Shown here piece by piece: positions 1-64,000 of a stretch of 64,000 bases of DNA. The translations under genes were made by a program, and so were the position numbers. This DNA comes from an uncultured virus (IMG/VR IMGVR_UViG_3300007512_002491) (taxonomy: Duplodnaviria > Heunggongvirae > Uroviricota > Caudoviricetes). The stretch lies in the IMG/VR virus record IMGVR_UViG_3300007512_002491; one strand, given 5' to 3'. The number at the start of each line of letters is the position of its first letter. Within the stretch, counting starts at the first letter, position 1. The notes beneath the pieces were generated by a model. It ran no database searches, had not been told where the DNA came from, and saw only the letters and a list, made by a program, of their open reading frames with translations.

Positions 1-1062
1 AGACTCTGGACAGATCACGGCGTTGTTAAATCTTTTTCCAGCTTCAACTAACAATATTCCAAATTGGTCTGGCGGGATTTTTCCTTTAAATTCGCAAACT
101 ATTTCAGATTCATTAGTGTCTATAACATGAAAAGCTGAATAGTCTTTAGAGTCTCCCCTAGAAACATCTGCGGAAATGATATAATCGTGATCAGTAAGAG
201 AATATTTCCATTGCCAACAAGCCATTTCAGGACCCCATCTTTCCATGGGCGATTTTACCATGTATCGAAGATATTCTACATCTTCTGCTTTTAAAAATGT
301 TTCTCCAGAAGCAGCAAAATCACACAACAGCTCTTGAGCGACTTGTTTGTCGGAAAGGTTTTTGCACTCTTCTTCAAACCATGCATCGTCTCTTTCCGGA
401 TGCACGTCCCATTGAAGTTTTATAGGGTTAAATTCATTCTCTTTAGATTCGGCCTTAATATAAAGATCATAATATTGTCCTCCCACGCCATTTGGTGTCG
501 AAAGTATTATTGCTCTACCGCCAGTGGACAAAGTGGGATATAGCCCCATCCAAAGCTCATCAAAATTTCTAACAAATGCAGCCTCATCTACGATAAGCAG
601 TGATAACGCTTCAGATCTACCAGCGTCTTCGGAAGTTGGAACAGCTTTTATTTGTGAGCCATTACTAAATTCTACGCTCTGCTTATTGTTTCCAGTTATC
701 TCTGGCAAAACTAACCATGGAGGTAATCCCCGCATAGCTGTTTTAACTTTTTTAATAAAGTTCATAGCCACGCTTAATTTTGTCGCAATAATTAAGACAT
801 TTTTATCTTTATAGAATAAAGCTAACCAAGCGGCGTAAGCTGCCGCAAGAGTAGATAAGCCGAGCTGTCTAGACTTTAAAACAACGTTGAACCTGTGTTC
901 AACAAAATCATTAACGCAATCATTTTGAAAAGGGTACGTTTTAAAATCTATAGTCCCTCGCAAAGGATGCTGAATTTTGACATAAGTGTTAATGAAGTAA
1001 AGAGGGTCTTTTCCGCACTTTATTATTTCTTTAACTTGTCTTTTTTTATTTTGCGGAGCCAT
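1..1062 (-). CDS. terL: Terminase large subunit (T4 gp17-like), 3' end beyond the window edge
   Basis: Absent from the ORF track, so translated by hand from ATG at 1062: MAPQNKKRQVKEIIKCGKDPLYFINTYVKIQHP...YPFQ...LKSRQLGLST (Walker A)...LLIVDEAAF (Walker B)...ILSTPNG (coupling motif)...ISADVSRGDSKDYSAF (nuclease domain). The frame stays open to position 1. Confidence 0.95.
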   Translation of the reverse strand, partial: MAPQNKKRQVKEIIKCGKDPLYFINTYVKIQHPLRGTIDFKTYPFQNDCVNDFVEHRFNVVLKSRQLGLSTLAAAYAAWLALFYKDKNVLIIATKLSVAMNFIKKVKTAMRGLPPWLVLPEITGNNKQSVEFSNGSQIKAVPTSEDAGRSEALSLLIVDEAAFVRNFDELWMGLYPTLSTGGRAIILSTPNGVGGQYYDLYIKAESKENEFNPIKLQWDVHPERDDAWFEEECKNLSDKQVAQELLCDFAASGETFLKAEDVEYLRYMVKSPMERWGPEMACWQWKYSLTDHDYIISADVSRGDSKDYSAFHVIDTNESEIVCEFKGKIPPDQFGILLVEAGKRFNNAVICPES

Positions 1063-1078
1063 CTCTACCCATCGTTAG

Positions 1079-1450
1079 TTAGCTTATGGAAAAATCTACA
1101 AATTTTCTATAGAGCGCTACTCGACGGGGATTTACTGAAGATGCTTGAACTAGCTCTACACTGTCTCTTTGAGATTCTTCTTTTAGTCCTAAAGCTTCGC
1201 CTGAAATATCTTTATACTGTTGTTTACAGTTTGATATGAGTCCCGCGATTCGTTCATTTGCTTCTTCGGCAACTCTTGGAATTTGAACTTCCATTCCTCG
1301 CTCTGATGCTAAATACACTATCGTGCTAAACATTACTCTAAGAGTATTTTCTCCAACTAAATTAGCTTTACAGCTATAAGTTTGGCTACTCTTACCCCAA
1401 GAAGTTTCTAAAATCTGTCCGAGTACATTGGTTTGTTGAATTGAAAGCAT
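1079..1450 (-). CDS. Hypothetical protein, 123 aa, immediately upstream of terL
   Basis: Fills the gap between neighbours on the coding strand and has an AGGA SD-like sequence upstream. No recognisable motif. Confidence 0.7.
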   Translation of the reverse strand: MLSIQQTNVLGQILETSWGKSSQTYSCKANLVGENTLRVMFSTIVYLASERGMEVQIPRVAEEANERIAGLISNCKQQYKDISGEALGLKEESQRDSVELVQASSVNPRRVALYRKFVDFSIS

Positions 1451-1461
1451 TTTGTAATCCT

Positions 1462-1725
1462 CTACTTCACATAATAACTAGGCAACTCTAATCGTTTTTT
1501 TCTCATCTGTGCCTTCTTTCTTTTGCCAGGCCTCCAATTTCGATCCCAGCGCTTCTTATTTGGCCACACTACTTCGTCTACGCAAAGAGAGCAACATCCA
1601 TATTTATTAATCGTAGAGCAATCATGATTATCTCTCATTAAAGTAAGACAAACCGGACAATCGAAAGGAATAAAATTTTCTTTGTTTGTTTTGTCTACTA
1701 TGTTTAAAAATTCAAATTTATTCAT
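1462..1725 (-). CDS. Small Cys-rich putative Zn-binding protein with a basic C-terminus
   Basis: CPVC...C...CCSLC, then WRPGKRKK. Overlaps the end of the Mre11-Rad50 gene by 8 nt. Confidence 0.7.
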   Translation of the reverse strand: MNKFEFLNIVDKTNKENFIPFDCPVCLTLMRDNHDCSTINKYGCCSLCVDEVVWPNKKRWDRNWRPGKRKKAQMRKKRLELPSYYVK

Positions 1726-4700
1726 GAATCACCTGCGAATCAATACCTTTTGAAAATATATCTAAAATAGTATCTACGCTATCTTTCACAGCATCTACGT
1801 GAGAAATAACTAAAATATTCTTAAACCATTTTTTCAATGATTGAAGAAGTCTATTACAAGCTTCGACGTTAGTTTCATCTAAAGCTCCGAATCCTTCATC
1901 AATTATAAACGTGTCGCACTTTGGTAAAGAAGAAACATTTACTAACGCCACTCTAATAGCTATAGAGGATATCATTTTCTCCATGCCTGAAGCGCATTCA
2001 ATAATTCTCTTTGAGTCTCCATAATTTATAAAAACATCCATAGAATTTGATTTTAAGTCAGCTTCAAGCTCAACAGTAAACTCTACAACTCCATGTAGTA
2101 TCTTTGCAATTTCTTTATTGATTTTAGGAAGCTGCATTGTCAAAATATGAAGTGGTATGCCCTTTTTGTTCACGCCATTCATCAAAATTTCGTATATCCT
2201 CCACTCCATCAATAGATTTTCATAGCTAGTTTTTTCTTCTTTTAGCTTAGCTAGCTCTGAAGTCGTTAGTCCGATAGATTCACTTGTACTTATTCTTTGA
2301 GCGTCTAAATCTCTAGCTGTTTTTTCGAGTTTCATAAGCTCTATTTTTATAGAATTAATCCTCTCAGATTTATCTGACATATCCACTCTAGATTTTAGAC
2401 TTTCATACTCTTTTTCTAATTCTAATATAAGCAAAGAAATTCTATCTTTTGCAGATTCTGCCTCTCTAGATTTAGCTTCTAACGTAGATCTTTCTATTTT
2501 GAAATTACTCTCTTTTTCTAAAAGGTTTTGGTATTTATCAATTTTAGACTTTAAATCTTCGTCAAGCAATATAGAAAAAGCTTTTTTCGCTGATTGGATT
2601 TGCTTCTCTATATTTTCTACTAAATTAACTTGTTCTTCAATTAGACTTTTGTCGAGATGAGATCTTTTAATAAATTTGCATGTTGGAAACTTATCTCCAC
2701 AGGGAACTTGGTCTAAAAGCGAGATAGAGTCTCTCTTATTTTTTAAAGTAGATTTTTCTTGATCTAGACTACCCTCCAAAACCAATAAAGTCTTTTCTAG
2801 CTCAAGTTGAGCTCCATATTTTTCTTTTAATTGATCAATTGGGAACTGGTTCTTTAGTTGATCTATTTTAGTTAATTTTGCATCGAGATTGTCCAGAGTT
2901 ATCTGGTTAGTTTCTACAGCTGAATTTAGCTCAGAAATTCGTTCTCTATTTTCAGATATCTCGCTTTCTGATTTAGTTAAATCAGCTTCTGTTATGATTT
3001 CAGAAAAAGAAGATGCTGATTCAACTTTTATTTCTTGAATTTTAGAATTTGCAGAAGCTAAATCAGAATCGATTTTCAGCCTCTCTTCTTTTAGACTTTT
3101 TAAAATCAAGCCCTTTTCTAATATAAGAGTGTTCCACTCTCTTTCAGGAGATTTGTCTAGTAAAGCCTTAATATGAATAGAGTCTTCTTTTGCGTTGTTC
3201 AAAATAGTTTCGAATATATTCAAATCTAAAAAACTAGCTAAAATTTCTTTTCTTTTAGTCGCGCGGTGCTTTATAAAAGTGTTTATCCCTCCCTGCGACG
3301 CAAAGGAAGTTAACATAAAGTCTTCGTAAGTTCCAACTAAAGATCTTAATATTGCGTCAGTTTCCCTTCGTTGGCCACCAGATAAATCCTTGAGTTCTCC
3401 ATTGGTGTCTACACGATAGAGGTTTAAGTGAGTGACAGCATTGATCTCGCCACGTCGGTTTTGGTGTTTTACTGATTGGCGCTCCAATCTGTGACAAACT
3501 CCGTTTACTAAAAAATCAAGCTCAACTTTACAGTGGCCCTTTCGGGTATTGATTACGTGAAGATTTTTAATAGATCCTCGATCCGTTGTGTTATAAAGAC
3601 CATACATGATCGATCCTGGAATAGAAGATTTTCCAGATCTATTTTTACCGAAAAGACCCACCACGCCGTGAAGAGAATCAAAGTTGATAACGTTATTTTT
3701 TCCATAAGAAAAAACATTGTCAAATTGAAGCTTTTTTATTGACCATTTAACGTTTCTGGGGGTGTCATTTTCTATTACTGAGCCTGTATATTTTTTCAAC
3801 AACACTGAAATTTCTTGCCATTCTTCTTCAGATATAGACGCTTCTTTGTAGTATTGCTTTAGTAAGTCTAAAATAACTGAAGGGTCTCTAAAATTAGAAA
3901 AAGACTCATCGTTAGTTGATGATTCTATAATTTGAGATTTTATATCGTCGAATTTAAAAACTATTTCAGAAGCTTTTTTCTTTTCTTTTAGCTCAGAATA
4001 TAAATGCTTTATCTCGGTTTGGGGTATTTGAAATTGCGATCTAATCCTAAATCTCGAACCATCTGGATATTTGCTAGATTCCCTAACGGTATCTACAACA
4101 GTGTCTTTCCAGTCTATAGTGGCGAAAGGCTTAGAGTGAAAAACTTCAACAAAGTCAACGTCAAAATCATCAGCTGATCTTATGTCCCACACTAAAAATC
4201 CTTTTCCAGGATCTTCTCCGTAGTTTTGTTGTATAGTAGATCCGGGGTACGCTATAGTTTTAGACTCATTTAAAAACTGAAATTTATGGATGTCTCCAAG
4301 AAAAGCAAACTCAAAATCTTTAAAGAATGTGTGCTCTACTTCACCCTCAATTTCCCAATTGATATCCGTAAAAGATCCGAGCACTCCACCGTGAAACAGA
4401 GCAATATTTACTTCTCCCTCTACAGGCTTAACATTTTCCCAATTCTCTTCATCAAAGCAAGAAAAAACTCCCCAGTTAAAGCCAGGGATGCCAGTTGAGT
4501 AAGTTCCAGAATCCTTATACAAGTGCAAATTGCTGTTATTAAGGGCTGAAATTATAGGAGATATAGCATCTTGCCTGTGTGGGTTAGAAATTAAGCCATC
4601 GTGATTTCCAAGAATAACATGAGTTGGAGCTACTTTAGCTAATTCTTCAAACCACCAAGATAAAATATCAATTAACTCTGGAGATATTCCCTGTGTTTTT

Positions 4701-4849
4701 GAATGGACTATATCTCCACCGACAAATATTAAATCAGGGTTAATTTTCCTAGCTTTTTCAAAGAAATCTAAAAAAGATTCTCTGTATTCTTCGTGACGAG
4801 ATAACCCGCGGAAGTGAACATCAGAAAGGTGGATACATTTAAAAGACAT
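1718..4849 (-). CDS. Fused Mre11/SbcD nuclease-Rad50/SbcC ATPase (gp47-gp46-like)
   Basis: Metallophosphoesterase motifs HLSDVH, GGDIVH, GNHD, GDIH. Then Walker A GKNRSGKS, Q-loop ASQG, a long coiled coil, signature ASGME, Walker B IIDEGFGALD and H-loop ISH. Confidence 0.93.
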   Translation of the reverse strand: MSFKCIHLSDVHFRGLSRHEEYRESFLDFFEKARKINPDLIFVGGDIVHSKTQGISPELIDILSWWFEELAKVAPTHVILGNHDGLISNPHRQDAISPIISALNNSNLHLYKDSGTYSTGIPGFNWGVFSCFDEENWENVKPVEGEVNIALFHGGVLGSFTDINWEIEGEVEHTFFKDFEFAFLGDIHKFQFLNESKTIAYPGSTIQQNYGEDPGKGFLVWDIRSADDFDVDFVEVFHSKPFATIDWKDTVVDTVRESSKYPDGSRFRIRSQFQIPQTEIKHLYSELKEKKKASEIVFKFDDIKSQIIESSTNDESFSNFRDPSVILDLLKQYYKEASISEEEWQEISVLLKKYTGSVIENDTPRNVKWSIKKLQFDNVFSYGKNNVINFDSLHGVVGLFGKNRSGKSSIPGSIMYGLYNTTDRGSIKNLHVINTRKGHCKVELDFLVNGVCHRLERQSVKHQNRRGEINAVTHLNLYRVDTNGELKDLSGGQRRETDAILRSLVGTYEDFMLTSFASQGGINTFIKHRATKRKEILASFLDLNIFETILNNAKEDSIHIKALLDKSPEREWNTLILEKGLILKSLKEERLKIDSDLASANSKIQEIKVESASSFSEIITEADLTKSESEISENRERISELNSAVETNQITLDNLDAKLTKIDQLKNQFPIDQLKEKYGAQLELEKTLLVLEGSLDQEKSTLKNKRDSISLLDQVPCGDKFPTCKFIKRSHLDKSLIEEQVNLVENIEKQIQSAKKAFSILLDEDLKSKIDKYQNLLEKESNFKIERSTLEAKSREAESAKDRISLLILELEKEYESLKSRVDMSDKSERINSIKIELMKLEKTARDLDAQRISTSESIGLTTSELAKLKEEKTSYENLLMEWRIYEILMNGVNKKGIPLHILTMQLPKINKEIAKILHGVVEFTVELEADLKSNSMDVFINYGDSKRIIECASGMEKMISSIAIRVALVNVSSLPKCDTFIIDEGFGALDETNVEACNRLLQSLKKWFKNILVISHVDAVKDSVDTILDIFSKGIDSQVIHE

Positions 4850-4857
4850 ATTTTTTC

Positions 4858-5817
4858 CTACACCAAAGATCCGCTTTTAATAGATTTTATTCTATATTTT
4901 AGAATATCTCTAGGGCTCCAAATTTTTGCGGTATCTTTCAATTTTATAAATTGCGCCCTTGTCATTTCGCCGACGTCATCATAATTTTCAACATTTAAAA
5001 TTCTGACTTTTATCCCATACGAATATAAAGATTGGCATATTTTCTGTTGTTTAAGCTTTGCGTCTATATCTAAAGCCAGAATTACAGGCGTGGAGTGAGC
5101 TACAATTTCTTGAAACAAAGCATAATCTTTGTTTAAAAAAGACCCTAAAATTGAAGTTGCATTATAATTGCACTTCACCAAATCTAGAGGGCCCTCAACG
5201 ATCGTAAGCTCTTTATCCCAATCAATATTTATTTCATTAAAGATTAAATCTTTCTTTTTGGCTTTAGCATTCAAGTATTTTCTACGACTAGAACCGTCTA
5301 TGCTTCTTCCCGTGTAATAATTTAAATTTCCAAGTTTATCAAAAGAAGGCATAATCAATCTACGCCTGAAACTTCCAGATCGACAAGTTCCAAATTTATA
5401 AAACCATAAATCTTTTTCAGATAAGCCTCTAGAGACTGCATATTCTATAGTGCTTCTAATATCTGGATCTCTAGATTTTAAATTTTGTGCTAGCAATACA
5501 AACCCTTTTGGAATTTCTACTTTAATAAAAGCTTCTGGCTCTATCACTTCTTCAGATTCGCCCTCAAAAAACAGAGATTGGTATTCACTGTATTTTTTAG
5601 GAGCGTATTTTCTAATAGTGTATTTGAGAGTTTTTCCCTTTAGCCCGCAAACCCAACAGTGATGCATTCCATTGATCAATTTAACTATTAGCTTTTTTTT
5701 ATCTTTCCTGTCTTTAGAACACTGTGGACATGTGAGAGCTATGCTTTCGCCGTTAACTATTCCGGGTCCAAATGTAGCTTGTAAAAAAGCGGCTTTCGCA
5801 GATAAATTTTGTTGCAT
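4858..5817 (-). CDS. DNA primase (Zn finger plus Toprim domain)
   Basis: CPQC...HCWVC zinc-binding domain, YYTGR and KYLN motifs, Toprim IVEGPLD and LALDID. Confidence 0.88.
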   Translation of the reverse strand: MQQNLSAKAAFLQATFGPGIVNGESIALTCPQCSKDRKDKKKLIVKLINGMHHCWVCGLKGKTLKYTIRKYAPKKYSEYQSLFFEGESEEVIEPEAFIKVEIPKGFVLLAQNLKSRDPDIRSTIEYAVSRGLSEKDLWFYKFGTCRSGSFRRRLIMPSFDKLGNLNYYTGRSIDGSSRRKYLNAKAKKKDLIFNEINIDWDKELTIVEGPLDLVKCNYNATSILGSFLNKDYALFQEIVAHSTPVILALDIDAKLKQQKICQSLYSYGIKVRILNVENYDDVGEMTRAQFIKLKDTAKIWSPRDILKYRIKSIKSGSLV

Positions 5818-5824
5818 CTAATAA

Positions 5825-5853
5825 ATAGTAACTTAATTTATGCTATTGTTCAA
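5825..5853 (-). promoter_or_regulatory. Putative sigma70-like promoter, probably leaderless, for the primase gene
   Basis: Minus strand reads TTGAAC-17 nt-TACTAT, ending 7 nt before the ATG at 5817. No SD sequence. Confidence 0.45.
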
Positions 5854-6391
5854 GAACGATCCCAGCCATGGAAATAACATAAGCGTCTGCCATATCATAA
5901 CAGCTAGATTCTAAAACCGATTGCCCTTTTCTGGGTCCGCTTTTAAGAATTTTAACCGGCCAATCGAAAGTTTTCAGTTGAGAATCTACCCAGTCTAAAA
6001 CTTGTTCTTTAGTAGATTTTTCTGCCTTCTTTCCCCTAACAATTTTAATCCCCAACGATTTCCTAGCCGTGTTTACGTTTATGAATTCTGGAGCTACGCA
6101 AAACTCATCTTGGGCTAGATAGCTAACTACTCCATTAAATCGAGCTAGCGTTAAAAGTGTTTTTGCAGAAGAGAGCCCTGGGCGAAAAGCTTGCAAGTTT
6201 TCTTCAATACAAATTCTTTCAATTTCATAATCAATATTTAGCTGCCCAAGAAGACTTCTAACTTTTTTTGCTTTCGCAAACGAAGACTTCTCTTTTTGAA
6301 GATCGACGTATCCCATTTTTATTAATTTTCCAGAAACGTCGACCAAACACCACCCCGTGCAACTAGTTGATATGTCAAGTCCAAGTATCAT
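5843..6391 (-). CDS. RuvC-like Holliday junction resolvase (RNase H fold)
   Basis: N-terminal ILGLDISTSCTGW, central CIEE and C-terminal DMADA match the RuvC acidic catalytic pattern. Confidence 0.8.
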   Translation of the reverse strand: MILGLDISTSCTGWCLVDVSGKLIKMGYVDLQKEKSSFAKAKKVRSLLGQLNIDYEIERICIEENLQAFRPGLSSAKTLLTLARFNGVVSYLAQDEFCVAPEFINVNTARKSLGIKIVRGKKAEKSTKEQVLDWVDSQLKTFDWPVKILKSGPRKGQSVLESSCYDMADAYVISMAGIVLEQ

Positions 6392-8925
6392 TAATAATCC
6401 ATTTTAATCCTAAAAAGATATTTATCAGTTATTTTTTTAACTACTGGCTGAGAAAGCTGTGCTCTACCAACGACATTCAAGTTATTATCATGAAGCAAGA
6501 CTTCACTAATCGCAACGAATACATCCGTGTCAGTATTCGCGTAATTATCTGGTTTCATGGGATGAAACGTGGGATTTGAAGATGAGTTAATTCTTCCTAC
6601 GTTGGCGTTAATATTCACTTCTTGCGAATGGACATTTTGGTAGCCTTCTAGATTTACTTCAAATTGATCTCTTCCAAAAAATAGAATATTTGGAGATTTT
6701 ATAATAGAGATACCTTCTTCGTAAAGAACATTTCCAACTGAATTCCAAGTGGCTGGTGGAGTTGCAGAGTCAGCCCTATATAGATTTCCTCTTAGGTCAT
6801 CAACTATTCTCATCGAAACTTTTCCATTAGACCCAGTAATAGCTTTATCGAACAAAGAATAAGTTCCAGGTTTAATAGATTGACCATAGAATAAATTAGA
6901 AGAATCAAAAAATACTACTTCATCAGAAGAATTATCTCTTGTAAGCTGCAATATCTGCGGTTCGGAACGACTTGACCAATCACCAGATTCTGTCATTTGA
7001 ACTACATAAGAGCTATCAGAATCGTCTTGCATTGTGCCTGTGACCAACATAGGCATCTTATGCATATCTCTCAAAGTTATCAAAGAAAGATTAGAGAGGC
7101 CCAAATCATCAACATAAGAACTTATAAAAGATCCTGAGGCCGGTGCAGAACCCAAAATAGAAGTAACTCCATTCGGATCTGAAGCTGTCATTAAAAGATC
7201 GAAAGATGGACTAAATAACCCATTGTCGCATGGAACAATAGTAAGATTTCTTGCCCTAACATAAGAAGACTGAACGCCAAATTCGTAAAGAAGTCGATTC
7301 GCGGTCTGCCAATCTTTAGTCGTATCAGATATTTCTGAAGATGTAAGATGAAACAACCGGGGGAACGTGTGATGACGATGATCTCTAACAAAATTTTGCA
7401 AATTTATATCTTTTCCATCTACGTCAAAAGATAACCAAGTATTAAATGGCTGCTCGGTTTTTTGTTTTATAGACTGAAACGGTGTTCTCAAAACTTTTCT
7501 AGATGTGCTATCTTTAGTAAAAAATGGGGGTAAATAAAATTTAATCGACGCATCCAACACTTCTCTTGAGGGACCTTTGATGCTAGCAGTTATAATTTCG
7601 TTAGTAGTATTAACTCTATTGTATATTCTAAGATCGTGAAATTCTGCATTTAGTGGATGATTTAAAAGAGTGGCAGTTGGGTCTGATGAAAAACCAACGC
7701 CCCAATCTTGTACACCTTCTGTTGACGCTGCATTTTCGTTAAAAAACGCGCGGAGATCTGATGTCGCTCCAGAGTTCTGGCCATCGTAATAATTTCCGAT
7801 AAACAACGGATTAAACTTCGTATAAAACGGTTCGTTGAAAGAACTAGATGGGACACTAAACATAGATTTATTCTGTTCCACACCGTCTATCCAAAAAGAC
7901 CCAGTTCCCCCCTCAGCCCAGGCCGCTTTGCCCATATAGTTGATCGACACATGATGCCAGTGATTTAATTTTAAAGAATGCTCGTCTGAGACAAATATTA
8001 AATCTTGCGGGTAAGATCTAGAATTATTTTTAATGCTTAAATCTATCTCAGAAGGTTTTGTATCGGCTGACGATGATAGCTGAAGTGCCACTCGGAAAGT
8101 GTTAGGCAGCCCTTTCATGTTTAGTCCTGAGCCCGTATGGAGAGTCACAGCATAGCAGGAACTCATGTGCATAAGGGTGCCCGCTTTATATTCTAGTTCA
8201 GGACCTTCAGTGGTGTATCTAGGGTTTATATAAAAACTAATATTAAACGAACCAGTTATAGCATAAGTCCCTACGCTTGGATCGGCTGTAGTAGAAGGCG
8301 AAGGATAAATTAGCGCTCTGTTTGGAGAAACCGACGATGCTGTAAAGAAATTAATAGCATTATAGTTAGTGTAAGAAAATTGAGCTTGCGGATATTGAAC
8401 TCTGTAATATTTGAAAAGATTATTGACTACTACAGTTTTTCTAAGAGTGTCTGAAGTAAATTTATTAGTTGGTTTAAACCTTAAAATCTCTACATATTTT
8501 TTCAAGTTTGGAGACTGAACAACTTCATTTACTCCCGTGAGATAGTGAACGAATGAATCGTGTAGGGAGCCGCTAGAGACCATCGGCTGAACCGACGAAG
8601 ATGGAAAGAGAGTGGTTGATAATCCTAGATCTGATAAAAGAACTCCATGAGAGTTTCTATTTCCATCTTGCATTATCTCTTCGGCAACAGAAGCTGTAGC
8701 CCACAACACGCTTCTAAATTCGTCTAAACTGCTATCATTAAACCCAGAAGCTCCCGCAGATGAAGAATAAGTCGGGTGAGCTTGATCTTTTATAGACGTT
8801 GATCTCTCTGCATATACGAAGATAGATCCCGTAATTCCGTTAGATGATGAAGAGAACATTCTCTTCGGATGCATCTGTAGGGTTACGACATCAAAATTCT
8901 TTGCATTTAATGCTATAATTGACAT
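6391..8925 (-). CDS. Virion structural protein with a LamG/ConA-like domain and a tail-collar-like C-terminus
   Basis: LNHWHHVSINY...FWIDG...LFIGN...HDLRIYNR (LamG pattern). Its C-terminus (ISEVLLHDNNLNVVGRAQLSQPVVK) is paralogous to that of 8939..10324. Confidence 0.65.
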   Translation of the reverse strand: MSIIALNAKNFDVVTLQMHPKRMFSSSSNGITGSIFVYAERSTSIKDQAHPTYSSSAGASGFNDSSLDEFRSVLWATASVAEEIMQDGNRNSHGVLLSDLGLSTTLFPSSSVQPMVSSGSLHDSFVHYLTGVNEVVQSPNLKKYVEILRFKPTNKFTSDTLRKTVVVNNLFKYYRVQYPQAQFSYTNYNAINFFTASSVSPNRALIYPSPSTTADPSVGTYAITGSFNISFYINPRYTTEGPELEYKAGTLMHMSSCYAVTLHTGSGLNMKGLPNTFRVALQLSSSADTKPSEIDLSIKNNSRSYPQDLIFVSDEHSLKLNHWHHVSINYMGKAAWAEGGTGSFWIDGVEQNKSMFSVPSSSFNEPFYTKFNPLFIGNYYDGQNSGATSDLRAFFNENAASTEGVQDWGVGFSSDPTATLLNHPLNAEFHDLRIYNRVNTTNEIITASIKGPSREVLDASIKFYLPPFFTKDSTSRKVLRTPFQSIKQKTEQPFNTWLSFDVDGKDINLQNFVRDHRHHTFPRLFHLTSSEISDTTKDWQTANRLLYEFGVQSSYVRARNLTIVPCDNGLFSPSFDLLMTASDPNGVTSILGSAPASGSFISSYVDDLGLSNLSLITLRDMHKMPMLVTGTMQDDSDSSYVVQMTESGDWSSRSEPQILQLTRDNSSDEVVFFDSSNLFYGQSIKPGTYSLFDKAITGSNGKVSMRIVDDLRGNLYRADSATPPATWNSVGNVLYEEGISIIKSPNILFFGRDQFEVNLEGYQNVHSQEVNINANVGRINSSSNPTFHPMKPDNYANTDTDVFVAISEVLLHDNNLNVVGRAQLSQPVVKKITDKYLFRIKMDY

Positions 8926-8938
8926 TTATATCCATCGC

Positions 8939-10324
8939 TTAGAAATCCAGACGAACTCTCAAAGTAAGATCTTTTTCATCGTTCTTTTCAATTGGTCTAG
9001 ACAACTTAGCGACCGCCAATAGATTGTTAGCAGAATCATATAATCCAACAGTTGTGATATATGTAAACGTTCTCTGGTCTGTCGTGGGGTCATCTATTAC
9101 ATTAATATTTCCTGATTCGTCCGTATAACTTGGGTTAGATGAATAATTGTATTCACTTGATTTAGCACGGCAGAAATAGATGTTAGAATTAATCTTAGTG
9201 ACATTTTGAAAAGTAGCTGATGTTAAACTACCAGAACCAAATCTGCAAGTTGCAAGATGGTCTATAATGTTATCAATAGACCCAGAACATAAAAAGTCTG
9301 GCATAAAGAGAGCATTTGGATTTCCAAATCTACCATTTCCTATAACAGTTTGTCCCGGATTAATAGTTATGCCGTCGCTGGTTGTCGAGCCGGCTCGCAT
9401 AGCCGAGATAGTCCCCGACATATGCTGATCATACATGAAAATTTTACCCATATCAAGTACTGCGATTCCTTGATCATAAAACATTAATCCAACATATTCG
9501 CTAGTGTTAGAAGTGTTGACTATATAAGCTACATCTCCTCCATCTGATTTAAGCTGTCTTGTAGAAGCATTGATATCCGCATAAATAGATGATCCGCTGG
9601 TAGAAGTGCGCGAAACATTAGATCCCCAAGAGCCAGTAAACGCATCTAACCCATTAAAAATTCCAGTAGACCCTGTAAGATACCATCCGACTTTTTGAAG
9701 TGCGGTTGCTTCATCAGATCTTCTATTTGTAGAAGAGTCCCAATAGTCAAAATTATCAAAAGTGGCAGATTGAAATAATCTCATTGCAAAAGTTTCTTTT
9801 TTGATCTCATCTCGAGCAAAAAGTCTTCTGAAGTTCAAAAATAGCGCCTGCTCTATTCTATCTCCCTTTATTCCAAGTTGCGAGTTACTGCTTAAGCTGC
9901 TATCAAAGGCAGTGACTCCAGGGGCGTAAAACTGCTTGTTTGCATTTCCTAATAGAACTTGCGCATATTGACCGTAGTTTGAGAGTTTTTCTCGCATCAT
10001 CAAAGACTCGGATGGAAACATGTATTTTCCATTAGTGTCAATACCAGTTCTTACATCGGTAACCATAGAGCTTCCGCTAAATATCCCAAAAGTCATATCC
10101 ATGATCGCGTTAGAAGTCTGCAGAGAGAAATCTTGATCATACACTGTTTGAAACAAAGAAGAAGTCACCCCAGGGCCGATACCCCCCGTAACAAAAACTT
10201 GATATGCTCTTCTGGTACTAGACCCCGAGACATCTTCTTGGATGACGTCTACTAATTGAGTCAAATCGCTAGTAGACGTAGTAGAATCTCCAGCGCTGGC
10301 ATTTATGCTAGTAAAAGTTGCCAT
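8939..10324 (-). CDS. Virion structural protein with a tail-collar-like C-terminal module
   Basis: C-terminus YITTVGLYDSANNLLAVAKLSRPIEKNDEKDLTLRVRLDF. GGAG SD upstream. Confidence 0.65.
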   Translation of the reverse strand: MATFTSINASAGDSTTSTSDLTQLVDVIQEDVSGSSTRRAYQVFVTGGIGPGVTSSLFQTVYDQDFSLQTSNAIMDMTFGIFSGSSMVTDVRTGIDTNGKYMFPSESLMMREKLSNYGQYAQVLLGNANKQFYAPGVTAFDSSLSSNSQLGIKGDRIEQALFLNFRRLFARDEIKKETFAMRLFQSATFDNFDYWDSSTNRRSDEATALQKVGWYLTGSTGIFNGLDAFTGSWGSNVSRTSTSGSSIYADINASTRQLKSDGGDVAYIVNTSNTSEYVGLMFYDQGIAVLDMGKIFMYDQHMSGTISAMRAGSTTSDGITINPGQTVIGNGRFGNPNALFMPDFLCSGSIDNIIDHLATCRFGSGSLTSATFQNVTKINSNIYFCRAKSSEYNYSSNPSYTDESGNINVIDDPTTDQRTFTYITTVGLYDSANNLLAVAKLSRPIEKNDEKDLTLRVRLDF

Positions 10325-10338
10325 TTAAAATTTCTCCA

Positions 10339-11043
10339 TTATGATGATTTAACGATGTTTACTGCTTGAACTACTCGTTGGCCACTGAACACGCCAGTAA
10401 TTTCAACATAAGTCGTTATAGTGCTGTTAGAAGCGTTAGTAGAATAATACGCAAAATAAGAATCAGAAAAGCTTCTCACTGTAAACGATAGCGTAACAGC
10501 CGCTCCGTTCCAACCTGAGGCGCTAGCGTTTCCGGAATAGTCAACTGTCGCAGTAGCTATATTGTTATTACCAACAGTAGAGCTCGCAGTCGATAGGGAC
10601 AAAAATCTAGAATCATATTCAATTGTAAAAAGAGTATCTCTTACATCAGAAGCACCCGTCGCAGTAGAAGACGAAAACAGATCATCTGGTTTCTGAACTA
10701 CTGAAATAGTTGAAGTTACTCCTCTAGTTGCTTCCGTAACATTTGATGTTGAAGAAACTTCTAAATACGGCAGTTTCGTTAAATATGGATTGCTGACTGT
10801 TACTAACTTATGTTTTAAAGCTAAATCAGCGTTAGTCTGAGCTTCGAACACGGGCGTGTTCTTCTCTATTTTCTCTTTACCGACTGTTCTACCAAACTTT
10901 TTAATAATAGTGTAGTCTACTTCGTCATCGCCCAAACCAAATTTTGATATTGAAAAGGTTCCTTCAGCGAGTTTTTTTCTTCCAATGTCAGTTAAAACTG
11001 CATCCACAATAATATTGTTGGTAGAGTGATCTAAAAATCCCAT
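10339..11043 (-). CDS. Virion structural protein with a tail-collar-like N-terminal motif
   Basis: MGFLDHSTNNIIVDAVLTDIGRKKLAEGTFSISKFGLGDDEVDY. N-terminus is paralogous to 22048..23004. GGAG SD upstream. Confidence 0.6.
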   Translation of the reverse strand: MGFLDHSTNNIIVDAVLTDIGRKKLAEGTFSISKFGLGDDEVDYTIIKKFGRTVGKEKIEKNTPVFEAQTNADLALKHKLVTVSNPYLTKLPYLEVSSTSNVTEATRGVTSTISVVQKPDDLFSSSTATGASDVRDTLFTIEYDSRFLSLSTASSTVGNNNIATATVDYSGNASASGWNGAAVTLSFTVRSFSDSYFAYYSTNASNSTITTYVEITGVFSGQRVVQAVNIVKSS

Positions 11044-11140
11044 TTTTTCTCCAATGCTTTAATTATAGCAATACTACTCATCAAATAAATATATTCAACC
11101 CTAATAAACAAGAGAATCATATTAAAAACAAGCATGCTTG

Positions 11141-12910
11141 TTAAGATATAGTCCTCTGATCTTTGAATCTAATTCTTATATTTTTACTATTTTGCCTATC
11201 TAAGTTAATTATTTGCATTCTAGCGCCACCGATATCATTAGCATTAGTCCAAGGAATAAATTGACTGTCAACACCATCAGCATCTAATATTTTATAATAG
11301 TCTGGCGTAAAATATATCTTAAGATAACTATGTAAGCTGTCTTTAATTGAATCTTCTGTTAAAATACCCGGAATTAAAAAATTTGGATATGGCTTCGGAG
11401 ACCCTTTAGGAGAAATCCATGAAATATCGAGCTGGCCGTTAGTTTTATCATATTTTACTCTATATTGCGCTGAATAGTTTGAGCTCAGCATATGCGTGTC
11501 GACAGCACAAATAGCGTAAATATAATCAGATTCATTATCAAAGCCAGAATCAGTATAAGAACATATTTGGTATTCTACTTTGTTGATATATTGAGATGGA
11601 ACATTTTCAGATGGTTCTTGTTGATCTTCGGTGTAGTCAAAATCTATTTCCATTTGAAGAACGAATGGATCATCAATAGAAGACCTTCTAAAAACTTGAT
11701 ATTTTACAACGTCTAATTGAGGGTTTGCGCCTGGAGTCCAAATTATTTTTATAGTTCCATTAGAATTTCTATGAAACTCGACTCCAGATGGTGGCTCTGG
11801 TGGTATTTTTTCGACACACTCTACAACAGCTTTTGGAGCAGAGCGAGACTTAACTAAAGAATATTTTTGTGTTGTTATTGTATCCTCACCAGAAGCAGAA
11901 TATTCATTCCACCGTAGCAAATAAACCGTACTTATTTGATAACAATAAGTGGAGCCGTATTTAACTTCGTAATCTGCAACGCTGTCTAAAGCATCCGTGT
12001 TATCTCCAGTAAAAAATGCTCTGGTAATGAATTCTTCTGTAGAAGAATCTATTATTTCGCTTTTATCAACTACATACCCCATGAAAGCAATTCCTGGCAT
12101 AAAACCAGAATCTGAAGATGTAGAAGATTCTTCAGACATAACCTGCATTGTTGGCATATATTGGTCTATAGACAGCAAAGAAGAATCTTGACCTGCTCTA
12201 GCACCAGCCTGAGTGGATGCAGCAGATGATAAATCTGAATCTATTTTTCCAAACAGGGAGCTCAATGGAGCAGATTCTGAAAAGGCTAAAATATCAGATA
12301 AAAATTTATTATTAACAGCAAACGTCATCGAAAATTCACCATTTTCTTCTGTTTGAGAGTATTGAACAGCCGTTCCCAAAGATGGATCGTAATAAGAATA
12401 TTCATTCGCAGAATCTATTTGAGCTCCATTCATTAAAGCATCTACGTCAAGAACATCTTTGGTTGTAGACATCAAACTCAAAGCATCTGCCAAACCAAGA
12501 TTAGTGAATCCAGACTGGGTTGCGGCTGCTTCAATAATGGCTGCCGTAACATCTCCAGAAATTTCAGAATCTTCTAACGTAATAGTAGAAAAATTGTTTC
12601 CTTGAATTGTATGTTCAGAATTCAGTGTGTCATAGTATGTGTTTAGAATAGCTGCTTTTTCTGCAGCTTCAATGTCAATAGTTTCTACTGCCGATAACAG
12701 TGAAGCATCTACTGGAGGTGTAAGCTCTAATTGAATATATCGAGCGTAGCCATAATCTTTTTCTTCGCCATCAACTTCTTCAACTATATGCGTATTTATA
12801 GAAGTTCTTTCATTAGAAACATAAAAATTGTATATAAATTGCCCAGAAAAACTGCCTGGTTCTGGTACGTCAAAAACAAAGGCTCCGTATGATGGATAAC
12901 TAGTTGTCAT
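11141..12910 (-). CDS. Acidic putative virion protein with fibronectin type III-like domain(s)
   Basis: PPEPPSGVEF...IKIIWTP...YQVFRRS...YTDSG...YIYAICAVD...SNYS is a typical FN3 pattern. Confidence 0.6.
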   Translation of the reverse strand: MTTSYPSYGAFVFDVPEPGSFSGQFIYNFYVSNERTSINTHIVEEVDGEEKDYGYARYIQLELTPPVDASLLSAVETIDIEAAEKAAILNTYYDTLNSEHTIQGNNFSTITLEDSEISGDVTAAIIEAAATQSGFTNLGLADALSLMSTTKDVLDVDALMNGAQIDSANEYSYYDPSLGTAVQYSQTEENGEFSMTFAVNNKFLSDILAFSESAPLSSLFGKIDSDLSSAASTQAGARAGQDSSLLSIDQYMPTMQVMSEESSTSSDSGFMPGIAFMGYVVDKSEIIDSSTEEFITRAFFTGDNTDALDSVADYEVKYGSTYCYQISTVYLLRWNEYSASGEDTITTQKYSLVKSRSAPKAVVECVEKIPPEPPSGVEFHRNSNGTIKIIWTPGANPQLDVVKYQVFRRSSIDDPFVLQMEIDFDYTEDQQEPSENVPSQYINKVEYQICSYTDSGFDNESDYIYAICAVDTHMLSSNYSAQYRVKYDKTNGQLDISWISPKGSPKPYPNFLIPGILTEDSIKDSLHSYLKIYFTPDYYKILDADGVDSQFIPWTNANDIGGARMQIINLDRQNSKNIRIRFKDQRTIS

Positions 12911-15900
12911 TATGCATCGTCTCCCAACGTATTTCCGTCGTATATAATTACGGAAGCTCTAAAGAAATTAATACTATTTTCACCGTCACGAGCTTTAAAT
13001 TTTATCCCTGTGTCAATCACAGTGCCCCAGGAACTGTATTCCACGAGACCGGAGTAGCTGAAGAGCATATTATCATAAAGATTATTATAATCACTTTCTT
13101 GTACAGTGTCATCACCGTCTGCAGCTTCTTCTACTCCGGTAGTTAAAATCCAGCCCTCATCGTCTAAAGTGACGGCGGTCTCGGTTTCGCCAGTGAAGCG
13201 GTAGCCTATCAATTCTCTGACATCATCACCAGTAGTATAAGGCACCATATCATCCCATGCTGGAGATCCCGCAGTTGTGCCCACTGAGTTTTCCCAGCGT
13301 ACGCAAAAATCGTCTGGATGAAATGGGAAAAATATAACTCTATCAAATCTCTTAGCTCCGATAATTTGCTGCCGCATAGATTCCGCAGTATATAATCTTG
13401 ACCCCACAGCATTAGTGGCAGAATCTAAAATTTCATCTGAAAGATCTTCAAATCTAGTTGCTCCCAACGTTGTGCTAAATCCAGAAGCGATTGTATTGTA
13501 ATTTGAAACTGAAGTTGATAATGAGCTCATCACTTGAGAAACTGCCGATGAAACTCCAGAATTGTAGGATGAAAATTCAGATGAAAGAGCTTCAGCAAAA
13601 TTAGAAGCATAATCATTAATTCCTAGACCAAGTTCTTCTGAGGTGCTTGGGAATGTGTCTTCATTTATGCTGACACCTAAAACTATCCTATAATAATTTT
13701 CTAACAAATAGCTTCTTAGAATATGGTATGCTGATACAAGAATTCTATCATTTAAATCATCTCCATACAAATCAGATAAAGTAGCAATCCTAACGTCATC
13801 ATTCACTATTATTTGAGTCGATTCCCCTTCGCCTTCTTGTACGCTTAATTCTGCTTTTAAGAATTTCATATTATCTCTTATATCGCTAATCGATCCATAA
13901 GACAATATATCTTCAATAGTTAAGTCTTCAAAACTTTCAGTAACAACGAACAAATTGGCATTAAAAGGTATGCAAATGGGCTCTAGTGACACTTGAGGGT
14001 ATTCAAAATTGTAACCTGTAATTCCTATCCACATGTTTTGTGGGATATATCTAGAGCCACCCAGGGTATTACTAGCACTTGAGGAATCATCAAACTCTTC
14101 TACGCCGGTAGCAGGTATACCAAAACACAACGTTCTCAAACCCTCTTTTGACATATCACGGGTGTCAAACATTAAATTAATTGCCGCCATTAATTTAGAG
14201 TCTATGGTCTCTTGTGCTGGTATCAATCCACTGCTGCTATCTCCTTTCTGACGATAAAAAGATAAATATTTCAAAGCCATCTGCTGATCTGTTAAATTCT
14301 GCAATATATCGGCACCAGCTTCGCCTGACTCTATAAGATCACTAATATATTCAACCACCGGCTCGAGGTTCTTCGCATCGCCGTCTCTGTTAAAAGCTTT
14401 AATAGCGGTGCCAGAATAATCTTCGATTCTTTCGCCGAACTTATCAAACAAATTAAAAGCTATAGCTTTAAAATATGGTTCTCTACAGGATAAAATCAAA
14501 CCTCTCCAAAGCTTATTTATATAATTATTTATGTATCGGAGATGGCCGTTGGTGACTGTGCCACCAAATCGAGCATCACCCCCATTACCTGTTTGACCCA
14601 GGCCACCGACGCCAGCATAACCGGTCGGCCCGGTGCCTCCAGAGTTTAAATAAGGGGTGTAGCCTGTTAAAGATAACATTGGGGCTACACCCAATAATAT
14701 CCCGTCATCTCCAAAACTATATATCCCCGAACTGTTTTCAACCAATCCACCCATCATTCGTTGTAGAACACTATCAGATGAAGTATAAGAGAGCGCACCA
14801 GTATCAGCAGGAGTTATTTCTAACTCTAGTAGCTTTTCAATAATAGTGGGAATCGCAGCTATATACCATGGCACCCAAAAAGCGCGAGGCGTCATACCGG
14901 TATCTCCAGATGAGATGATGTCTCCCCATGCATCGACGTTTTCGTCGTCGCTATTATAATAGCCTCCCTTTATCCACCTAGCTCTTCCGGTGAAGTCTGT
15001 GAGATCGTTTACTTCCGAATCCGCGAATGAATCTAAACTCGTGTTTCCTGTCAAGGCAAAAAGCACAGAAAAATCTATTAATGAAATATCCTGGTCGTCG
15101 TGATTCGAAGTAGAATCCCAATAAATAATATCATCGGCTTCAAGAATTTCTGGAAAAGTAACGCGGTTCCATATAACCTCTTCGCCAACAAAATTTGATC
15201 TAATCGTGTCACCCGTACGGCTTCGTTCGCCGCTGATGGCGGTACCCACGCCCTCGCCTATCTTATTCGAGTCAGTCTGTTCCATACCATACCAGCTAGT
15301 TGTCACATTTTGCATATCGACTGCAAGATGTGTCGCGGTATCGTCGTTCTGTCTCAGGTTCATTTCAATCCATTGCTCAACGAGGTGGTCAGTGTATTTC
15401 AACAACTTGTCATTGTCGAGTGCATCATCGTGGTGGGAATTGTAATAGGGGTACAGCATCCTGGGATAAACGGGCGCGCCGACTTTTTCTCGAGTTTCTC
15501 CAGATGCAACAGCATCTCCGTCTACCATGTTGTGATAATTTCCGAGTATTGGAAAACGCGTATAGGCATTTGAGGTACCAACCCCTTCCCATTGTATATA
15601 AGCAACATGAAAAAATGGATAAGTCTGCTTCATTATCATTGCCATATTATCAATAATATGGCCGAATATTTCTGCTAATGGTTTTCCAGTAGCAGCTAAA
15701 GTACCATCATCATTACAAAAGTTCTCGTGGATAGATCTCATTGTTGGTACCCAGTATCTAAACCCAATCCCAGTAGAATAATCTTGATCGTGCGCCTCAG
15801 CCTGCCAGAAACACTCGCTGGCTGGAAAATCTTCACAATCCGTTTCGCCAACTCGTTCTAAGTTGTCCATTATTATATCTGCATATCCACCCGAGTCTGT

Positions 15901-18711
15901 ATATGGAGCTGTATTAGCTTCGAATGGAAAACAAAGATCAGCTGGGCTTGCTGGTCCAATATTATGTCCTCTTGTTTTTAAAATTTTTCTAAAAGTCAAT
16001 AAACACATCTCTATCATTTCAGCAGCCCATAAATTTGCCAAAAGTGGAATGTAAGGAACATCTGACTCTTCGTGGAAATCTTTCGCCCAATGCCAAGAAT
16101 ATTTCCACATGTTGCAAGCTTCAAAAAGAGAGTCCTTGGGAGTAAAAGTCTTACCGCTCGCGTGGAGGGTGTCAGCGCCCCAAGAGATTTCTGCTTCTTG
16201 ATAAGAAGACTCTAAGAGCTCATCGAACTTATCCTTGAGATAGGCTTGGCCGCCCCCTCCGGCTGAGCGTAAAGAGCAGAACTGTTTGGTAAAAAAGTGA
16301 GCTCCGCCACCGTATATATTATCTGCTTCTGGATTAAACCATGGGGCCCACTGCATCCAGCCAGACAGCTGCATATCGGAAAAATTGGTTCCGCCCAGCG
16401 ATTCACCAGCAAAAGCATTATCTGCTATGAAACCATTACCGTGTGCAGATCTTTGATAGATAGCTAAATAATCTGAGCTGACTGTCGCCTTATCGGTGTC
16501 TACATTCATATCTGCAACATTTTTCATTATCGACCCATCTGAAGCGACTAAATCTTTAGGAGGAACTAAAACACCCCAAACCCCGCTTGATGAGCCTCTT
16601 AACGACGCTGGCGCGCCAGTGAGTGGATTGGCGTTCACTTTTGCCATGAATTTAGTTTCTTGTACGCTTGTGGTTGGATTCCCTTCGCTATCTGTAGACG
16701 TAACGGTTTCAAATTCTACAACTTCCTCAGTTTCGTTGCTGAATGTTAAGTGGCCTTTATAAAAGTCTCCAACAAAAGCTCCCGCTATTTGTTTAGCTAT
16801 AGCGAGGCCGAAACATCTTGCGTTATTGTTTCCTACTTGGTCATCAGAATTTATTATTCCGTACGCCATCAAAGAAGCAAACCTTTTAATATGATGTGGA
16901 TCTGGTTGACTGAACATGCCAAGCATGTTTTCAGTGCTTGTGGCGTGCATTCCCCTGGGCCATGAAGTGGATGCGTCTGGGATTGTTGGATCTAACTGAA
17001 ATCCATACCAAAGATAATATTCTTCAAAATTTTCTGCAAATCTCTCTTTGAATGTCTCAAGACACGCGCTAAATACAGAGCCTGGGTCAAAAGCTGTCTG
17101 TGGATAATTTTTAAAAATACCCTTATTCATAGGAGCATTTTGTTCTGCTTTGTTTAAGTTTTGGTATTTACCAGATCGATGCATTTTTCCCATCGCTTTG
17201 CCAAAATCCTTGCAAGCAGAACTCAAGTTATTTGCAATCGATTCATAATCACCAAAAGATATTGATCCGTCTACACTACCAAAAGCTTCATTGATTGTTT
17301 TTCTGATAGAAGAAGTTTCTACAGTGTCTCCTGTGTCGCTTGTGTATTGAACCTTACATTTTTCTACATAGCATTCATTTTCTTCAAAAGCAGCTCCCAT
17401 AATTCCATTTTCGAACATGGTCAAATCAGGTAAAAACTGTCTATTAATCAACGAATCATCTTCCAGTTTTGAAGAATTAAAGCGTGTCTGTAAATATGGA
17501 TCCCAACCAGCCAAGCTTTTAAAAATTGACGCTCCAGGTGTAGAAAAAGAAGTGTTAACGATCGCGCCCGCTTTCTTTTTTAATATGCTCCACAAAACAG
17601 TGTCAAAAGCTCCATCGGTTTTTTGGCATTGTTTTACTACATAGCTTGAGTTTAAATTATTTCCCAATATAGAAGAAAATACTTGAGTGTGCGGATAATG
17701 CTTAGATTGATATGCGTTTTCTGATTCACCATCTAAAGAATTGTATACGGCAACTCTTATTCTGACAGCCCGCTCAGCATCTAAATATCCCCTATTTCCG
17801 CCGCGGCGCATGGTTGAGATATTACCCATCTCCGTAGATCGTCCGCCGCGGCGGAAAACGTTATATTTGCCGGGGCCTGAAGATTCAGGAAGTGCAAAAT
17901 TATTAGACCACCCGACATAACTGCGGGACATTGTGGGGCGGAGATCGGAATCATATGATTTGAGATCAAAGCCCATGATAGTATAGGGGGCACCAATAAC
18001 TGTCATAAAAGCAGTTTGTTGAATTGCTTCAGCAAAAAACGTACTACTAGGAACGTAAATATCGTCATCCTCTCGAATTCCAAAAACTTTTCTATAATAA
18101 TCATAAACGTTGTATTCGTCATCTGTGACAAGACCAAGGTCTACGCTAGTTGAACCTTCGAAATCAAAGATCTCTAAAAAATCACGAAAATTTGGTCCTA
18201 AAATAGCATATTGTTTTAGCATATACGCTAGCTTAAGCATCTCTATTTCGCTAGAAGAAGAAGAAAGTGAAGTTTCATATTGCGCCAGCGCAGACCTAAA
18301 TTCATCTGGATAACTAGTAGAAAGACTTTCTATAGTTTCTGCAACTGTCGATGCATCAGACGCTCTTACTGCAAGTTTTGCTACGGCGTAATCATAAAAA
18401 GAACTATCGGTGCGAGTCAGGCCACCATCAGATGACTCTTTAAAAGACTTTAGGTCTAAAATTGCTAAAAGCTCTGGGCGTAATGGATTAAGTAACACTT
18501 CAGTCAGCATTCTATTTGTGCCCGCATTATCAATCGTTGCAGATGTAGTAGACAGCCCAGAAGAAGAATTAGTCGTACTTGGAATATCACTGACTGATGA
18601 ATCCAAAGCAACGCTAGAAGCTGAAATATCAACTGCAGATTCTCCGCTAGTAGTGCTTAGATTATCTGTAGTCCATAAATTAAAATTAGTAGAGTCATTA
18701 GTGCCAGACAT
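12910..18711 (-). CDS. Very large (1933 aa) acidic hypothetical protein, probably virion-associated
   Basis: Uninterrupted 5.8 kb ORF inside the structural block, coupled to the next gene by a TAATG overlap. No recognisable motif. Confidence 0.6.
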   Translation of the reverse strand: MSGTNDSTNFNLWTTDNLSTTSGESAVDISASSVALDSSVSDIPSTTNSSSGLSTTSATIDNAGTNRMLTEVLLNPLRPELLAILDLKSFKESSDGGLTRTDSSFYDYAVAKLAVRASDASTVAETIESLSTSYPDEFRSALAQYETSLSSSSSEIEMLKLAYMLKQYAILGPNFRDFLEIFDFEGSTSVDLGLVTDDEYNVYDYYRKVFGIREDDDIYVPSSTFFAEAIQQTAFMTVIGAPYTIMGFDLKSYDSDLRPTMSRSYVGWSNNFALPESSGPGKYNVFRRGGRSTEMGNISTMRRGGNRGYLDAERAVRIRVAVYNSLDGESENAYQSKHYPHTQVFSSILGNNLNSSYVVKQCQKTDGAFDTVLWSILKKKAGAIVNTSFSTPGASIFKSLAGWDPYLQTRFNSSKLEDDSLINRQFLPDLTMFENGIMGAAFEENECYVEKCKVQYTSDTGDTVETSSIRKTINEAFGSVDGSISFGDYESIANNLSSACKDFGKAMGKMHRSGKYQNLNKAEQNAPMNKGIFKNYPQTAFDPGSVFSACLETFKERFAENFEEYYLWYGFQLDPTIPDASTSWPRGMHATSTENMLGMFSQPDPHHIKRFASLMAYGIINSDDQVGNNNARCFGLAIAKQIAGAFVGDFYKGHLTFSNETEEVVEFETVTSTDSEGNPTTSVQETKFMAKVNANPLTGAPASLRGSSSGVWGVLVPPKDLVASDGSIMKNVADMNVDTDKATVSSDYLAIYQRSAHGNGFIADNAFAGESLGGTNFSDMQLSGWMQWAPWFNPEADNIYGGGAHFFTKQFCSLRSAGGGGQAYLKDKFDELLESSYQEAEISWGADTLHASGKTFTPKDSLFEACNMWKYSWHWAKDFHEESDVPYIPLLANLWAAEMIEMCLLTFRKILKTRGHNIGPASPADLCFPFEANTAPYTDSGGYADIIMDNLERVGETDCEDFPASECFWQAEAHDQDYSTGIGFRYWVPTMRSIHENFCNDDGTLAATGKPLAEIFGHIIDNMAMIMKQTYPFFHVAYIQWEGVGTSNAYTRFPILGNYHNMVDGDAVASGETREKVGAPVYPRMLYPYYNSHHDDALDNDKLLKYTDHLVEQWIEMNLRQNDDTATHLAVDMQNVTTSWYGMEQTDSNKIGEGVGTAISGERSRTGDTIRSNFVGEEVIWNRVTFPEILEADDIIYWDSTSNHDDQDISLIDFSVLFALTGNTSLDSFADSEVNDLTDFTGRARWIKGGYYNSDDENVDAWGDIISSGDTGMTPRAFWVPWYIAAIPTIIEKLLELEITPADTGALSYTSSDSVLQRMMGGLVENSSGIYSFGDDGILLGVAPMLSLTGYTPYLNSGGTGPTGYAGVGGLGQTGNGGDARFGGTVTNGHLRYINNYINKLWRGLILSCREPYFKAIAFNLFDKFGERIEDYSGTAIKAFNRDGDAKNLEPVVEYISDLIESGEAGADILQNLTDQQMALKYLSFYRQKGDSSSGLIPAQETIDSKLMAAINLMFDTRDMSKEGLRTLCFGIPATGVEEFDDSSSASNTLGGSRYIPQNMWIGITGYNFEYPQVSLEPICIPFNANLFVVTESFEDLTIEDILSYGSISDIRDNMKFLKAELSVQEGEGESTQIIVNDDVRIATLSDLYGDDLNDRILVSAYHILRSYLLENYYRIVLGVSINEDTFPSTSEELGLGINDYASNFAEALSSEFSSYNSGVSSAVSQVMSSLSTSVSNYNTIASGFSTTLGATRFEDLSDEILDSATNAVGSRLYTAESMRQQIIGAKRFDRVIFFPFHPDDFCVRWENSVGTTAGSPAWDDMVPYTTGDDVRELIGYRFTGETETAVTLDDEGWILTTGVEEAADGDDTVQESDYNNLYDNMLFSYSGLVEYSSWGTVIDTGIKFKARDGENSINFFRASVIIYDGNTLGDDA

Positions 18712-18715
18712 TTAT

Positions 18716-21700
18716 TCACCCCGTTCCTTCTAGCGATTCTATGGTATCTGTACTTCCCCAAATTCCATCGGAAGCTGTATTTAAGTCGATATCGCTATAT
18801 CTAAATATTTGTCCCGCGGGACTGTCGCTCGCCGGAGTATAAGTTTTATCTGTGCCAAAGAAAATAGAGGCCCTATAATATACGTATCCAATCGAATCGT
18901 AGTGGTCTTTATCTACAAACACTACTTTAGAATTCAGCGGCGAGCCGACTTTATAAGGAGCGACAACACCATTGTGATCCAAATATAAAATAATATGATC
19001 TATTTCATCTAAAGTTCCACCAACCGTAACAGTAACAATATTAGCTTGCGCTATTAGGCTTCTTTCTACATCTACAGAAATAACATACGGGGTAGAAAGT
19101 TCTCCTCTAGGGTCTATGGTGAAATAAACTTCTTTTTGCGTATAAAGTTGCTCAAAATAATCTGTTAAACCATACACTTGGCCAGGATTAGCTGCGCCGT
19201 AGAAAAGTTGCGGCCAGTTTAATTCTTGAGCTAAATAAGCAAATTGCACGTCTCCTACTCCACTCCTTGTTTCTTTTGTTGTGACTGCTGTTTGTTCAGA
19301 AGCTGCGGCTAACGAAGCAACTTTTAGAGCAACTTTAAATTTTACTTTTCTACTAGACTCTCCACCGCTATTAATAGAATATGAAGTCGTAGCTCCCGCA
19401 ATGGCATTTGACGACAAAACTTCTTCTTCGCCAGTAATACAATCTTGGCGTGTTATTGTATAAGTTGTAACCATACCAGCATTATTTTTTATCGATTCTA
19501 CTTCTGACTGCCACGCTCCACCAGAGCTTCCAAATGTAGCTGCGGTCATATATTCGCTTGTTAAATTAGAAGATATCGCTTCGGCTATGGTGATGCTAAC
19601 AGAGCCAGTCGACTCATCTGCATCGTACACTACCGCAAAAGAAATCGGCTGCACTGGTGCGTCCATAAAAGTTCTCGCAGTAGTATACGCAGCATCCCAA
19701 TATCCCAACATAGTACCATCCGAATCTTGAAAAATAAATTCGACAGTATAAGTTGCGCCGTTACCATATCCTATATCGAGTCGCCGCGTGAACGATGATG
19801 ATATTTGTTCTTCAGTAGTAACAGATATAGTCCCTTTATAAATCGTATTTTGAGAGGGTACCGATTTTTCAATTCCGGTAGCTCCTTCTTTTCCCTTTTC
19901 AAAAGCTACCCACTTTATTTTAGTGCATGATGATGGCAAATTAATAAACCAAGTATCTCCATTAGAGTCTATAGATACATCCGCTCTCGCTATACATACT
20001 GACCTGGTCCAAGAGTTGAACTCAGCAGCGTCGTAAACTTGTATCTCTGTATCTAAAGTGCTTGTTGCTGCACACCTATAAAATCTAGTGTCAGTTAATT
20101 GATAATTATTGAGTGAATGGATCGAAGTGGTAGAAAGTGGTTCCATTTTCACAGTTTGAGCTGTTCTTTCATAGGACGGAAGATAAGATATTTCTTCTAC
20201 TGTGCAATTTACATAAAACGGATTCGGATTTACTAATTCAATAATATCATAAGGTCTTTCAGCGTTTGCTGAATCTACGCTAATGTTAACTGTTTCAAAA
20301 TCTCTAGCAAAATATCCCCTAGCTGCGGCCTGTATGTCTAATGAAACGCTAGTGGCCCCTTGTTTTAAATCTGAAGTTAAATCAGCTTCAGTAAAAGTAC
20401 CCATTGGACTAGCAACATACGTAAGTCGAAGAAATAAATCGTCACTAGCGAAATCTTCAAATTGAGTGTCACTCATAGATCCAACAAAATAAAACTTCAT
20501 TGGAGTATACGCTAAGTTTAGCGAAGTACTACGAATACCTGCGGCCACGGGGCTGCTAACCTCAGTTAAACTATCTTGGTACTCATATAACAATCGATAT
20601 TGTGTTCTATACTCATGTCCTTCGACTGTATACAGGCCGGACGGCGAAAGGGTCCCTGCATAATATTGTTCCCAAGTCTCTATTGGAGATTGAAGTGTGC
20701 CTATCAGGGCTGGATCTATATTGAATTCCATAAGAGAATTGATCAGCGTAGGTGTAGAGTCACCGCTTCTCTCTAAAAGAGCGCTTGCTTCCAACAATAC
20801 GTTGGTGGCAGTATCTCTTTGGTTGTATTCAAGCGAAAGACGGTGGCTCGAATCGAGAGAAATATTGTCACCGAACACTATACCTGGATCAGATGGCCAA
20901 TCGCTGCATACTTCAACTACAGAATAATCTGTTTCTTCAATTTCGTCTACGAATTCTTGACCTGGTCCACCCGTAGACATTGTCGAAAATATAACATCGG
21001 CAGAAGATGGATCTACAGAAGAAAAATAATCAGCTGTGGTTCCACCAGAGCTTTTGCAAAGCTGGCCGACTACTGTGGAAACGCCAATGTTGTATAAATC
21101 TATCTCTCTTATCCAAGCGGTGCACTCTAGAGTCATCAAGTAATTACTTCTGCCAGAATCTGCATCGGTCCCGACTAAATCTATTTTCATATCAGTAATA
21201 CAGGGACCGACATCACTATTAATATAATAGCTTGAGCCGGACCACCCGTCCACTTCGGTCGGTATTGTTGTGGATAACTCTGAGCCATCTGCTGCGTCCA
21301 TGGCATAGTAGCCACCCATGACCCTCCCTGCCGACACGAACGTTGAAGTGGTGTCTGCGACTTCGCCAAGCCACGTCGATTTACTAGAAGCGCTAGCTGC
21401 GTCAGTGGCAGATTCCATAGTTTCTTCTGCAGTTCTGCCTTTGGTGCCAGCGTTGTGGGAAAGGATGCCATCACTAAAATAAGAATGAACGATATCGATT
21501 TCAAAGTTATATACTATCGTTTCTTCGATTATTTTTTCTTTTGAAACTAAGAAATCTTTAACAATTTCTCCATCTTGAAAAACATAAACTGGATCTCCTA
21601 TTTCAGCTTCTGACACTGGAAGCTCACCAGATTCTATGCTAGTACTAAAAATAGGGTGATCAGCTGTGCAACTAAGAGTATATCCAAGAGCCGTAGTTAT

Positions 21701-22048
21701 TTTAAACCATGAAGCTTTTTTAACAGGTAGTAAAATTTCTAAGACTTCGAAATACCCGAATTTACAAGAATCAAAATCATAAGAATATACTTTATCTCCA
21801 AGCTCAACCCACTCAACAGGTATAGAGCCTCTTTGAGTTTGAATTAGCGTTCCCTCTATAACACAGCTTCCTTCATCGGTGCCCGTCGTGCCCCCGGGAG
21901 TAGTGTACCCACCGGGGCCCGAGGTGGGCCCACCGGGCTCAGCGAAAGTTCGACCGTGAGTCTCTGGAGTGAAAGTTTCACTATCGCTGTCTGTACCAGA
22001 AGACCCGTCGCCCTCTGAGTCAAGTATCGAATCACCGAATCCACCCAT
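18716..22048 (-). CDS. Large acidic putative virion protein with an N-proximal Hint (intein-like) domain
   Basis: A 61-aa G/S/T/P-rich leader, then CVIEGTLI...TADHPIF...VYNFEIDIVHSYFSDGILSHN, then about 910 aa of S/T-rich, beta-type sequence. Confidence 0.8.
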   Translation of the reverse strand: MGGFGDSILDSEGDGSSGTDSDSETFTPETHGRTFAEPGGPTSGPGGYTTPGGTTGTDEGSCVIEGTLIQTQRGSIPVEWVELGDKVYSYDFDSCKFGYFEVLEILLPVKKASWFKITTALGYTLSCTADHPIFSTSIESGELPVSEAEIGDPVYVFQDGEIVKDFLVSKEKIIEETIVYNFEIDIVHSYFSDGILSHNAGTKGRTAEETMESATDAASASSKSTWLGEVADTTSTFVSAGRVMGGYYAMDAADGSELSTTIPTEVDGWSGSSYYINSDVGPCITDMKIDLVGTDADSGRSNYLMTLECTAWIREIDLYNIGVSTVVGQLCKSSGGTTADYFSSVDPSSADVIFSTMSTGGPGQEFVDEIEETDYSVVEVCSDWPSDPGIVFGDNISLDSSHRLSLEYNQRDTATNVLLEASALLERSGDSTPTLINSLMEFNIDPALIGTLQSPIETWEQYYAGTLSPSGLYTVEGHEYRTQYRLLYEYQDSLTEVSSPVAAGIRSTSLNLAYTPMKFYFVGSMSDTQFEDFASDDLFLRLTYVASPMGTFTEADLTSDLKQGATSVSLDIQAAARGYFARDFETVNISVDSANAERPYDIIELVNPNPFYVNCTVEEISYLPSYERTAQTVKMEPLSTTSIHSLNNYQLTDTRFYRCAATSTLDTEIQVYDAAEFNSWTRSVCIARADVSIDSNGDTWFINLPSSCTKIKWVAFEKGKEGATGIEKSVPSQNTIYKGTISVTTEEQISSSFTRRLDIGYGNGATYTVEFIFQDSDGTMLGYWDAAYTTARTFMDAPVQPISFAVVYDADESTGSVSITIAEAISSNLTSEYMTAATFGSSGGAWQSEVESIKNNAGMVTTYTITRQDCITGEEEVLSSNAIAGATTSYSINSGGESSRKVKFKVALKVASLAAASEQTAVTTKETRSGVGDVQFAYLAQELNWPQLFYGAANPGQVYGLTDYFEQLYTQKEVYFTIDPRGELSTPYVISVDVERSLIAQANIVTVTVGGTLDEIDHIILYLDHNGVVAPYKVGSPLNSKVVFVDKDHYDSIGYVYYRASIFFGTDKTYTPASDSPAGQIFRYSDIDLNTASDGIWGSTDTIESLEGTG
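21452..21865 (-). other. Hint domain (138 aa, BIL/PT-HINT-like, no homing endonuclease)
   Basis: Cys1 codon at 21863-21865, block B TADH, block F VYNFEI, terminal His-Asn ending at 21452. The +1 residue is Ala. Confidence 0.88.
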
Positions 22049-23004
22049 TAGTCTGCCTCATCGTCAAATACTAAAGTCATCAAATTTGCGAAACATAAAG
22101 ACCCTACTGAATCTCTAAATAACTTACCCACAAAAAATACGTGAGCTGACCTGTCTGACTCTATATTAAAAGTACCATAATCTATTACGGAAAGTTTTTC
22201 CAAGGTGCCACCTGAGCTACTATCAGAAATTTCTTCAAAAATTTGGCACAGTATATTATTTTCTCCAGAAGTTTCTTCAAAGTCTATAGTTTGATAATCG
22301 TATTTTGAGAGATAACTTTCAACAGTAGACCACTCGGTTGTTCCCACACCGTTAATTTGAGTATATTCAGCTAAGACTGCTCCGTCCGGAGCGTCGAGAT
22401 GCGGTTTAGACATAGGGGGCAAATATTTAAAATTTGGTAAGTGAGAAAACATAGAAGATTGAAAGACACATTCTACATCATCTTGAGAAATACTAGTTAA
22501 ATCTTCGTCTTCGTTTAAAGGACCGTCGTCGGAGACATAAAATGATGCAGTAGTTGGATTTATTTTAAATGTTGCCCCTTTGTCTTCTTTGAAGAGGTCT
22601 CTGGTGCCAATAATTCTTTGAGCCCTAAAATGATCTGTAGCATTATTGCAAATAGTTTCCGATATTAAATCAATTGATCCGGTATAAGCTGCACCCTGAG
22701 CAGACCCAGTCGTAAATGTAACATCTTGCCCGTTTATTACATACTCTCCAGACTGAAATGGCGCAAGATTGCCGTCGGGATCAATTTCATAAATTATTTG
22801 ATCATTTTCAGTATGAGAAGCTTCAAAATAGAGATTATCTGTTAAATCTAAAAGAGCTCCTGAAGAACCAGATTCATAAATAATCTGTCTGTCTGTAAAA
22901 GATGCATATTCAATTTTCATCCTACCAGAAGCCATCTGAGATCTTCCGAGCGGAGTGATTATAACGTCCATTACTCGAGTTTTGTTGTCTAATATGCCGG
23001 CCAT
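22048..23004 (-). CDS. Virion structural protein, N-terminal paralogue of 10339..11043
   Basis: MAGILDNKTRVMDVIITPLGRSQMASGRMKIEYASFTD...YFEA aligns by eye with MGFLDHSTNNIIVDAVLTDIGRKKLAEG...VFEA. Confidence 0.6.
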   Translation of the reverse strand: MAGILDNKTRVMDVIITPLGRSQMASGRMKIEYASFTDRQIIYESGSSGALLDLTDNLYFEASHTENDQIIYEIDPDGNLAPFQSGEYVINGQDVTFTTGSAQGAAYTGSIDLISETICNNATDHFRAQRIIGTRDLFKEDKGATFKINPTTASFYVSDDGPLNEDEDLTSISQDDVECVFQSSMFSHLPNFKYLPPMSKPHLDAPDGAVLAEYTQINGVGTTEWSTVESYLSKYDYQTIDFEETSGENNILCQIFEEISDSSSGGTLEKLSVIDYGTFNIESDRSAHVFFVGKLFRDSVGSLCFANLMTLVFDDEAD

Positions 23005-23022
23005 AATATGTTCCTTCTTAGA

Positions 23023-23547
23023 CTAAATATCTTCGAGAGCAATTTCTCCATCTTCTTCTTTAACATTTGGCAAGGAAGATCTTTTAGTTTTCACACTTTC
23101 CGGCCGCTGGCCTGGTTTTCGACGGGATTTTTTAGTTTTGTTAGAGCCGGAATTTCCAATCTCTAATTGCTCCATTATTTCTTTTTGATGCTTTTCTACT
23201 TCTTTTATCTCTACTAAAAGAACGCTAAGATCCTGTAGATTCTTTATTTGAATTTCTTTTTTAGCGTTCAAAATATTAAAGCTATCATTTATTTCTGCTG
23301 GATATTTTTGCGAAAACTGTAAAAGCTCGCCAAAAGAATTAAGCAGCATCGTTGCCTGATCTTCTAAGTTCTCTACTGTAGTTACTCCATTAATAACGTT
23401 AGTTAAATAAGAAGAAATAGAATTACATAAACTTGAAATCTGACTTTTAGAATCTAATAATTTTGCTAGGTCTTGATTGCATTTAGTTAAATCATTTTCT
23501 GCATTTTTTATAAAGTTTGTAACTTTGTCAGAAATAGTACTTGACAT
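23023..23547 (-). CDS. Hypothetical coiled-coil protein with a basic C-terminal patch
   Basis: The track starts it at 23592, but the ATG at 23547 (MSSTISDK) has a GGAG SD and is the likelier start. C-terminal KKSRRKPGQRPES. Confidence 0.65.
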   Translation of the reverse strand: MSSTISDKVTNFIKNAENDLTKCNQDLAKLLDSKSQISSLCNSISSYLTNVINGVTTVENLEDQATMLLNSFGELLQFSQKYPAEINDSFNILNAKKEIQIKNLQDLSVLLVEIKEVEKHQKEIMEQLEIGNSGSNKTKKSRRKPGQRPESVKTKRSSLPNVKEEDGEIALEDI

Positions 23548-23600
23548 TTTTTCTCCAAAATAAAAATACAGATAAAAAATATCTTCTTTCATACCAAAGT

Positions 23601-23632
23601 AAAAAAGTGGGGACCCCCGAAGAGGTCCCCAC
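23601..23632 (-). terminator. Intrinsic (rho-independent) terminator
   Basis: Minus strand reads GTGGGGACCTC-TTCG-GGGGTCCCCAC-TTTTTT: an 11-bp stem with one G-U pair, a cUUCGg tetraloop and a U6 tail, 25 nt after the stop at 23658. Confidence 0.93.
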
Positions 23633-23657
23633 AGACAAAATAGCTAAAAGCTAAAAA

Positions 23658-25730
23658 TTATCTAACGATAACAGTAAGAACGTCATCGTTTACAAGGGCG
23701 AACTGAACTCTAATATCAGTCGCGGCAGCGCCATCAGTCTGGTCAAGAATGTAATCTTTGCTAGATCCAGAAAGCAGAAGCTGTCCATTAACGTATGCAT
23801 CAACACGGTCTTCTCTGTCAGCAACTGGAATAGAGCTGAGATCTAAAGCTCCAATGTGGGCTCTATCACCAGACGCAATGCCCGAACCAGAAACTTCGAG
23901 AGTTTTCTTGTCTGCAGTTGCACCGGCTCCGAAAGTAGTCCAGGCTCCAGTACTATTTTTAAACTGCATAGTACCATTGTTGTTGCGAATACCAAAACCA
24001 GCGGAACCGTTACCGATCGCCGCACCATCGTTTGTGCTAAAGTTCAAATATGAAGTGTTAGCGGATGCACGATTGAACTGCAAGAATGGATTTGTTCCAA
24101 CTGACACCAGCTGAACGTCATTACCACCAGCATCCATACGGATATCAGCAGCAGCAACAATCTTAAGATCAGTATCTAACTGAATTGAGTTACTAGATCC
24201 ACCAAAAGTTACTTTCTGGGCGCCGTCCATGTTGAGATCGCCACCAGCAACAGTAAGAACGTTGCTAGCTTGAGTCATCGTCATATCGCCGCCGTCCCAG
24301 TTAATAACACCACCTTCCGCAAGGAAGAGGTCTTGCCACTGCATCGTCGCGGAGCCAAGAGCACCACCGTTAGAAGTAGATGGTATTAAATGACCATCGA
24401 CCAACACATCGCTACCGCCTGGATCAAGAATTAGATCTGCAGCAGAAACAACTATCATGTGGTTCTCAGCATTTCTATCAATGTAGTTAGTAGCAGTGTC
24501 GACTTCTAGTCTTCCAGCACGGAAGTTAGTAACCGCCATACCTGCAACTGAAGCTACAGAGCCACTCTGGGTATCAAGGATACCAACGGCCATGGTGTCA
24601 GCAGCAACCCTACCAAAAACTAAATCAGTACCTGCAGATGAACCAGAGATGATTGCCATACCGCCATTAGAGTCAGCAGTAGTGTTACCAGCGCCCATCG
24701 CAATAACTGGATCTTTAACTAAAAGATTGACAGAGTCAATAGTAGTAGTTGTTCCTTCAACATTTAGGTCACCGGGAATGATAACTTTACCACCGCCACC
24801 AAGAGTAATATTTGCGCTTGTTACAGCAGCAAAAATTTCTTTAGCTTCGTTGGCGTCAGCGAGGATGTTACCGTCAACGCGTAGGTGGTTAAGAGCAGCA
24901 ACTGTAGAAGTAGCTGCACCAAGCGAAAGAACGTTAGCTCCAACACTAGCACCAATTGCAGCATTTGCAGCAGAAAAGTCAATATCATTACCAGCAACAG
25001 TAAGGTCAGCGGCAACTGTAGCATTTTGATCTGCATCAATACTAATGCAAGCTTCACCGTCAGCGTTCTGAATCTCAAGACCAGAAACCTTAAGCTTACC
25101 AGCAACATTTGTAACTGAGTTTGTTGGAGTAGCGTGTGGAACGATACTCAACATAGTAGCTGGCGTGCCACTGATATTGTTTAAAACTCCAAAGGCTTGA
25201 GATGTTTGAGCTCCAAGTGTCCAAGCGTCTCCATTATCATCATTATTATCAGCTTGAAGATTAAGAGTGGCACCTGTATCATTGGCTGCTGTTACTACAA
25301 TGTCTCCGCCATTAACACTAACGTCGCCTGCAAAAGCTGCGTTGTTGGAACCATCTAGCGTGATTACTGTTCCGCCAGAGCCTTTAATATCATTACCAGT
25401 AACAGTAAGATCTCCAGCAACAGTAAGATCTCTACCAGACATTGTTAAAGTAGCTACGCCATCAGAAGCCTGAATGTCGTTACCATTAAGTCTGATATCT
25501 CCAGAGAAGGTCGACGTGGCGTGGGTAAAAAGACCAGCGGCCGACTGACTGAATGAGTCAGCTCCGTTAATTCTTTTAATAGCACCAGCTACCATGCTCA
25601 TCACTCCGCCGAAATCAACATTTAGTGCAGATCCTGTCTGGGATGAACTGATTTGATCATTGATCTCGCCAGCTGCCGTACCAAAAGATGCGGTGAGTTG
25701 GGTCAATCTTAATTGTGTTCTATTAGCCAT
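23658..25730 (-). CDS. Fibre-like virion protein (G/A/T/D-rich beta repeats), probably highly expressed
   Basis: Repeats such as LTVAGDLTVTGNDI, and a C-terminal VDAYVNGQLL...DY...FALVNDDVLTV module. Strong AAGGAG SD, strong GCT/GGT/GTT/ACT codon bias, own terminator. Confidence 0.7.
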   Translation of the reverse strand: MANRTQLRLTQLTASFGTAAGEINDQISSSQTGSALNVDFGGVMSMVAGAIKRINGADSFSQSAAGLFTHATSTFSGDIRLNGNDIQASDGVATLTMSGRDLTVAGDLTVTGNDIKGSGGTVITLDGSNNAAFAGDVSVNGGDIVVTAANDTGATLNLQADNNDDNGDAWTLGAQTSQAFGVLNNISGTPATMLSIVPHATPTNSVTNVAGKLKVSGLEIQNADGEACISIDADQNATVAADLTVAGNDIDFSAANAAIGASVGANVLSLGAATSTVAALNHLRVDGNILADANEAKEIFAAVTSANITLGGGGKVIIPGDLNVEGTTTTIDSVNLLVKDPVIAMGAGNTTADSNGGMAIISGSSAGTDLVFGRVAADTMAVGILDTQSGSVASVAGMAVTNFRAGRLEVDTATNYIDRNAENHMIVVSAADLILDPGGSDVLVDGHLIPSTSNGGALGSATMQWQDLFLAEGGVINWDGGDMTMTQASNVLTVAGGDLNMDGAQKVTFGGSSNSIQLDTDLKIVAAADIRMDAGGNDVQLVSVGTNPFLQFNRASANTSYLNFSTNDGAAIGNGSAGFGIRNNNGTMQFKNSTGAWTTFGAGATADKKTLEVSGSGIASGDRAHIGALDLSSIPVADREDRVDAYVNGQLLLSGSSKDYILDQTDGAAATDIRVQFALVNDDVLTVIVR

Positions 25731-25822
25731 TATTTACTCCTTTTTTTAAAAATTAGGCTAAACGTATAAAAAAACCTAAACTAACTAAAAAAACGAAATA
25801 AAACGATTTAACGTAACGAATG

Positions 25823-25829
25823 TAAGTAT
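25823..25829 (-). promoter_or_regulatory. Candidate late promoter core ATACTTA
   Basis: The 9-mer ATACTTACA occurs here and at 26101-26109, each in an intergenic gap upstream of a gene. The variant ATATTTA precedes four other genes. Confidence 0.5.
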
Positions 25830-25840
25830 TAAAAACTAGA

Positions 25841-26062
25841 TTAATTTCCAGAAGTTTTTAGAAGAGTTCTTAAATTTCTTACCTGCTGGTCAAATCTTGA
25901 ACACTCAGAGTTTAAAAAATTTATTGAAAGTTTTTTTGCTTCTTTGTTTGGATCATCAAACTCAAAAACAAAAACTCCTCGGTCATTTACGCGGGCGTCT
26001 TTCAAAACCAGCCCATTTATCATAAAATAAGCTGCTAGTCCTAAATCGTTAATAATAAACAT
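25841..26062 (-). CDS. Small DUF5659-like protein
   Basis: 73 aa with NDLGLAAYFMING...VFVFEF. The family resemblance is from memory. Confidence 0.55.
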   Translation of the reverse strand: MFIINDLGLAAYFMINGLVLKDARVNDRGVFVFEFDDPNKEAKKLSINFLNSECSRFDQQVRNLRTLLKTSGN

Positions 26063-26102
26063 CGATTAATTTACCCCGTAGAAGAAACATGACCTGCATC
26101 TG

Positions 26103-26109
26103 TAAGTAT
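26103..26109 (-). promoter_or_regulatory. Candidate late promoter core ATACTTA
   Basis: Intergenic, about 40 nt upstream of the ATG at 26062. Same 9-mer as at 25821-25829. Confidence 0.5.
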
Positions 26110-26139
26110 AAAGAAAAACGAACAGTTTCTTAGGTCTTG

Positions 26140-28239
26140 CTACAAGTATTTCACTAAAATAATATCGTCTGATTCTAACGTGAATTTAAATGTTATGTCA
26201 GTGGTGTTTCCATCTAATTCATAATCTAAAGAAGAACCAGATATCATGCATACTCCGTTTACAAAAATTTGTGTTTTTTCATAATCATAAGAATTTTTAG
26301 AAAAATCTGCACTTGGAATTGAAAGAGTGCTATCAGAAGCATGAGTGCCGGTAACAAAATATAAACTAGAACTAGGTGCCGTTGCTAGAGTAACATTTCC
26401 GCTAGACCCTCCGCCAGATAATCCATTTCCAGCCGTAACTCCTGTAATAGTACCACCAGAAGAAGATATATTGATAGATCCATTAGAAGCAGAAGTAATA
26501 GTTATTCCAGAGCCAGCAACTAAATACGAAGTACCATCTTGTATGTTTGTTAAAGACCCAGAAAAAGCCGGAGAAGTTACGAAAGTAGTAGATCCTATAG
26601 ATCCTGTTATTCCTATGTTTCCGGAGAACTGAGAGCCTGTCAGAGTGGCTACAACAGAATTGTCTACTGATAGAGTAAATGGACTCCCAGCTCCAGAATC
26701 AACTGATTTTATTCCGGTACCAGCAGTTAAAACTCTTTCAGCACTTAAAGATCCAGTTGCCTGCAACACTAAATACTGAGCGCTTGTATCTCCAGTGCCA
26801 GTTGCGTTTCCAGACAGCTTTGAAAGTATTACGTCTAGTTGATCGTCATCCTCAAGGCCGAAAGCTAGCTTAACGCTCCCAGAAGTAAAAACAGTATAGT
26901 CTTTGTCTGAAGAAGAAACTTCGGCAGCCGTACCAGAATGTAGTAGTTGTCCGTTTAAATAAACATCTATTAAGTCTTTATCAAAAAGAACATCAGAAAA
27001 GTTAGAAAACTGAGTTTCTATTTGAGAGTTTGCAGGTATAGAACTTGTTATAAAATAACTTTGTTTGCTTCTACCAGTAATGTTAGAAGAGTTAGAAGAA
27101 ATAGTAAGAGAATTAGACCCAGTTACTATAGTAATTCCAGAACCAGCTTCTATTAATTTTGCGTTAGATAAAGAGCCAGTAATTTTGCTTACTAAGTATT
27201 CAGCTTTTGAATCTCCATCACCTGAGCCGCCTCCACCTCCGGTAGAAGCTATCGTAACAGAACCATTAGAAGCAGAAGTTATTGTAACATTGGAACCGGC
27301 AACTAGATAACTAGTTCCATCTAAAAGTTGCGTTAAAGACCCAGAAAAAGCTGGAGAAGTAATAGCGGTCGTTGATCCTATAGATCCTGTTACCCCAAGG
27401 TTTCCAGAAAACTGAGAGCCTGTCAGAGTGGCTACAACAGAATTGTCGATGGACAAAGTAAAAGCAGACCCTGCTCCAGAATCAACTGATTTTATTCCTG
27501 TTCCAGCAGTTAAAACTCTTTCTGCATTTAATGAACCAGTAGCAGACAAAACTAAATATTCTGCATTCGCATCCCCGGGTCCAGAGCCGCCGCCGGAACC
27601 AGTGAGCGAACTCATCATATCTCCAACGTATATAAACGCTTTTGCATACGCTGGTATTTTAGTAGAATCATATTCTTGAAGAAATAAAACTCCGCTAAAT
27701 GTATCTATTAGCCAGTCTACTTCGTCAAGTAAAGGTATTTGGTCTCCTATTCCACCAGACCCGTTTGATTCATAAAGAGTTAGTGAATATGGGTTTGGAG
27801 AATCTGAAGAAAAAAGCTCTGGAACAATTTGCAACGCTCCAGCAGACCCCGAAAGAACTTGGCTGTTAGTAAATGGAAAAGTTCCAGATTTAGAATTGTT
27901 TGTAAGAGATTGATAACTACCGGTAAGAGCTAATGCATAACCGTGCGTGCCTGGATTAGAGCCTTCGTCTCCTCCTCCGCCTGGGTCGTTAGCATCATAG
28001 CTCGTTCCAGGGATTGCGCTTATATCAAAAACCACATATTCTACTGCATTATTTTGAACTGTGTACAAACTCTTAGACGGAGATGGCGGTAGAGGCAAAC
28101 CAAATACAGTAGTTGCTCCTACCTGAATATTGCTCCCTATAGTTTCTTGAGAGTCAGACTTAAGATTAGAAGTATTAGCTTTTCCCAAAAGCTTTTTAAA
28201 AGCAAAGTCTAAAGCAGTTGTAGTAGTTTTTCCAGCCAT
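26140..28239 (-). CDS. Tail-fibre-like protein with internal repeats
   Basis: Two copies of an approximately 107-aa repeat (AEYLVL.ATGSL.AERVLTAGTGIKSVDSGAGS...ATLTGSQFSGN.G.TGSIGSTT..TSPAFSGSLT) and two NG...DY modules (VYLNGQLL...DY and IFVNGVCM...DY). Confidence 0.75.
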   Translation of the reverse strand: MAGKTTTTALDFAFKKLLGKANTSNLKSDSQETIGSNIQVGATTVFGLPLPPSPSKSLYTVQNNAVEYVVFDISAIPGTSYDANDPGGGGDEGSNPGTHGYALALTGSYQSLTNNSKSGTFPFTNSQVLSGSAGALQIVPELFSSDSPNPYSLTLYESNGSGGIGDQIPLLDEVDWLIDTFSGVLFLQEYDSTKIPAYAKAFIYVGDMMSSLTGSGGGSGPGDANAEYLVLSATGSLNAERVLTAGTGIKSVDSGAGSAFTLSIDNSVVATLTGSQFSGNLGVTGSIGSTTAITSPAFSGSLTQLLDGTSYLVAGSNVTITSASNGSVTIASTGGGGGSGDGDSKAEYLVSKITGSLSNAKLIEAGSGITIVTGSNSLTISSNSSNITGRSKQSYFITSSIPANSQIETQFSNFSDVLFDKDLIDVYLNGQLLHSGTAAEVSSSDKDYTVFTSGSVKLAFGLEDDDQLDVILSKLSGNATGTGDTSAQYLVLQATGSLSAERVLTAGTGIKSVDSGAGSPFTLSVDNSVVATLTGSQFSGNIGITGSIGSTTFVTSPAFSGSLTNIQDGTSYLVAGSGITITSASNGSINISSSGGTITGVTAGNGLSGGGSSGNVTLATAPSSSLYFVTGTHASDSTLSIPSADFSKNSYDYEKTQIFVNGVCMISGSSLDYELDGNTTDITFKFTLESDDIILVKYL
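26461..27564 (-). repeat. Two approximately 320-bp direct repeats (about 26461-26782 and 27244-27564) within the fibre gene
   Basis: Similarity is visible in the DNA: ccagaatcaactgattttattcc and ccagcagttaaaactctttc each occur in both copies. Confidence 0.85.
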
Positions 28240-31200
28240 TTAATATCCAACTGTAATATTAGATAAGTTTCCTATCCAATTTTCGTGAGCAATTATTCTT
28301 ATTACTACATATTCTGCACCCGAAGTGGTACCATTTTGAGTCTCTGCATTAAAAGTACAAATATTTAAAATTCCAGTAGGACTAACTGCAGATGTTAAGT
28401 CTCCGCTTAAGCCTCCATCGTTATCTGATGTGGTACCAGCTCCAGCAGAAGGTTTTGCGATATCAAGCCAGCCCGTCTTTCCAGGTATTTTAACCGAGCA
28501 ATGAAAATTATTATTAGCTCCTAAAGATCCAGAATTTGGGCCAGATTGTGCTACTAATGTCGCGCTTCCTGTCATCATAACGTTTATTTGGGGTACGTCG
28601 TTTGTGGTATTGTTTTCAAAATATCTTGTGTAGTTTCTAGTGCTCAAGCTCAAAGAAGAATAATTTACATTGCTATCAGGAGACTGTAGCGTTCCTCCAT
28701 CTCTTACGCTTCGGAAATCTCCATTGCCCATAGCTCCGGTTTTTGGACTAATTAAACGACCATTATATATTAGCAATCCGTCATAATAAGCAGCTTGAGA
28801 TCCATCATTCATAGAAATAGAAGGGTCCCAAGTTGCGCTGTTGACTGATAACTGAGTTGTAAAAGAGCCAGATGTTAATCTATAGTTTTCGTCATCAAAA
28901 TTTTCTGTAGTATATTTTGTAGAAGTTTGGCTAGCGCTAAATACTAAAAAGTTGGATTTAGCAAAAGTAGAAGTTGTAGTGTTACTTTTTAGAGGGTGAA
29001 GGACTTGTCCAGAAATAGAAGCTGTATAATACCCTGCTCCATATGGACCGACCGTAGAATTGCTTTGGCCGAAAGAAATAGATCCTGTCACACCGATATT
29101 TTTTTGTTCGCAATTTGCAATAGATGTGTCTAAAGAAGCAAGAGAGCTAAAATAGTTTGCGTTAGTGCTGTTAGTTACTCCGTCTCCGTTAATTGATATT
29201 TGCGTTACGTTTATATTGCTTCTAACTGGAGATGTAACAGCCGCAGAGTTTCTAGAATAAACGTTTTTATAAACATTCTCAGCAGAATAAGCAAAACTAG
29301 ATGTGCAAGATATAAAGTATTTTACGCCACTTTGATAAAATAATGTAGAATTAGATCCAAAGTTATCAAAAACTTCTCCAGATGTTGACAACGCATCTGA
29401 ATTTGGATCATTAACCCACTCTACATAATTTGTTACTGTATCAGATCCATTAACTGAATGAATCACCCTAACATAATTCCAGCCGTCGCGCTGATCGGCT
29501 GTTCCAACTTGAAATTCGCCTGTTCTATATATCAACGTATAATCTGGTACGCTGTTTCCGCTATATTCCCCAGGCGTAGCAGACAGCAAACTTTTAAAAC
29601 CAGAACTATTTCCATTCAAACTATTTCCAGAACTAAAATTCACTAAGTTAGTAGTATGCACTACAGAACCATTAACTTCTAGTTTAAGAGATCCAAAAGA
29701 TCCACTGCTAAAAGCATTAGCTACGTAACTAGATCCATTAGATGAAACATCTTCATTAAGAGTTCCATTTACTATAGTAGATCCATCAAAAACTGCTCTT
29801 CTTAAATTGTTCCCAGAGTTAGTTTGTATATAATTTCCATTTACATCTACTGCCGAACCTAAACCAGCAGAAGCCGCTACATTAGTGTACCCAGAGATAG
29901 ATTGAGCGCTTCCAAAAGAAAGTTTTGTTCCAGTTCCTGAATCGTCGCAATCTATATCATCTAATGCTGGAGCTTCAGAAGGCGCAACTCCTGTTCCAGC
30001 GCCAAAAGATATAGTAATGTCATCTATATTTCCAGTCCAAGAAGCGCTAGCCTCTATTTTCGCCACAATGTATTCATTGGTTCCAATAGATTGAGTTCCA
30101 AAAGTTGCTATATTGACTGCATCTAAGCTAGAATCTAGACTTCCAACTAAACACCCAGCTGCATTTGAGTAGCTTCCTGCAACAAACGCCTGACTTAAAT
30201 CAAGCCATCCTGTTTGATATGTGCTCGTATTTGGAAGCTTAAATAAAACAGATATTTTTGAAGTATCATTAGTTGTGCCTTGTTGAACTATAGTTCCGGA
30301 ACCATCAATATCTATAGAAAAGTCTCTTTTTGCTGCACCAGTATTTTGAAAATATCTATAAAATGTTTTAATGCCAGAAGTCAATCCAGAATAGTTTGGA
30401 TTTGACGCTGGAGCGTAAGTGATTGAGCCTCCATCAGCACTGTTTCTAAAATCTCCCGAAAGCAAAGAATTTGTAGGTGTATAGAGCTTTTGGTTATAAA
30501 ATATTAATCCATCAGATTGAGAAAGCGAAGAAGAAAGATGAAAAGTAGAATTCCAAGAAGCTGCAGCATCAGTAACAGAAGATTGAGTGTCATAAGAAGC
30601 TGATGTTATTCTATAGTTTTCTCTCTTAAAAGTTTCTACTAATACAGTAGAATCATTAGATGCACTATATAAAAGAATTCCACCAGAAGTTACTGCACCC
30701 CCAGTAGAAAGATTGCTTTTGATTGGATGGTCGACATTAATTGAAGATGCTATAGACTGGTTTAATAAAGTTGTTGCTGTAATAGTAGCAGAACCAGTAA
30801 CTTTAAGAACTGTTGTGTTATTTTCACCAGCTCCAGTATTAAGAGATGGAATTGTTTGGCTAGATATAGAACAATTAGTAGTATTAAAAGTAGAAGATCC
30901 GCTATAAACATTTCTATAGACATTGCTAACGTTTACTTTGTAGTCTGCAGTGCCGCTAATGTAATATTGAATTCCGGAAAGGTGTATCCCCTTTCCTAAA
31001 TCGAAGTTATCAATTTTTTCGCCGCTAGCTGCCAAAGCATTGGCATTAGAATCATTAACCCACTCTATGTAATTTGTTTGTTTTGTGCTTCCAGTTACTA
31101 CGTGGAGAACTCTTGCATAATTCCAGCCATCTCTTTGGTCTGTGGTAGACACTACATATTTTCCTGTACGGTGTTGAAAGAAAGCTAAAGTATTGCTATC

Positions 31201-34200
31201 AGAAAATACTGCTGATCCAGTTTGAGAAAATTGAATAAACCCAGAGCCATTAGAATTCGTGTAAGTTCCCGTACCTGCGCCTGGAATACCAGAGCCTATT
31301 GACCCAACAGTTAAATCTATCTCTTTAACATTAGAGCCGTTAACCATTAATCTTAAAACGCCAGTATTAGCATCGCCAAAAGAAGATGTAAAGTAGTTGG
31401 TTACTCCATTAGAGTAATTGCTAGCCGCTATATCAGAATTCAGCGTTCCCGTCATAGAAGTTGAACCTGCAAAAGTTGCAACTCTAATATTATTACTAGC
31501 TGTAGTTATTTGATATGCACCATTGACATCTACGGCAGAACCTAGCCCTGCTGAAGCCGCCACATTAGTATAACCACCAACAGCATTACTAGTACCAAAA
31601 GAAAGGAAAGAAGTAACACCGGTTTCTGCACTGTTTATATTATCTAGATCTGGAGCAGGAGCAGGTGAAAGAGCTTTAAGCACTTCGTTAAACCTGTCTA
31701 TTGCTGTACCTATTGGAGTAGTAGATACAAAGCTAGCAAAAAGGCCATCAGTATAAGTTCCATCTTCAGCTGGTCCAATAGTTCCTGTTCCATACATTGT
31801 TCCAGAAACAACTAGATCGCCACCAAATACAGCAGTACCGCGGGTTGTGGTATCTTTAGACGTTAAAGATCCGCTAACAAAGAAAAAAGTATCAGTTCCA
31901 ACGTTGGAAGTCTCATAAGAAGAACCTTTTCCGCCAGAAAAGCTAGTAGACCCGGTTGTAACTAAATTGCCACTAGAGGGACTATCGAAATATGAATCAG
32001 TTGATGTTGCTGTACTGGTAATAGTAATTTGGCCACTTGAAGCTGAAGCTATTGTTATGTTTGCGCCAGCGACTAAATAAGAAGTACCATTTTGAAGTTG
32101 TGTTAAAGACCCAGAGAAGGCTGGAGAAGTAATAGCTGTCGTTGACCCTATAGATCCAGTTACTCCTACATTCCCGGAGAACTGAGATCCTGTCAGGGTA
32201 GCTACAACGCTATTGTCTATATTTAAAGTAACATCTCCAGAAGCTCCACCGCCCGATAATCCGATTCCAGCGACTACAGAAGTAATATCGCCTGTAGAAG
32301 TCCCCGTAATTGTAATTGCGCCTGAAGAACCGGTTGCTATCTGGATATTGTTTCCAGCAACTAGATATGAAGTACCATCTTGAAGATTTGTTAAAGATCC
32401 TGAAAATGCTGGTGAAGTTATGACTGTAGTAGATCCGATCGATCCTGTTACACCAACCTCTCCAGAAAACTGAGAACCAGAAAGAGTGGCGACAATAGAA
32501 TCATTGATGTTTAGAGTTACCGTCCCAGAGGTACCACCGCCAGTTAATCCAGTGCCAGCAGTAACTCCAGTAATATCTCCAACGGTTCCGTCATTTGTAA
32601 TTGTAATTGCGCCGTTAGACGCTGAAGTAATTCCGATCCCAGAACCAGCTATCAAATATGACGTTCCATCTGTAAGTTGCGTAAGTGAACCACTCATTCC
32701 TGAATCAAACTTAACTGCACCTGTGAACGTAGAACCAGAAACGGTAGCGACAACAGAGTCATCAATAGCCATCTCAGTAGAATCTATTTTCAAACCGCCA
32801 GATGATTTTAAATCTGCACTGAAAATAGTGCCTGAAAGGTCTAGGCCGTCGCCTGCTGTATAAGTCGTATCAGCGGAGGTTATTGTAATAGACCCATTCG
32901 AGGCAGAAGCTACAGTTATATTAGCGCCAGCTAAAATATATGAAGTGCCATCTTGTAAGTGAGTCAAAGACCCGGAAAATGATGGAGCTGTTATGAGAGT
33001 AGTAGATCCGATCGATCCTGTTACGCCAACATTTCCAGAAAACTGAGAACCTGTTAGGGTAGCTACGATAGAGTCTCTTATATTGAGAGTTACATCACCA
33101 GACGTCCCTCCACCGCTTAAGCCAGTTCCAGCGGTGACGCCTGTAATATCTCCTACCGTACCGTCATTCGTGATAGTGATTGCGCCATTTGAAGCAGATG
33201 CTATCGTGATTCCAGATCCAGCGACTATATAAGACGATCCATCTGTAAGTTGTGTAAGAGATCCACTCATCCCTGAATTAAACTGGACAGCGCCTGTAAA
33301 AGTAGATCCAGAAACTGTGGCCACTACTCCATCATCTACATTTAAAGTAACATCGCCAGAAGTGCCTCCTCCGGTAAGTCCAGTACCGGCGGTGACGCCT
33401 GTAATATCGCCAACGTTTCCTGTGATTGTTACCTGGCCGTTAGATGCAGATGCTATAGTTATTCCAGTTCCAGCGACTAAATAAGAAGAACCATTTTGAA
33501 GGCGTGTTAAAGACCCAGAAAAGGCTGGAGAAGTTACGAGAGTAGTAGATCCTATAGATCCTGTTGCTCCGATGTTTCCGGAGAACTGAGAACCAGTTAA
33601 GGCTGCGAAAATAGAATCTCTTACCGTTAGCGTATAGTTGTTTCCTGCGCCAGAATCAGAAGAAGTTAGTCCAGTGCCCATAGTAAGCACTCTTTCATTA
33701 GATAATGACCCTGTAGCTGCCAGCACTAAATACTCAGCATTTCCATCTGCTATTCCGCCGCCGCCAGCGACTGCGCTAATAGTAATTTGGCCTTTTGCAC
33801 CGACACTCAAAGATACGTTTGCGCCAGGTATTAAAAAGTCGCTTCCATCTGCGAGCTTAGTTAATGAGCCACTTAATCCAGTGTTAAATTTAGCTGCACC
33901 TGTAAAATCTGCACCAGAATTAAAATTAACACCTCCAGTAAAAGTAGCTCCAGACACCGTCGCAACAATACTGTCGTCTATAGCTAAAGTAACATCTCCT
34001 GAAGTCCCTCCTCCAGTGAGACCGTTTCCAGCTAAAACAGCAGTAATATCCCCTGATATTAAAGTTTTTAATTGACCAACTGAGGTTTTTGAAACTGCTG
34101 AAGTTCCTCCACTATAGTCATAAAATGGAATATAGTCATAAAGAGAAATATCTGCGTCTGCTAAATTATAGATGTTGAGCGCTAATTTATCGTCTGTGTC

Positions 34201-35289
34201 AAAACCTATTCCCCCGTTCGACCTTAATGCTACTGCAACTGAAACACTAGAAGTTGAGCCGTCGTAAGAAAAACTAGAAATACCACGTGCACTCGTAAGA
34301 TGATTAGGAACTTTTAAAACGCTTAAACCAGAACCACCAACTGAAATTGTAGCGTCAGCAGCTTGGGCTGAAATTGTTCTAGCGCTAGCTCCTGTAAAAG
34401 TTGTTCCTGAATCTAACTGTAGTCCATCTCCAACGGTCAGAGCGTTATCTAATGTTCCAACTGTTGCCAAGTTGGCAATTGATTGGGCTGTTACATACTT
34501 TATATTATCGCTGTCGTCAACATCTCCAATTAAAACTTTGTCACCAGTAGCTACAGTAGCAGAAGATAGTGTGGAAGGGTCTATTTTTACTCCACTTGAA
34601 GTTACTCCTATACCCTTAGAAGATTCTGCAGTTATTGCTAAAGTGACTGCAGCCGTATTATTATAAGATGAAGCTGCACCTGCAGAATCTTCTATTCCGT
34701 TTCCAAAAGTTATTGCATTTGAAAGTGTGCTAGTGGTCCCTAAGCTTAATATATCACTTATTGTGCAGTATTTTGCAGCATATGAAGAACCAGCGTCACC
34801 GATTAAAATTCTGTCTGAAGTTACTGGGGTTGCAGATGAAGCTGATGTAAAATCAATTTGCAGACCATAGCTTGAATGGATACTGAGACCCCGAGACTGG
34901 AATATATCAATAGCTAAAGTTTTTGCAGCAGACCCATCGTAAGTGGTGCCAGTATCAAAAAATAAACCGCCAGCAACTGTAGCAGTCAATGGATTATTTG
35001 TAAATCCAGAAGCAGAAATTGTTACTGCTCCATCAGAGCCTGTCGCTAAAGCAACGTTACTTCCAGCTTTAAGATATGGGCTACCATCTACTAATTTAGT
35101 TAAAGAGCCAGAAAAACCCTGCTTGGCGACTATTATTCCAGTAGAAGTAAGAGAAGATCGAAAGCCTGCGTCATCTAAACCGATCTGCAAATCATTAGGA
35201 GCTACTAAAGTATCGATTTTTCCAGATCGACTGTTAGATATGGTTAAGAAATCGCTAGTTTTAAGCTTAGATTTTTTAATTCTGGCCAT
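28240..35289 (-). CDS. Giant (2349 aa) tail-fibre / receptor-binding protein
   Basis: G/S/T-rich shaft with tandem repeats shared with the 26140 gene, followed by a duplicated globular domain of about 560-580 aa. Confidence 0.78.
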   Translation of the reverse strand: MARIKKSKLKTSDFLTISNSRSGKIDTLVAPNDLQIGLDDAGFRSSLTSTGIIVAKQGFSGSLTKLVDGSPYLKAGSNVALATGSDGAVTISASGFTNNPLTATVAGGLFFDTGTTYDGSAAKTLAIDIFQSRGLSIHSSYGLQIDFTSASSATPVTSDRILIGDAGSSYAAKYCTISDILSLGTTSTLSNAITFGNGIEDSAGAASSYNNTAAVTLAITAESSKGIGVTSSGVKIDPSTLSSATVATGDKVLIGDVDDSDNIKYVTAQSIANLATVGTLDNALTVGDGLQLDSGTTFTGASARTISAQAADATISVGGSGLSVLKVPNHLTSARGISSFSYDGSTSSVSVAVALRSNGGIGFDTDDKLALNIYNLADADISLYDYIPFYDYSGGTSAVSKTSVGQLKTLISGDITAVLAGNGLTGGGTSGDVTLAIDDSIVATVSGATFTGGVNFNSGADFTGAAKFNTGLSGSLTKLADGSDFLIPGANVSLSVGAKGQITISAVAGGGGIADGNAEYLVLAATGSLSNERVLTMGTGLTSSDSGAGNNYTLTVRDSIFAALTGSQFSGNIGATGSIGSTTLVTSPAFSGSLTRLQNGSSYLVAGTGITIASASNGQVTITGNVGDITGVTAGTGLTGGGTSGDVTLNVDDGVVATVSGSTFTGAVQFNSGMSGSLTQLTDGSSYIVAGSGITIASASNGAITITNDGTVGDITGVTAGTGLSGGGTSGDVTLNIRDSIVATLTGSQFSGNVGVTGSIGSTTLITAPSFSGSLTHLQDGTSYILAGANITVASASNGSITITSADTTYTAGDGLDLSGTIFSADLKSSGGLKIDSTEMAIDDSVVATVSGSTFTGAVKFDSGMSGSLTQLTDGTSYLIAGSGIGITSASNGAITITNDGTVGDITGVTAGTGLTGGGTSGTVTLNINDSIVATLSGSQFSGEVGVTGSIGSTTVITSPAFSGSLTNLQDGTSYLVAGNNIQIATGSSGAITITGTSTGDITSVVAGIGLSGGGASGDVTLNIDNSVVATLTGSQFSGNVGVTGSIGSTTAITSPAFSGSLTQLQNGTSYLVAGANITIASASSGQITITSTATSTDSYFDSPSSGNLVTTGSTSFSGGKGSSYETSNVGTDTFFFVSGSLTSKDTTTRGTAVFGGDLVVSGTMYGTGTIGPAEDGTYTDGLFASFVSTTPIGTAIDRFNEVLKALSPAPAPDLDNINSAETGVTSFLSFGTSNAVGGYTNVAASAGLGSAVDVNGAYQITTASNNIRVATFAGSTSMTGTLNSDIAASNYSNGVTNYFTSSFGDANTGVLRLMVNGSNVKEIDLTVGSIGSGIPGAGTGTYTNSNGSGFIQFSQTGSAVFSDSNTLAFFQHRTGKYVVSTTDQRDGWNYARVLHVVTGSTKQTNYIEWVNDSNANALAASGEKIDNFDLGKGIHLSGIQYYISGTADYKVNVSNVYRNVYSGSSTFNTTNCSISSQTIPSLNTGAGENNTTVLKVTGSATITATTLLNQSIASSINVDHPIKSNLSTGGAVTSGGILLYSASNDSTVLVETFKRENYRITSASYDTQSSVTDAAASWNSTFHLSSSLSQSDGLIFYNQKLYTPTNSLLSGDFRNSADGGSITYAPASNPNYSGLTSGIKTFYRYFQNTGAAKRDFSIDIDGSGTIVQQGTTNDTSKISVLFKLPNTSTYQTGWLDLSQAFVAGSYSNAAGCLVGSLDSSLDAVNIATFGTQSIGTNEYIVAKIEASASWTGNIDDITISFGAGTGVAPSEAPALDDIDCDDSGTGTKLSFGSAQSISGYTNVAASAGLGSAVDVNGNYIQTNSGNNLRRAVFDGSTIVNGTLNEDVSSNGSSYVANAFSSGSFGSLKLEVNGSVVHTTNLVNFSSGNSLNGNSSGFKSLLSATPGEYSGNSVPDYTLIYRTGEFQVGTADQRDGWNYVRVIHSVNGSDTVTNYVEWVNDPNSDALSTSGEVFDNFGSNSTLFYQSGVKYFISCTSSFAYSAENVYKNVYSRNSAAVTSPVRSNINVTQISINGDGVTNSTNANYFSSLASLDTSIANCEQKNIGVTGSISFGQSNSTVGPYGAGYYTASISGQVLHPLKSNTTTSTFAKSNFLVFSASQTSTKYTTENFDDENYRLTSGSFTTQLSVNSATWDPSISMNDGSQAAYYDGLLIYNGRLISPKTGAMGNGDFRSVRDGGTLQSPDSNVNYSSLSLSTRNYTRYFENNTTNDVPQINVMMTGSATLVAQSGPNSGSLGANNNFHCSVKIPGKTGWLDIAKPSAGAGTTSDNDGGLSGDLTSAVSPTGILNICTFNAETQNGTTSGAEYVVIRIIAHENWIGNLSNITVGY
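28243..31666 (-). repeat. Tandem duplication of an approximately 1.7-kb domain (about 30001-31666 and 28243-29975)
   Basis: Both copies carry AP.LD.I, GYTNVAASAGLGSAVDVNG.Y, DQRDGWNY.RV.H, TNY.EWVND.N, ENYR.TS.S, TGWLD and EY.V..I.A...W.GN. Confidence 0.85.
32010..34055 (-). repeat. Seven tandem shaft repeats (about 90-110 aa each) of two subtypes
   Basis: Type A is ATLTGSQFSGNVGVTGSIGSTT.ITSPAFSGSLT.LQDGTSYL. Type B is ATVSGSTFTGAV.F.SGMSGSLTQLTDG.SY. The N-to-C order is B-A-B-A-B-A-A. Confidence 0.85.
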
Positions 35290-35331
35290 AGATTCGCTCT
35301 TAGATAGTGATCTTGTTTCTAAAGTATACCA

Positions 35332-35338
35332 TAAATAT
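35332..35338 (-). promoter_or_regulatory. Candidate late promoter core ATATTTA
   Basis: Intergenic, about 43 nt upstream of the giant fibre gene start at 35289. Confidence 0.45.
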
Positions 35339-35369
35339 GCAGCCTAAAAAAGAGAGATATTATAAATGG

Positions 35370-38300
35370 TTATTCCGTGTCAGTTGTAACTTCAACATAA
35401 TCTCTAAAATCACATACAGAAGATCTATTTCGGCCAGTAGGATATTGAGCTTGTTTTGGATCGTCAAAATATGGAACAGAACTAGTGGCGTACAAGCTTA
35501 GATTGGAGCTGTGTGTTTCTTCTGGAGAAACAGATACTTCGCCTCCAGGATCAGTTAAATTCGTCTTCCAAGATGGCTCTTTAAAAGTAACAACAACTGG
35601 AAGTGTGGAAAAGTCCACACTTTCTCCTCCAACATTGAAAACCACCGAATCTCTTCTCTGTTCTAACATATCTCTAAACTGCCCGAACCTATTACCACGG
35701 AAAATAGCGGAAGGCGCGATTGGAAGTGCATTCATCACTCCATATTTCCAGCCTCTGGGTTTAGTAGTCATAAATTTTTGATGATAGTATGGATAAGTTC
35801 TCGGTGATGGAGCATAAGGGCAACGTATTATACCGGTGCTAGCTCCCATCATATACTCTCTAGAATCCTGTAGCGCTGCTCCAGAAGTATAAGTTCTTGT
35901 TGCGAAGAAATCATTTCCAGTTTCTATTCCGTAAAGATATTTCAAAAGCATCTTAGAGTCATCTGAGCGATACCAAAATTTATGGTTTGGTGCCAAATAA
36001 GCATTCCTAAAGGCATTTATGTCTGGGGGGGAGCCGGCTGCGGTTGTGCCTGCAACATAAGGAATTGAGCCTTTAGACTTCTTTTTAGGAGAACACATTA
36101 TTAAACCGGGAGAATCTAAAAAGTTAACTTGATCTACTCCAGCTCTCGGGCTAGCAGGATCTGGAAGCAGATTATTTACATTCGTCATCTTAAGAGGGGT
36201 AACTATTCCAACCATACCCCGCTGAAGGCTGAGCGATGGGCCATTTCCGTCATGAGCATTTGCCACGCCTACAAACTTCTGCTCTGAATTTCTTGTTGGC
36301 AGAATAGTCAATACTTCACCATCTGCAGTTTTCATCTTTCTGGTATATTTTGGCTCATAGGGAAAAGAATTATTCCAGTTTTCGTTATAAGCTTCTAAAA
36401 ATATTTCAGACTGTCTTGGATTCATTACATCAGCGCTTCCTTTAGCTCCTGGCCAAAGAGCTTGGAGCCAAGCTCTAGAAATAGTTCCAAATGCAGAAAG
36501 TTTATGACGCGTATCAATTATTCCATCTGGACCTGGAGATAACGTCATTCCAAGAACGGGCGTTACCGTACTGGGATTATACCCTATTTGGAATGGCGTA
36601 TAAGACGCCCATAAATCTTGAACATTGGGGACTAAACTATCATAAAACAGAGAGCCGCTTTGAGAAAGTTTAACAAATCGATTGAATGCATATGTATCTC
36701 CCATATTTTCATAGAGTGTCTCCGAAACTACTTTTCTGTAGTTTCGGAAATTTTCCATTCCTGGCCATTCTAAAACAGTTCTGCCGTTCAGGTAAGCGCC
36801 ATATGGCGGGAGATGAACTGCAATAGTCGATGGTTGTATCGGGGACTTGGCCACCGGTGTAACGACGGCACCTGACATTTCTTGAGATAAGAAATTTCCA
36901 GTATATGAATCTCTAGACTCTATTTCAAACTGATCGGTGACAATATCCATTCCGATCGCAAATGAAGCATTAGCATTTAATAGCTGTTGAGCTGAATTAT
37001 TTAAAACTCTCTTTTTGTCTTTAACATAAGATCCGACCAGTGTAATCTTGCAATCCCCGGGCAGTAACTTTAGATAAGACCCTGTTATGCAAGTTATACT
37101 TCCAGAGCAATAATACGAAGGAGCAGCGATCGCTGCTTCGACGCCAAGTATTAATTCGTCTCCTGGAAAAAGTAGATATCCAGTTTCTGTAGATGAAGCT
37201 GCAGGCGGTGGATCAAATTTTAATCTCGTACTATTCCAAACAATATCAAAATCTCTAGCTGTTGCATAAAAATCGTCGACTCCGATAGATCCAGAAAAGA
37301 AAGAAGATGAAACCGTTTCTCTATATGGTGTGTATCTATGAGAAAAAGAGTGATTAACGGTTCTTGGATCGTTAACTTCGGCAGAAAAATATCTTTTAGT
37401 ATTAACTTCGTTTAATTGATTTATTTCAAAAAACGCATTAGGGTGCCTATTGGGAACTGCAGAAAATGGCTCATTAGAATAATTAAAATATGTTTCGTTT
37501 GAAGCTGTTATCACGCCGAGCGGTGTAAGAGTAACAGGTGGTTTTGAATATGGAAAACGCTGTCCATACCAAGGAGTTGCTGAGGCTGCAGATTTTTTAG
37601 TCAGGTAAGTTTTAACTAACGATGGTTCTCTTATCCCCTCGTTGATCTGGTGGAATCCTACTGTAGACGTTCCACCTAGCCAAGTGCAGAAAACAGGCAT
37701 TCCCCTATTGAAATCAGGCGGGACTTCACCTGGAATAACGGTTACCCACTTCTTGCTAGTTGGATCTGATTTTGGTGCAAAAGTGGGATCTTTAGTAATA
37801 TCAAAATGTTTAAATTGAAAATTACCATTTGCGCTAACATTATATCCGGATGGGGCGCCACTATCATTTACGGGCTGTGGTCCAAGAGTGCCCTGAGGGT
37901 ATGTCGCACCGCCAGGGACTGACCATACAGGAGCGCACCAATTATAATTTAAAGAAGACGATATATCGGTAGGCATCGTCATTATATTAGCGTTGGGGTT
38001 TCGAGCACTTATCGCCGAAGAAGCAAAAAGAAAAGATTTGTTAATATTTAAGCCTTCGGAGTCTCTGATAGCTGTTTGATTATTCACTGGGATACGGTAA
38101 GTTCCCCCTCCTCCCGGGTAGTACAGCCTTCCATATTTAGACAATTGTTCATAATTTCCAGAATAAACTTTTAAAACTTGAGTGTGTTCCCAAAATCTAC
38201 CATATCTTCTCTTTGGCGCAACTGCCGGCGTCATTGAAATAACTACATTAGTTTCGCCCGTAGTTACTTCTTTTGCCGGGGTGCTACCAGCGAAAGCGGA

Positions 38301-40970
38301 TGGATATCCATAATAAAGATATTTATCGCTCCATTTTATATCTTGAACAGTGTTAAATGGGTCCCCAGTAAGTTTCCATTTTAATAATGGTAAAGCCTGA
38401 TCTGGGCTATTTACTGGAGAAAATTGATTGGTTGCGCCTGTTTCTGTGTCATAAAAATGGTCTGTGTAAGATTTACCTCGAAGACCGACTGGGGCGCCAC
38501 CGTATGGATTTACAGATCTCGAATCCGAATCCCAGCAATCGTTGGCGTAAACAGCAACGTTTCCGCTGCATATTAAATATCTATTGCTCGCAGAGAGCAC
38601 TCCCTGGATTGCGGTTGAAGTTTCCTTAGAAGACACAGGATTATTTCTTTCTTGTCTATATAAGAAAAACACATAATCATCTTGCGGATATGCATTTCCT
38701 GGATATCTATCTTTATTAGAGTAGGTTCGTATCCCTTCAACGGGAAGCTCTAATATTATTTTTTCAAGCATGAATGGAGCCGCTAAGTAATTAGAAGTAT
38801 CTATAACTTGCGTATCAGGAGCATAATATCTCGTGTCTTGCGGTGCACCGTATTGAACCATAGGGTGTCCAGCATATTTATTCGATGTTAAGAAAGCCGG
38901 CATTTTGATGCTTTCTGCATAAGAGCGGCTGCTAAACAAGCTATCTACATCTTTGAAACCAGGGAAAAATTGTCTTGGTATACTATCAAAACCAGCTATT
39001 GGCGGCGAACATTTTCTCCAGACTTGGCCGGGGACAGGATCCCTTTTGTAGATTGGCATAGTTGGTCCGCCAGAACCTCGGCCGTCTATGTATGACTCAG
39101 ATAGGTAGAACGTCGAGTTGTTACTTGGGTAGGATGGTGATGAAAGATCACCTGGGTCTACTGATTGCGTAAGCCAATTCCACCGATAGAATCTTTCAGC
39201 TATTAACCTAAAATGGTATATACCATTAGTTCCGTCTGCAAGGCCGTCTCCTTTGTCTGCCCACCGGCCCTGCTTCCAGTCGAAAAAACAAAATCCCGTA
39301 GTCGATGCTGTTGCAGAGTTGCCCGCGCCTTTGAAACCGTCGTAGTCCTGATCTTCTGCGCCAGCATCGTATCTTCTAAGATTTTTCGTGCTGAGGTTCG
39401 TAAACGGAATAGATACGATTCTTCGATCTGTTCTTGGCGCATCAAGACTAGCACTAAAAGTTAACCCTATTTTAGAATCTTTCGTCCAAACCTGGTTCCA
39501 CTTATCAAACGTTACTGCAGAATCTACAAACGGCTCATACGGAGCTGGGGTTTTAGAAGTATTCCAACTATACCCTCTTCCGTAAGATGGAAATATAAAG
39601 CCACTCGGCCTAGAATTGTTAAGATACGAATATCGCCGATCGGAATTATCTCCATAATTAATTGCTGTAAAATCTGCCCTGTTAATAGTTTCATCACTCC
39701 AAATACCGGAGCCAGTCGAAACATTGTGCGAAGCAGAGAACGCAGATCCCAAAGAAGCAGAAACATAAATGTCTGGTGGAAGTGAAGGAGAGGCCACTGA
39801 AGCAGTTATTAGATGATTTAATATAACATTTTCTGCCACACCTGAATATATGTGAGAAAAACTTGTGACGGGAACTTTGGCAGAATAGTTTATGAATATT
39901 TCGCTACCAAACTCTCTAGATATAGTGTCATCAAAAAATGAGCTAGTATTTAACAAGCGGATGTCTTGTGCCACTGAAATATTTAATGGGTTAACAATAG
40001 CATTGTTGGAAACGTTTTGAATTTGCACTCTTGGCGGCAAACTTACTACACCGCTCCCAACAAACATTATAGCAGCTTCATAGAGAGACTTTATTTCAAC
40101 AGCTCCAAGAACTTTCGACCAGATAGCTGTTTCATGAATTTCTAAAGTAGAAAAATTAGCTAATAATCCAGTGTCGCTTGGCCCTTTGGCAAATATTAAA
40201 TCTGTAGATAAATTAGCTATAGTAAAATTACCAGCAAGTTTATTTCCAGATGTGCCGTCACCGCCTGTTGCGTTGGAGCCGTCAGCGACTTTCTCTCCGT
40301 TAATGTAAATACTGGTGTGAGAAGAAATAAAATCGTCTGCGCTAACACCATTAGTTAAACTATTTGAAATGTTTACTGCAAAATGAAACCATTTACCGCC
40401 CATTATAGCTTTAGAATTTTTAAAACTTTGAATTACTCTAGTTGGTAAAACCAGCGTAGTTGTTGAGCCGTTTGAATCGACACCAGATATAGAAAAAGAA
40501 AATTTGCTTATTGATGGTCTATAAGTAAACTTTAAAGCTCCTGTAACGTTTTCACTATAAGTAGATCCAGCCGTAACACTCGTAAATATGCTGAGCGTGG
40601 CATCACCGTCTCCGTCTAAAGATGGCATTCTGGCCCAGCCAGCTATAGTAACAGGCGCTTGGTTAGAACTTAGTCCAGTCGCTGAATAAACTAATCTAAC
40701 ACTTTGTTTTCTAAGTTTTTTAAAAGAAAATGATCTTAGATCAGTTTTTCCTACGTAGGGCGATCCATACACTGACTCAGTAATAGGATCAACTGACGAT
40801 TCATAAGTCAACGCAGCATAGCTGCTGCCCTTAGCTATATTTTCAATAGTTCCAGTATTAGAATCATATTGACCAAAAACATAATGCGCTAAAAGAGATG
40901 CACCGCTACGATAATTTCGAAAATTTTGATTAAGATCAGGAATTTCTGATCTTCTAAAATCCCTTTTCAT
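35370..40970 (-). CDS. Very large (1866 aa) putative virion/baseplate-associated protein with an N-terminal LamG-like domain
   Basis: VTIAGWAR...GKWFHFAVN...IYINGE...IHETAIWSKVLGAVEIKSLY is a LamG pattern. Lies in the structural block. Confidence 0.6.
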   Translation of the reverse strand: MKRDFRRSEIPDLNQNFRNYRSGASLLAHYVFGQYDSNTGTIENIAKGSSYAALTYESSVDPITESVYGSPYVGKTDLRSFSFKKLRKQSVRLVYSATGLSSNQAPVTIAGWARMPSLDGDGDATLSIFTSVTAGSTYSENVTGALKFTYRPSISKFSFSISGVDSNGSTTTLVLPTRVIQSFKNSKAIMGGKWFHFAVNISNSLTNGVSADDFISSHTSIYINGEKVADGSNATGGDGTSGNKLAGNFTIANLSTDLIFAKGPSDTGLLANFSTLEIHETAIWSKVLGAVEIKSLYEAAIMFVGSGVVSLPPRVQIQNVSNNAIVNPLNISVAQDIRLLNTSSFFDDTISREFGSEIFINYSAKVPVTSFSHIYSGVAENVILNHLITASVASPSLPPDIYVSASLGSAFSASHNVSTGSGIWSDETINRADFTAINYGDNSDRRYSYLNNSRPSGFIFPSYGRGYSWNTSKTPAPYEPFVDSAVTFDKWNQVWTKDSKIGLTFSASLDAPRTDRRIVSIPFTNLSTKNLRRYDAGAEDQDYDGFKGAGNSATASTTGFCFFDWKQGRWADKGDGLADGTNGIYHFRLIAERFYRWNWLTQSVDPGDLSSPSYPSNNSTFYLSESYIDGRGSGGPTMPIYKRDPVPGQVWRKCSPPIAGFDSIPRQFFPGFKDVDSLFSSRSYAESIKMPAFLTSNKYAGHPMVQYGAPQDTRYYAPDTQVIDTSNYLAAPFMLEKIILELPVEGIRTYSNKDRYPGNAYPQDDYVFFLYRQERNNPVSSKETSTAIQGVLSASNRYLICSGNVAVYANDCWDSDSRSVNPYGGAPVGLRGKSYTDHFYDTETGATNQFSPVNSPDQALPLLKWKLTGDPFNTVQDIKWSDKYLYYGYPSAFAGSTPAKEVTTGETNVVISMTPAVAPKRRYGRFWEHTQVLKVYSGNYEQLSKYGRLYYPGGGGTYRIPVNNQTAIRDSEGLNINKSFLFASSAISARNPNANIMTMPTDISSSLNYNWCAPVWSVPGGATYPQGTLGPQPVNDSGAPSGYNVSANGNFQFKHFDITKDPTFAPKSDPTSKKWVTVIPGEVPPDFNRGMPVFCTWLGGTSTVGFHQINEGIREPSLVKTYLTKKSAASATPWYGQRFPYSKPPVTLTPLGVITASNETYFNYSNEPFSAVPNRHPNAFFEINQLNEVNTKRYFSAEVNDPRTVNHSFSHRYTPYRETVSSSFFSGSIGVDDFYATARDFDIVWNSTRLKFDPPPAASSTETGYLLFPGDELILGVEAAIAAPSYYCSGSITCITGSYLKLLPGDCKITLVGSYVKDKKRVLNNSAQQLLNANASFAIGMDIVTDQFEIESRDSYTGNFLSQEMSGAVVTPVAKSPIQPSTIAVHLPPYGAYLNGRTVLEWPGMENFRNYRKVVSETLYENMGDTYAFNRFVKLSQSGSLFYDSLVPNVQDLWASYTPFQIGYNPSTVTPVLGMTLSPGPDGIIDTRHKLSAFGTISRAWLQALWPGAKGSADVMNPRQSEIFLEAYNENWNNSFPYEPKYTRKMKTADGEVLTILPTRNSEQKFVGVANAHDGNGPSLSLQRGMVGIVTPLKMTNVNNLLPDPASPRAGVDQVNFLDSPGLIMCSPKKKSKGSIPYVAGTTAAGSPPDINAFRNAYLAPNHKFWYRSDDSKMLLKYLYGIETGNDFFATRTYTSGAALQDSREYMMGASTGIIRCPYAPSPRTYPYYHQKFMTTKPRGWKYGVMNALPIAPSAIFRGNRFGQFRDMLEQRRDSVVFNVGGESVDFSTLPVVVTFKEPSWKTNLTDPGGEVSVSPEETHSSNLSLYATSSVPYFDDPKQAQYPTGRNRSSVCDFRDYVEVTTDTE

Positions 40971-43573
40971 TTTTTATAACCTCCATAAGCTATAGAATCA
41001 TATCCAAATGGAGTGTTTTCATAAACTATGCCTCTTGGTGTAGATCTCTCTGTGTCAGAAAATGGGTCCATCGGTCGACGATTGGACGTGAACCGTTGTA
41101 TTCTTTGATTGTACCCTCGCTGATCCCAGACGGCTGGGGTCCCAGGATGCCCTGTAGAACCAAACCTGATGATAGCACCATCTGAAGCGCGCGCTACGCC
41201 AGCTTCATCTGGAATAGCCCCGGCATATTTATCGGTGCGGATCGTCGCAACGGAACTAGATACTGCTAATATCACTTGAAGTTCTCTATCACTAGTTCTA
41301 AGAAGCGTTTCGTAATTTTCAACATTTGTTTCAATTTCTATAAATGGGTCTGGATTTTCAGACAAGTCTAACAAATTAAGGTAAATAGAGTAGTCATTAT
41401 AAGATCCGCCTGTAGATTCTCGACATGGTATGCTAGACCAAGACCATTGATCGAATCCTTGGACGACTTCATTAAAGTCTCTAAGGGTGAAACTACTCGG
41501 CCAAGAAACAGGGGTAGATGTGCCTGAAGATACAGACCCAGAAATTGCATTTATAATTACTGTTGGTGGATTTTCGGCACAAGAAGCAGAAAGATACGAT
41601 CCCATAGTTCCCGAATTAATAGCAAAAGTAATTTCGCGAGCGATATCAATTTTTGCTTTCGGTCGAATACTAAATTGGCCCAGCGAATAGTCTGGGTCTG
41701 TGGTGGCGTCTATATGCGGTGTTATACTGCCCATCAGGCTAAATGAGTAACTTCCGCCAGCACCGCTTATTCGTTCTAGATGAATAGCCGAGACTTCTTC
41801 GAGAATTGGATCGTAAGTCAACATATCGCCAGTGTCGGGATCCCTAAACGTGTTAGTTATCGTCATCCTGTACTGCTTAGGAATAGACTCAACATATTTT
41901 TCTACCGGGAACGAAAGACCGTATATGTTTGCCCCCTTGTCTATAAATTCAAAAGGAGTAATTTTTATATCGTTTACTATATCATAATTTTCGCTTATTG
42001 GAACTGTCAAACCTAAATGAGTAAGCTGTCTTTCTGTAGAGCTTACTGACCCTTTAAGAGTGTTTGAAATTGGATCATAGAAATCGCCAACAAAAGTATG
42101 CAGGCCCGTTATTTCTTTTCTTATGTCCAAAGGCTCTATTATTCCATTCCAATAGAATTTATTTTTTATATCATATCGACTGCCCGGTATTTGAGCTATA
42201 TCATAATCGTAATGAAAGAATTTTAATCCCTCTGTATAAAAATAAGATGGTGAACCTTCGGTGCCATAGTTTAACTCTGCGCCAGAAATAAATTGACTGA
42301 CAAGATAAAGTTTTCCAGGATGCTCTACATTTACTGCTTTATTAAATTTCGTCCTCAGGAAAGCTTCCTTCTCGGCAAAGGGATGTTTAGAGCTAGCTAC
42401 CCCAGCAGAATAATTGTCCGATTTTTTAGCGAACATTTGAGAAGCTCTTACAGAAACAGCGCCCTTTTCAGATCCAGATCCCACACTCGTAAATAAGCCT
42501 CCTCCGTCCGACAAACCACGGCCGAGGAGAGAAACTTTTTCTACGAATGGTTCATAAGTTTCTGGTTGATCGTACCCAAAATTTGCAATTTCTAAATTAT
42601 ACTGTGGCAAAAAGGTTAGAGAGCCTTCAGTTTCTGAAAAGGAAGCGATCCCTACTTCGGAGGCAAATGATGCTTCGGCCGTGCCAGCAGGTACAGAAGT
42701 TACTCTTATTGCATCTTCTGGAAAAGAAGAAGTAATGCCAATTGTAATGCTGCCTGATGCTGCGGATACTCTTACTACATTTCTTAAGCCGTTTGGTGCA
42801 TATTCAACATTTAAAGGTAATCCAGACCAGCGACTGGCCATTTCGAAAACCGGACCATTATTCCATCCACTAGAATAGCCTGGTATACCATAGCCATCCC
42901 TGCCATAATACACGGCTCCCGACAGCACAGTCCATAAATCTTGCGCCACATGTTGTGAGCCTGTAACTGTTGTTCCATCACTTCCAGTTATGCAAAATAC
43001 CGGTGTTCCTATGGTGTACCTATGTGCATCACCGAACCCCGCGTCCGTCCCAGTTTCGCTTCCATACACCCCAAACATGCCGTCATTAACTGTATATGCA
43101 CTAGAGTCATTAGTCCATCTTTGTACTCCATCGATTTCTGTTCCACCAGATCCAGTTCCGTGAGTCATTTCTTCTGCTCCACCAGAAGAAAGATTTGAAT
43201 TATCCCAAACCTGAATTTCAATAAATGGAGAGCCGGTCTGCGTCCATGAAGCGGTTAATACTTCGATCGTGACATAAGAATTAGTTGCTGGGCCCGAGCC
43301 TTTTTCTACAGTAACTCCCTGTTGCGAATAGAGAGAATCATCGAAATACCCAGGCATAGATTGGTTTATTATCTTGTAACCAGAGCCTCCAGCGGGTAAA
43401 TTATGGCCTCTAGTAGAACTTGAAACCACTGTCTTGAGAGACACTATTTTAGATCTAGAGTTTCTACCCACGGTCCCGATGAGTCGTTGAGAGAAAATGT
43501 TAAAAGTCTTTACATTTAATCCTTGGACGAATGGGTAAGACGCTGTTAGTGGCGGATATACAGTACTAGCCAT
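40967..43573 (-). CDS. Large hypothetical virion protein (868 aa)
   Basis: Long ORF coupled to both neighbours, S/T/G-rich, no recognisable family motif. Confidence 0.55.
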   Translation of the reverse strand: MASTVYPPLTASYPFVQGLNVKTFNIFSQRLIGTVGRNSRSKIVSLKTVVSSSTRGHNLPAGGSGYKIINQSMPGYFDDSLYSQQGVTVEKGSGPATNSYVTIEVLTASWTQTGSPFIEIQVWDNSNLSSGGAEEMTHGTGSGGTEIDGVQRWTNDSSAYTVNDGMFGVYGSETGTDAGFGDAHRYTIGTPVFCITGSDGTTVTGSQHVAQDLWTVLSGAVYYGRDGYGIPGYSSGWNNGPVFEMASRWSGLPLNVEYAPNGLRNVVRVSAASGSITIGITSSFPEDAIRVTSVPAGTAEASFASEVGIASFSETEGSLTFLPQYNLEIANFGYDQPETYEPFVEKVSLLGRGLSDGGGLFTSVGSGSEKGAVSVRASQMFAKKSDNYSAGVASSKHPFAEKEAFLRTKFNKAVNVEHPGKLYLVSQFISGAELNYGTEGSPSYFYTEGLKFFHYDYDIAQIPGSRYDIKNKFYWNGIIEPLDIRKEITGLHTFVGDFYDPISNTLKGSVSSTERQLTHLGLTVPISENYDIVNDIKITPFEFIDKGANIYGLSFPVEKYVESIPKQYRMTITNTFRDPDTGDMLTYDPILEEVSAIHLERISGAGGSYSFSLMGSITPHIDATTDPDYSLGQFSIRPKAKIDIAREITFAINSGTMGSYLSASCAENPPTVIINAISGSVSSGTSTPVSWPSSFTLRDFNEVVQGFDQWSWSSIPCRESTGGSYNDYSIYLNLLDLSENPDPFIEIETNVENYETLLRTSDRELQVILAVSSSVATIRTDKYAGAIPDEAGVARASDGAIIRFGSTGHPGTPAVWDQRGYNQRIQRFTSNRRPMDPFSDTERSTPRGIVYENTPFGYDSIAYGGYKK

Positions 43574-46500
43574 TACATCTTCCTCAAGTTTATCACAATT
43601 TGTCTAAGCAGCAAATCAGTCTGTAGCTGTCTTCTATCTTCTTCTCCGAGATATACGGCAGCTTGAGATGCATAGCACATCTTATTTCTTTCTAGCATAT
43701 GAGACTCTATTACAAAGTTAATGCCGAGGAAATTAGTGTGGCGTGGTACTAGCCTTTCAATCATGATTGAAAGAGAATCATCAAACCATTTAAAGAATTC
43801 AAACAGTTGTTTGAAACTCATTTTTTTATCTAGCCTATTAAAATATATCCTTCGCATTTTTTCTAACTCGGGATAAGATACAGCAAACTGAAGCTCTGGA
43901 CTTCCGATAGCATTATTAAAAAAGTCTAATGAAGACATAATGAGAACAATGTCTTCATTTAAAGCTCGAACAGCGGAAACTTCAATACTAAACCTGGTAT
44001 CGTCGAATGCCGCGTTCTCAGCTCTGACTTTACTCACAGGAGCTTTCATGGCGTTAAACTGCTCTATGTTTATGTCTTTCTTAAAGCCTTGGACTCTTAT
44101 CTTGTTTTCTGCAGATCTTTCGTCCCACTTAGGGTCTAAAGTTGAAAATTGAAAATATCTCGGATGAATCACTCTAACAGAAGGCTCAAACTGTGTTCCT
44201 GAGAGGTGCATCTTGTTTTGGCTAAAATCAAAAATAGCAATTTCTCCAGTCGGTCCTGATCTCGTAACTATTTGATCGATGCCCGCATCTATTCTTAACC
44301 TTTCAAATGCACCCGAAACCACTGTATCAAAGTTGAAATTTACTAATGGATTTTCGACGCCCAAAGACTTAAAGTTTCTTAAGTGCTCTTTTGTTTCGTT
44401 GTGCGTCAAAGCTTTAGTCCAAAACCTTATTCTTGCCGTTTCACCAGCAGTAACTGAAGTTCTTGCTAGATTGTTACCAACTTTTGAAGTTGAATTTAGA
44501 AATCTATCGCCAGAAGTATTGCTAAAAGAAGAAGAGCCAACTACGAAAAAACATCCAGAAGAATTATAATCTTCTGAGTATGTGCTAAAAACATCATGGA
44601 TTGGCGCATCAGCTTTCCAATATGAAGATGTGTAATGATATTCTTCTATCGTTCCGCCACTCTGTCTACCAGCCCTAACAAAATAAGAAGCGGAAGTATA
44701 TGAACCAGTAGAAGTTCCTATATCTCTTCCTGCTGAAACATGCCACTTGTTTCCATCAAATAAATTAACTCCGTGAACGTATAAGTGAAGTAATGGAGAA
44801 TCTGCATTTCTTCCTGAGCGAACAAATAAATTTATTGACCCTGATTCATAAAGACCAGATCCAGTACCACAAGCCACTAAATTCATGATACAGCCCTCGT
44901 TTGCAGTAGAGACATGAGCTCCGGTTGTATACATTCTCATCAAGCTTTGAGTGGGCGGTGTTGTAGATCTATTTAAGTTAGAAAATGAATATATTCCTTC
45001 ATAAGTCCAAGACGCAGTAGTAAACAATCCATCACTTCTAGCGTTAGAAACTCCGTGGATTCCATAAGTTTTAATATCTGCGGCTGTTTTCATGAACGTC
45101 CCTTGCGGAGTTGGCCAGCCAACAGTATTTCTCGAACCGCTCAAAAATGGAGATTTAATAGAAGAAAAAGATCCAGTTAAACTGAGCATCTTTGAGACTT
45201 GCGTTAATTTTCTTCTAGAGTCAGCGGTAGTTACAGTCTTAGATCCTCCGAACTCCCTAAATCTAAAATTACTTTCTGGATTTATGCCAGAAGCACGCAT
45301 CAAGGCTTTTATACCATGCATTGTCCCCTTGGATCTAATAACGTGATTGAGGTTTGTGAGCATCCTACGCCATATTTCATCCTGAATTCTTCTCAGTGTT
45401 TTTTGAGAAAGAGATGGCTCATAATTAAGATTTTTACCAAAGTGAAACTGAGCTATATTAGCATTGGCAAAATTAGTAGGAAGATCGAACCCATAATGGT
45501 TAGCAAAAAACAGCAACATTTGATCTGAAATTGTGCCTTCGCTATCGTAATCCATTTTAAGCAAGTCACCAAATTGATCTATATAAACTTTTATTTCATC
45601 GAAAAATTTTGCCCAAGTAAAAAGTAAAGATGCAATAATTTGCGGTGATCCCATCTTGCCGCCACCTGGAAAATCTTTCGTATAAGAATATGCGTCGCCT
45701 CTACCAGCATATTCGTCATCGTAGCCTTCTGTTGTTGAAGCTTCTAATAAATAATGTGCTGGTATTAACTTAGTGATTAAGTTTGGGTTATTAGCATCAT
45801 ATAAACTTGCAGAATATAATAAGTCAACATTAAGAGCTACGACATCGGGTTGTGCCGGGAATAAAACTGGGTTTTTTGACTCGTATTCGTATAATACAGG
45901 CCGAGTTAGATCACGTAAGTCCCGAAGCGTATAATCAAAATTTTCTATTCTAGAATGAAGAGAATTTCCTGACGCATCGAGGACTATATTGTTGTTTGGA
46001 TAAGAACCAGTAGCTTCATTAAACTTAAAATAAGCCTTTAGCTGCGGCGATGGCTGTACGCTAGCGCTCATTTCGGTCTTAATCTGTTTTTGAGTTCTTA
46101 GCCCTTGGAATATTTTTACTTCGTCTAAGGAACCAGAAAAAGTTTGGTTTGGCCAAAAGCCGATCGAGAGATGCTTAGACCCAGAACCAATCAATAGATC
46201 GCTAGCGCCGCCCGCAAAAGATCCCATCGCTGCGGAGTTTGAAGATGAAGCTACTAAATTACCAGAAAGATATATTCTCATCTGTGGTATGTCAGTCGTA
46301 TTTCTATCATAAACACACGCGATGTGTCTCCACCCACCCCGAGGGATGCGTGCAGTAACTGTTTGAGATGTTGATCCGCTTGATATTCCGAACTTCAGCT
46401 GTGTATTCTTTAAATGGGCGCTAGGCGATAAGCCGATAGTGTATCCACCGACCGAGGCCACCCCATTGGGATCATTTATTTTTTGAAATACAACTTGCCT

Positions 46501-47064
46501 GCCATTGGCTTCATTCGGAACATGAATATAAAACTCTATTGAAAAGCTTTTTGTTCCGGGGTCTAAAACAGTTGCGGCGTCTCTTCTCGTAGAAAGCGAA
46601 GGATAAAGAATACCCGCGGTATCTTTTATTCTGATGTAGCTTCCCTCTGTTGGGGGTCCGTCATCAGACCCCGAAAAGAAAAGCCACCCCAGATGCTTTG
46701 GCCATTTATCAAATACCCATTTTTCAAATCCCGTGAGATTTTCCATAAAAAGATCAATGTCGCCCTGTTTTCCATCGAATGGAAAGTAGTTAATAACTGT
46801 ATCAAAAGTAACGTTTACTTTTGACTCGGCTGAATTAAAAAATGTGTGATTAACAAAATCAGACCAATCTAAAGGTATTTGTTGCGTGCTTTTTAAAGGT
46901 GCGCCAGGAGCATCAAACTCAAATGAATCTCCGCCAATTAAAGACCCAGATAAATCCCCAGTGTCTTTCTTTAGAACTGTTGGATCTTCTTCTGTTATTT
47001 TTGTTACAAGCCGAGGAGAAAAAAGACCTCCCCTAGTGAAAAAGCTTGTGGGGCGTTTTGCCAT
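43573..47064 (-). CDS. Baseplate wedge-associated protein (gp7 / P2 gpI-like segment) with LamG domains
   Basis: LLFFANHYGFDL...EIWRRMLTNLNHVIRSKGTMHGIKALM resembles the KGT motif of wedge proteins. LamG motifs WRHIACVYD, FSGSLDEVKIF and KWHVSAGR. Confidence 0.6.
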   Translation of the reverse strand: MAKRPTSFFTRGGLFSPRLVTKITEEDPTVLKKDTGDLSGSLIGGDSFEFDAPGAPLKSTQQIPLDWSDFVNHTFFNSAESKVNVTFDTVINYFPFDGKQGDIDLFMENLTGFEKWVFDKWPKHLGWLFFSGSDDGPPTEGSYIRIKDTAGILYPSLSTRRDAATVLDPGTKSFSIEFYIHVPNEANGRQVVFQKINDPNGVASVGGYTIGLSPSAHLKNTQLKFGISSGSTSQTVTARIPRGGWRHIACVYDRNTTDIPQMRIYLSGNLVASSSNSAAMGSFAGGASDLLIGSGSKHLSIGFWPNQTFSGSLDEVKIFQGLRTQKQIKTEMSASVQPSPQLKAYFKFNEATGSYPNNNIVLDASGNSLHSRIENFDYTLRDLRDLTRPVLYEYESKNPVLFPAQPDVVALNVDLLYSASLYDANNPNLITKLIPAHYLLEASTTEGYDDEYAGRGDAYSYTKDFPGGGKMGSPQIIASLLFTWAKFFDEIKVYIDQFGDLLKMDYDSEGTISDQMLLFFANHYGFDLPTNFANANIAQFHFGKNLNYEPSLSQKTLRRIQDEIWRRMLTNLNHVIRSKGTMHGIKALMRASGINPESNFRFREFGGSKTVTTADSRRKLTQVSKMLSLTGSFSSIKSPFLSGSRNTVGWPTPQGTFMKTAADIKTYGIHGVSNARSDGLFTTASWTYEGIYSFSNLNRSTTPPTQSLMRMYTTGAHVSTANEGCIMNLVACGTGSGLYESGSINLFVRSGRNADSPLLHLYVHGVNLFDGNKWHVSAGRDIGTSTGSYTSASYFVRAGRQSGGTIEEYHYTSSYWKADAPIHDVFSTYSEDYNSSGCFFVVGSSSFSNTSGDRFLNSTSKVGNNLARTSVTAGETARIRFWTKALTHNETKEHLRNFKSLGVENPLVNFNFDTVVSGAFERLRIDAGIDQIVTRSGPTGEIAIFDFSQNKMHLSGTQFEPSVRVIHPRYFQFSTLDPKWDERSAENKIRVQGFKKDINIEQFNAMKAPVSKVRAENAAFDDTRFSIEVSAVRALNEDIVLIMSSLDFFNNAIGSPELQFAVSYPELEKMRRIYFNRLDKKMSFKQLFEFFKWFDDSLSIMIERLVPRHTNFLGINFVIESHMLERNKMCYASQAAVYLGEEDRRQLQTDLLLRQIVINLRKM

Positions 47065-48599
47065 TAGTTCACCTTAAAGCTTGGGCTCGCTGCTTCATAT
47101 ATTCTATTTTGATCAAAGTCTTTTACTAACAAATCTATTACGTATACATGGCCGCGTGGGAGCGATTCACAACGGAGCTCAAAACTTAATCCTCCGCTAT
47201 TAGAAGAAAGTTTAGTGCCTCCGGTAGATGAATCAAAAGGAATAACTGTTTTACCAGTACTCTGATTTCTTATCCTATAATAAACTTGCGATAAAATTAT
47301 ACTCTTTCTAGAATACGGAAGTTTACTAGCTTTATCTTTTATTTCAAAATTTCTTATAAAAATATTGAGCTTAGCTACATCTAAAGAGTTATAAGATTTT
47401 TCCATATTGGTAAAGTGGAAAAATAAATCAGCTGGAGCATAATTGTAAGATGTTCTATAGGGTAGCTTTACTTCTAAGCTGCCTGTATAATACCCAACTG
47501 TTCCGTCTATCGATGTCCAATATTCGTCAAATTCAACAGAGCCGCTCTTGTACGCGAGGTCTAATAATCTTTGAGTAGTGTTAACTTTTGTAGCTTCGTT
47601 TAAAGAAACAGCGAAAGAAGCAGAATATAAACCCTTAGCTCCAGTGCTAGAAGTGCCATCTGTATGTTGAGATCCGGTAAAATAAAGAGCTAGATCTTGT
47701 TTTTCTAACCTAAGCATTATGCAGTTATTGCCAGAAAGCTCGGAAGCAGCAGTTCCAGATAAGATATTAGCAGGAGTTCCCCGGTGAAAATTATTTAAAA
47801 ATATAGATCCACTCACGTCAAAAATAAAGTCTTCGTGGTGGTCGATAATACTGTCATCATAGCTAATATGAAGCTGTGGAGCTTTAAATGGATCTGACAC
47901 GTGTCTTGATCCAAACCTCTTAACAAATCTAGTTTTCGTATCCGTTTCTTGAGAGCCACTAAAAGAAATCCTGAGCCCCATATTCGGTATTTGATCGCTC
48001 AATACACCAGAAACTATAGTAGTAATATCAATATCTAAATCTTCGCTGCCTTTTTTGAAAAGCTGAACTTTTCCAAGGTCTACTACTCCAGAGCCCAAAG
48101 ACCCAGAAGAAATATAGTCTATATCAGTAGATCCAAGTAGGCCACCGTGGTTAGCGCCCGTAACTTCCCAAACATTGGCTGAGCTATTAGAATAAGAGGC
48201 GGTTATCCAATTAGCAACATCTATGTCTTGAAATGCTGCTACATCTCTTCCGACACCCTCGTCGAAAGATTTTGAAAGTGGATACACTATCGCTTTAAAG
48301 TTTTTTGGCACCCCTTGTCCAGCGTAAACGTCGAACAGTCTAAGTCTAGCCCTAAATGTATTAGAATTTACGTCTAATTTAGAAGCTGTCAAGCTTTGAA
48401 TGGTGTCGAAATTAAACTTTAAAAGAATTCTAGAAAGCTCAATAGGGTAATTTGATCCAGAAAGAGAAGACTCGTTGTATAGCTTAAAAAGGTCTAAGGT
48501 TCCGGCTCTTCCAACATTCGCATCAGTAGCTCTAAACTTATTGTCTATTATTTTATTAGTAATATAAGTGCTTTTGCTAGCTGTCAAAATTAAATACAT
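47064..48599 (-). CDS. Virion protein with a DNRLRE/CBM96-like domain
   Basis: ASKSTYI...SRILLKFNF...ARLRLF...VYPLSKSFDEG...NMGLRI...PQLHISY pattern. Confidence 0.55.
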   Translation of the reverse strand: MYLILTASKSTYITNKIIDNKFRATDANVGRAGTLDLFKLYNESSLSGSNYPIELSRILLKFNFDTIQSLTASKLDVNSNTFRARLRLFDVYAGQGVPKNFKAIVYPLSKSFDEGVGRDVAAFQDIDVANWITASYSNSSANVWEVTGANHGGLLGSTDIDYISSGSLGSGVVDLGKVQLFKKGSEDLDIDITTIVSGVLSDQIPNMGLRISFSGSQETDTKTRFVKRFGSRHVSDPFKAPQLHISYDDSIIDHHEDFIFDVSGSIFLNNFHRGTPANILSGTAASELSGNNCIMLRLEKQDLALYFTGSQHTDGTSSTGAKGLYSASFAVSLNEATKVNTTQRLLDLAYKSGSVEFDEYWTSIDGTVGYYTGSLEVKLPYRTSYNYAPADLFFHFTNMEKSYNSLDVAKLNIFIRNFEIKDKASKLPYSRKSIILSQVYYRIRNQSTGKTVIPFDSSTGGTKLSSNSGGLSFELRCESLPRGHVYVIDLLVKDFDQNRIYEAASPSFKVN

Positions 48600-48606
48600 T
48601 TTATTC

Positions 48607-50454
48607 CTATTGCGCCGTTCCTATTATTACAGAATCAGGATACTTCATTTCGAATATGCAGCCTTCTGGCCCGATGAAAAGGCCTTTATGCTTGTTTTCT
48701 TCTAAATCATGCTCGTAGTCGCTGTATGAATTAGCCCCCACTGTACCTGAATAGTTGATGAATTCTAAATCTACTAAAGATAAAACTCCGTCTGTATTAA
48801 TAATCGCATTAATTACATCGCTCTCTACAATTGGCTGGTCTATCTGAAAATATTTTATATCAGAAACTTCTTTTATAGCATTTATCACATTTTGGATAAC
48901 CGTACTTTTATTTGCATCTGGTGAGCAAACAACAGAAAAATTAACTCCATAATTTATAACAGTGGCATCTAAAATATCTACCGCATCAGAAACTAATCGG
49001 AACTCGTTGAGATATTTTGAAATATTTATTTTTAGAGCGTCGGGAGCAATTACTAAATTTAAATTAGCGTCTCTAGCTATAATGTAAAGATTAGACGACA
49101 GTGGATTATCGGGGTTATGGTGAATTCCTGCTCTAAAAATTCTCCCAAAAGTATTTGGAAGAGTGTAGAGTCTAGCTAATAAATCTTGCTGCGTAACAAT
49201 TCTAGCTTGTTGGTTTCTAGCTGATTGAATTAAAGCTTTGAGCCCTTCAATAGATAATGGAGGCGCTCCACCGGAAGCGGGAACTAAGTTTTTAACATCC
49301 AAAGATTGAATTACAGAATCCTGAACTGAAGAGCTCGGATTTTCTGGAAACATAATCTCTAAAGATTTGATAGTTCTAATAGACTCTGCAGATACGTTGT
49401 GAGTGGACCCTCCACCATATCGATACATGACCTCAATTGAAGTGTTAACTGGCGCTATTCCAAGTGTGGAGGTTCTTAATAAAGCATTCGGATCTATAGA
49501 AAATCGAGGCATTGTTGTTGTGCCGTAAAGTGGGAGAGCTAAAACACTAAGGTCTGGAATAATGTCGTCATCTGGCGCGCTCGCGTCTCCAGAGCCAAAC
49601 TGAATAGTTGTAATCCTAGTTCTGAAATCGGTGTTAGTTACGTATCGATACGGTGCTGGTATGACTTCTAAATTAGAAGTTACAAGATTTTTTTCATCAT
49701 CTAAATTTTGGACTGCTTTAAAAACGGTATCTTCTGCTAAGGATTCTACTTTATAATATAAGTTTCTTTCTGAATCTTTTACTCTAATAATTTGACTTAC
49801 ATCTTGATTAGATAAAGTAATTTTTCTAAATGGTTTAAGAACGTTGGGTATTTTAAAAGATTGAGTTATAATTTTCCCAGATATAATTGTTGCTTCTTTA
49901 GTAAGGATAAAACTTGTCGGATTATTAGAGTCGTCTACTTCTGAAGTAGTATACGTCGCTATTAAATTTCCATAATCATCAGTTTCTGCAAAATCACAAT
50001 CTTCTACTAAAGTAAAAACGATTCCAGAATTAGATTTTAATTGAGTTTCTTTTTTAATCATGGGAAGAGCGGATATTACAGGCGTATAATCGCCAGAATC
50101 AGAAATTTCAGCTGGGGCAGATATGTAAAACGTTAGCGTGCAAACTGAGGGTGCTGCGCCTGCGATTGGAACCCCCGCATTTTTTGCATGCATTATGATA
50201 TTAGAAGGCTCAATAGCAGTAATCGGATTTAGCTCGTTAAACTGATAATCTAAATAAAACGACATTGTATCGCCAACGTAAGCAGCCATTTCGACTAAAA
50301 GGCCTCCGAGGCTTGCTTCTGAAAAATCTTGAATCTTATCAGGAAAGAAAGTTTTGGCATACTTTATCAAATCTCGTCTGAAAGCAACGAAATCTTTTGC
50401 AAGATAAGATTTTTGTGATGTTTTGGCTACTATTTTTGAAGAGTCGACTGACAA
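48607..50454 (-). CDS. Baseplate wedge subunit (T4 gp6 / baseplate J-like)
   Basis: YLAKDF...LIKYAKTFFP...QDFSEASLGGLLVEMAAYVGDTMSFYLD...FNE, IQFGSG, YRYGGG, ASGGA...QARIVTQQD. TTG start. Confidence 0.88.
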   Translation of the reverse strand: MSVDSSKIVAKTSQKSYLAKDFVAFRRDLIKYAKTFFPDKIQDFSEASLGGLLVEMAAYVGDTMSFYLDYQFNELNPITAIEPSNIIMHAKNAGVPIAGAAPSVCTLTFYISAPAEISDSGDYTPVISALPMIKKETQLKSNSGIVFTLVEDCDFAETDDYGNLIATYTTSEVDDSNNPTSFILTKEATIISGKIITQSFKIPNVLKPFRKITLSNQDVSQIIRVKDSERNLYYKVESLAEDTVFKAVQNLDDEKNLVTSNLEVIPAPYRYVTNTDFRTRITTIQFGSGDASAPDDDIIPDLSVLALPLYGTTTMPRFSIDPNALLRTSTLGIAPVNTSIEVMYRYGGGSTHNVSAESIRTIKSLEIMFPENPSSSVQDSVIQSLDVKNLVPASGGAPPLSIEGLKALIQSARNQQARIVTQQDLLARLYTLPNTFGRIFRAGIHHNPDNPLSSNLYIIARDANLNLVIAPDALKINISKYLNEFRLVSDAVDILDATVINYGVNFSVVCSPDANKSTVIQNVINAIKEVSDIKYFQIDQPIVESDVINAIINTDGVLSLVDLEFINYSGTVGANSYSDYEHDLEENKHKGLFIGPEGCIFEMKYPDSVIIGTAQ

Positions 50455-50456
50455 AA

Positions 50457-50948
50457 TTATCCTCCCATATATAAAATGACTTCCATTGCTTGCTGGTTAA
50501 TTCCAGCAACTGGAGCCGAGTAAGTTATTCTTATTCCATTCGGTGCAGTGCCACCCGTGGTGCCATCTCTTGGAGTAGAAAAAGTTTCAAAATTATGTAA
50601 AGTTATAAACGGCATATATTTTTTTGTTGCTTTAGTGATTCTCAACATTGCTTCGGTGTCTGTGCTTTCCGAACCTAGCTCCATTACAAGCTCTTGCAAA
50701 TTAGCACCAAAATCATACATTCCAATTCTTTCACCGTGATTAGTAAGAATTAAATTTTTAAAATTATCTTTTATTAAAGACGCCTTGTCATGGTGCATCT
50801 CGAAAAGATTTCCGAAATCATAATCAAGCGCTACAGGAGTCTTAATTCCAATCGGTGGACGTCTTTTGATGTCCGTACGACGAGTCTGTCCGTATTCCTC
50901 GATAGTCTCACCAACAGACTTAAATTTATATGTTCTTGAGTTAGACAT
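50457..50948 (-). CDS. Baseplate wedge / sheath-initiator protein (T4 gp25 / GPW-like)
   Basis: IKDNFKNLILTNHGERIGMYDFGANLQEL...KKYMPFI. Directly upstream of the gp6-like gene. Confidence 0.85.
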   Translation of the reverse strand: MSNSRTYKFKSVGETIEEYGQTRRTDIKRRPPIGIKTPVALDYDFGNLFEMHHDKASLIKDNFKNLILTNHGERIGMYDFGANLQELVMELGSESTDTEAMLRITKATKKYMPFITLHNFETFSTPRDGTTGGTAPNGIRITYSAPVAGINQQAMEVILYMGG

Positions 50949-50976
50949 TTTCAGACCCTACTTTTTGCCGCTGTAT

Positions 50977-50983
50977 TAAATAT
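50977..50983 (-). promoter_or_regulatory. Candidate late promoter core ATATTTA
   Basis: Intergenic, about 29 nt upstream of the gp25-like start. Confidence 0.45.
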
Positions 50984-51012
50984 TCCTCAACATAATTTTA
51001 TCTGATATTAAT

Positions 51013-51513
51013 TTAAGATAAGTGACACAACGGTGTAAGTTCTGCGTCTCCAAACGGTAGAACAACCATGTGAAAAAATGGAGAGCCAAAAGAAAAACCA
51101 GTGCCCGCTGACTTAACGGGGCCATTTAATTGGGCGTTGAGAACAAAATTCATAGTAGCCTCCGCAATAGCCTCACCTAAATCTTTACAATTGGCTGCGT
51201 AATCTGCGCCGTCTGAAGTATCTGCTGCTGCTTTGAAAGCATTAGTTAATTGAATTGAAAAACCCAAAACCATTGCTTGTAGCCCAGCATTTGTGCCACC
51301 CGGCCGGACTTTGGCCGCCATTCCGGCGTTGATTGCTCTCCTTTCAGATATTCTCCATCTATTCTGAACCCCTGGTGGTACTCCCGATTCGTATCTATCG
51401 TTCCAGCCCGTAAAATCGCCGATCCCTTCACCTACGAGATTTCCAACTTCTCCAGGGAGTTGAGTTACTTCTTGCGCCGTTTCTTTTACTACGCCTAATA
51501 AATCGTCTGACAT
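51013..51513 (-). CDS. Hypothetical baseplate-region protein (possibly associated with the spike tip)
   Basis: Lies between the gp5-like and gp25-like genes and has an AAGGA SD. Function is inferred from position only. Confidence 0.5.
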   Translation of the reverse strand: MSDDLLGVVKETAQEVTQLPGEVGNLVGEGIGDFTGWNDRYESGVPPGVQNRWRISERRAINAGMAAKVRPGGTNAGLQAMVLGFSIQLTNAFKAAADTSDGADYAANCKDLGEAIAEATMNFVLNAQLNGPVKSAGTGFSFGSPFFHMVVLPFGDAELTPLCHLS

Positions 51514-51545
51514 TTTGTTATCCTTGTTGGTGTTGTGTTAGTTTG

Positions 51546-53252
51546 TTATTCAGTGAAAACTCTTTCTGATGCAAGACCGGTGATCATCGCTCTTACAGAT
51601 GCAGCTCCAGTAACAAGACAGTCGCCCCCATTGCTCACCTGAGTACATTCGCGGCCGAAGCCCGGTGTTTTGTTACCCATTAGCGACGAGCCAGCATTCT
51701 GCATTGTATCACATATTGCATTTAAAAGATTTTCTAGTTGTTGATATCGAACTACTGGATTAGAGCCTTTTTCGGTCATATAATCCAATCTTCCAGAGCC
51801 AGATTTAGTTCCATCTGGACCGCCGCCGCGGCCGCCATCTTGGGCGACTTGCAGCACATTAGTTTCTCCAGCTCCTGCTCGATGCTCATTATCAGGAACT
51901 CGGCCCAAATAAATTCTACTGCCCGAAATTTGAATAGTCCCATCTGGCTGTAAGCAAATAGAAGCATGATCGCCAGCTAAATCACCCTGCTTCACTATTC
52001 TAATAGAACCATTGATTTCTTTTTCTTCGTCTTTTCTAGCAACCAATCTAACGTTATCAGAGCACATTATAACGAATGGTTCTCCCTCTCTATCAGTGAA
52101 CTCTTCCCCGAATGGTGTTGCTAGATTTTCGTTTCCAGTATCTATTCCAAAATTTTTATCTCCATCTGTAGCCATTGAAACATACACTCGGGCTGAATCA
52201 TATTTAAAATCAGGGTCTCCCTCATACGGGGGAACGGTTTCGTTGTTTATTTGCGGATTTTTATCAGTCTCTATTGTCGCTGGGACTAAGTCTGGGCGTG
52301 TGGTGTCGTGGTAATTTTCTATAGTTCTAGGCGCAGTAGCTTCTGGTGCATCACCAAGAGATCCAGTTAAAGTTGGGTTTGTCGGTAAAAATCTGCCACG
52401 ACCAGCAACAATGTCAATAGTTCCATTAAAGCTTCTTGTTCCCCCAGCATCTTCAGATGGCGTTATAGTACCCAAAGTGTTTCTAACATCTCTTGGCATA
52501 TTTGAATCTGGACGATCTTGCCAAGTCCATCCTCTGTCTTCTCCTAAAATAATAGCAGTGTTATTAGAACCCTGCACCACAAGATCTTGAGGCCTCTTAC
52601 TTAATCTTGGAACTGGCTCCATTTTTACATAAGGATACCAAAAAGAAATTTCTTTAATTAAAGAATAAGCTTCATTACTATTTTCTAAACCAAATGAACT
52701 TATTGAAACTCCAGATCTCGTACCGTCTCCATTTTGAAATTTTGGTAAAATTATTGGTCTAGTTGCTTGAGCTGATTCTAATTGTGCGCTAGTGCTAAGC
52801 GTGGTCGTCGTATAGAGCTTGCGATCTCCATGAGTAAAATTGAGATCGTCTACTTCAGCTTTCTCTGGGCATCTTGATATCCAATACGGCAAAGTACCTA
52901 AGTCTCCAGCTTTTTCGCCCATTAACCAAACAGTTTCGCCGGGCTTAACTGGCATACAGATGTGCGGTGGAAAAAATGGATAAGCTATCAATTGAGGGCT
53001 GCCTTTTTTTCCATCAGATATAGGCTGGACAATCAAGGCGTTTCTTGGAGCCGAGTCTACATATTGAGCATTTGAAACGAAATATTTTGCATTTTCTCTT
53101 CTATCTGCCTGGTATTCCCAAAGAGCTAAATCTTGAATACAGTCTTTTACAACTGCTTTAAATAAAATTCTTGCCGGCGCCGGAGGCGGTGGTGTTGCTG
53201 ATTCGACTGTTTGTCGACCCATCATTCTTGTTCTGGAATCTTGACTACCCAT
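51546..53252 (-). CDS. Putative baseplate hub / central spike protein (gp5-like OB fold)
   Basis: AYPFFPPHICMPVKPGETVWLM...YWIS resembles the gp5/gpV OB fold, followed by beta-helix-like DLVVQGSNNTAIILG and SICLQPDGTIQISGSRIYLG. Confidence 0.6.
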   Translation of the reverse strand: MGSQDSRTRMMGRQTVESATPPPPAPARILFKAVVKDCIQDLALWEYQADRRENAKYFVSNAQYVDSAPRNALIVQPISDGKKGSPQLIAYPFFPPHICMPVKPGETVWLMGEKAGDLGTLPYWISRCPEKAEVDDLNFTHGDRKLYTTTTLSTSAQLESAQATRPIILPKFQNGDGTRSGVSISSFGLENSNEAYSLIKEISFWYPYVKMEPVPRLSKRPQDLVVQGSNNTAIILGEDRGWTWQDRPDSNMPRDVRNTLGTITPSEDAGGTRSFNGTIDIVAGRGRFLPTNPTLTGSLGDAPEATAPRTIENYHDTTRPDLVPATIETDKNPQINNETVPPYEGDPDFKYDSARVYVSMATDGDKNFGIDTGNENLATPFGEEFTDREGEPFVIMCSDNVRLVARKDEEKEINGSIRIVKQGDLAGDHASICLQPDGTIQISGSRIYLGRVPDNEHRAGAGETNVLQVAQDGGRGGGPDGTKSGSGRLDYMTEKGSNPVVRYQQLENLLNAICDTMQNAGSSLMGNKTPGFGRECTQVSNGGDCLVTGAASVRAMITGLASERVFTE

Positions 53253-53263
53253 ATTTTTTTCTC

Positions 53264-53629
53264 TTATCCACTTATTTTGTTAAAAATATCATCTGGATCT
53301 ATTTTAGAATTTTGTTCTTCAGCTTTAGATATTAACTCTGCTAATTTAAGTAATTGGTCGTTAGCTTTATTCATCCTCTCTAGATATTTGTTCATTATAG
53401 GACCCACAGCAATATGCTCTGCGGCAGTTTGGGTCATTATTGAATATACTTCATGAAAAAGTATATAAGCATTTTCTCTATCTGTAACTGCGTTTTCATA
53501 GATCTCTTTCCACAAAAGCTTTTTCTTGTCTTCTGTGCTCGTAAGAGAATCTAATAAATCTCCAAATTCTTTTATTTTTTTCTCTTTTTCTTGAATTCTC
53601 TTAAGAATGTCTTTTTGCTCTTCTGACAT
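53264..53629 (-). CDS. Hypothetical coiled-coil protein
   Basis: Helical and charged, ending KYLERMNKANDQLLKLAELI. Follows the sigma factor gene. Confidence 0.65.
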   Translation of the reverse strand: MSEEQKDILKRIQEKEKKIKEFGDLLDSLTSTEDKKKLLWKEIYENAVTDRENAYILFHEVYSIMTQTAAEHIAVGPIMNKYLERMNKANDQLLKLAELISKAEEQNSKIDPDDIFNKISG

Positions 53630-53637
53630 TTGCTTAC

Positions 53638-54381
53638 CTACATAAAAAATGGATCTTCTTGTTTAATCTCTCTATACAACTTTCGAATTGAAGACATTGA
53701 AGCAGAAAGCTGTTTGGAATTTAACCCAGATATATCTCTTACGTATACAAAGATAGCTCTTTTGTTTAAGAAGTCTAGCTGATCTACCATTTCGAAAATT
53801 TTAATAATTGCACTTATACACGCAATTTCATTTTTTCCATCTACCTTATCTTGAATTTGATAAAGTATTATCATTATCTCAGCTTTAAATTCCTGGTCTA
53901 TCATTAAGTCATCTGGAGATGGCGCTACTTGAGAACTCGCTATAGCTATTTTATCATTTGCGCTTAAGCTAGTAACGTCTTCGATGCTGACATGGGATCC
54001 AGTAATCTTCTTTCTTCTTCTAGAATTTAATATCAACCAGTTTTTTGCAACTACATTAAAATATGAAAAAGCTTTTGTGCCTCTAGAGTTATCAAACTTA
54101 TAAAGAGTTTCATACATAAAAGTCACACAATCATTTTTTAGAACTCCAAAATTCTCACCCTTTTTGGCAAATCCGTAGATAAGAATTAAATTTTCGGCCA
54201 ATTTATTAAATGCGGGAGAGATTCTGTCTTTATAGATTACGCCGCGGTCATCAGCAGATTCTGTTTGCTGAAATTCGCAAATAGCTTTCTGGGTATTTTC
54301 ATCAAAATAAAGTTTCGTAGTAGAACCCTTTTTTCTTCTTCTTATTACTCTTTTCTTTCTGACTTTTTTCTTTTTTTCCAC
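53638..54381 (-). CDS. Phage RNA polymerase sigma factor (gp55-like, late)
   Basis: FNKLAENLI...LYKFDNSRGTKAFSYFNVVAKNWLI matches the sigma region 2 pattern. GTG start with GGAG SD. Sits at the head of the structural block. Confidence 0.72.
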   Translation of the reverse strand: MEKKKKVRKKRVIRRRKKGSTTKLYFDENTQKAICEFQQTESADDRGVIYKDRISPAFNKLAENLILIYGFAKKGENFGVLKNDCVTFMYETLYKFDNSRGTKAFSYFNVVAKNWLILNSRRRKKITGSHVSIEDVTSLSANDKIAIASSQVAPSPDDLMIDQEFKAEIMIILYQIQDKVDGKNEIACISAIIKIFEMVDQLDFLNKRAIFVYVRDISGLNSKQLSASMSSIRKLYREIKQEDPFFM

Positions 54382-54394
54382 TTAAAAACTCCAA

Positions 54395-54706
54395 TTATTT
54401 TTCTGGTTCTGCTTCTTCTACTTCTTCTACGTCTCCCAAAATATTAGCTGTTTTTAAAATTTGATCTCTGCAGTCTTTTATATCTGTTATTACAGATCTA
54501 ATTTCTTGGCTATCATAAAATAGCGGCATTTCGACTATTGTCGATATACTAGCGTATTTTGTATCAAAAACGTCAAGAGTTTCCTCAATTTGGTCGATGT
54601 ATTTTAAAATAAGTTTTCCAAACTTAATATTATAATAAACTGAGAAAGATAGTAATACTGTAGACACACAAAGACAGCCCGCTAAAATTATGGTTAAGGT
54701 GTTCAC
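54395..54706 (-). CDS. Small membrane-anchored coiled-coil protein
   Basis: N-terminal hydrophobic helix (TLTIILAGCLCVSTVLLSFSVYY), then an amphipathic helix. Confidence 0.6.
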   Translation of the reverse strand: MNTLTIILAGCLCVSTVLLSFSVYYNIKFGKLILKYIDQIEETLDVFDTKYASISTIVEMPLFYDSQEIRSVITDIKDCRDQILKTANILGDVEEVEEAEPEK

Positions 54707-55866
54707 TTTTCTATTTCGTCCAAAAATTCATCATATTTTTTACTGATCGCTTTATGAGAAAACTCTTCTTTTATTATTTTTGCTAAATCTTTAGCCCAAC
54801 TCTTTGGTATATCGGAAGCTTTTCTAAATTTAGAAACTTTCTTTTTAAAATCAGACTCTATTACATCTGCCCAACAAGAACCCTCTACAAAAATACTATT
54901 ATCTACTCTAGACTTATGGATTGGCACCAAACTATAATTAAGTTTTATAAATTTTCCCTTGTTTAGAAAATCTAAATGGCCTGACCAGTTAGTGGCTATT
55001 ATTGGAAGTTCAGAAGCGGCAGCTTCTAAAAGAGGCAATCCAAAACCTTCGCCTCTTGATGGAGCTACAAGAGCTTTTATCGATTTTTCTCGATAAACAT
55101 CTGATAATTCTTGTTCTGTTAAATCTCCATGAAGCAAATATATTTTAGGATATTCACCAGTGCGGACTTCGTCTATAAGATTTTTTAATAGACTCATCGT
55201 TATTCTTCTATCTACTTTAGTATTCTTTCCGTGATTAGTTTTAACAACAATGCCCACATCTGGATCGTCTTTAAAAGTTTCGCAAAGCCACTTTATGGCG
55301 AAGAAAGTATTTTTTCTGTCGTTAAAAGGATTGTTTCCAGTTATCTGACCGAATAGAAGAAAGTTAAAGCTGGTATCAAGAGATAACGGCTGATTTTCTT
55401 CGCAGTTAACTAAAGCGTCTGGATAACTTTCTGGTATTACTGAAATTGGAACTGACAAGTTTCCTGAGTTCTGCAGTACTTTTTTAGTGTGTTCTGAAGG
55501 AACTATTATGTGGTTCATTTTATTGCATGCTTCGATCCACTTGGGTGAACACCGATCAGTTTCTACAGCGGCAGTTACACCCACGTTGTAAGAAGCTAAA
55601 GACGAATCCCACTCATTTGGAAGCTGAACCTGAAACGAATAATCAAATCTTTCTGCTTGAGGGTTGTAATCTGTTCTCTTAAAAATCTCTTTGATTAATC
55701 CATCTTGTCGATTTTCATCAAGTAACCAAGGAGTAATGCCCCATGGCAATGTTTGAACTTTTATTTCTATATCGTCTCTTTCATGGAGCCACTTGAATAT
55801 CTGGCGAGTGTGGACTCCATATCCAGAAAGAGTAAGAAGCGGTCCTCTAATAATAGCTTTTTTCAT
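54703..55866 (-). CDS. Glycosyltransferase, GT-B fold, family 4-like
   Basis: SGYG at the N-terminus, IIVPSEH, PSRGEGFGLPLLEAAASELPIIATNWSGHLDF. Confidence 0.9.
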   Translation of the reverse strand: MKKAIIRGPLLTLSGYGVHTRQIFKWLHERDDIEIKVQTLPWGITPWLLDENRQDGLIKEIFKRTDYNPQAERFDYSFQVQLPNEWDSSLASYNVGVTAAVETDRCSPKWIEACNKMNHIIVPSEHTKKVLQNSGNLSVPISVIPESYPDALVNCEENQPLSLDTSFNFLLFGQITGNNPFNDRKNTFFAIKWLCETFKDDPDVGIVVKTNHGKNTKVDRRITMSLLKNLIDEVRTGEYPKIYLLHGDLTEQELSDVYREKSIKALVAPSRGEGFGLPLLEAAASELPIIATNWSGHLDFLNKGKFIKLNYSLVPIHKSRVDNSIFVEGSCWADVIESDFKKKVSKFRKASDIPKSWAKDLAKIIKEEFSHKAISKKYDEFLDEIEK

Positions 55867-57113
55867 TTTACTTCTCCTAAGAATTTTCTCTGATATTTTG
55901 ATTTCCAGTTTTCTAAGGTGTCATTGAGAGTATCGTTCCAGAGATCAATTGTTTTTTGATAAGAAAATTCAGAATCTACGTAATCTATAACCTTTTGCGA
56001 TAGCTGCTCTTTTTCTTCTGGTGTTTTTTCATACATTTTCATAATGGCGTTTGCCACACTCTCGTTTGAGCAGTAATCTTCATAAATGTATGGAACACTC
56101 TGTGACCCAACCAAAGTTTTTAAATCTATATCAAGGGCAACACCATTTTCGGAGCCATCTCGATGATCAACAACTTGGCGAGTTAATCCCCCGGTTTTTG
56201 CAGCTATTATAGGAGTACCAGCTTGCATCGATTCTAAAGTAGCTAAACCGAAACCTTCAGCATAAGATATATTCAAACAAGCATCACTGATATTGTGCAT
56301 TATGTTTATTTGCTCGAAACCAACTCTTTGATTAGAGAAAACTACTGTATCTTGTATTCCGAGCATCTCTCCCGTGGCAAAAAGATTGGGTCCTTCCGGG
56401 TCTTGGGGGTCTGTGTGCATCAATAAAGTAACGTCCCTTTTCCCATGTTTTTCTTCAAGTTGTTTCACAAACAAGCTCCAAGATACCAAGACATCGTTTG
56501 TTCTTTTTCTACGCGCGTTTCTGTTCATCCAAAATACGACAAAGTTATCTTTCTTTTCTTTTCCAAGAGCCTGCTCTTTCAAGCTTAAAATTTGAGATTT
56601 TTGCATAGGGAAAAATACATTTGGTGGTAAAGCGTGAGGAACAAAATTAGTTTTTTCTGGAAACTTTTCTCCGACCATCTTATAAGTTAAGTGAGAGTGG
56701 CAGTTGATTAAATCAGTTGATTGATAAAACTCGTTATTAAACTGGGGATATGGATAATTGTCCCAAACATGCCACCAAACTATAGGGCAAATTTGATGAA
56801 TTTCATCCTCCATTTCAAATAGCCAGATGAAAAATCTCGGATCAGTAAAAATAAACAATATGTCTGGTTTTTCAGTAATTAAAGCTAACCTAAGCATATC
56901 GGGATTTCCAAAACCATCAATGGGCTTGATTATGAAATCTTCGCTCACTTGAACTACATCGTAATTTTCATGCTTTATTGCCGCACCAAATTGTCTAAAA
57001 GACCATTCGCCCTTAGCTAATAAGCCATTCACTAAATGGCGAGTTTGAGTACCGACTCCCGAGGTACTCAAGGCATGATCTGATAAAATTAGAATTTTTT
57101 TCTTTTTTTTCAT
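55863..57113 (-). CDS. Glycosyltransferase, GT-B fold, family 4-like
   Basis: TSGVG, NRNARRK, AEGFGLATLESMQAGTPIIA. Confidence 0.9.
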   Translation of the reverse strand: MKKKKKILILSDHALSTSGVGTQTRHLVNGLLAKGEWSFRQFGAAIKHENYDVVQVSEDFIIKPIDGFGNPDMLRLALITEKPDILFIFTDPRFFIWLFEMEDEIHQICPIVWWHVWDNYPYPQFNNEFYQSTDLINCHSHLTYKMVGEKFPEKTNFVPHALPPNVFFPMQKSQILSLKEQALGKEKKDNFVVFWMNRNARRKRTNDVLVSWSLFVKQLEEKHGKRDVTLLMHTDPQDPEGPNLFATGEMLGIQDTVVFSNQRVGFEQINIMHNISDACLNISYAEGFGLATLESMQAGTPIIAAKTGGLTRQVVDHRDGSENGVALDIDLKTLVGSQSVPYIYEDYCSNESVANAIMKMYEKTPEEKEQLSQKVIDYVDSEFSYQKTIDLWNDTLNDTLENWKSKYQRKFLGEVK

Positions 57114-57145
57114 TTCGAAATTAACCTCTCCCTTCGAACTAATTC

Positions 57146-57174
57146 ATTTTAATAAAAAAGGGCCAAACGGTAAA
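57146..57174 (-). promoter_or_regulatory. Putative sigma70-like promoter for the GT4-GT4-sigma operon
   Basis: TTTACC-17 nt-TAAAAT, followed by a GGAGAGG SD before the ATG at 57113. Confidence 0.4.
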
Positions 57175-57185
57175 AAATGGCCCTT
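57152..57185 (-). terminator. Possible intrinsic terminator after the nuclease gene
   Basis: AAGGGCCA-12 nt loop-TGGCCCTT followed by TTTTAT. Confidence 0.5.
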
Positions 57186-57208
57186 AGAAACTTTAATTTT
57201 TTAAACTG

Positions 57209-58030
57209 CTATGTGCAGTATTCTGTATCTTTGTAGTCGCAAAAAGTGCAACTCATTCTATTTTTAACAAAAAATCCCCTGTAGACATTTTTGATCATGC
57301 TAGAAACCATTTTATTAGCTTGTTCTAAAGCTTTGGGACCAGCGGAAACTTTTAATAATCCGCACATATTGCCCGGCTTTCCGCCCCTCTTTAGAAGAAC
57401 AAACGCACACCCAACATCTTTAAACGGAATATTGTTTTTCGAAGCCCAGTAATATTTGTAGAGAACAAGCTGTGCCTGCATCATGAAATCTCTTCTTTTT
57501 CTCTTGTCCCAACCATAAGATTTTGCTGTTTTCCAATCCAAAATCCAATATTTATATGTTCCATTTTTTCTAGGAACTTTGATGATTGCGTCGATATAAC
57601 CTTTAAATTTAATGTCTGCGCTATCTATCTCTTCGTATAGCATTTCTTCTGCGCTGACTCTTTCCCACTCTGGAAAATTTTCATCTAAAAAATCAGGAAC
57701 ATCATCCCACATGTTCGAAGCCCACTCACACCACTCTTCTACCGGAACATGCTTGTACCATTTCGGCATCTTTTCATACCATTCTGGCTTATCAAAACCG
57801 TGCTTGTTCCAGGCATCTCGAATATTTTGAAGTAATCTTTCTTTTGGTATTTCGCCAGTGTTTAAAAAACTTTCGCACCCTTCATGGACGTTAGTCCCGA
57901 AATCCAAATAGGGAGAAGGAGTTCCAAGGTCAATTTTATCAATATACGCCAGTTTGTGTCTATACGGACACTCTTTCCAGTTTTTTACTTCAGAATAAGA
58001 GATGTGTGGTTTTTCAGTAGGAAAATTCAT
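57209..58030 (-). CDS. PD-(D/E)XK nuclease, Cas4/RecB/AddB-like, with a probable Fe-S cluster
   Basis: ISYS...ECPY, FGTNVH, FKGYIDAI, ILDWKT, QLVLY and C-terminal CTFCDYKDTEYC (1+3 Cys arrangement). Confidence 0.88.
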   Translation of the reverse strand: MNFPTEKPHISYSEVKNWKECPYRHKLAYIDKIDLGTPSPYLDFGTNVHEGCESFLNTGEIPKERLLQNIRDAWNKHGFDKPEWYEKMPKWYKHVPVEEWCEWASNMWDDVPDFLDENFPEWERVSAEEMLYEEIDSADIKFKGYIDAIIKVPRKNGTYKYWILDWKTAKSYGWDKRKRRDFMMQAQLVLYKYYWASKNNIPFKDVGCAFVLLKRGGKPGNMCGLLKVSAGPKALEQANKMVSSMIKNVYRGFFVKNRMSCTFCDYKDTEYCT

Positions 58031-58038
58031 TATATAAA

Positions 58039-58067
58039 ATCATAAACAAAAACATGGCAATTGTTCA
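58039..58067 (-). promoter_or_regulatory. Putative sigma70-like promoter, probably leaderless, for the nuclease gene
   Basis: TGAACA-17 nt-TATGAT, ending 8 nt before the ATG at 58030. Shares TGAACAAT with the primase promoter. Confidence 0.45.
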
Positions 58068-58949
58068 CATTTCTTTCTTAAAATCAGCTATATATTCTAG
58101 TAAATTTGTTTTCGGTCTCCAGAGCGTAGCTGAAGTCATAGCTGATATATCTGCAAGGGTCTCTCTTGCTTCTCCTGGCCTTGCAGGAATGAATATAATA
58201 TTATCACTAAACTCAAATGCTACGTCAAACAGAGAGTGATTTTGGCCGGTGCCCAAAGAAAAGACTTCTCCATTATGATTTCCGTCTGTTAGGCATATCA
58301 ACCCAAGAACAATATCTGAAATATGTGTGAAGTCTCTTCTCTGCGTTCCGTCTCCTACCACAGTAAGCGATTCACCGCTTATGTATTGCTGCTCAAATTT
58401 TCCTATAACTGTAGCCCACTCTCCAGTGATTGGCTGTCTGGGGCCGTATACATTAAAAAATCTAGCCACCGCAGTATTCATTTTATAATTTTCTGAAAAG
58501 AGCCGGCATATGTCTTCTCCAGTATGCTTGGCAAATGCATATGGATTTAAAAGTGGTCCTCCGAACGCGGTGCTTGAACCTGCATAAACTATTTTTGCAT
58601 CTTTATTCTTTCTTCTCATAAAATCTAAAAGATAAAAAGTTCCTAAAGAATTTACTTCAAAATATCTAACTGGATCTGAAAAAGATGGTTGAAGTCTTGC
58701 TAAAGCGGCTAGATGAAACACTATATCATAATGATCTAATTCTTTTTCTATCTTTGGAAGATCCACTATATCTTTAATAAGATACTTTACTTCACTTCTC
58801 ATATATTCGGAAGATGCAGACTCTGAAGATAGATCGTCTATAACAGTTATGTTTTTATAACCAGAAGATATTAATTCGTCTACTAAATTAGAGCCGACAA
58901 AACCTAGACCGCCTGTAACTAAAATATTTTTATCTGTATTAATCTTCAC
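58065..58949 (-). CDS. NAD-dependent NDP-sugar epimerase/dehydratase (extended SDR)
   Basis: LVTGGLGFVGS, FHLAA, catalytic YAFAK, RFFNVYGP, GDGTQRRDFTHI. Confidence 0.92.
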   Translation of the reverse strand: MKINTDKNILVTGGLGFVGSNLVDELISSGYKNITVIDDLSSESASSEYMRSEVKYLIKDIVDLPKIEKELDHYDIVFHLAALARLQPSFSDPVRYFEVNSLGTFYLLDFMRRKNKDAKIVYAGSSTAFGGPLLNPYAFAKHTGEDICRLFSENYKMNTAVARFFNVYGPRQPITGEWATVIGKFEQQYISGESLTVVGDGTQRRDFTHISDIVLGLICLTDGNHNGEVFSLGTGQNHSLFDVAFEFSDNIIFIPARPGEARETLADISAMTSATLWRPKTNLLEYIADFKKEM

Positions 58950-59790
58950 TAACGGCTCGCCCTTTCATAGATTCCCAGTCTTTATTATTTCTAACTTCTG
59001 AATTTTTTAGTTTAGCCGCTTTAAGAACTTTGGGATCAATGTCTAGTTTTTTAGCCATATAAATCATAGCATTAAGGTCTTTTGGAAAACAGTGGCCGCC
59101 GAAACCAAAATCACCATCTGGGCCAGGGACCTGAAGATGTGATGTTCCTATTCTTTTATCCAAAAGAGCTCCAGACACCACTCTAGAATAATCTGCATTT
59201 AAAGATTCACATAGTTGATAGAATTCATTAGCAAATGAGACTTTTGCAGCTAAGAAGCAGTTTATGAAATATTTCACAAGTTCTGCAGTTACGTATGTTG
59301 TGGTAAAATAACTTATATTTGGAAATACTTTTTGAAATACTTTTTGAGCTTTTTCACAATCGGATGGATGGCCACCAAGTACTATTCTATTTTGATTCTT
59401 AAAATCTTCTGCGGCATTGGCTTCAGTAAGAAACTCTGGATTGAAAACAAGGTTTAAATTTCTATATTCGCTGCTCCAGCCTGAGTGAGTCTGAGGCGGG
59501 ACCGTAGATTTCGTGATTACCAACTTGCTTTTATTTATTTCTAATAAGCAATTGTTTATTTCTTTCAGCGCGGATTCAATAATTCTAGTGTCGCAACTTC
59601 CGTCTTTTCTCATTGGGGTAGGCAAACAAACAAACAAAACATCTGATTTCCAAACTAGCTCACCGATAGATTCAACCGTGGCTTTTTCAGGTATTAGATC
59701 GTAAGTTTCTATTTTATAAGCTTTTTCTAATCCTAGCTTCACAGAAGACCCGACAAACCCTTGGCCCAGAATTCCAATAGTTGTCTGCAT
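58939..59790 (-). CDS. UDP-glucose/GDP-mannose 6-dehydrogenase family protein, short form
   Basis: GQGFVG, VCLPTP, KSTVPP, NPEFL, AELVKY..N, catalytic GFGGHCFPKD. It ends without the usual C-terminal domain. Confidence 0.88.
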   Translation of the reverse strand: MQTTIGILGQGFVGSSVKLGLEKAYKIETYDLIPEKATVESIGELVWKSDVLFVCLPTPMRKDGSCDTRIIESALKEINNCLLEINKSKLVITKSTVPPQTHSGWSSEYRNLNLVFNPEFLTEANAAEDFKNQNRIVLGGHPSDCEKAQKVFQKVFPNISYFTTTYVTAELVKYFINCFLAAKVSFANEFYQLCESLNADYSRVVSGALLDKRIGTSHLQVPGPDGDFGFGGHCFPKDLNAMIYMAKKLDIDPKVLKAAKLKNSEVRNNKDWESMKGRAVSED

Positions 59791-61427
59791 TACTCTGCAC
59801 CTTTTCGTTTTATGAGCTTCTTATATTCTGGAAAATAAAGATAGTCAATGTTGGTTCCTAAAAAGCAGTTTAGAGCATGCTCAACATTTTCGCAAATGGG
59901 CTCTCTATCATTGAAGCTTGTGTTAAGTATGATTGGTACTCCAGATGCCTTATGCCAAGCTTGCAAAAAATCATAGTACCACTTATTATCAGTCTCTCTA
60001 ACCGTTTGTAGTCTTGCTGTTCCATCTAAATGAACCACAGCTGGTACTAAATCAACTTTTTCTTTTTTAAATTTTAAAACAAACTGCATGTACGGACTCT
60101 CTTGATATTCTTCGAACCAATCTGAGGCTTCAGACTCTAATATAGAGGGAGCAAAAGGGCGATACCATTGCCGATGCTTGACCTTTTCATTGATAGTATC
60201 TTTCATTGTCGTTGATCTTGGATCTACTAATATGCTTCTATTTCCAAGAGCTCGCCGGCCAGATTCAGACGAGCCGTTGAATACCGACACTATATTTCCC
60301 TCTTGAAGCTTTGAAACTATATCTTCTACGCTTGATTCTAAAACTTCTATGTCATTTTTTCTATTTTCTAAAACTTCATTAAAATGTTCTTCAGTCCAAG
60401 TTTCTCCTAAATATGGAGTAAAATTATGCTCCCATTTAATTCTCGGATTTCCAAGCTCTTCGTGCCACAGAGCCTGTGCCGCTCCTATACACAATCCACC
60501 GTCATAAGGTACAGGGGGTATATAGACTCTCTTTAATTGCGGGAACCACTTCAATAATTTTCCCATGGCAACAGAATTTAAAGTGACACCACCAGCTAAA
60601 CAAATTGAATCTATATCGCTATCAAAGCTTAGCGCATATTCTATTATTTGTCTTATAAGAGCTTCGGTCGCTTCTTGCAAACCAGCAGCTATATCAAATC
60701 TATTTTGCTCTGACTCTCTAGCATGAGCGGCCCACGGTTCTAAATAAGGGTGGGGTGGATCACGGTCTGAAGTTGCTCCAACTGGTTGGTTTGGAGGCTT
60801 AAACCCAGCAGACATCTTGTCTTTGGTTAACCAATTCCAGCAGTCTTGAGCCCAGATAGATGCATCACCAAAAGCAGCCATGGCCATTACAGAACCCTCT
60901 TGGCCTCCTCTTGGCCACCCGTTCTGAAGCTTAAATACATACCTTGTTACTCGTGTCCACACACCTCCGATATTAATCTCGTTAGGCCGAAAGGTCTTTA
61001 GATGCTTCAATTCTGTTCCATCACCCCTCCAGATCGTACATGCAGACTCTCCACCGCGGTCGTCTTCTACACCACCACCATCTAAAGTGACGATTATAGA
61101 TTTCTCAAAATTACTAGAATAAAAAGCGTTTGCTGCGTGAGCTTTATGATGTGAGCAAAAATATAGCTTTCCACCATTGGCGTCTATGTGGTTTTTTAAT
61201 AAACTATAAGATTCTTCTCTTTCCGTTAGTTTTTTCTTTGGATATACAGAAGCAAAATGAGTTATAGCAGGCCACTCTGGATACCTGTCAAACATAAAGT
61301 TAGAAGAATCTCCCGGCGGGGATTTTTCTCTATTGTAGCGTTCATATTCAGCGTGAATTAAAGGTTTCCCATCTTCTAAAACGCAAAAAGAACAGTCGTG
61401 ACCCGACCAAAGTCCCGCTATTTTCAT
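59790..61427 (-). CDS. O-carbamoyltransferase (NodU/CmcH/TobZ family)
   Basis: GHD, HHKAHAANAFYSS, LDGGG, LAGGVTLN, GRRALGNRSIL.DPR, VKHRQWYRPFAPSIL, PAVVHLDGTARLQTV, LNTSFN. Confidence 0.95.
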   Translation of the reverse strand: MKIAGLWSGHDCSFCVLEDGKPLIHAEYERYNREKSPPGDSSNFMFDRYPEWPAITHFASVYPKKKLTEREESYSLLKNHIDANGGKLYFCSHHKAHAANAFYSSNFEKSIIVTLDGGGVEDDRGGESACTIWRGDGTELKHLKTFRPNEINIGGVWTRVTRYVFKLQNGWPRGGQEGSVMAMAAFGDASIWAQDCWNWLTKDKMSAGFKPPNQPVGATSDRDPPHPYLEPWAAHARESEQNRFDIAAGLQEATEALIRQIIEYALSFDSDIDSICLAGGVTLNSVAMGKLLKWFPQLKRVYIPPVPYDGGLCIGAAQALWHEELGNPRIKWEHNFTPYLGETWTEEHFNEVLENRKNDIEVLESSVEDIVSKLQEGNIVSVFNGSSESGRRALGNRSILVDPRSTTMKDTINEKVKHRQWYRPFAPSILESEASDWFEEYQESPYMQFVLKFKKEKVDLVPAVVHLDGTARLQTVRETDNKWYYDFLQAWHKASGVPIILNTSFNDREPICENVEHALNCFLGTNIDYLYFPEYKKLIKRKGAE

Positions 61428-61439
61428 TATAACTCCAAT

Positions 61440-62462
61440 TTAACTGTTTAGCCAGTCTTCTAAAAATTTATCTTCTTCACTAGTAGTGAGTGGTTCTGTG
61501 TTTGAATAGTCAAAATAATTTAGCTCTACCCATTCTCCAGGCAAGGCTGTGTCAGGACGTATTGGATTTTTTAACCAAGAACCATGTTCGTCTATAGGCG
61601 CATTAAATCCTATAGTTTTTACTACTTCTTCTATACTCCAAGGGCGGCCTCCTGTTGCGGTTTTATCTTGAATCAATTTTTCATAATCTAATATTTCATA
61701 GTATCTAAAATCTGATTTTGCCGGCCAATAATCGCCGTATCTACGATTACCCCTTACTCTAGCGTTGGTTCCTCGAGAATCTGTGTATATGGCAGCAGCC
61801 GGCGGAAATATAGGCATAATAGTTTTCCACTTTAGCTTTCTGCGGTAAACTAGCGCGGCAGCTTTTTGTAGCATTTTTGTTTCAGAGTCATCAGAACCTT
61901 CGTGACTACTATTTCTTATTTCCCAAGGATACATTTCTCTTAACACTTCTCTAGAAAAGAAAGCATCTGCCGCGCCAGCGACAGGAGGCCTATCTAAATC
62001 GGCAACGAAAGAATAATCGTTTACAGAGACTGGTTCTGTTAATTTATGAGAATCGTGTGTAACTCTTCTTTGCGCGTCAAGAGATATGCATCCAACTTGC
62101 GGGCCGTATTGAATAGCTAGCTCGACGTAATCTTTTAGCCAGCCGCCCTTTAATATAAACTGCATATCGCCCTGGAGTAAGATTACGTAATCTCCCGTAG
62201 AGTTTTCTACTATCTTGTTTAGACCTCTAGCAAACTCGTTAGAAGGATCTCTATGTTCGCTCCTAAAAACAATGAACCCTTGGCCTTCTTTTTCTTTCAA
62301 ATATTCTTCTGTGCCTTCTTCAACAGAATTATTATCTACAATTATCAATTCTTTATTTGGGTAATCTTGAGTACAATAAAGAAAAGATTCTACGCAGCTT
62401 TTAAGATAGTGAAGCCTGTTGCAATTAACGAATCCAACGGACACTTTCGGTAAATCGGTCAT
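61440..62462 (-). CDS. Glycosyltransferase family 2-like (GT-A fold)
   Basis: PKVSV...NRLHYL...ELIIVDNNSVEE...GLN...GDYVILLQGD. Confidence 0.82.
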   Translation of the reverse strand: MTDLPKVSVGFVNCNRLHYLKSCVESFLYCTQDYPNKELIIVDNNSVEEGTEEYLKEKEGQGFIVFRSEHRDPSNEFARGLNKIVENSTGDYVILLQGDMQFILKGGWLKDYVELAIQYGPQVGCISLDAQRRVTHDSHKLTEPVSVNDYSFVADLDRPPVAGAADAFFSREVLREMYPWEIRNSSHEGSDDSETKMLQKAAALVYRRKLKWKTIMPIFPPAAAIYTDSRGTNARVRGNRRYGDYWPAKSDFRYYEILDYEKLIQDKTATGGRPWSIEEVVKTIGFNAPIDEHGSWLKNPIRPDTALPGEWVELNYFDYSNTEPLTTSEEDKFLEDWLNS

Positions 62463-62480
62463 GTTTCTCTCAGTTGTATA

Positions 62481-62509
62481 ATTTTATTAAAAAACATATT
62501 CATGAACAA
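62481..62509 (-). promoter_or_regulatory. Possible sigma70-like promoter upstream of the GT2 gene
   Basis: TTGTTC-17 nt-TAAAAT in the intergenic gap. Confidence 0.3.
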
Positions 62510-62526
62510 GCTCGAGTTAAAACTTT

Positions 62527-63285
62527 TTATCTTCTTGTTCGAAGAGTGGCTAAACTTTCTATTGCGGGATTATCAAACCTTAAAACTGTTATGCATAGAT
62601 TTTGCCAGTCTTCTCCAAACAGTCTGATTTTCTTTATCGGACGTTCGCGTGTTTTAAAAGGTATTATTTGATCGAATGGCCAGGTAGAAACATCTGACAT
62701 ATTTGCAAAACTTAAAATTATTCTATTTTCATTATCTACAACTTTGGGAAAATTTTCTTTAATATGCTTAGCTGTCAGGAATTTTTTTTCTTGAAAGTTT
62801 ATTTTACGGCCCCCAAGAGGACAGTGCGCGAAACCCCAAACATAATATACGTCGCCGTCTGCATAAAGCTCCTTTTCTTCTATCGCTTCCCAAAAATTTT
62901 GTTTTTTATACAATTTTATGTTTTTTATTTTATCGCATCTTGGATTACTCCTGACTTTCGACGATATTTCAATACCATACACCATTTTTGCATATTTCGA
63001 AAATCCAAAAGATAGATCTCCTGATCCGCATCCGAGATCTACCACCACTTTATCTTTGATTAAATTTTTTACCACATGTGGAACTTCATATGGAGAGCGA
63101 ACCCCTGCTGGAGACACTAGATTTTTTGTAAGATACTCTAGATAGTCTGGACCGCATACTAATGGCTTGGTAGTTTTTCTTTTAATCGGCTTTTTCTTCT
63201 TATCGTGGTCTCGAAAAGATTCATCCACACCTAACATTCTCTTGATAGAAGAAATATGCGCAGGAGATAGAACGTTTTTATCCAT
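62527..63285 (-). CDS. Class I SAM-dependent methyltransferase-like protein
   Basis: KDKVVVDLGCGSGD...VYGIEIS (motifs I and II). Confidence 0.75.
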   Translation of the reverse strand: MDKNVLSPAHISSIKRMLGVDESFRDHDKKKKPIKRKTTKPLVCGPDYLEYLTKNLVSPAGVRSPYEVPHVVKNLIKDKVVVDLGCGSGDLSFGFSKYAKMVYGIEISSKVRSNPRCDKIKNIKLYKKQNFWEAIEEKELYADGDVYYVWGFAHCPLGGRKINFQEKKFLTAKHIKENFPKVVDNENRIILSFANMSDVSTWPFDQIIPFKTRERPIKKIRLFGEDWQNLCITVLRFDNPAIESLATLRTRR

Positions 63286-64000
63286 TTATCATTTCCTCTA
63301 TTATCGCATTCAAGCTATATTTCATGCTCCAAGAAGGATAGTGAGATTTAAATTTAGACATATCGGTGTAGTAACATATGTGATCACCAATTCTTGCTTC
63401 ACTAGAGTGCGAATAATTCAATTCGTATCCAGAAATTTCTTGTATTAAACTTATCACTTCTAATACAGACGCGCTATTGTGCACGCCTCCACCGAGATTG
63501 TATACTTCTCCCTTTTTAGGATCTGCGGCAAACTCTTCAAAAACTCTTACCACATCGTAACAGTGAATTTGGTCTCTAACCTGTTTTCCTTTATAGCCAA
63601 AAATAGTATATGGATTACCAGATTTTGCGCACTTTATGATGTAAGAAAGAAAACCATGCAGCTCTACCCCAGCATGTTGCGGTCCGGTTAGACAGCCGCC
63701 TCTGAAGACTCCAACGTTCAAGCCAAAGTATCTACCATACTCTTGCGCCAAGATATCTCCAGCGACCTTAGAGGCCCCGAAAAGAGAATGCAGACAACTA
63801 TCTATAGAAAAATCTTCAGCGATGCCGTTTTTATATTTTTCATCAGCAAAATCATATCGAGTTTGCCCCTCTGTTAAATCAAGATAGTTAGGCCCGTCTC
63901 CATACACTTTATTAGTGCTCACGTGTATAAAAACTGAAGATTCGCTACAGTGGTTTCGAAAAGATTCTAAAAGATTTAATGTTCCATTTGCGTTAACTTC
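63278..64000 (-). CDS. NAD-dependent epimerase (CDP-paratose/tyvelose 2-epimerase-like), 5' end beyond the window edge
   Basis: The frame is open to 64000 (EVNANGTLNLLESFR...HVSTNKVYGD), then HSLFGASK, FRGGCLTGP.H.GVELHGFL and GYKGKQVRDQIH. Confidence 0.88.
   Translation of the reverse strand, partial: EVNANGTLNLLESFRNHCSESSVFIHVSTNKVYGDGPNYLDLTEGQTRYDFADEKYKNGIAEDFSIDSCLHSLFGASKVAGDILAQEYGRYFGLNVGVFRGGCLTGPQHAGVELHGFLSYIIKCAKSGNPYTIFGYKGKQVRDQIHCYDVVRVFEEFAADPKKGEVYNLGGGVHNSASVLEVISLIQEISGYELNYSHSSEARIGDHICYYTDMSKFKSHYPSWSMKYSLNAIIEEMING

What the first reader, a model, noticed from the sequence alone, without database searches (positions are those of the whole stretch)
6391..48599. A [S/T]-[G/A]-S tripeptide recurs across unrelated outer virion proteins: candidate sequon of a phage-encoded virion glycosylation system
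Seen: SGS, TGS, TAS and SAS recur in non-homologous, non-repetitive virion proteins, often after a hydrophobic or aromatic residue. By hand I count 11 in the 511-aa DNRLRE-like protein (LTASK twice, LSGSN, ITASY, SSGSL, FSGSQ, VSGSI, FTGSQ, YSASF, KSGSV, YTGSL) and about 15 in the 1163-aa gp7-like protein. There are many more in the 6391, 8939, 23658, 26140, 28240, 35370 and 40967 products. I found none in the 615-aa gp6-like wedge and only about 4 in the very S/T-rich 1110-aa Hint protein, so composition alone does not explain it. Known: some viruses (chloroviruses, mimiviruses, certain mycobacteriophages) glycosylate their virions with their own glycosyltransferases. Inference: the motif is an acceptor signal for the GT4/GT2 enzymes encoded beside the late sigma factor, giving a glycan coat on fibres and baseplate, possibly carbamoylated or methylated.
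Basis: partly seen in the sequence, partly recalled or inferred. Interest (0 to 1): 0.85.

Follow-up and report, generated by a model that had tools for sequence, protein, structure and literature searches.

The report
Serine motif on phage outer proteins
The outward-facing tail, baseplate and fibre proteins of this uncultured giant phage and its relatives carry the short pattern Ser/Thr-Gly/Ala-Ser several times more often than chance, always alongside a phage-only pair of sugar-adding enzymes, so it may be a sugar-attachment tag, but no chemistry shows this yet.

Summary
[S/T]-[G/A]-S occurs 11 times in the 511-aa protein (1.6 expected) and 15 times in the 1163-aa gp7-like protein (2.9 expected), and 0 times in the gp6-like wedge. 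SGS and TGS rank first and second of all 8000 tripeptides in the non-repeat structural proteins. Other orders of the same residues are not enriched.

The motif is positionally conserved in 57 gp7-like and 60 p511-like orthologues. It is strong in three further lineages that carry the same virus-only GT4 pair: Flavobacterium phage immuto, Microcystis phage Mel-JY01 and Rhodothermus phage RM378. It is weaker (10 vs 4.5) in megaphage LR756508, which has only a GT4a orthologue, and absent or weak (0.7-1.6x) in five control myoviruses.

Published nucleoside mass spectrometry of immuto DNA shows no glycosylated base (PMC10516641, passages read).

Nothing shows a glycan on these proteins. Many sites lie inside or at the ends of beta-strands, and fibre proteins of control phages also carry enriched structural tripeptides.

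My odds: glycosylation sequon about 0.4, purely structural motif about 0.35. Earlier notes of this scan report similar motifs in other aquatic phages.

The parts
47064..48599 (-). 511-aa outer baseplate protein (p511), 11 motifs
   Evidence: Its family of 67 distinct orthologues has 615 vs 101 expected. AF2 model pLDDT 85, CBM/Ig-like beta-sandwiches.
43573..47064 (-). gp7-like 1163-aa protein with a LamG_3 domain, 15 motifs
   Evidence: Orthologues carry 860 vs 196 expected in 67 loci. Eight sites are kept in at least 40 of 57 sequences.
40967..43573 (-). 868-aa structural protein, 10 motifs (3.3 expected)
35370..40970 (-). 1866-aa structural protein, 12 motifs (5.6 expected)
28240..35289 (-). 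2349-aa repetitive fibre protein, 45 motifs (20.3 expected)
   Evidence: Shares repeat units with the 699-aa protein.
26140..28239 (-). 699-aa repetitive fibre protein, 17 motifs (6.2 expected)
23658..25730 (-). 690-aa Gly/Ala-rich protein, 6 motifs (2.6 expected, weak)
22048..23004 (-). 318-aa protein, 4 motifs (0.8 expected)
   Evidence: Family total 26 vs 7.1.
8939..10324 (-). 461-aa protein, 7 motifs (1.9 expected)
6391..8925 (-). 844-aa protein with a partial LamG_3 match, 11 motifs (2.3 expected)
48607..50454 (-). gp6-like inner wedge, comparator without motifs (0 vs 1.1)
   Evidence: Family total 23 vs 72.4.
18716..22048 (-). 1110-aa Hint-domain protein, comparator not enriched (4 vs 4.2)
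12910..18711 (-). 1933-aa protein, comparator not enriched (2 vs 5.2)
54703..55866 (-). GT4b glycosyltransferase; EX7E kept (E273, E281)
   Evidence: 3820 relatives found. The nearest clusters listed in the ESM Atlas are 94-100% viral.
55863..57113 (-). GT4a glycosyltransferase; overlaps GT4b by 4 bases; EX7E kept (E286, E294)
54395..54706 (-). 103-aa protein with an N-terminal membrane-like segment, kept next to GT4b
53638..54381 (-).
57209..58030 (-). PD-(D/E)XK nuclease that precedes the GT4 pair here and in immuto and Mel-JY01
58065..58949 (-). SDR sugar-nucleotide epimerase/dehydratase
58939..59790 (-). Truncated nucleotide-sugar dehydrogenase (UGDH-like, profile positions 70-298 of 413)
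59790..61427 (-). NodU/CmcH-type carbamoyltransferase
61440..62462 (-). GT2 glycosyltransferase
62527..63285 (-). Methyltransferase-like protein (all Pfam matches below cut-off)
63278..64000 (-). Second SDR dehydratase/epimerase, cut by the window end (344 aa in the contig)

Best explanation
Hydrophobic-[S/T]-[G/A]-S-hydrophobic is an acceptor tag. It is read by soluble, phage-encoded glycosyltransferases: the virus-only GT4a/GT4b pair, probably extended by the GT2 and trimmed by a methyltransferase and variable sugar-modifying enzymes. These would O-glycosylate a serine of outer virion proteins in the host cytoplasm, before or during assembly. The result would be a glycan coat on the baseplate periphery, the fibres and the outer domains of the sheath. 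Shown: the motif statistics, its conservation, its restriction to outer proteins, the presence and conservation of the enzymes, and their co-occurrence with the motif. Inferred: that the enzymes act on protein, that the motif is what they read, and which serine is modified.
For: (1) The motif is enriched in at least eight proteins of the window that share no detectable similarity with one another, and in the two tail-sheath paralogues outside it. hhalign of the p511 and gp7 families gives probability 0.5%. Convergence of unrelated families on one tripeptide within one lineage points to a shared factor that reads it.
(2) It is specific. The middle residue G is 3.1x and A 2.1x, while the other 18 residues are 0-1.5x. 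It is directional: TGS 24 against SGT 10, each with 8.1 expected.
(3) The motif's hydroxyl residues are kept in 73-75% of orthologues, against 47-52% for other S/T (p 5e-5 and 3e-3).
(4) Secondary-structure contexts are mixed: mid-strand, strand ends, a hairpin, coil and one helix.
(5) Co-occurrence with the GT4 pair. With the pair: window clade 4.5-6.1x in gp7 and p511, immuto 3.6x, Mel-JY01 4.6x, and RM378, where all 64 ORFs of 250 aa or more give 62 vs 28.6 and a contiguous block gives 27 vs 6.1. LR756508, with a GT4a orthologue only, gives 10 vs 4.5. Controls: T4 0.73x, VH7D 0.98x, phiMAM1 0.87x, P-HM2 1.22x, Bellamy 1.59x. T4 and P-HM2 have no GT4 match and Bellamy has one below cut-off.
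(6) GT4b's nearest ESM Atlas clusters are all 94-100% viral, and its closest relatives are 54-78% identical. Both GT4s keep EX7E.
(7) All glycan enzymes lack membrane-like segments.
(8) DNA is an unlikely target. Immuto DNA gave canonical dA, dC and dT plus fdPreQ1 in place of dG (PMC10516641, passages read).
(9) Precedent recalled from my own knowledge, not from a call: the GT4 enzymes GtfA/B and SdgA/B glycosylate serines in simple motifs in the cytoplasm. Mycobacteriophage virions are glycosylated (Freeman 2023, seen only as cited in PMC12619734).
Against: There is no chemical evidence of any glycan. In the p511 model 19 of 33 motif residues are in strands (44% of all residues, 34% of all S/T are), and the flanks are hydrophobic. 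Known bacterial O-glycosylation sites are mostly in flexible segments (my own knowledge). Eight sites are fixed in at least 40 of 57 gp7 orthologues, which a structural role also explains. There is no sign of selection on motif number: gp7 counts run from 5 to 23, with variance 15.9 against 6.1 expected, and there is no compensation by neighbouring sites. Control phages also show enriched tripeptides in outer proteins (T4 HSH p 3e-6; Bellamy GVG p 1e-7), which I take to be structural (my own reading, not tested). The lineages with the pair share ancestry, so the co-occurrence is close to one event. I did not test VH7D or phiMAM1 for GT4. A small membrane-like protein sits next to GT4b, and published opinion assigns such islands in jumbo cyanophages to host surface glycans (PMC7824862, passages read). 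The RM378 block was picked out by its motif counts, and its virion role is unverified (1 of 10 ORFs matches a PHROG 'virion structural protein').
Confidence: 0.4

Rival explanations
1. The motif is purely structural. Hydrophobic-[S/T]-G-[S/T]-hydrophobic would be a preferred strand-end, tight-turn or strand-kink element of the beta-sandwich and fibre domains that expanded in this phage lineage. The glycan genes would act on something else, such as host envelope glycans for superinfection exclusion.
For: Motifs lie in or next to beta-strands: 8 of 11 in p511, and 9 of 15 at strand ends or starts in gp7, including a two-residue hairpin at 229-231. Positional conservation is strong. Two gp7 sites lie within the LamG_3 match, residues 169-329; my recollection that they coincide with conserved glycine positions of that family's consensus was not checked by any search. 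Control phages have their own enriched tripeptides in outer proteins. There is no count compensation. The 103-aa membrane-like protein sits beside GT4b. PMC7824862 assigns such islands to host polysaccharide.
Against: It does not explain why families without detectable similarity converge on one tripeptide in this lineage only while five other myoviruses with beta-rich outer proteins do not. Alanine in the middle position and occurrences in coil and helix do not fit a single turn type. The significance (SGS p 4e-11, 30 copies) exceeds that of the control motifs.
Confidence: 0.35
2. The motif is read by another factor acting on the outer virion proteins, not by the glycosyltransferases. Candidates are an assembly chaperone, or an enzyme making a different serine modification such as phosphorylation or acylation.
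For: The argument for a shared reader is the same: lineage-specific convergence of unrelated families and conserved hydroxyls. Hydrophobic flanks resemble recognition of unfolded chains. Immuto is annotated with a GroEL.
Against: I identified no candidate reader or modifying enzyme. The only conserved lineage-specific enzymes I found that track the motif are the GT4 pair.
Confidence: 0.12
3. The glycosyltransferases modify phage DNA (glycosylated hydroxymethyl-pyrimidines) and the motif is unrelated to them.
For: The complete genome holds a very divergent thymidylate-synthase-family protein, 46.9 bits against a cut-off of 327. A nuclease gene precedes the GT4 pair. Phage GT-A and GT-B enzymes are known to glycosylate DNA (bioRxiv 10.1101/2023.12.21.572611, passages read).
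Against: Immuto, which has the orthologous cassette, has canonical dC and dT and non-glycosylated fdPreQ1 (PMC10516641). The thymidylate-synthase-like gene lies about 114 kb from the GT4 pair. This reading leaves the motif unexplained.
Confidence: 0.05
4. The enrichment is an artefact of composition, repeats or post-hoc choice of motif.
For: Two proteins are repetitive.
Against: Block shuffles still give z above 7 without the repeat proteins. SGS and TGS rank 1 and 2 of 8000. The motif defined here is enriched again in RM378, chosen only for its GT4a homologue (62 vs 28.6 over all 64 ORFs). The 76 motif instances checked use 56 different 9-base words, so there is no DNA-level word.
Confidence: 0.02

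Closest known systems
Mycobacteriophage virion O-glycosylation (Che8-type; Freeman et al. 2023, seen only as cited in PMC12619734 and PMC12801897; the paper itself was not held)
   Same: Phage-encoded glycosyltransferases proposed to decorate the phage's own virion proteins.
   Different: There, glycans sit on C-terminal tails of capsid and tail-tube subunits (as summarised in PMC12619734). Here the candidate sites are internal, short, flanked by hydrophobic residues, and lie on baseplate, fibre and sheath proteins. Nothing is chemically shown here.
GtfA/GtfB and SdgA/SdgB: cytoplasmic GT4 enzymes that O-glycosylate serine-rich repeat and Ser-Asp repeat adhesins (function recalled from my own knowledge; the family names come from NCBIfam)
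   Same: Tandem GT4 genes; soluble; serine acceptors within very simple motifs (S-A-S-like, S-D).
   Different: The NCBIfam scores are far below cut-off (GtfA 29.8 vs 574.6; SdgA 21.2 vs 800). Both phage GT4s keep EX7E, so neither looks like the non-catalytic GtfB. The substrates here are folded beta-rich proteins, not low-complexity repeats.
Glycan or 'LPS/cell-wall modification' islands of large aquatic myophages (PMC7824862, PMC12801897; the four core glycosyltransferase groups of 'moraphages', PMC12619734)
   Same: Clusters of GT, SDR, methyltransferase and carbamoyltransferase genes in jumbo aquatic phages; a conserved GT core with variable sugar genes.
   Different: Those papers propose host-surface or DNA targets and mention virion glycosylation only as a possibility (passages read). 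In the passages I read, none links the island to a sequence motif in virion proteins.
Structural tripeptide motifs of phage fibres, such as His-x-His in T4 fibres (enrichment seen; the metal-binding role is recalled)
   Same: A short motif over-represented in outer virion proteins and positionally conserved.
   Different: HSH in T4 is 4 copies in homologous fibre modules. Here there are 30 SGS and 22 TGS copies spread over eight proteins that share no detectable similarity.

Membership tests
CAZy GT4 / Pfam Glycos_transf_1 (both GT4 genes) | Pfam PF00534 match above the gathering score | tested here: met
   36.6 and 47.2 bits against a cut-off of 26.4.
CAZy GT4 / Pfam Glycos_transf_1 (both GT4 genes) | Conserved E-x7-E motif in the C-terminal domain (the motif definition is recalled) | tested here: met
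   GT4a E286/E294 and GT4b E273/E281 are at least 95% conserved in 13 and 21 orthologues.
GtfA/GtfB accessory-Sec protein O-glycosyltransferase | NCBIfam TIGR02918 at or above the cut-off | tested here: not met
   GT4b scores 29.8 bits against 574.6.
GtfA/GtfB accessory-Sec protein O-glycosylatransferase | One catalytic and one non-catalytic GT4 partner | tested here: not met
   Both keep EX7E and the basic residues. No complex prediction was run.
Mycobacteriophage-type virion glycosylation | Glycans detected on virion proteins by mass spectrometry or staining | not testable with these tools
   No proteomic data are available here.
Mycobacteriophage-type virion glycosylation | Acceptor in the C-terminal tails of capsid and tail-tube subunits | not tested
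   I did not examine the C-termini. In the two capsid paralogues the motifs lie at residues 138-263, which I read as N-terminal extra domains.
   Position -1 is hydrophobic in 66% and polar or charged in 11% of 93 instances.
Phage DNA glycosylation pathways | GT next to a thymidylate-synthase-like hydroxymethylase or a 5mC dioxygenase; glycosylated nucleosides in virion DNA | tested here: not met
   The thymidylate-synthase-like gene lies about 114 kb away in the complete genome. Immuto DNA has no glycosylated base (PMC10516641). The window phage's own DNA is not testable here.
Laminin_G_3 / ConA-like lectin domain (gp7-like protein) | Pfam PF13385 above the cut-off | tested here: met
   68.8 bits against 27.6, residues 169-329.
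   No Pfam, PHROG or PDB match for the 247-aa protein. No PF04542 match in the contig. BLASTP against the annotated RM378 sigma factor gives E 0.036.

The most novel reading that the evidence does not exclude
A virus-only pair of soluble GT4 enzymes reads hydrophobic-[S/T]-[G/A]-S on outer virion proteins. Together with a swappable set of sugar-modifying genes, it builds a strain-specific glycan coat on the baseplates, fibres and sheaths of a very abundant aquatic phage group that spans Flavobacterium, Microcystis and Rhodothermus phages. This would be the first sequon-directed virion glycosylation system in tailed phages.
Probability: 0.35. Interest if true: 0.85.

Novelty: new variant of a known kind. 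Interest (0 to 1): 0.66.

Why it matters
If the motif is a sugar-attachment tag, a large and abundant group of aquatic phages coats its host-recognition apparatus with its own glycans at predictable sites (GT4b alone has 3820 relatives at E 1e-5 or better). That would bear on host range, on protection from proteases and grazers, and on why these phages carry large variable glycan islands whose target is left open in the papers I read. Sites could then be predicted from sequence alone. Three cultured relatives (immuto, Mel-JY01, RM378) make the question directly testable by mass spectrometry. If the motif turns out to be structural, it is still an unusually strong, lineage-specific signature of outer virion proteins, useful for annotating proteins that have no family match.

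Tried and rejected
- DNA-level word. The 76 motif instances checked use 56 different 9-base words. Rejected.
- Local composition. Block shuffles of 10 and 20 residues keep z above 7. Rejected.
- Shared hidden domain. phmmer all-against-all finds similarity only between the two repeat fibres, the two sheaths and the two capsid paralogues. hhalign of p511 against gp7 gives probability 0.5%. HMMs of eight window families find nothing in RM378 (no output rows).
- Selection on motif number, or compensation by neighbouring sites. Not seen.
- Motif preference varying by clade. Not seen.
- Weak correlation of gp7 and p511 counts across 61 genomes: rho 0.26, p 0.04; for ratios rho 0.15, p 0.26. Uninformative.
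- T4 late promoter TATAAATA (recalled consensus). 3 matches against 6.7 expected, so expression timing could not be read.
- The terminator scan did not list the hairpin I saw by eye between the nuclease gene and GT4a.
- Tandem Repeats Finder finds no DNA-level repeats in the fibre genes.
- PDB sequence search for the 247-aa protein: nothing.
- PDB sequence searches and NCBIfam for the GT4s give only generic GT4 relatives.
- Streptomyces phage Warpy has a single distant GT4. I did not pursue it.
- Literature searches for reports of such a motif or of glycosylated phage tails found none. No paper is held on Mel-JY01.
- No complex prediction and no sequencing-run look-up were run.
- Solvent exposure of the motif serines could not be computed, because the model coordinates are not returned.
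Full report
**What the window is.** All genes lie on the minus strand. The window is identical to part of a 293-kb IMG/VR phage genome with terminal repeats. It is a distant T4-type jumbo myovirus. It has a gp23-type capsid protein (two paralogues), tail sheath (two paralogues), portal, large terminase, gp25-like and gp6-like baseplate proteins. Positions 6391-53252 hold large structural genes, most without any Pfam or PHROG match. Positions 54703-64000 hold glycan genes: two GT4s that overlap by four bases, a PD-(D/E)XK nuclease, an SDR enzyme, a truncated nucleotide-sugar dehydrogenase, a NodU-type carbamoyltransferase, a GT2, a methyltransferase-like protein and a second SDR.

Without the two internally repetitive fibre proteins, 17 structural proteins hold 89 motifs. 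Global shuffles give 35.8, and shuffles within 10-residue blocks give 42.6 (z 9.5 and 7.3).

- Four other orders of the same residue classes are at expectation.
- Of all 8000 tripeptides, SGS (34 vs 10.9) and TGS (24 vs 8.1) rank first and second. SGT (10 vs 8.1) and TGT (4 vs 6.3) are not enriched, so the motif has a direction.
- Within [S/T]-x-[S/T], only G (3.1x) and A (2.1x) stand out.
- Hydrophobic residues fill position -1 in 66%, -2 in 55% and the position just after the motif in 53% of 93 instances, against a background of 32%.
- No DNA word underlies it.

**Where it is.** In the 127-kb contig the enrichment is confined to the outer structural block and the two sheath paralogues (8 vs 2.2 and 9 vs 2.4). 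There, 14 of the 17 sites lie before residue 650, outside the region that matches the Pfam sheath domains. Replication proteins, glycan enzymes, portal, gp25, gp6, the Hint protein and the 1933-aa protein are not enriched.

**Conservation.** I found gp7-like orthologues in 80 IMG/VR loci and p511-like proteins in 84.

- 67 gp7 orthologues, 57 of them distinct and 38-72% identical, hold 860 motifs against 196 expected. Every one is enriched, from 2.2x to 8.4x.
- Eight alignment columns carry the motif in at least 40 of 57 sequences, with Ser/Thr and Gly near 95% while the flanks vary.
- The p511 family (67 distinct) has 615 vs 101. gp6 has 23 vs 72, and gp25 has 6 vs 11.4.
- Motif hydroxyls are kept far better than other S/T: 0.73-0.75 against 0.47-0.52.
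- SGS has the largest excess in 10 of the 11 gp7 clades.
- Fibre-region ORFs of relatives with no match to window proteins are also enriched (70 representatives, 311 vs 144). Unmatched upstream ORFs are not (26 representatives, 12 vs 19.7).
- I found no sign of selection on motif number and no compensation between neighbouring sites.

**Structure.** The p511 model (pLDDT 85) is made of CBM-like and Ig-like beta-sandwiches. Five of its 11 motifs lie inside strands, three at strand borders and three in coil or at a helix end. The gp7 model is weaker (pLDDT 66). Its motifs sit mostly at strand ends or starts, including one two-residue hairpin; one is in a helix and several are in coil. I could not compute exposure.

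**The enzymes.**

- GT4a-GT4b-s103-p247-p121-p568-...-gp25-gp6-p511-gp7 is the order in every related locus that reaches far enough. GT4b was seen in 41 of the 84 loci and GT4a in 25. Every locus without them ends before the place where they would lie, and no locus shows another gene there.
- Both GT4s keep E-x7-E.
- GT4b has 3820 relatives at E 1e-5 or better. The best 120 are 54-100% identical, and its nearest ESM Atlas clusters are 94-100% viral.
- Immuto and Mel-JY01 carry the orthologous cassette nuclease-GT4-GT4-(x)-GT2-methyltransferase, with different further sugar genes, away from their baseplate genes.
- No glycan enzyme has a membrane-like segment. The 103-aa protein next to GT4b does.

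**Co-occurrence.**

With the pair:
- Window clade: strong enrichment, as above.
- Immuto: 98 vs 27.0 in 16 proteins. One tail spike gives 53 of these; without it, 45 vs 14.9.
- Mel-JY01: 58 vs 12.5 in 15 proteins.
- RM378, chosen only because it holds a GT4a homologue followed by a weak GT4b-like gene: 62 vs 28.6 over all 64 ORFs of 250 aa or more. A contiguous block at 64.8-76.0 kb gives 27 vs 6.1, and TGS is its top tripeptide. That block was picked by its counts, and its virion role is unverified.

With GT4a only:
- LR756508: 10 vs 4.5 in nine ORFs.

Controls (outer proteins):
- T4 11 vs 15.0; VH7D 6 vs 6.1; phiMAM1 6 vs 6.9; P-HM2 33 vs 27.0; Bellamy 28 vs 17.7.
- T4 and P-HM2 have no GT4 match and Bellamy has one below cut-off. 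VH7D and phiMAM1 were not searched.

The lineages with the pair share ancestry: portal, terminase and capsid proteins are homologous. This is therefore not a set of independent events.

**What the enzymes do not seem to do.** Hutinet et al. (PMC10516641, passages read) digested immuto_2-6A DNA. They saw canonical dA, dC and dT plus fdPreQ1 in place of dG, so no glycosylated base. The window phage's complete genome has a very divergent thymidylate-synthase-family gene far from the cassette, so for this phage itself the DNA rival is weakened but not excluded.

**Weighing.** A lineage-specific convergence of families without detectable similarity on one directional tripeptide, with unusually conserved hydroxyls, argues for a shared reader. 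The only conserved, lineage-specific enzymes I found that track it are the GT4 pair. Against this:
- The sites are embedded in strands and positionally fixed.
- Control phages show that motifs I take to be structural can be enriched in fibre proteins (T4 HSH p 3e-6, Bellamy GVG p 1e-7), though less strongly than SGS here (p 4e-11).
- No glycan has been seen.

I put the sequon reading at about 0.4, a purely structural motif at about 0.35, another reader at about 0.12, DNA as the target at about 0.05 and artefact at about 0.02.

**Literature and earlier notes.** The papers I read attribute such islands to host-surface or DNA modification, or leave the target open (PMC7824862, PMC12801897, PMC12619734; passages only). 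My searches found no report of a motif in virion proteins. Earlier AI notes of this scan describe similar Ser/Thr-Gly motifs and soluble glycan islands beside baseplate genes in other aquatic phages. They are leads, not independent evidence. They also warn that readers primed for sequons will find some enriched tripeptide, which is why I ran the unbiased ranking and the control phages.

Noticed in passing
window 58939-59790 (-): The UDP-glucose-dehydrogenase-like gene is truncated at both ends. It covers profile positions 70-298 of 413, with no first Rossmann segment and no C-terminal domain. It is wedged between the carbamoyltransferase and the SDR gene with overlapping ends. It may be a remnant or a novel minimal form.
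   Followed up: partly
window 54395-54706 (-): A 103-aa protein with an N-terminal membrane-like segment (Kyte-Doolittle 19-residue mean 2.22) is conserved directly after GT4b in 44 related loci. It is the only membrane-like protein in the block.
   Followed up: partly
G000:C1:73506-77387 and 81117-87472 (outside the window): Both the gp23-type major capsid protein and the tail sheath are present as adjacent paralogue pairs (632/629 aa and 1054/1049 aa), each with several hundred residues outside the region that matches the Pfam core domain.
   Followed up: partly
G001 (293-kb genome) about 81-89 kb: A second glycosyltransferase cluster (two GT2 and two GT4 matches) lies about 20 kb from the one in the window. 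The genome has at least seven GT matches.
   Followed up: no
window 18716-22048 (-): A 1110-aa structural-block protein carries an N-terminal Hint/intein-like domain (all Pfam matches below cut-off). It is S/T-rich but not enriched in the motif.
   Followed up: no
window 57114-57208: A GC-rich hairpin followed by a T-run lies between the nuclease gene and GT4a. After it, the genes from GT4a to the 568-aa protein are packed with gaps of 14 bases or less. The simple terminator scan did not list it, probably because the loop is long.
   Followed up: partly
L122 (Mel-JY01 record 83441-84932): The GT4a orthologue of Microcystis phage Mel-JY01 is annotated as two adjacent ORFs and matched in two pieces. 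It may be split or frameshifted.
   Followed up: no
L127:1342-2187 (G001 about 225 kb): A very divergent thymidylate-synthase-family protein (281 aa, 46.9 bits against a cut-off of 327) lies next to a DnaE-like polymerase fragment. It may be a pyrimidine hydroxymethylase.
   Followed up: partly
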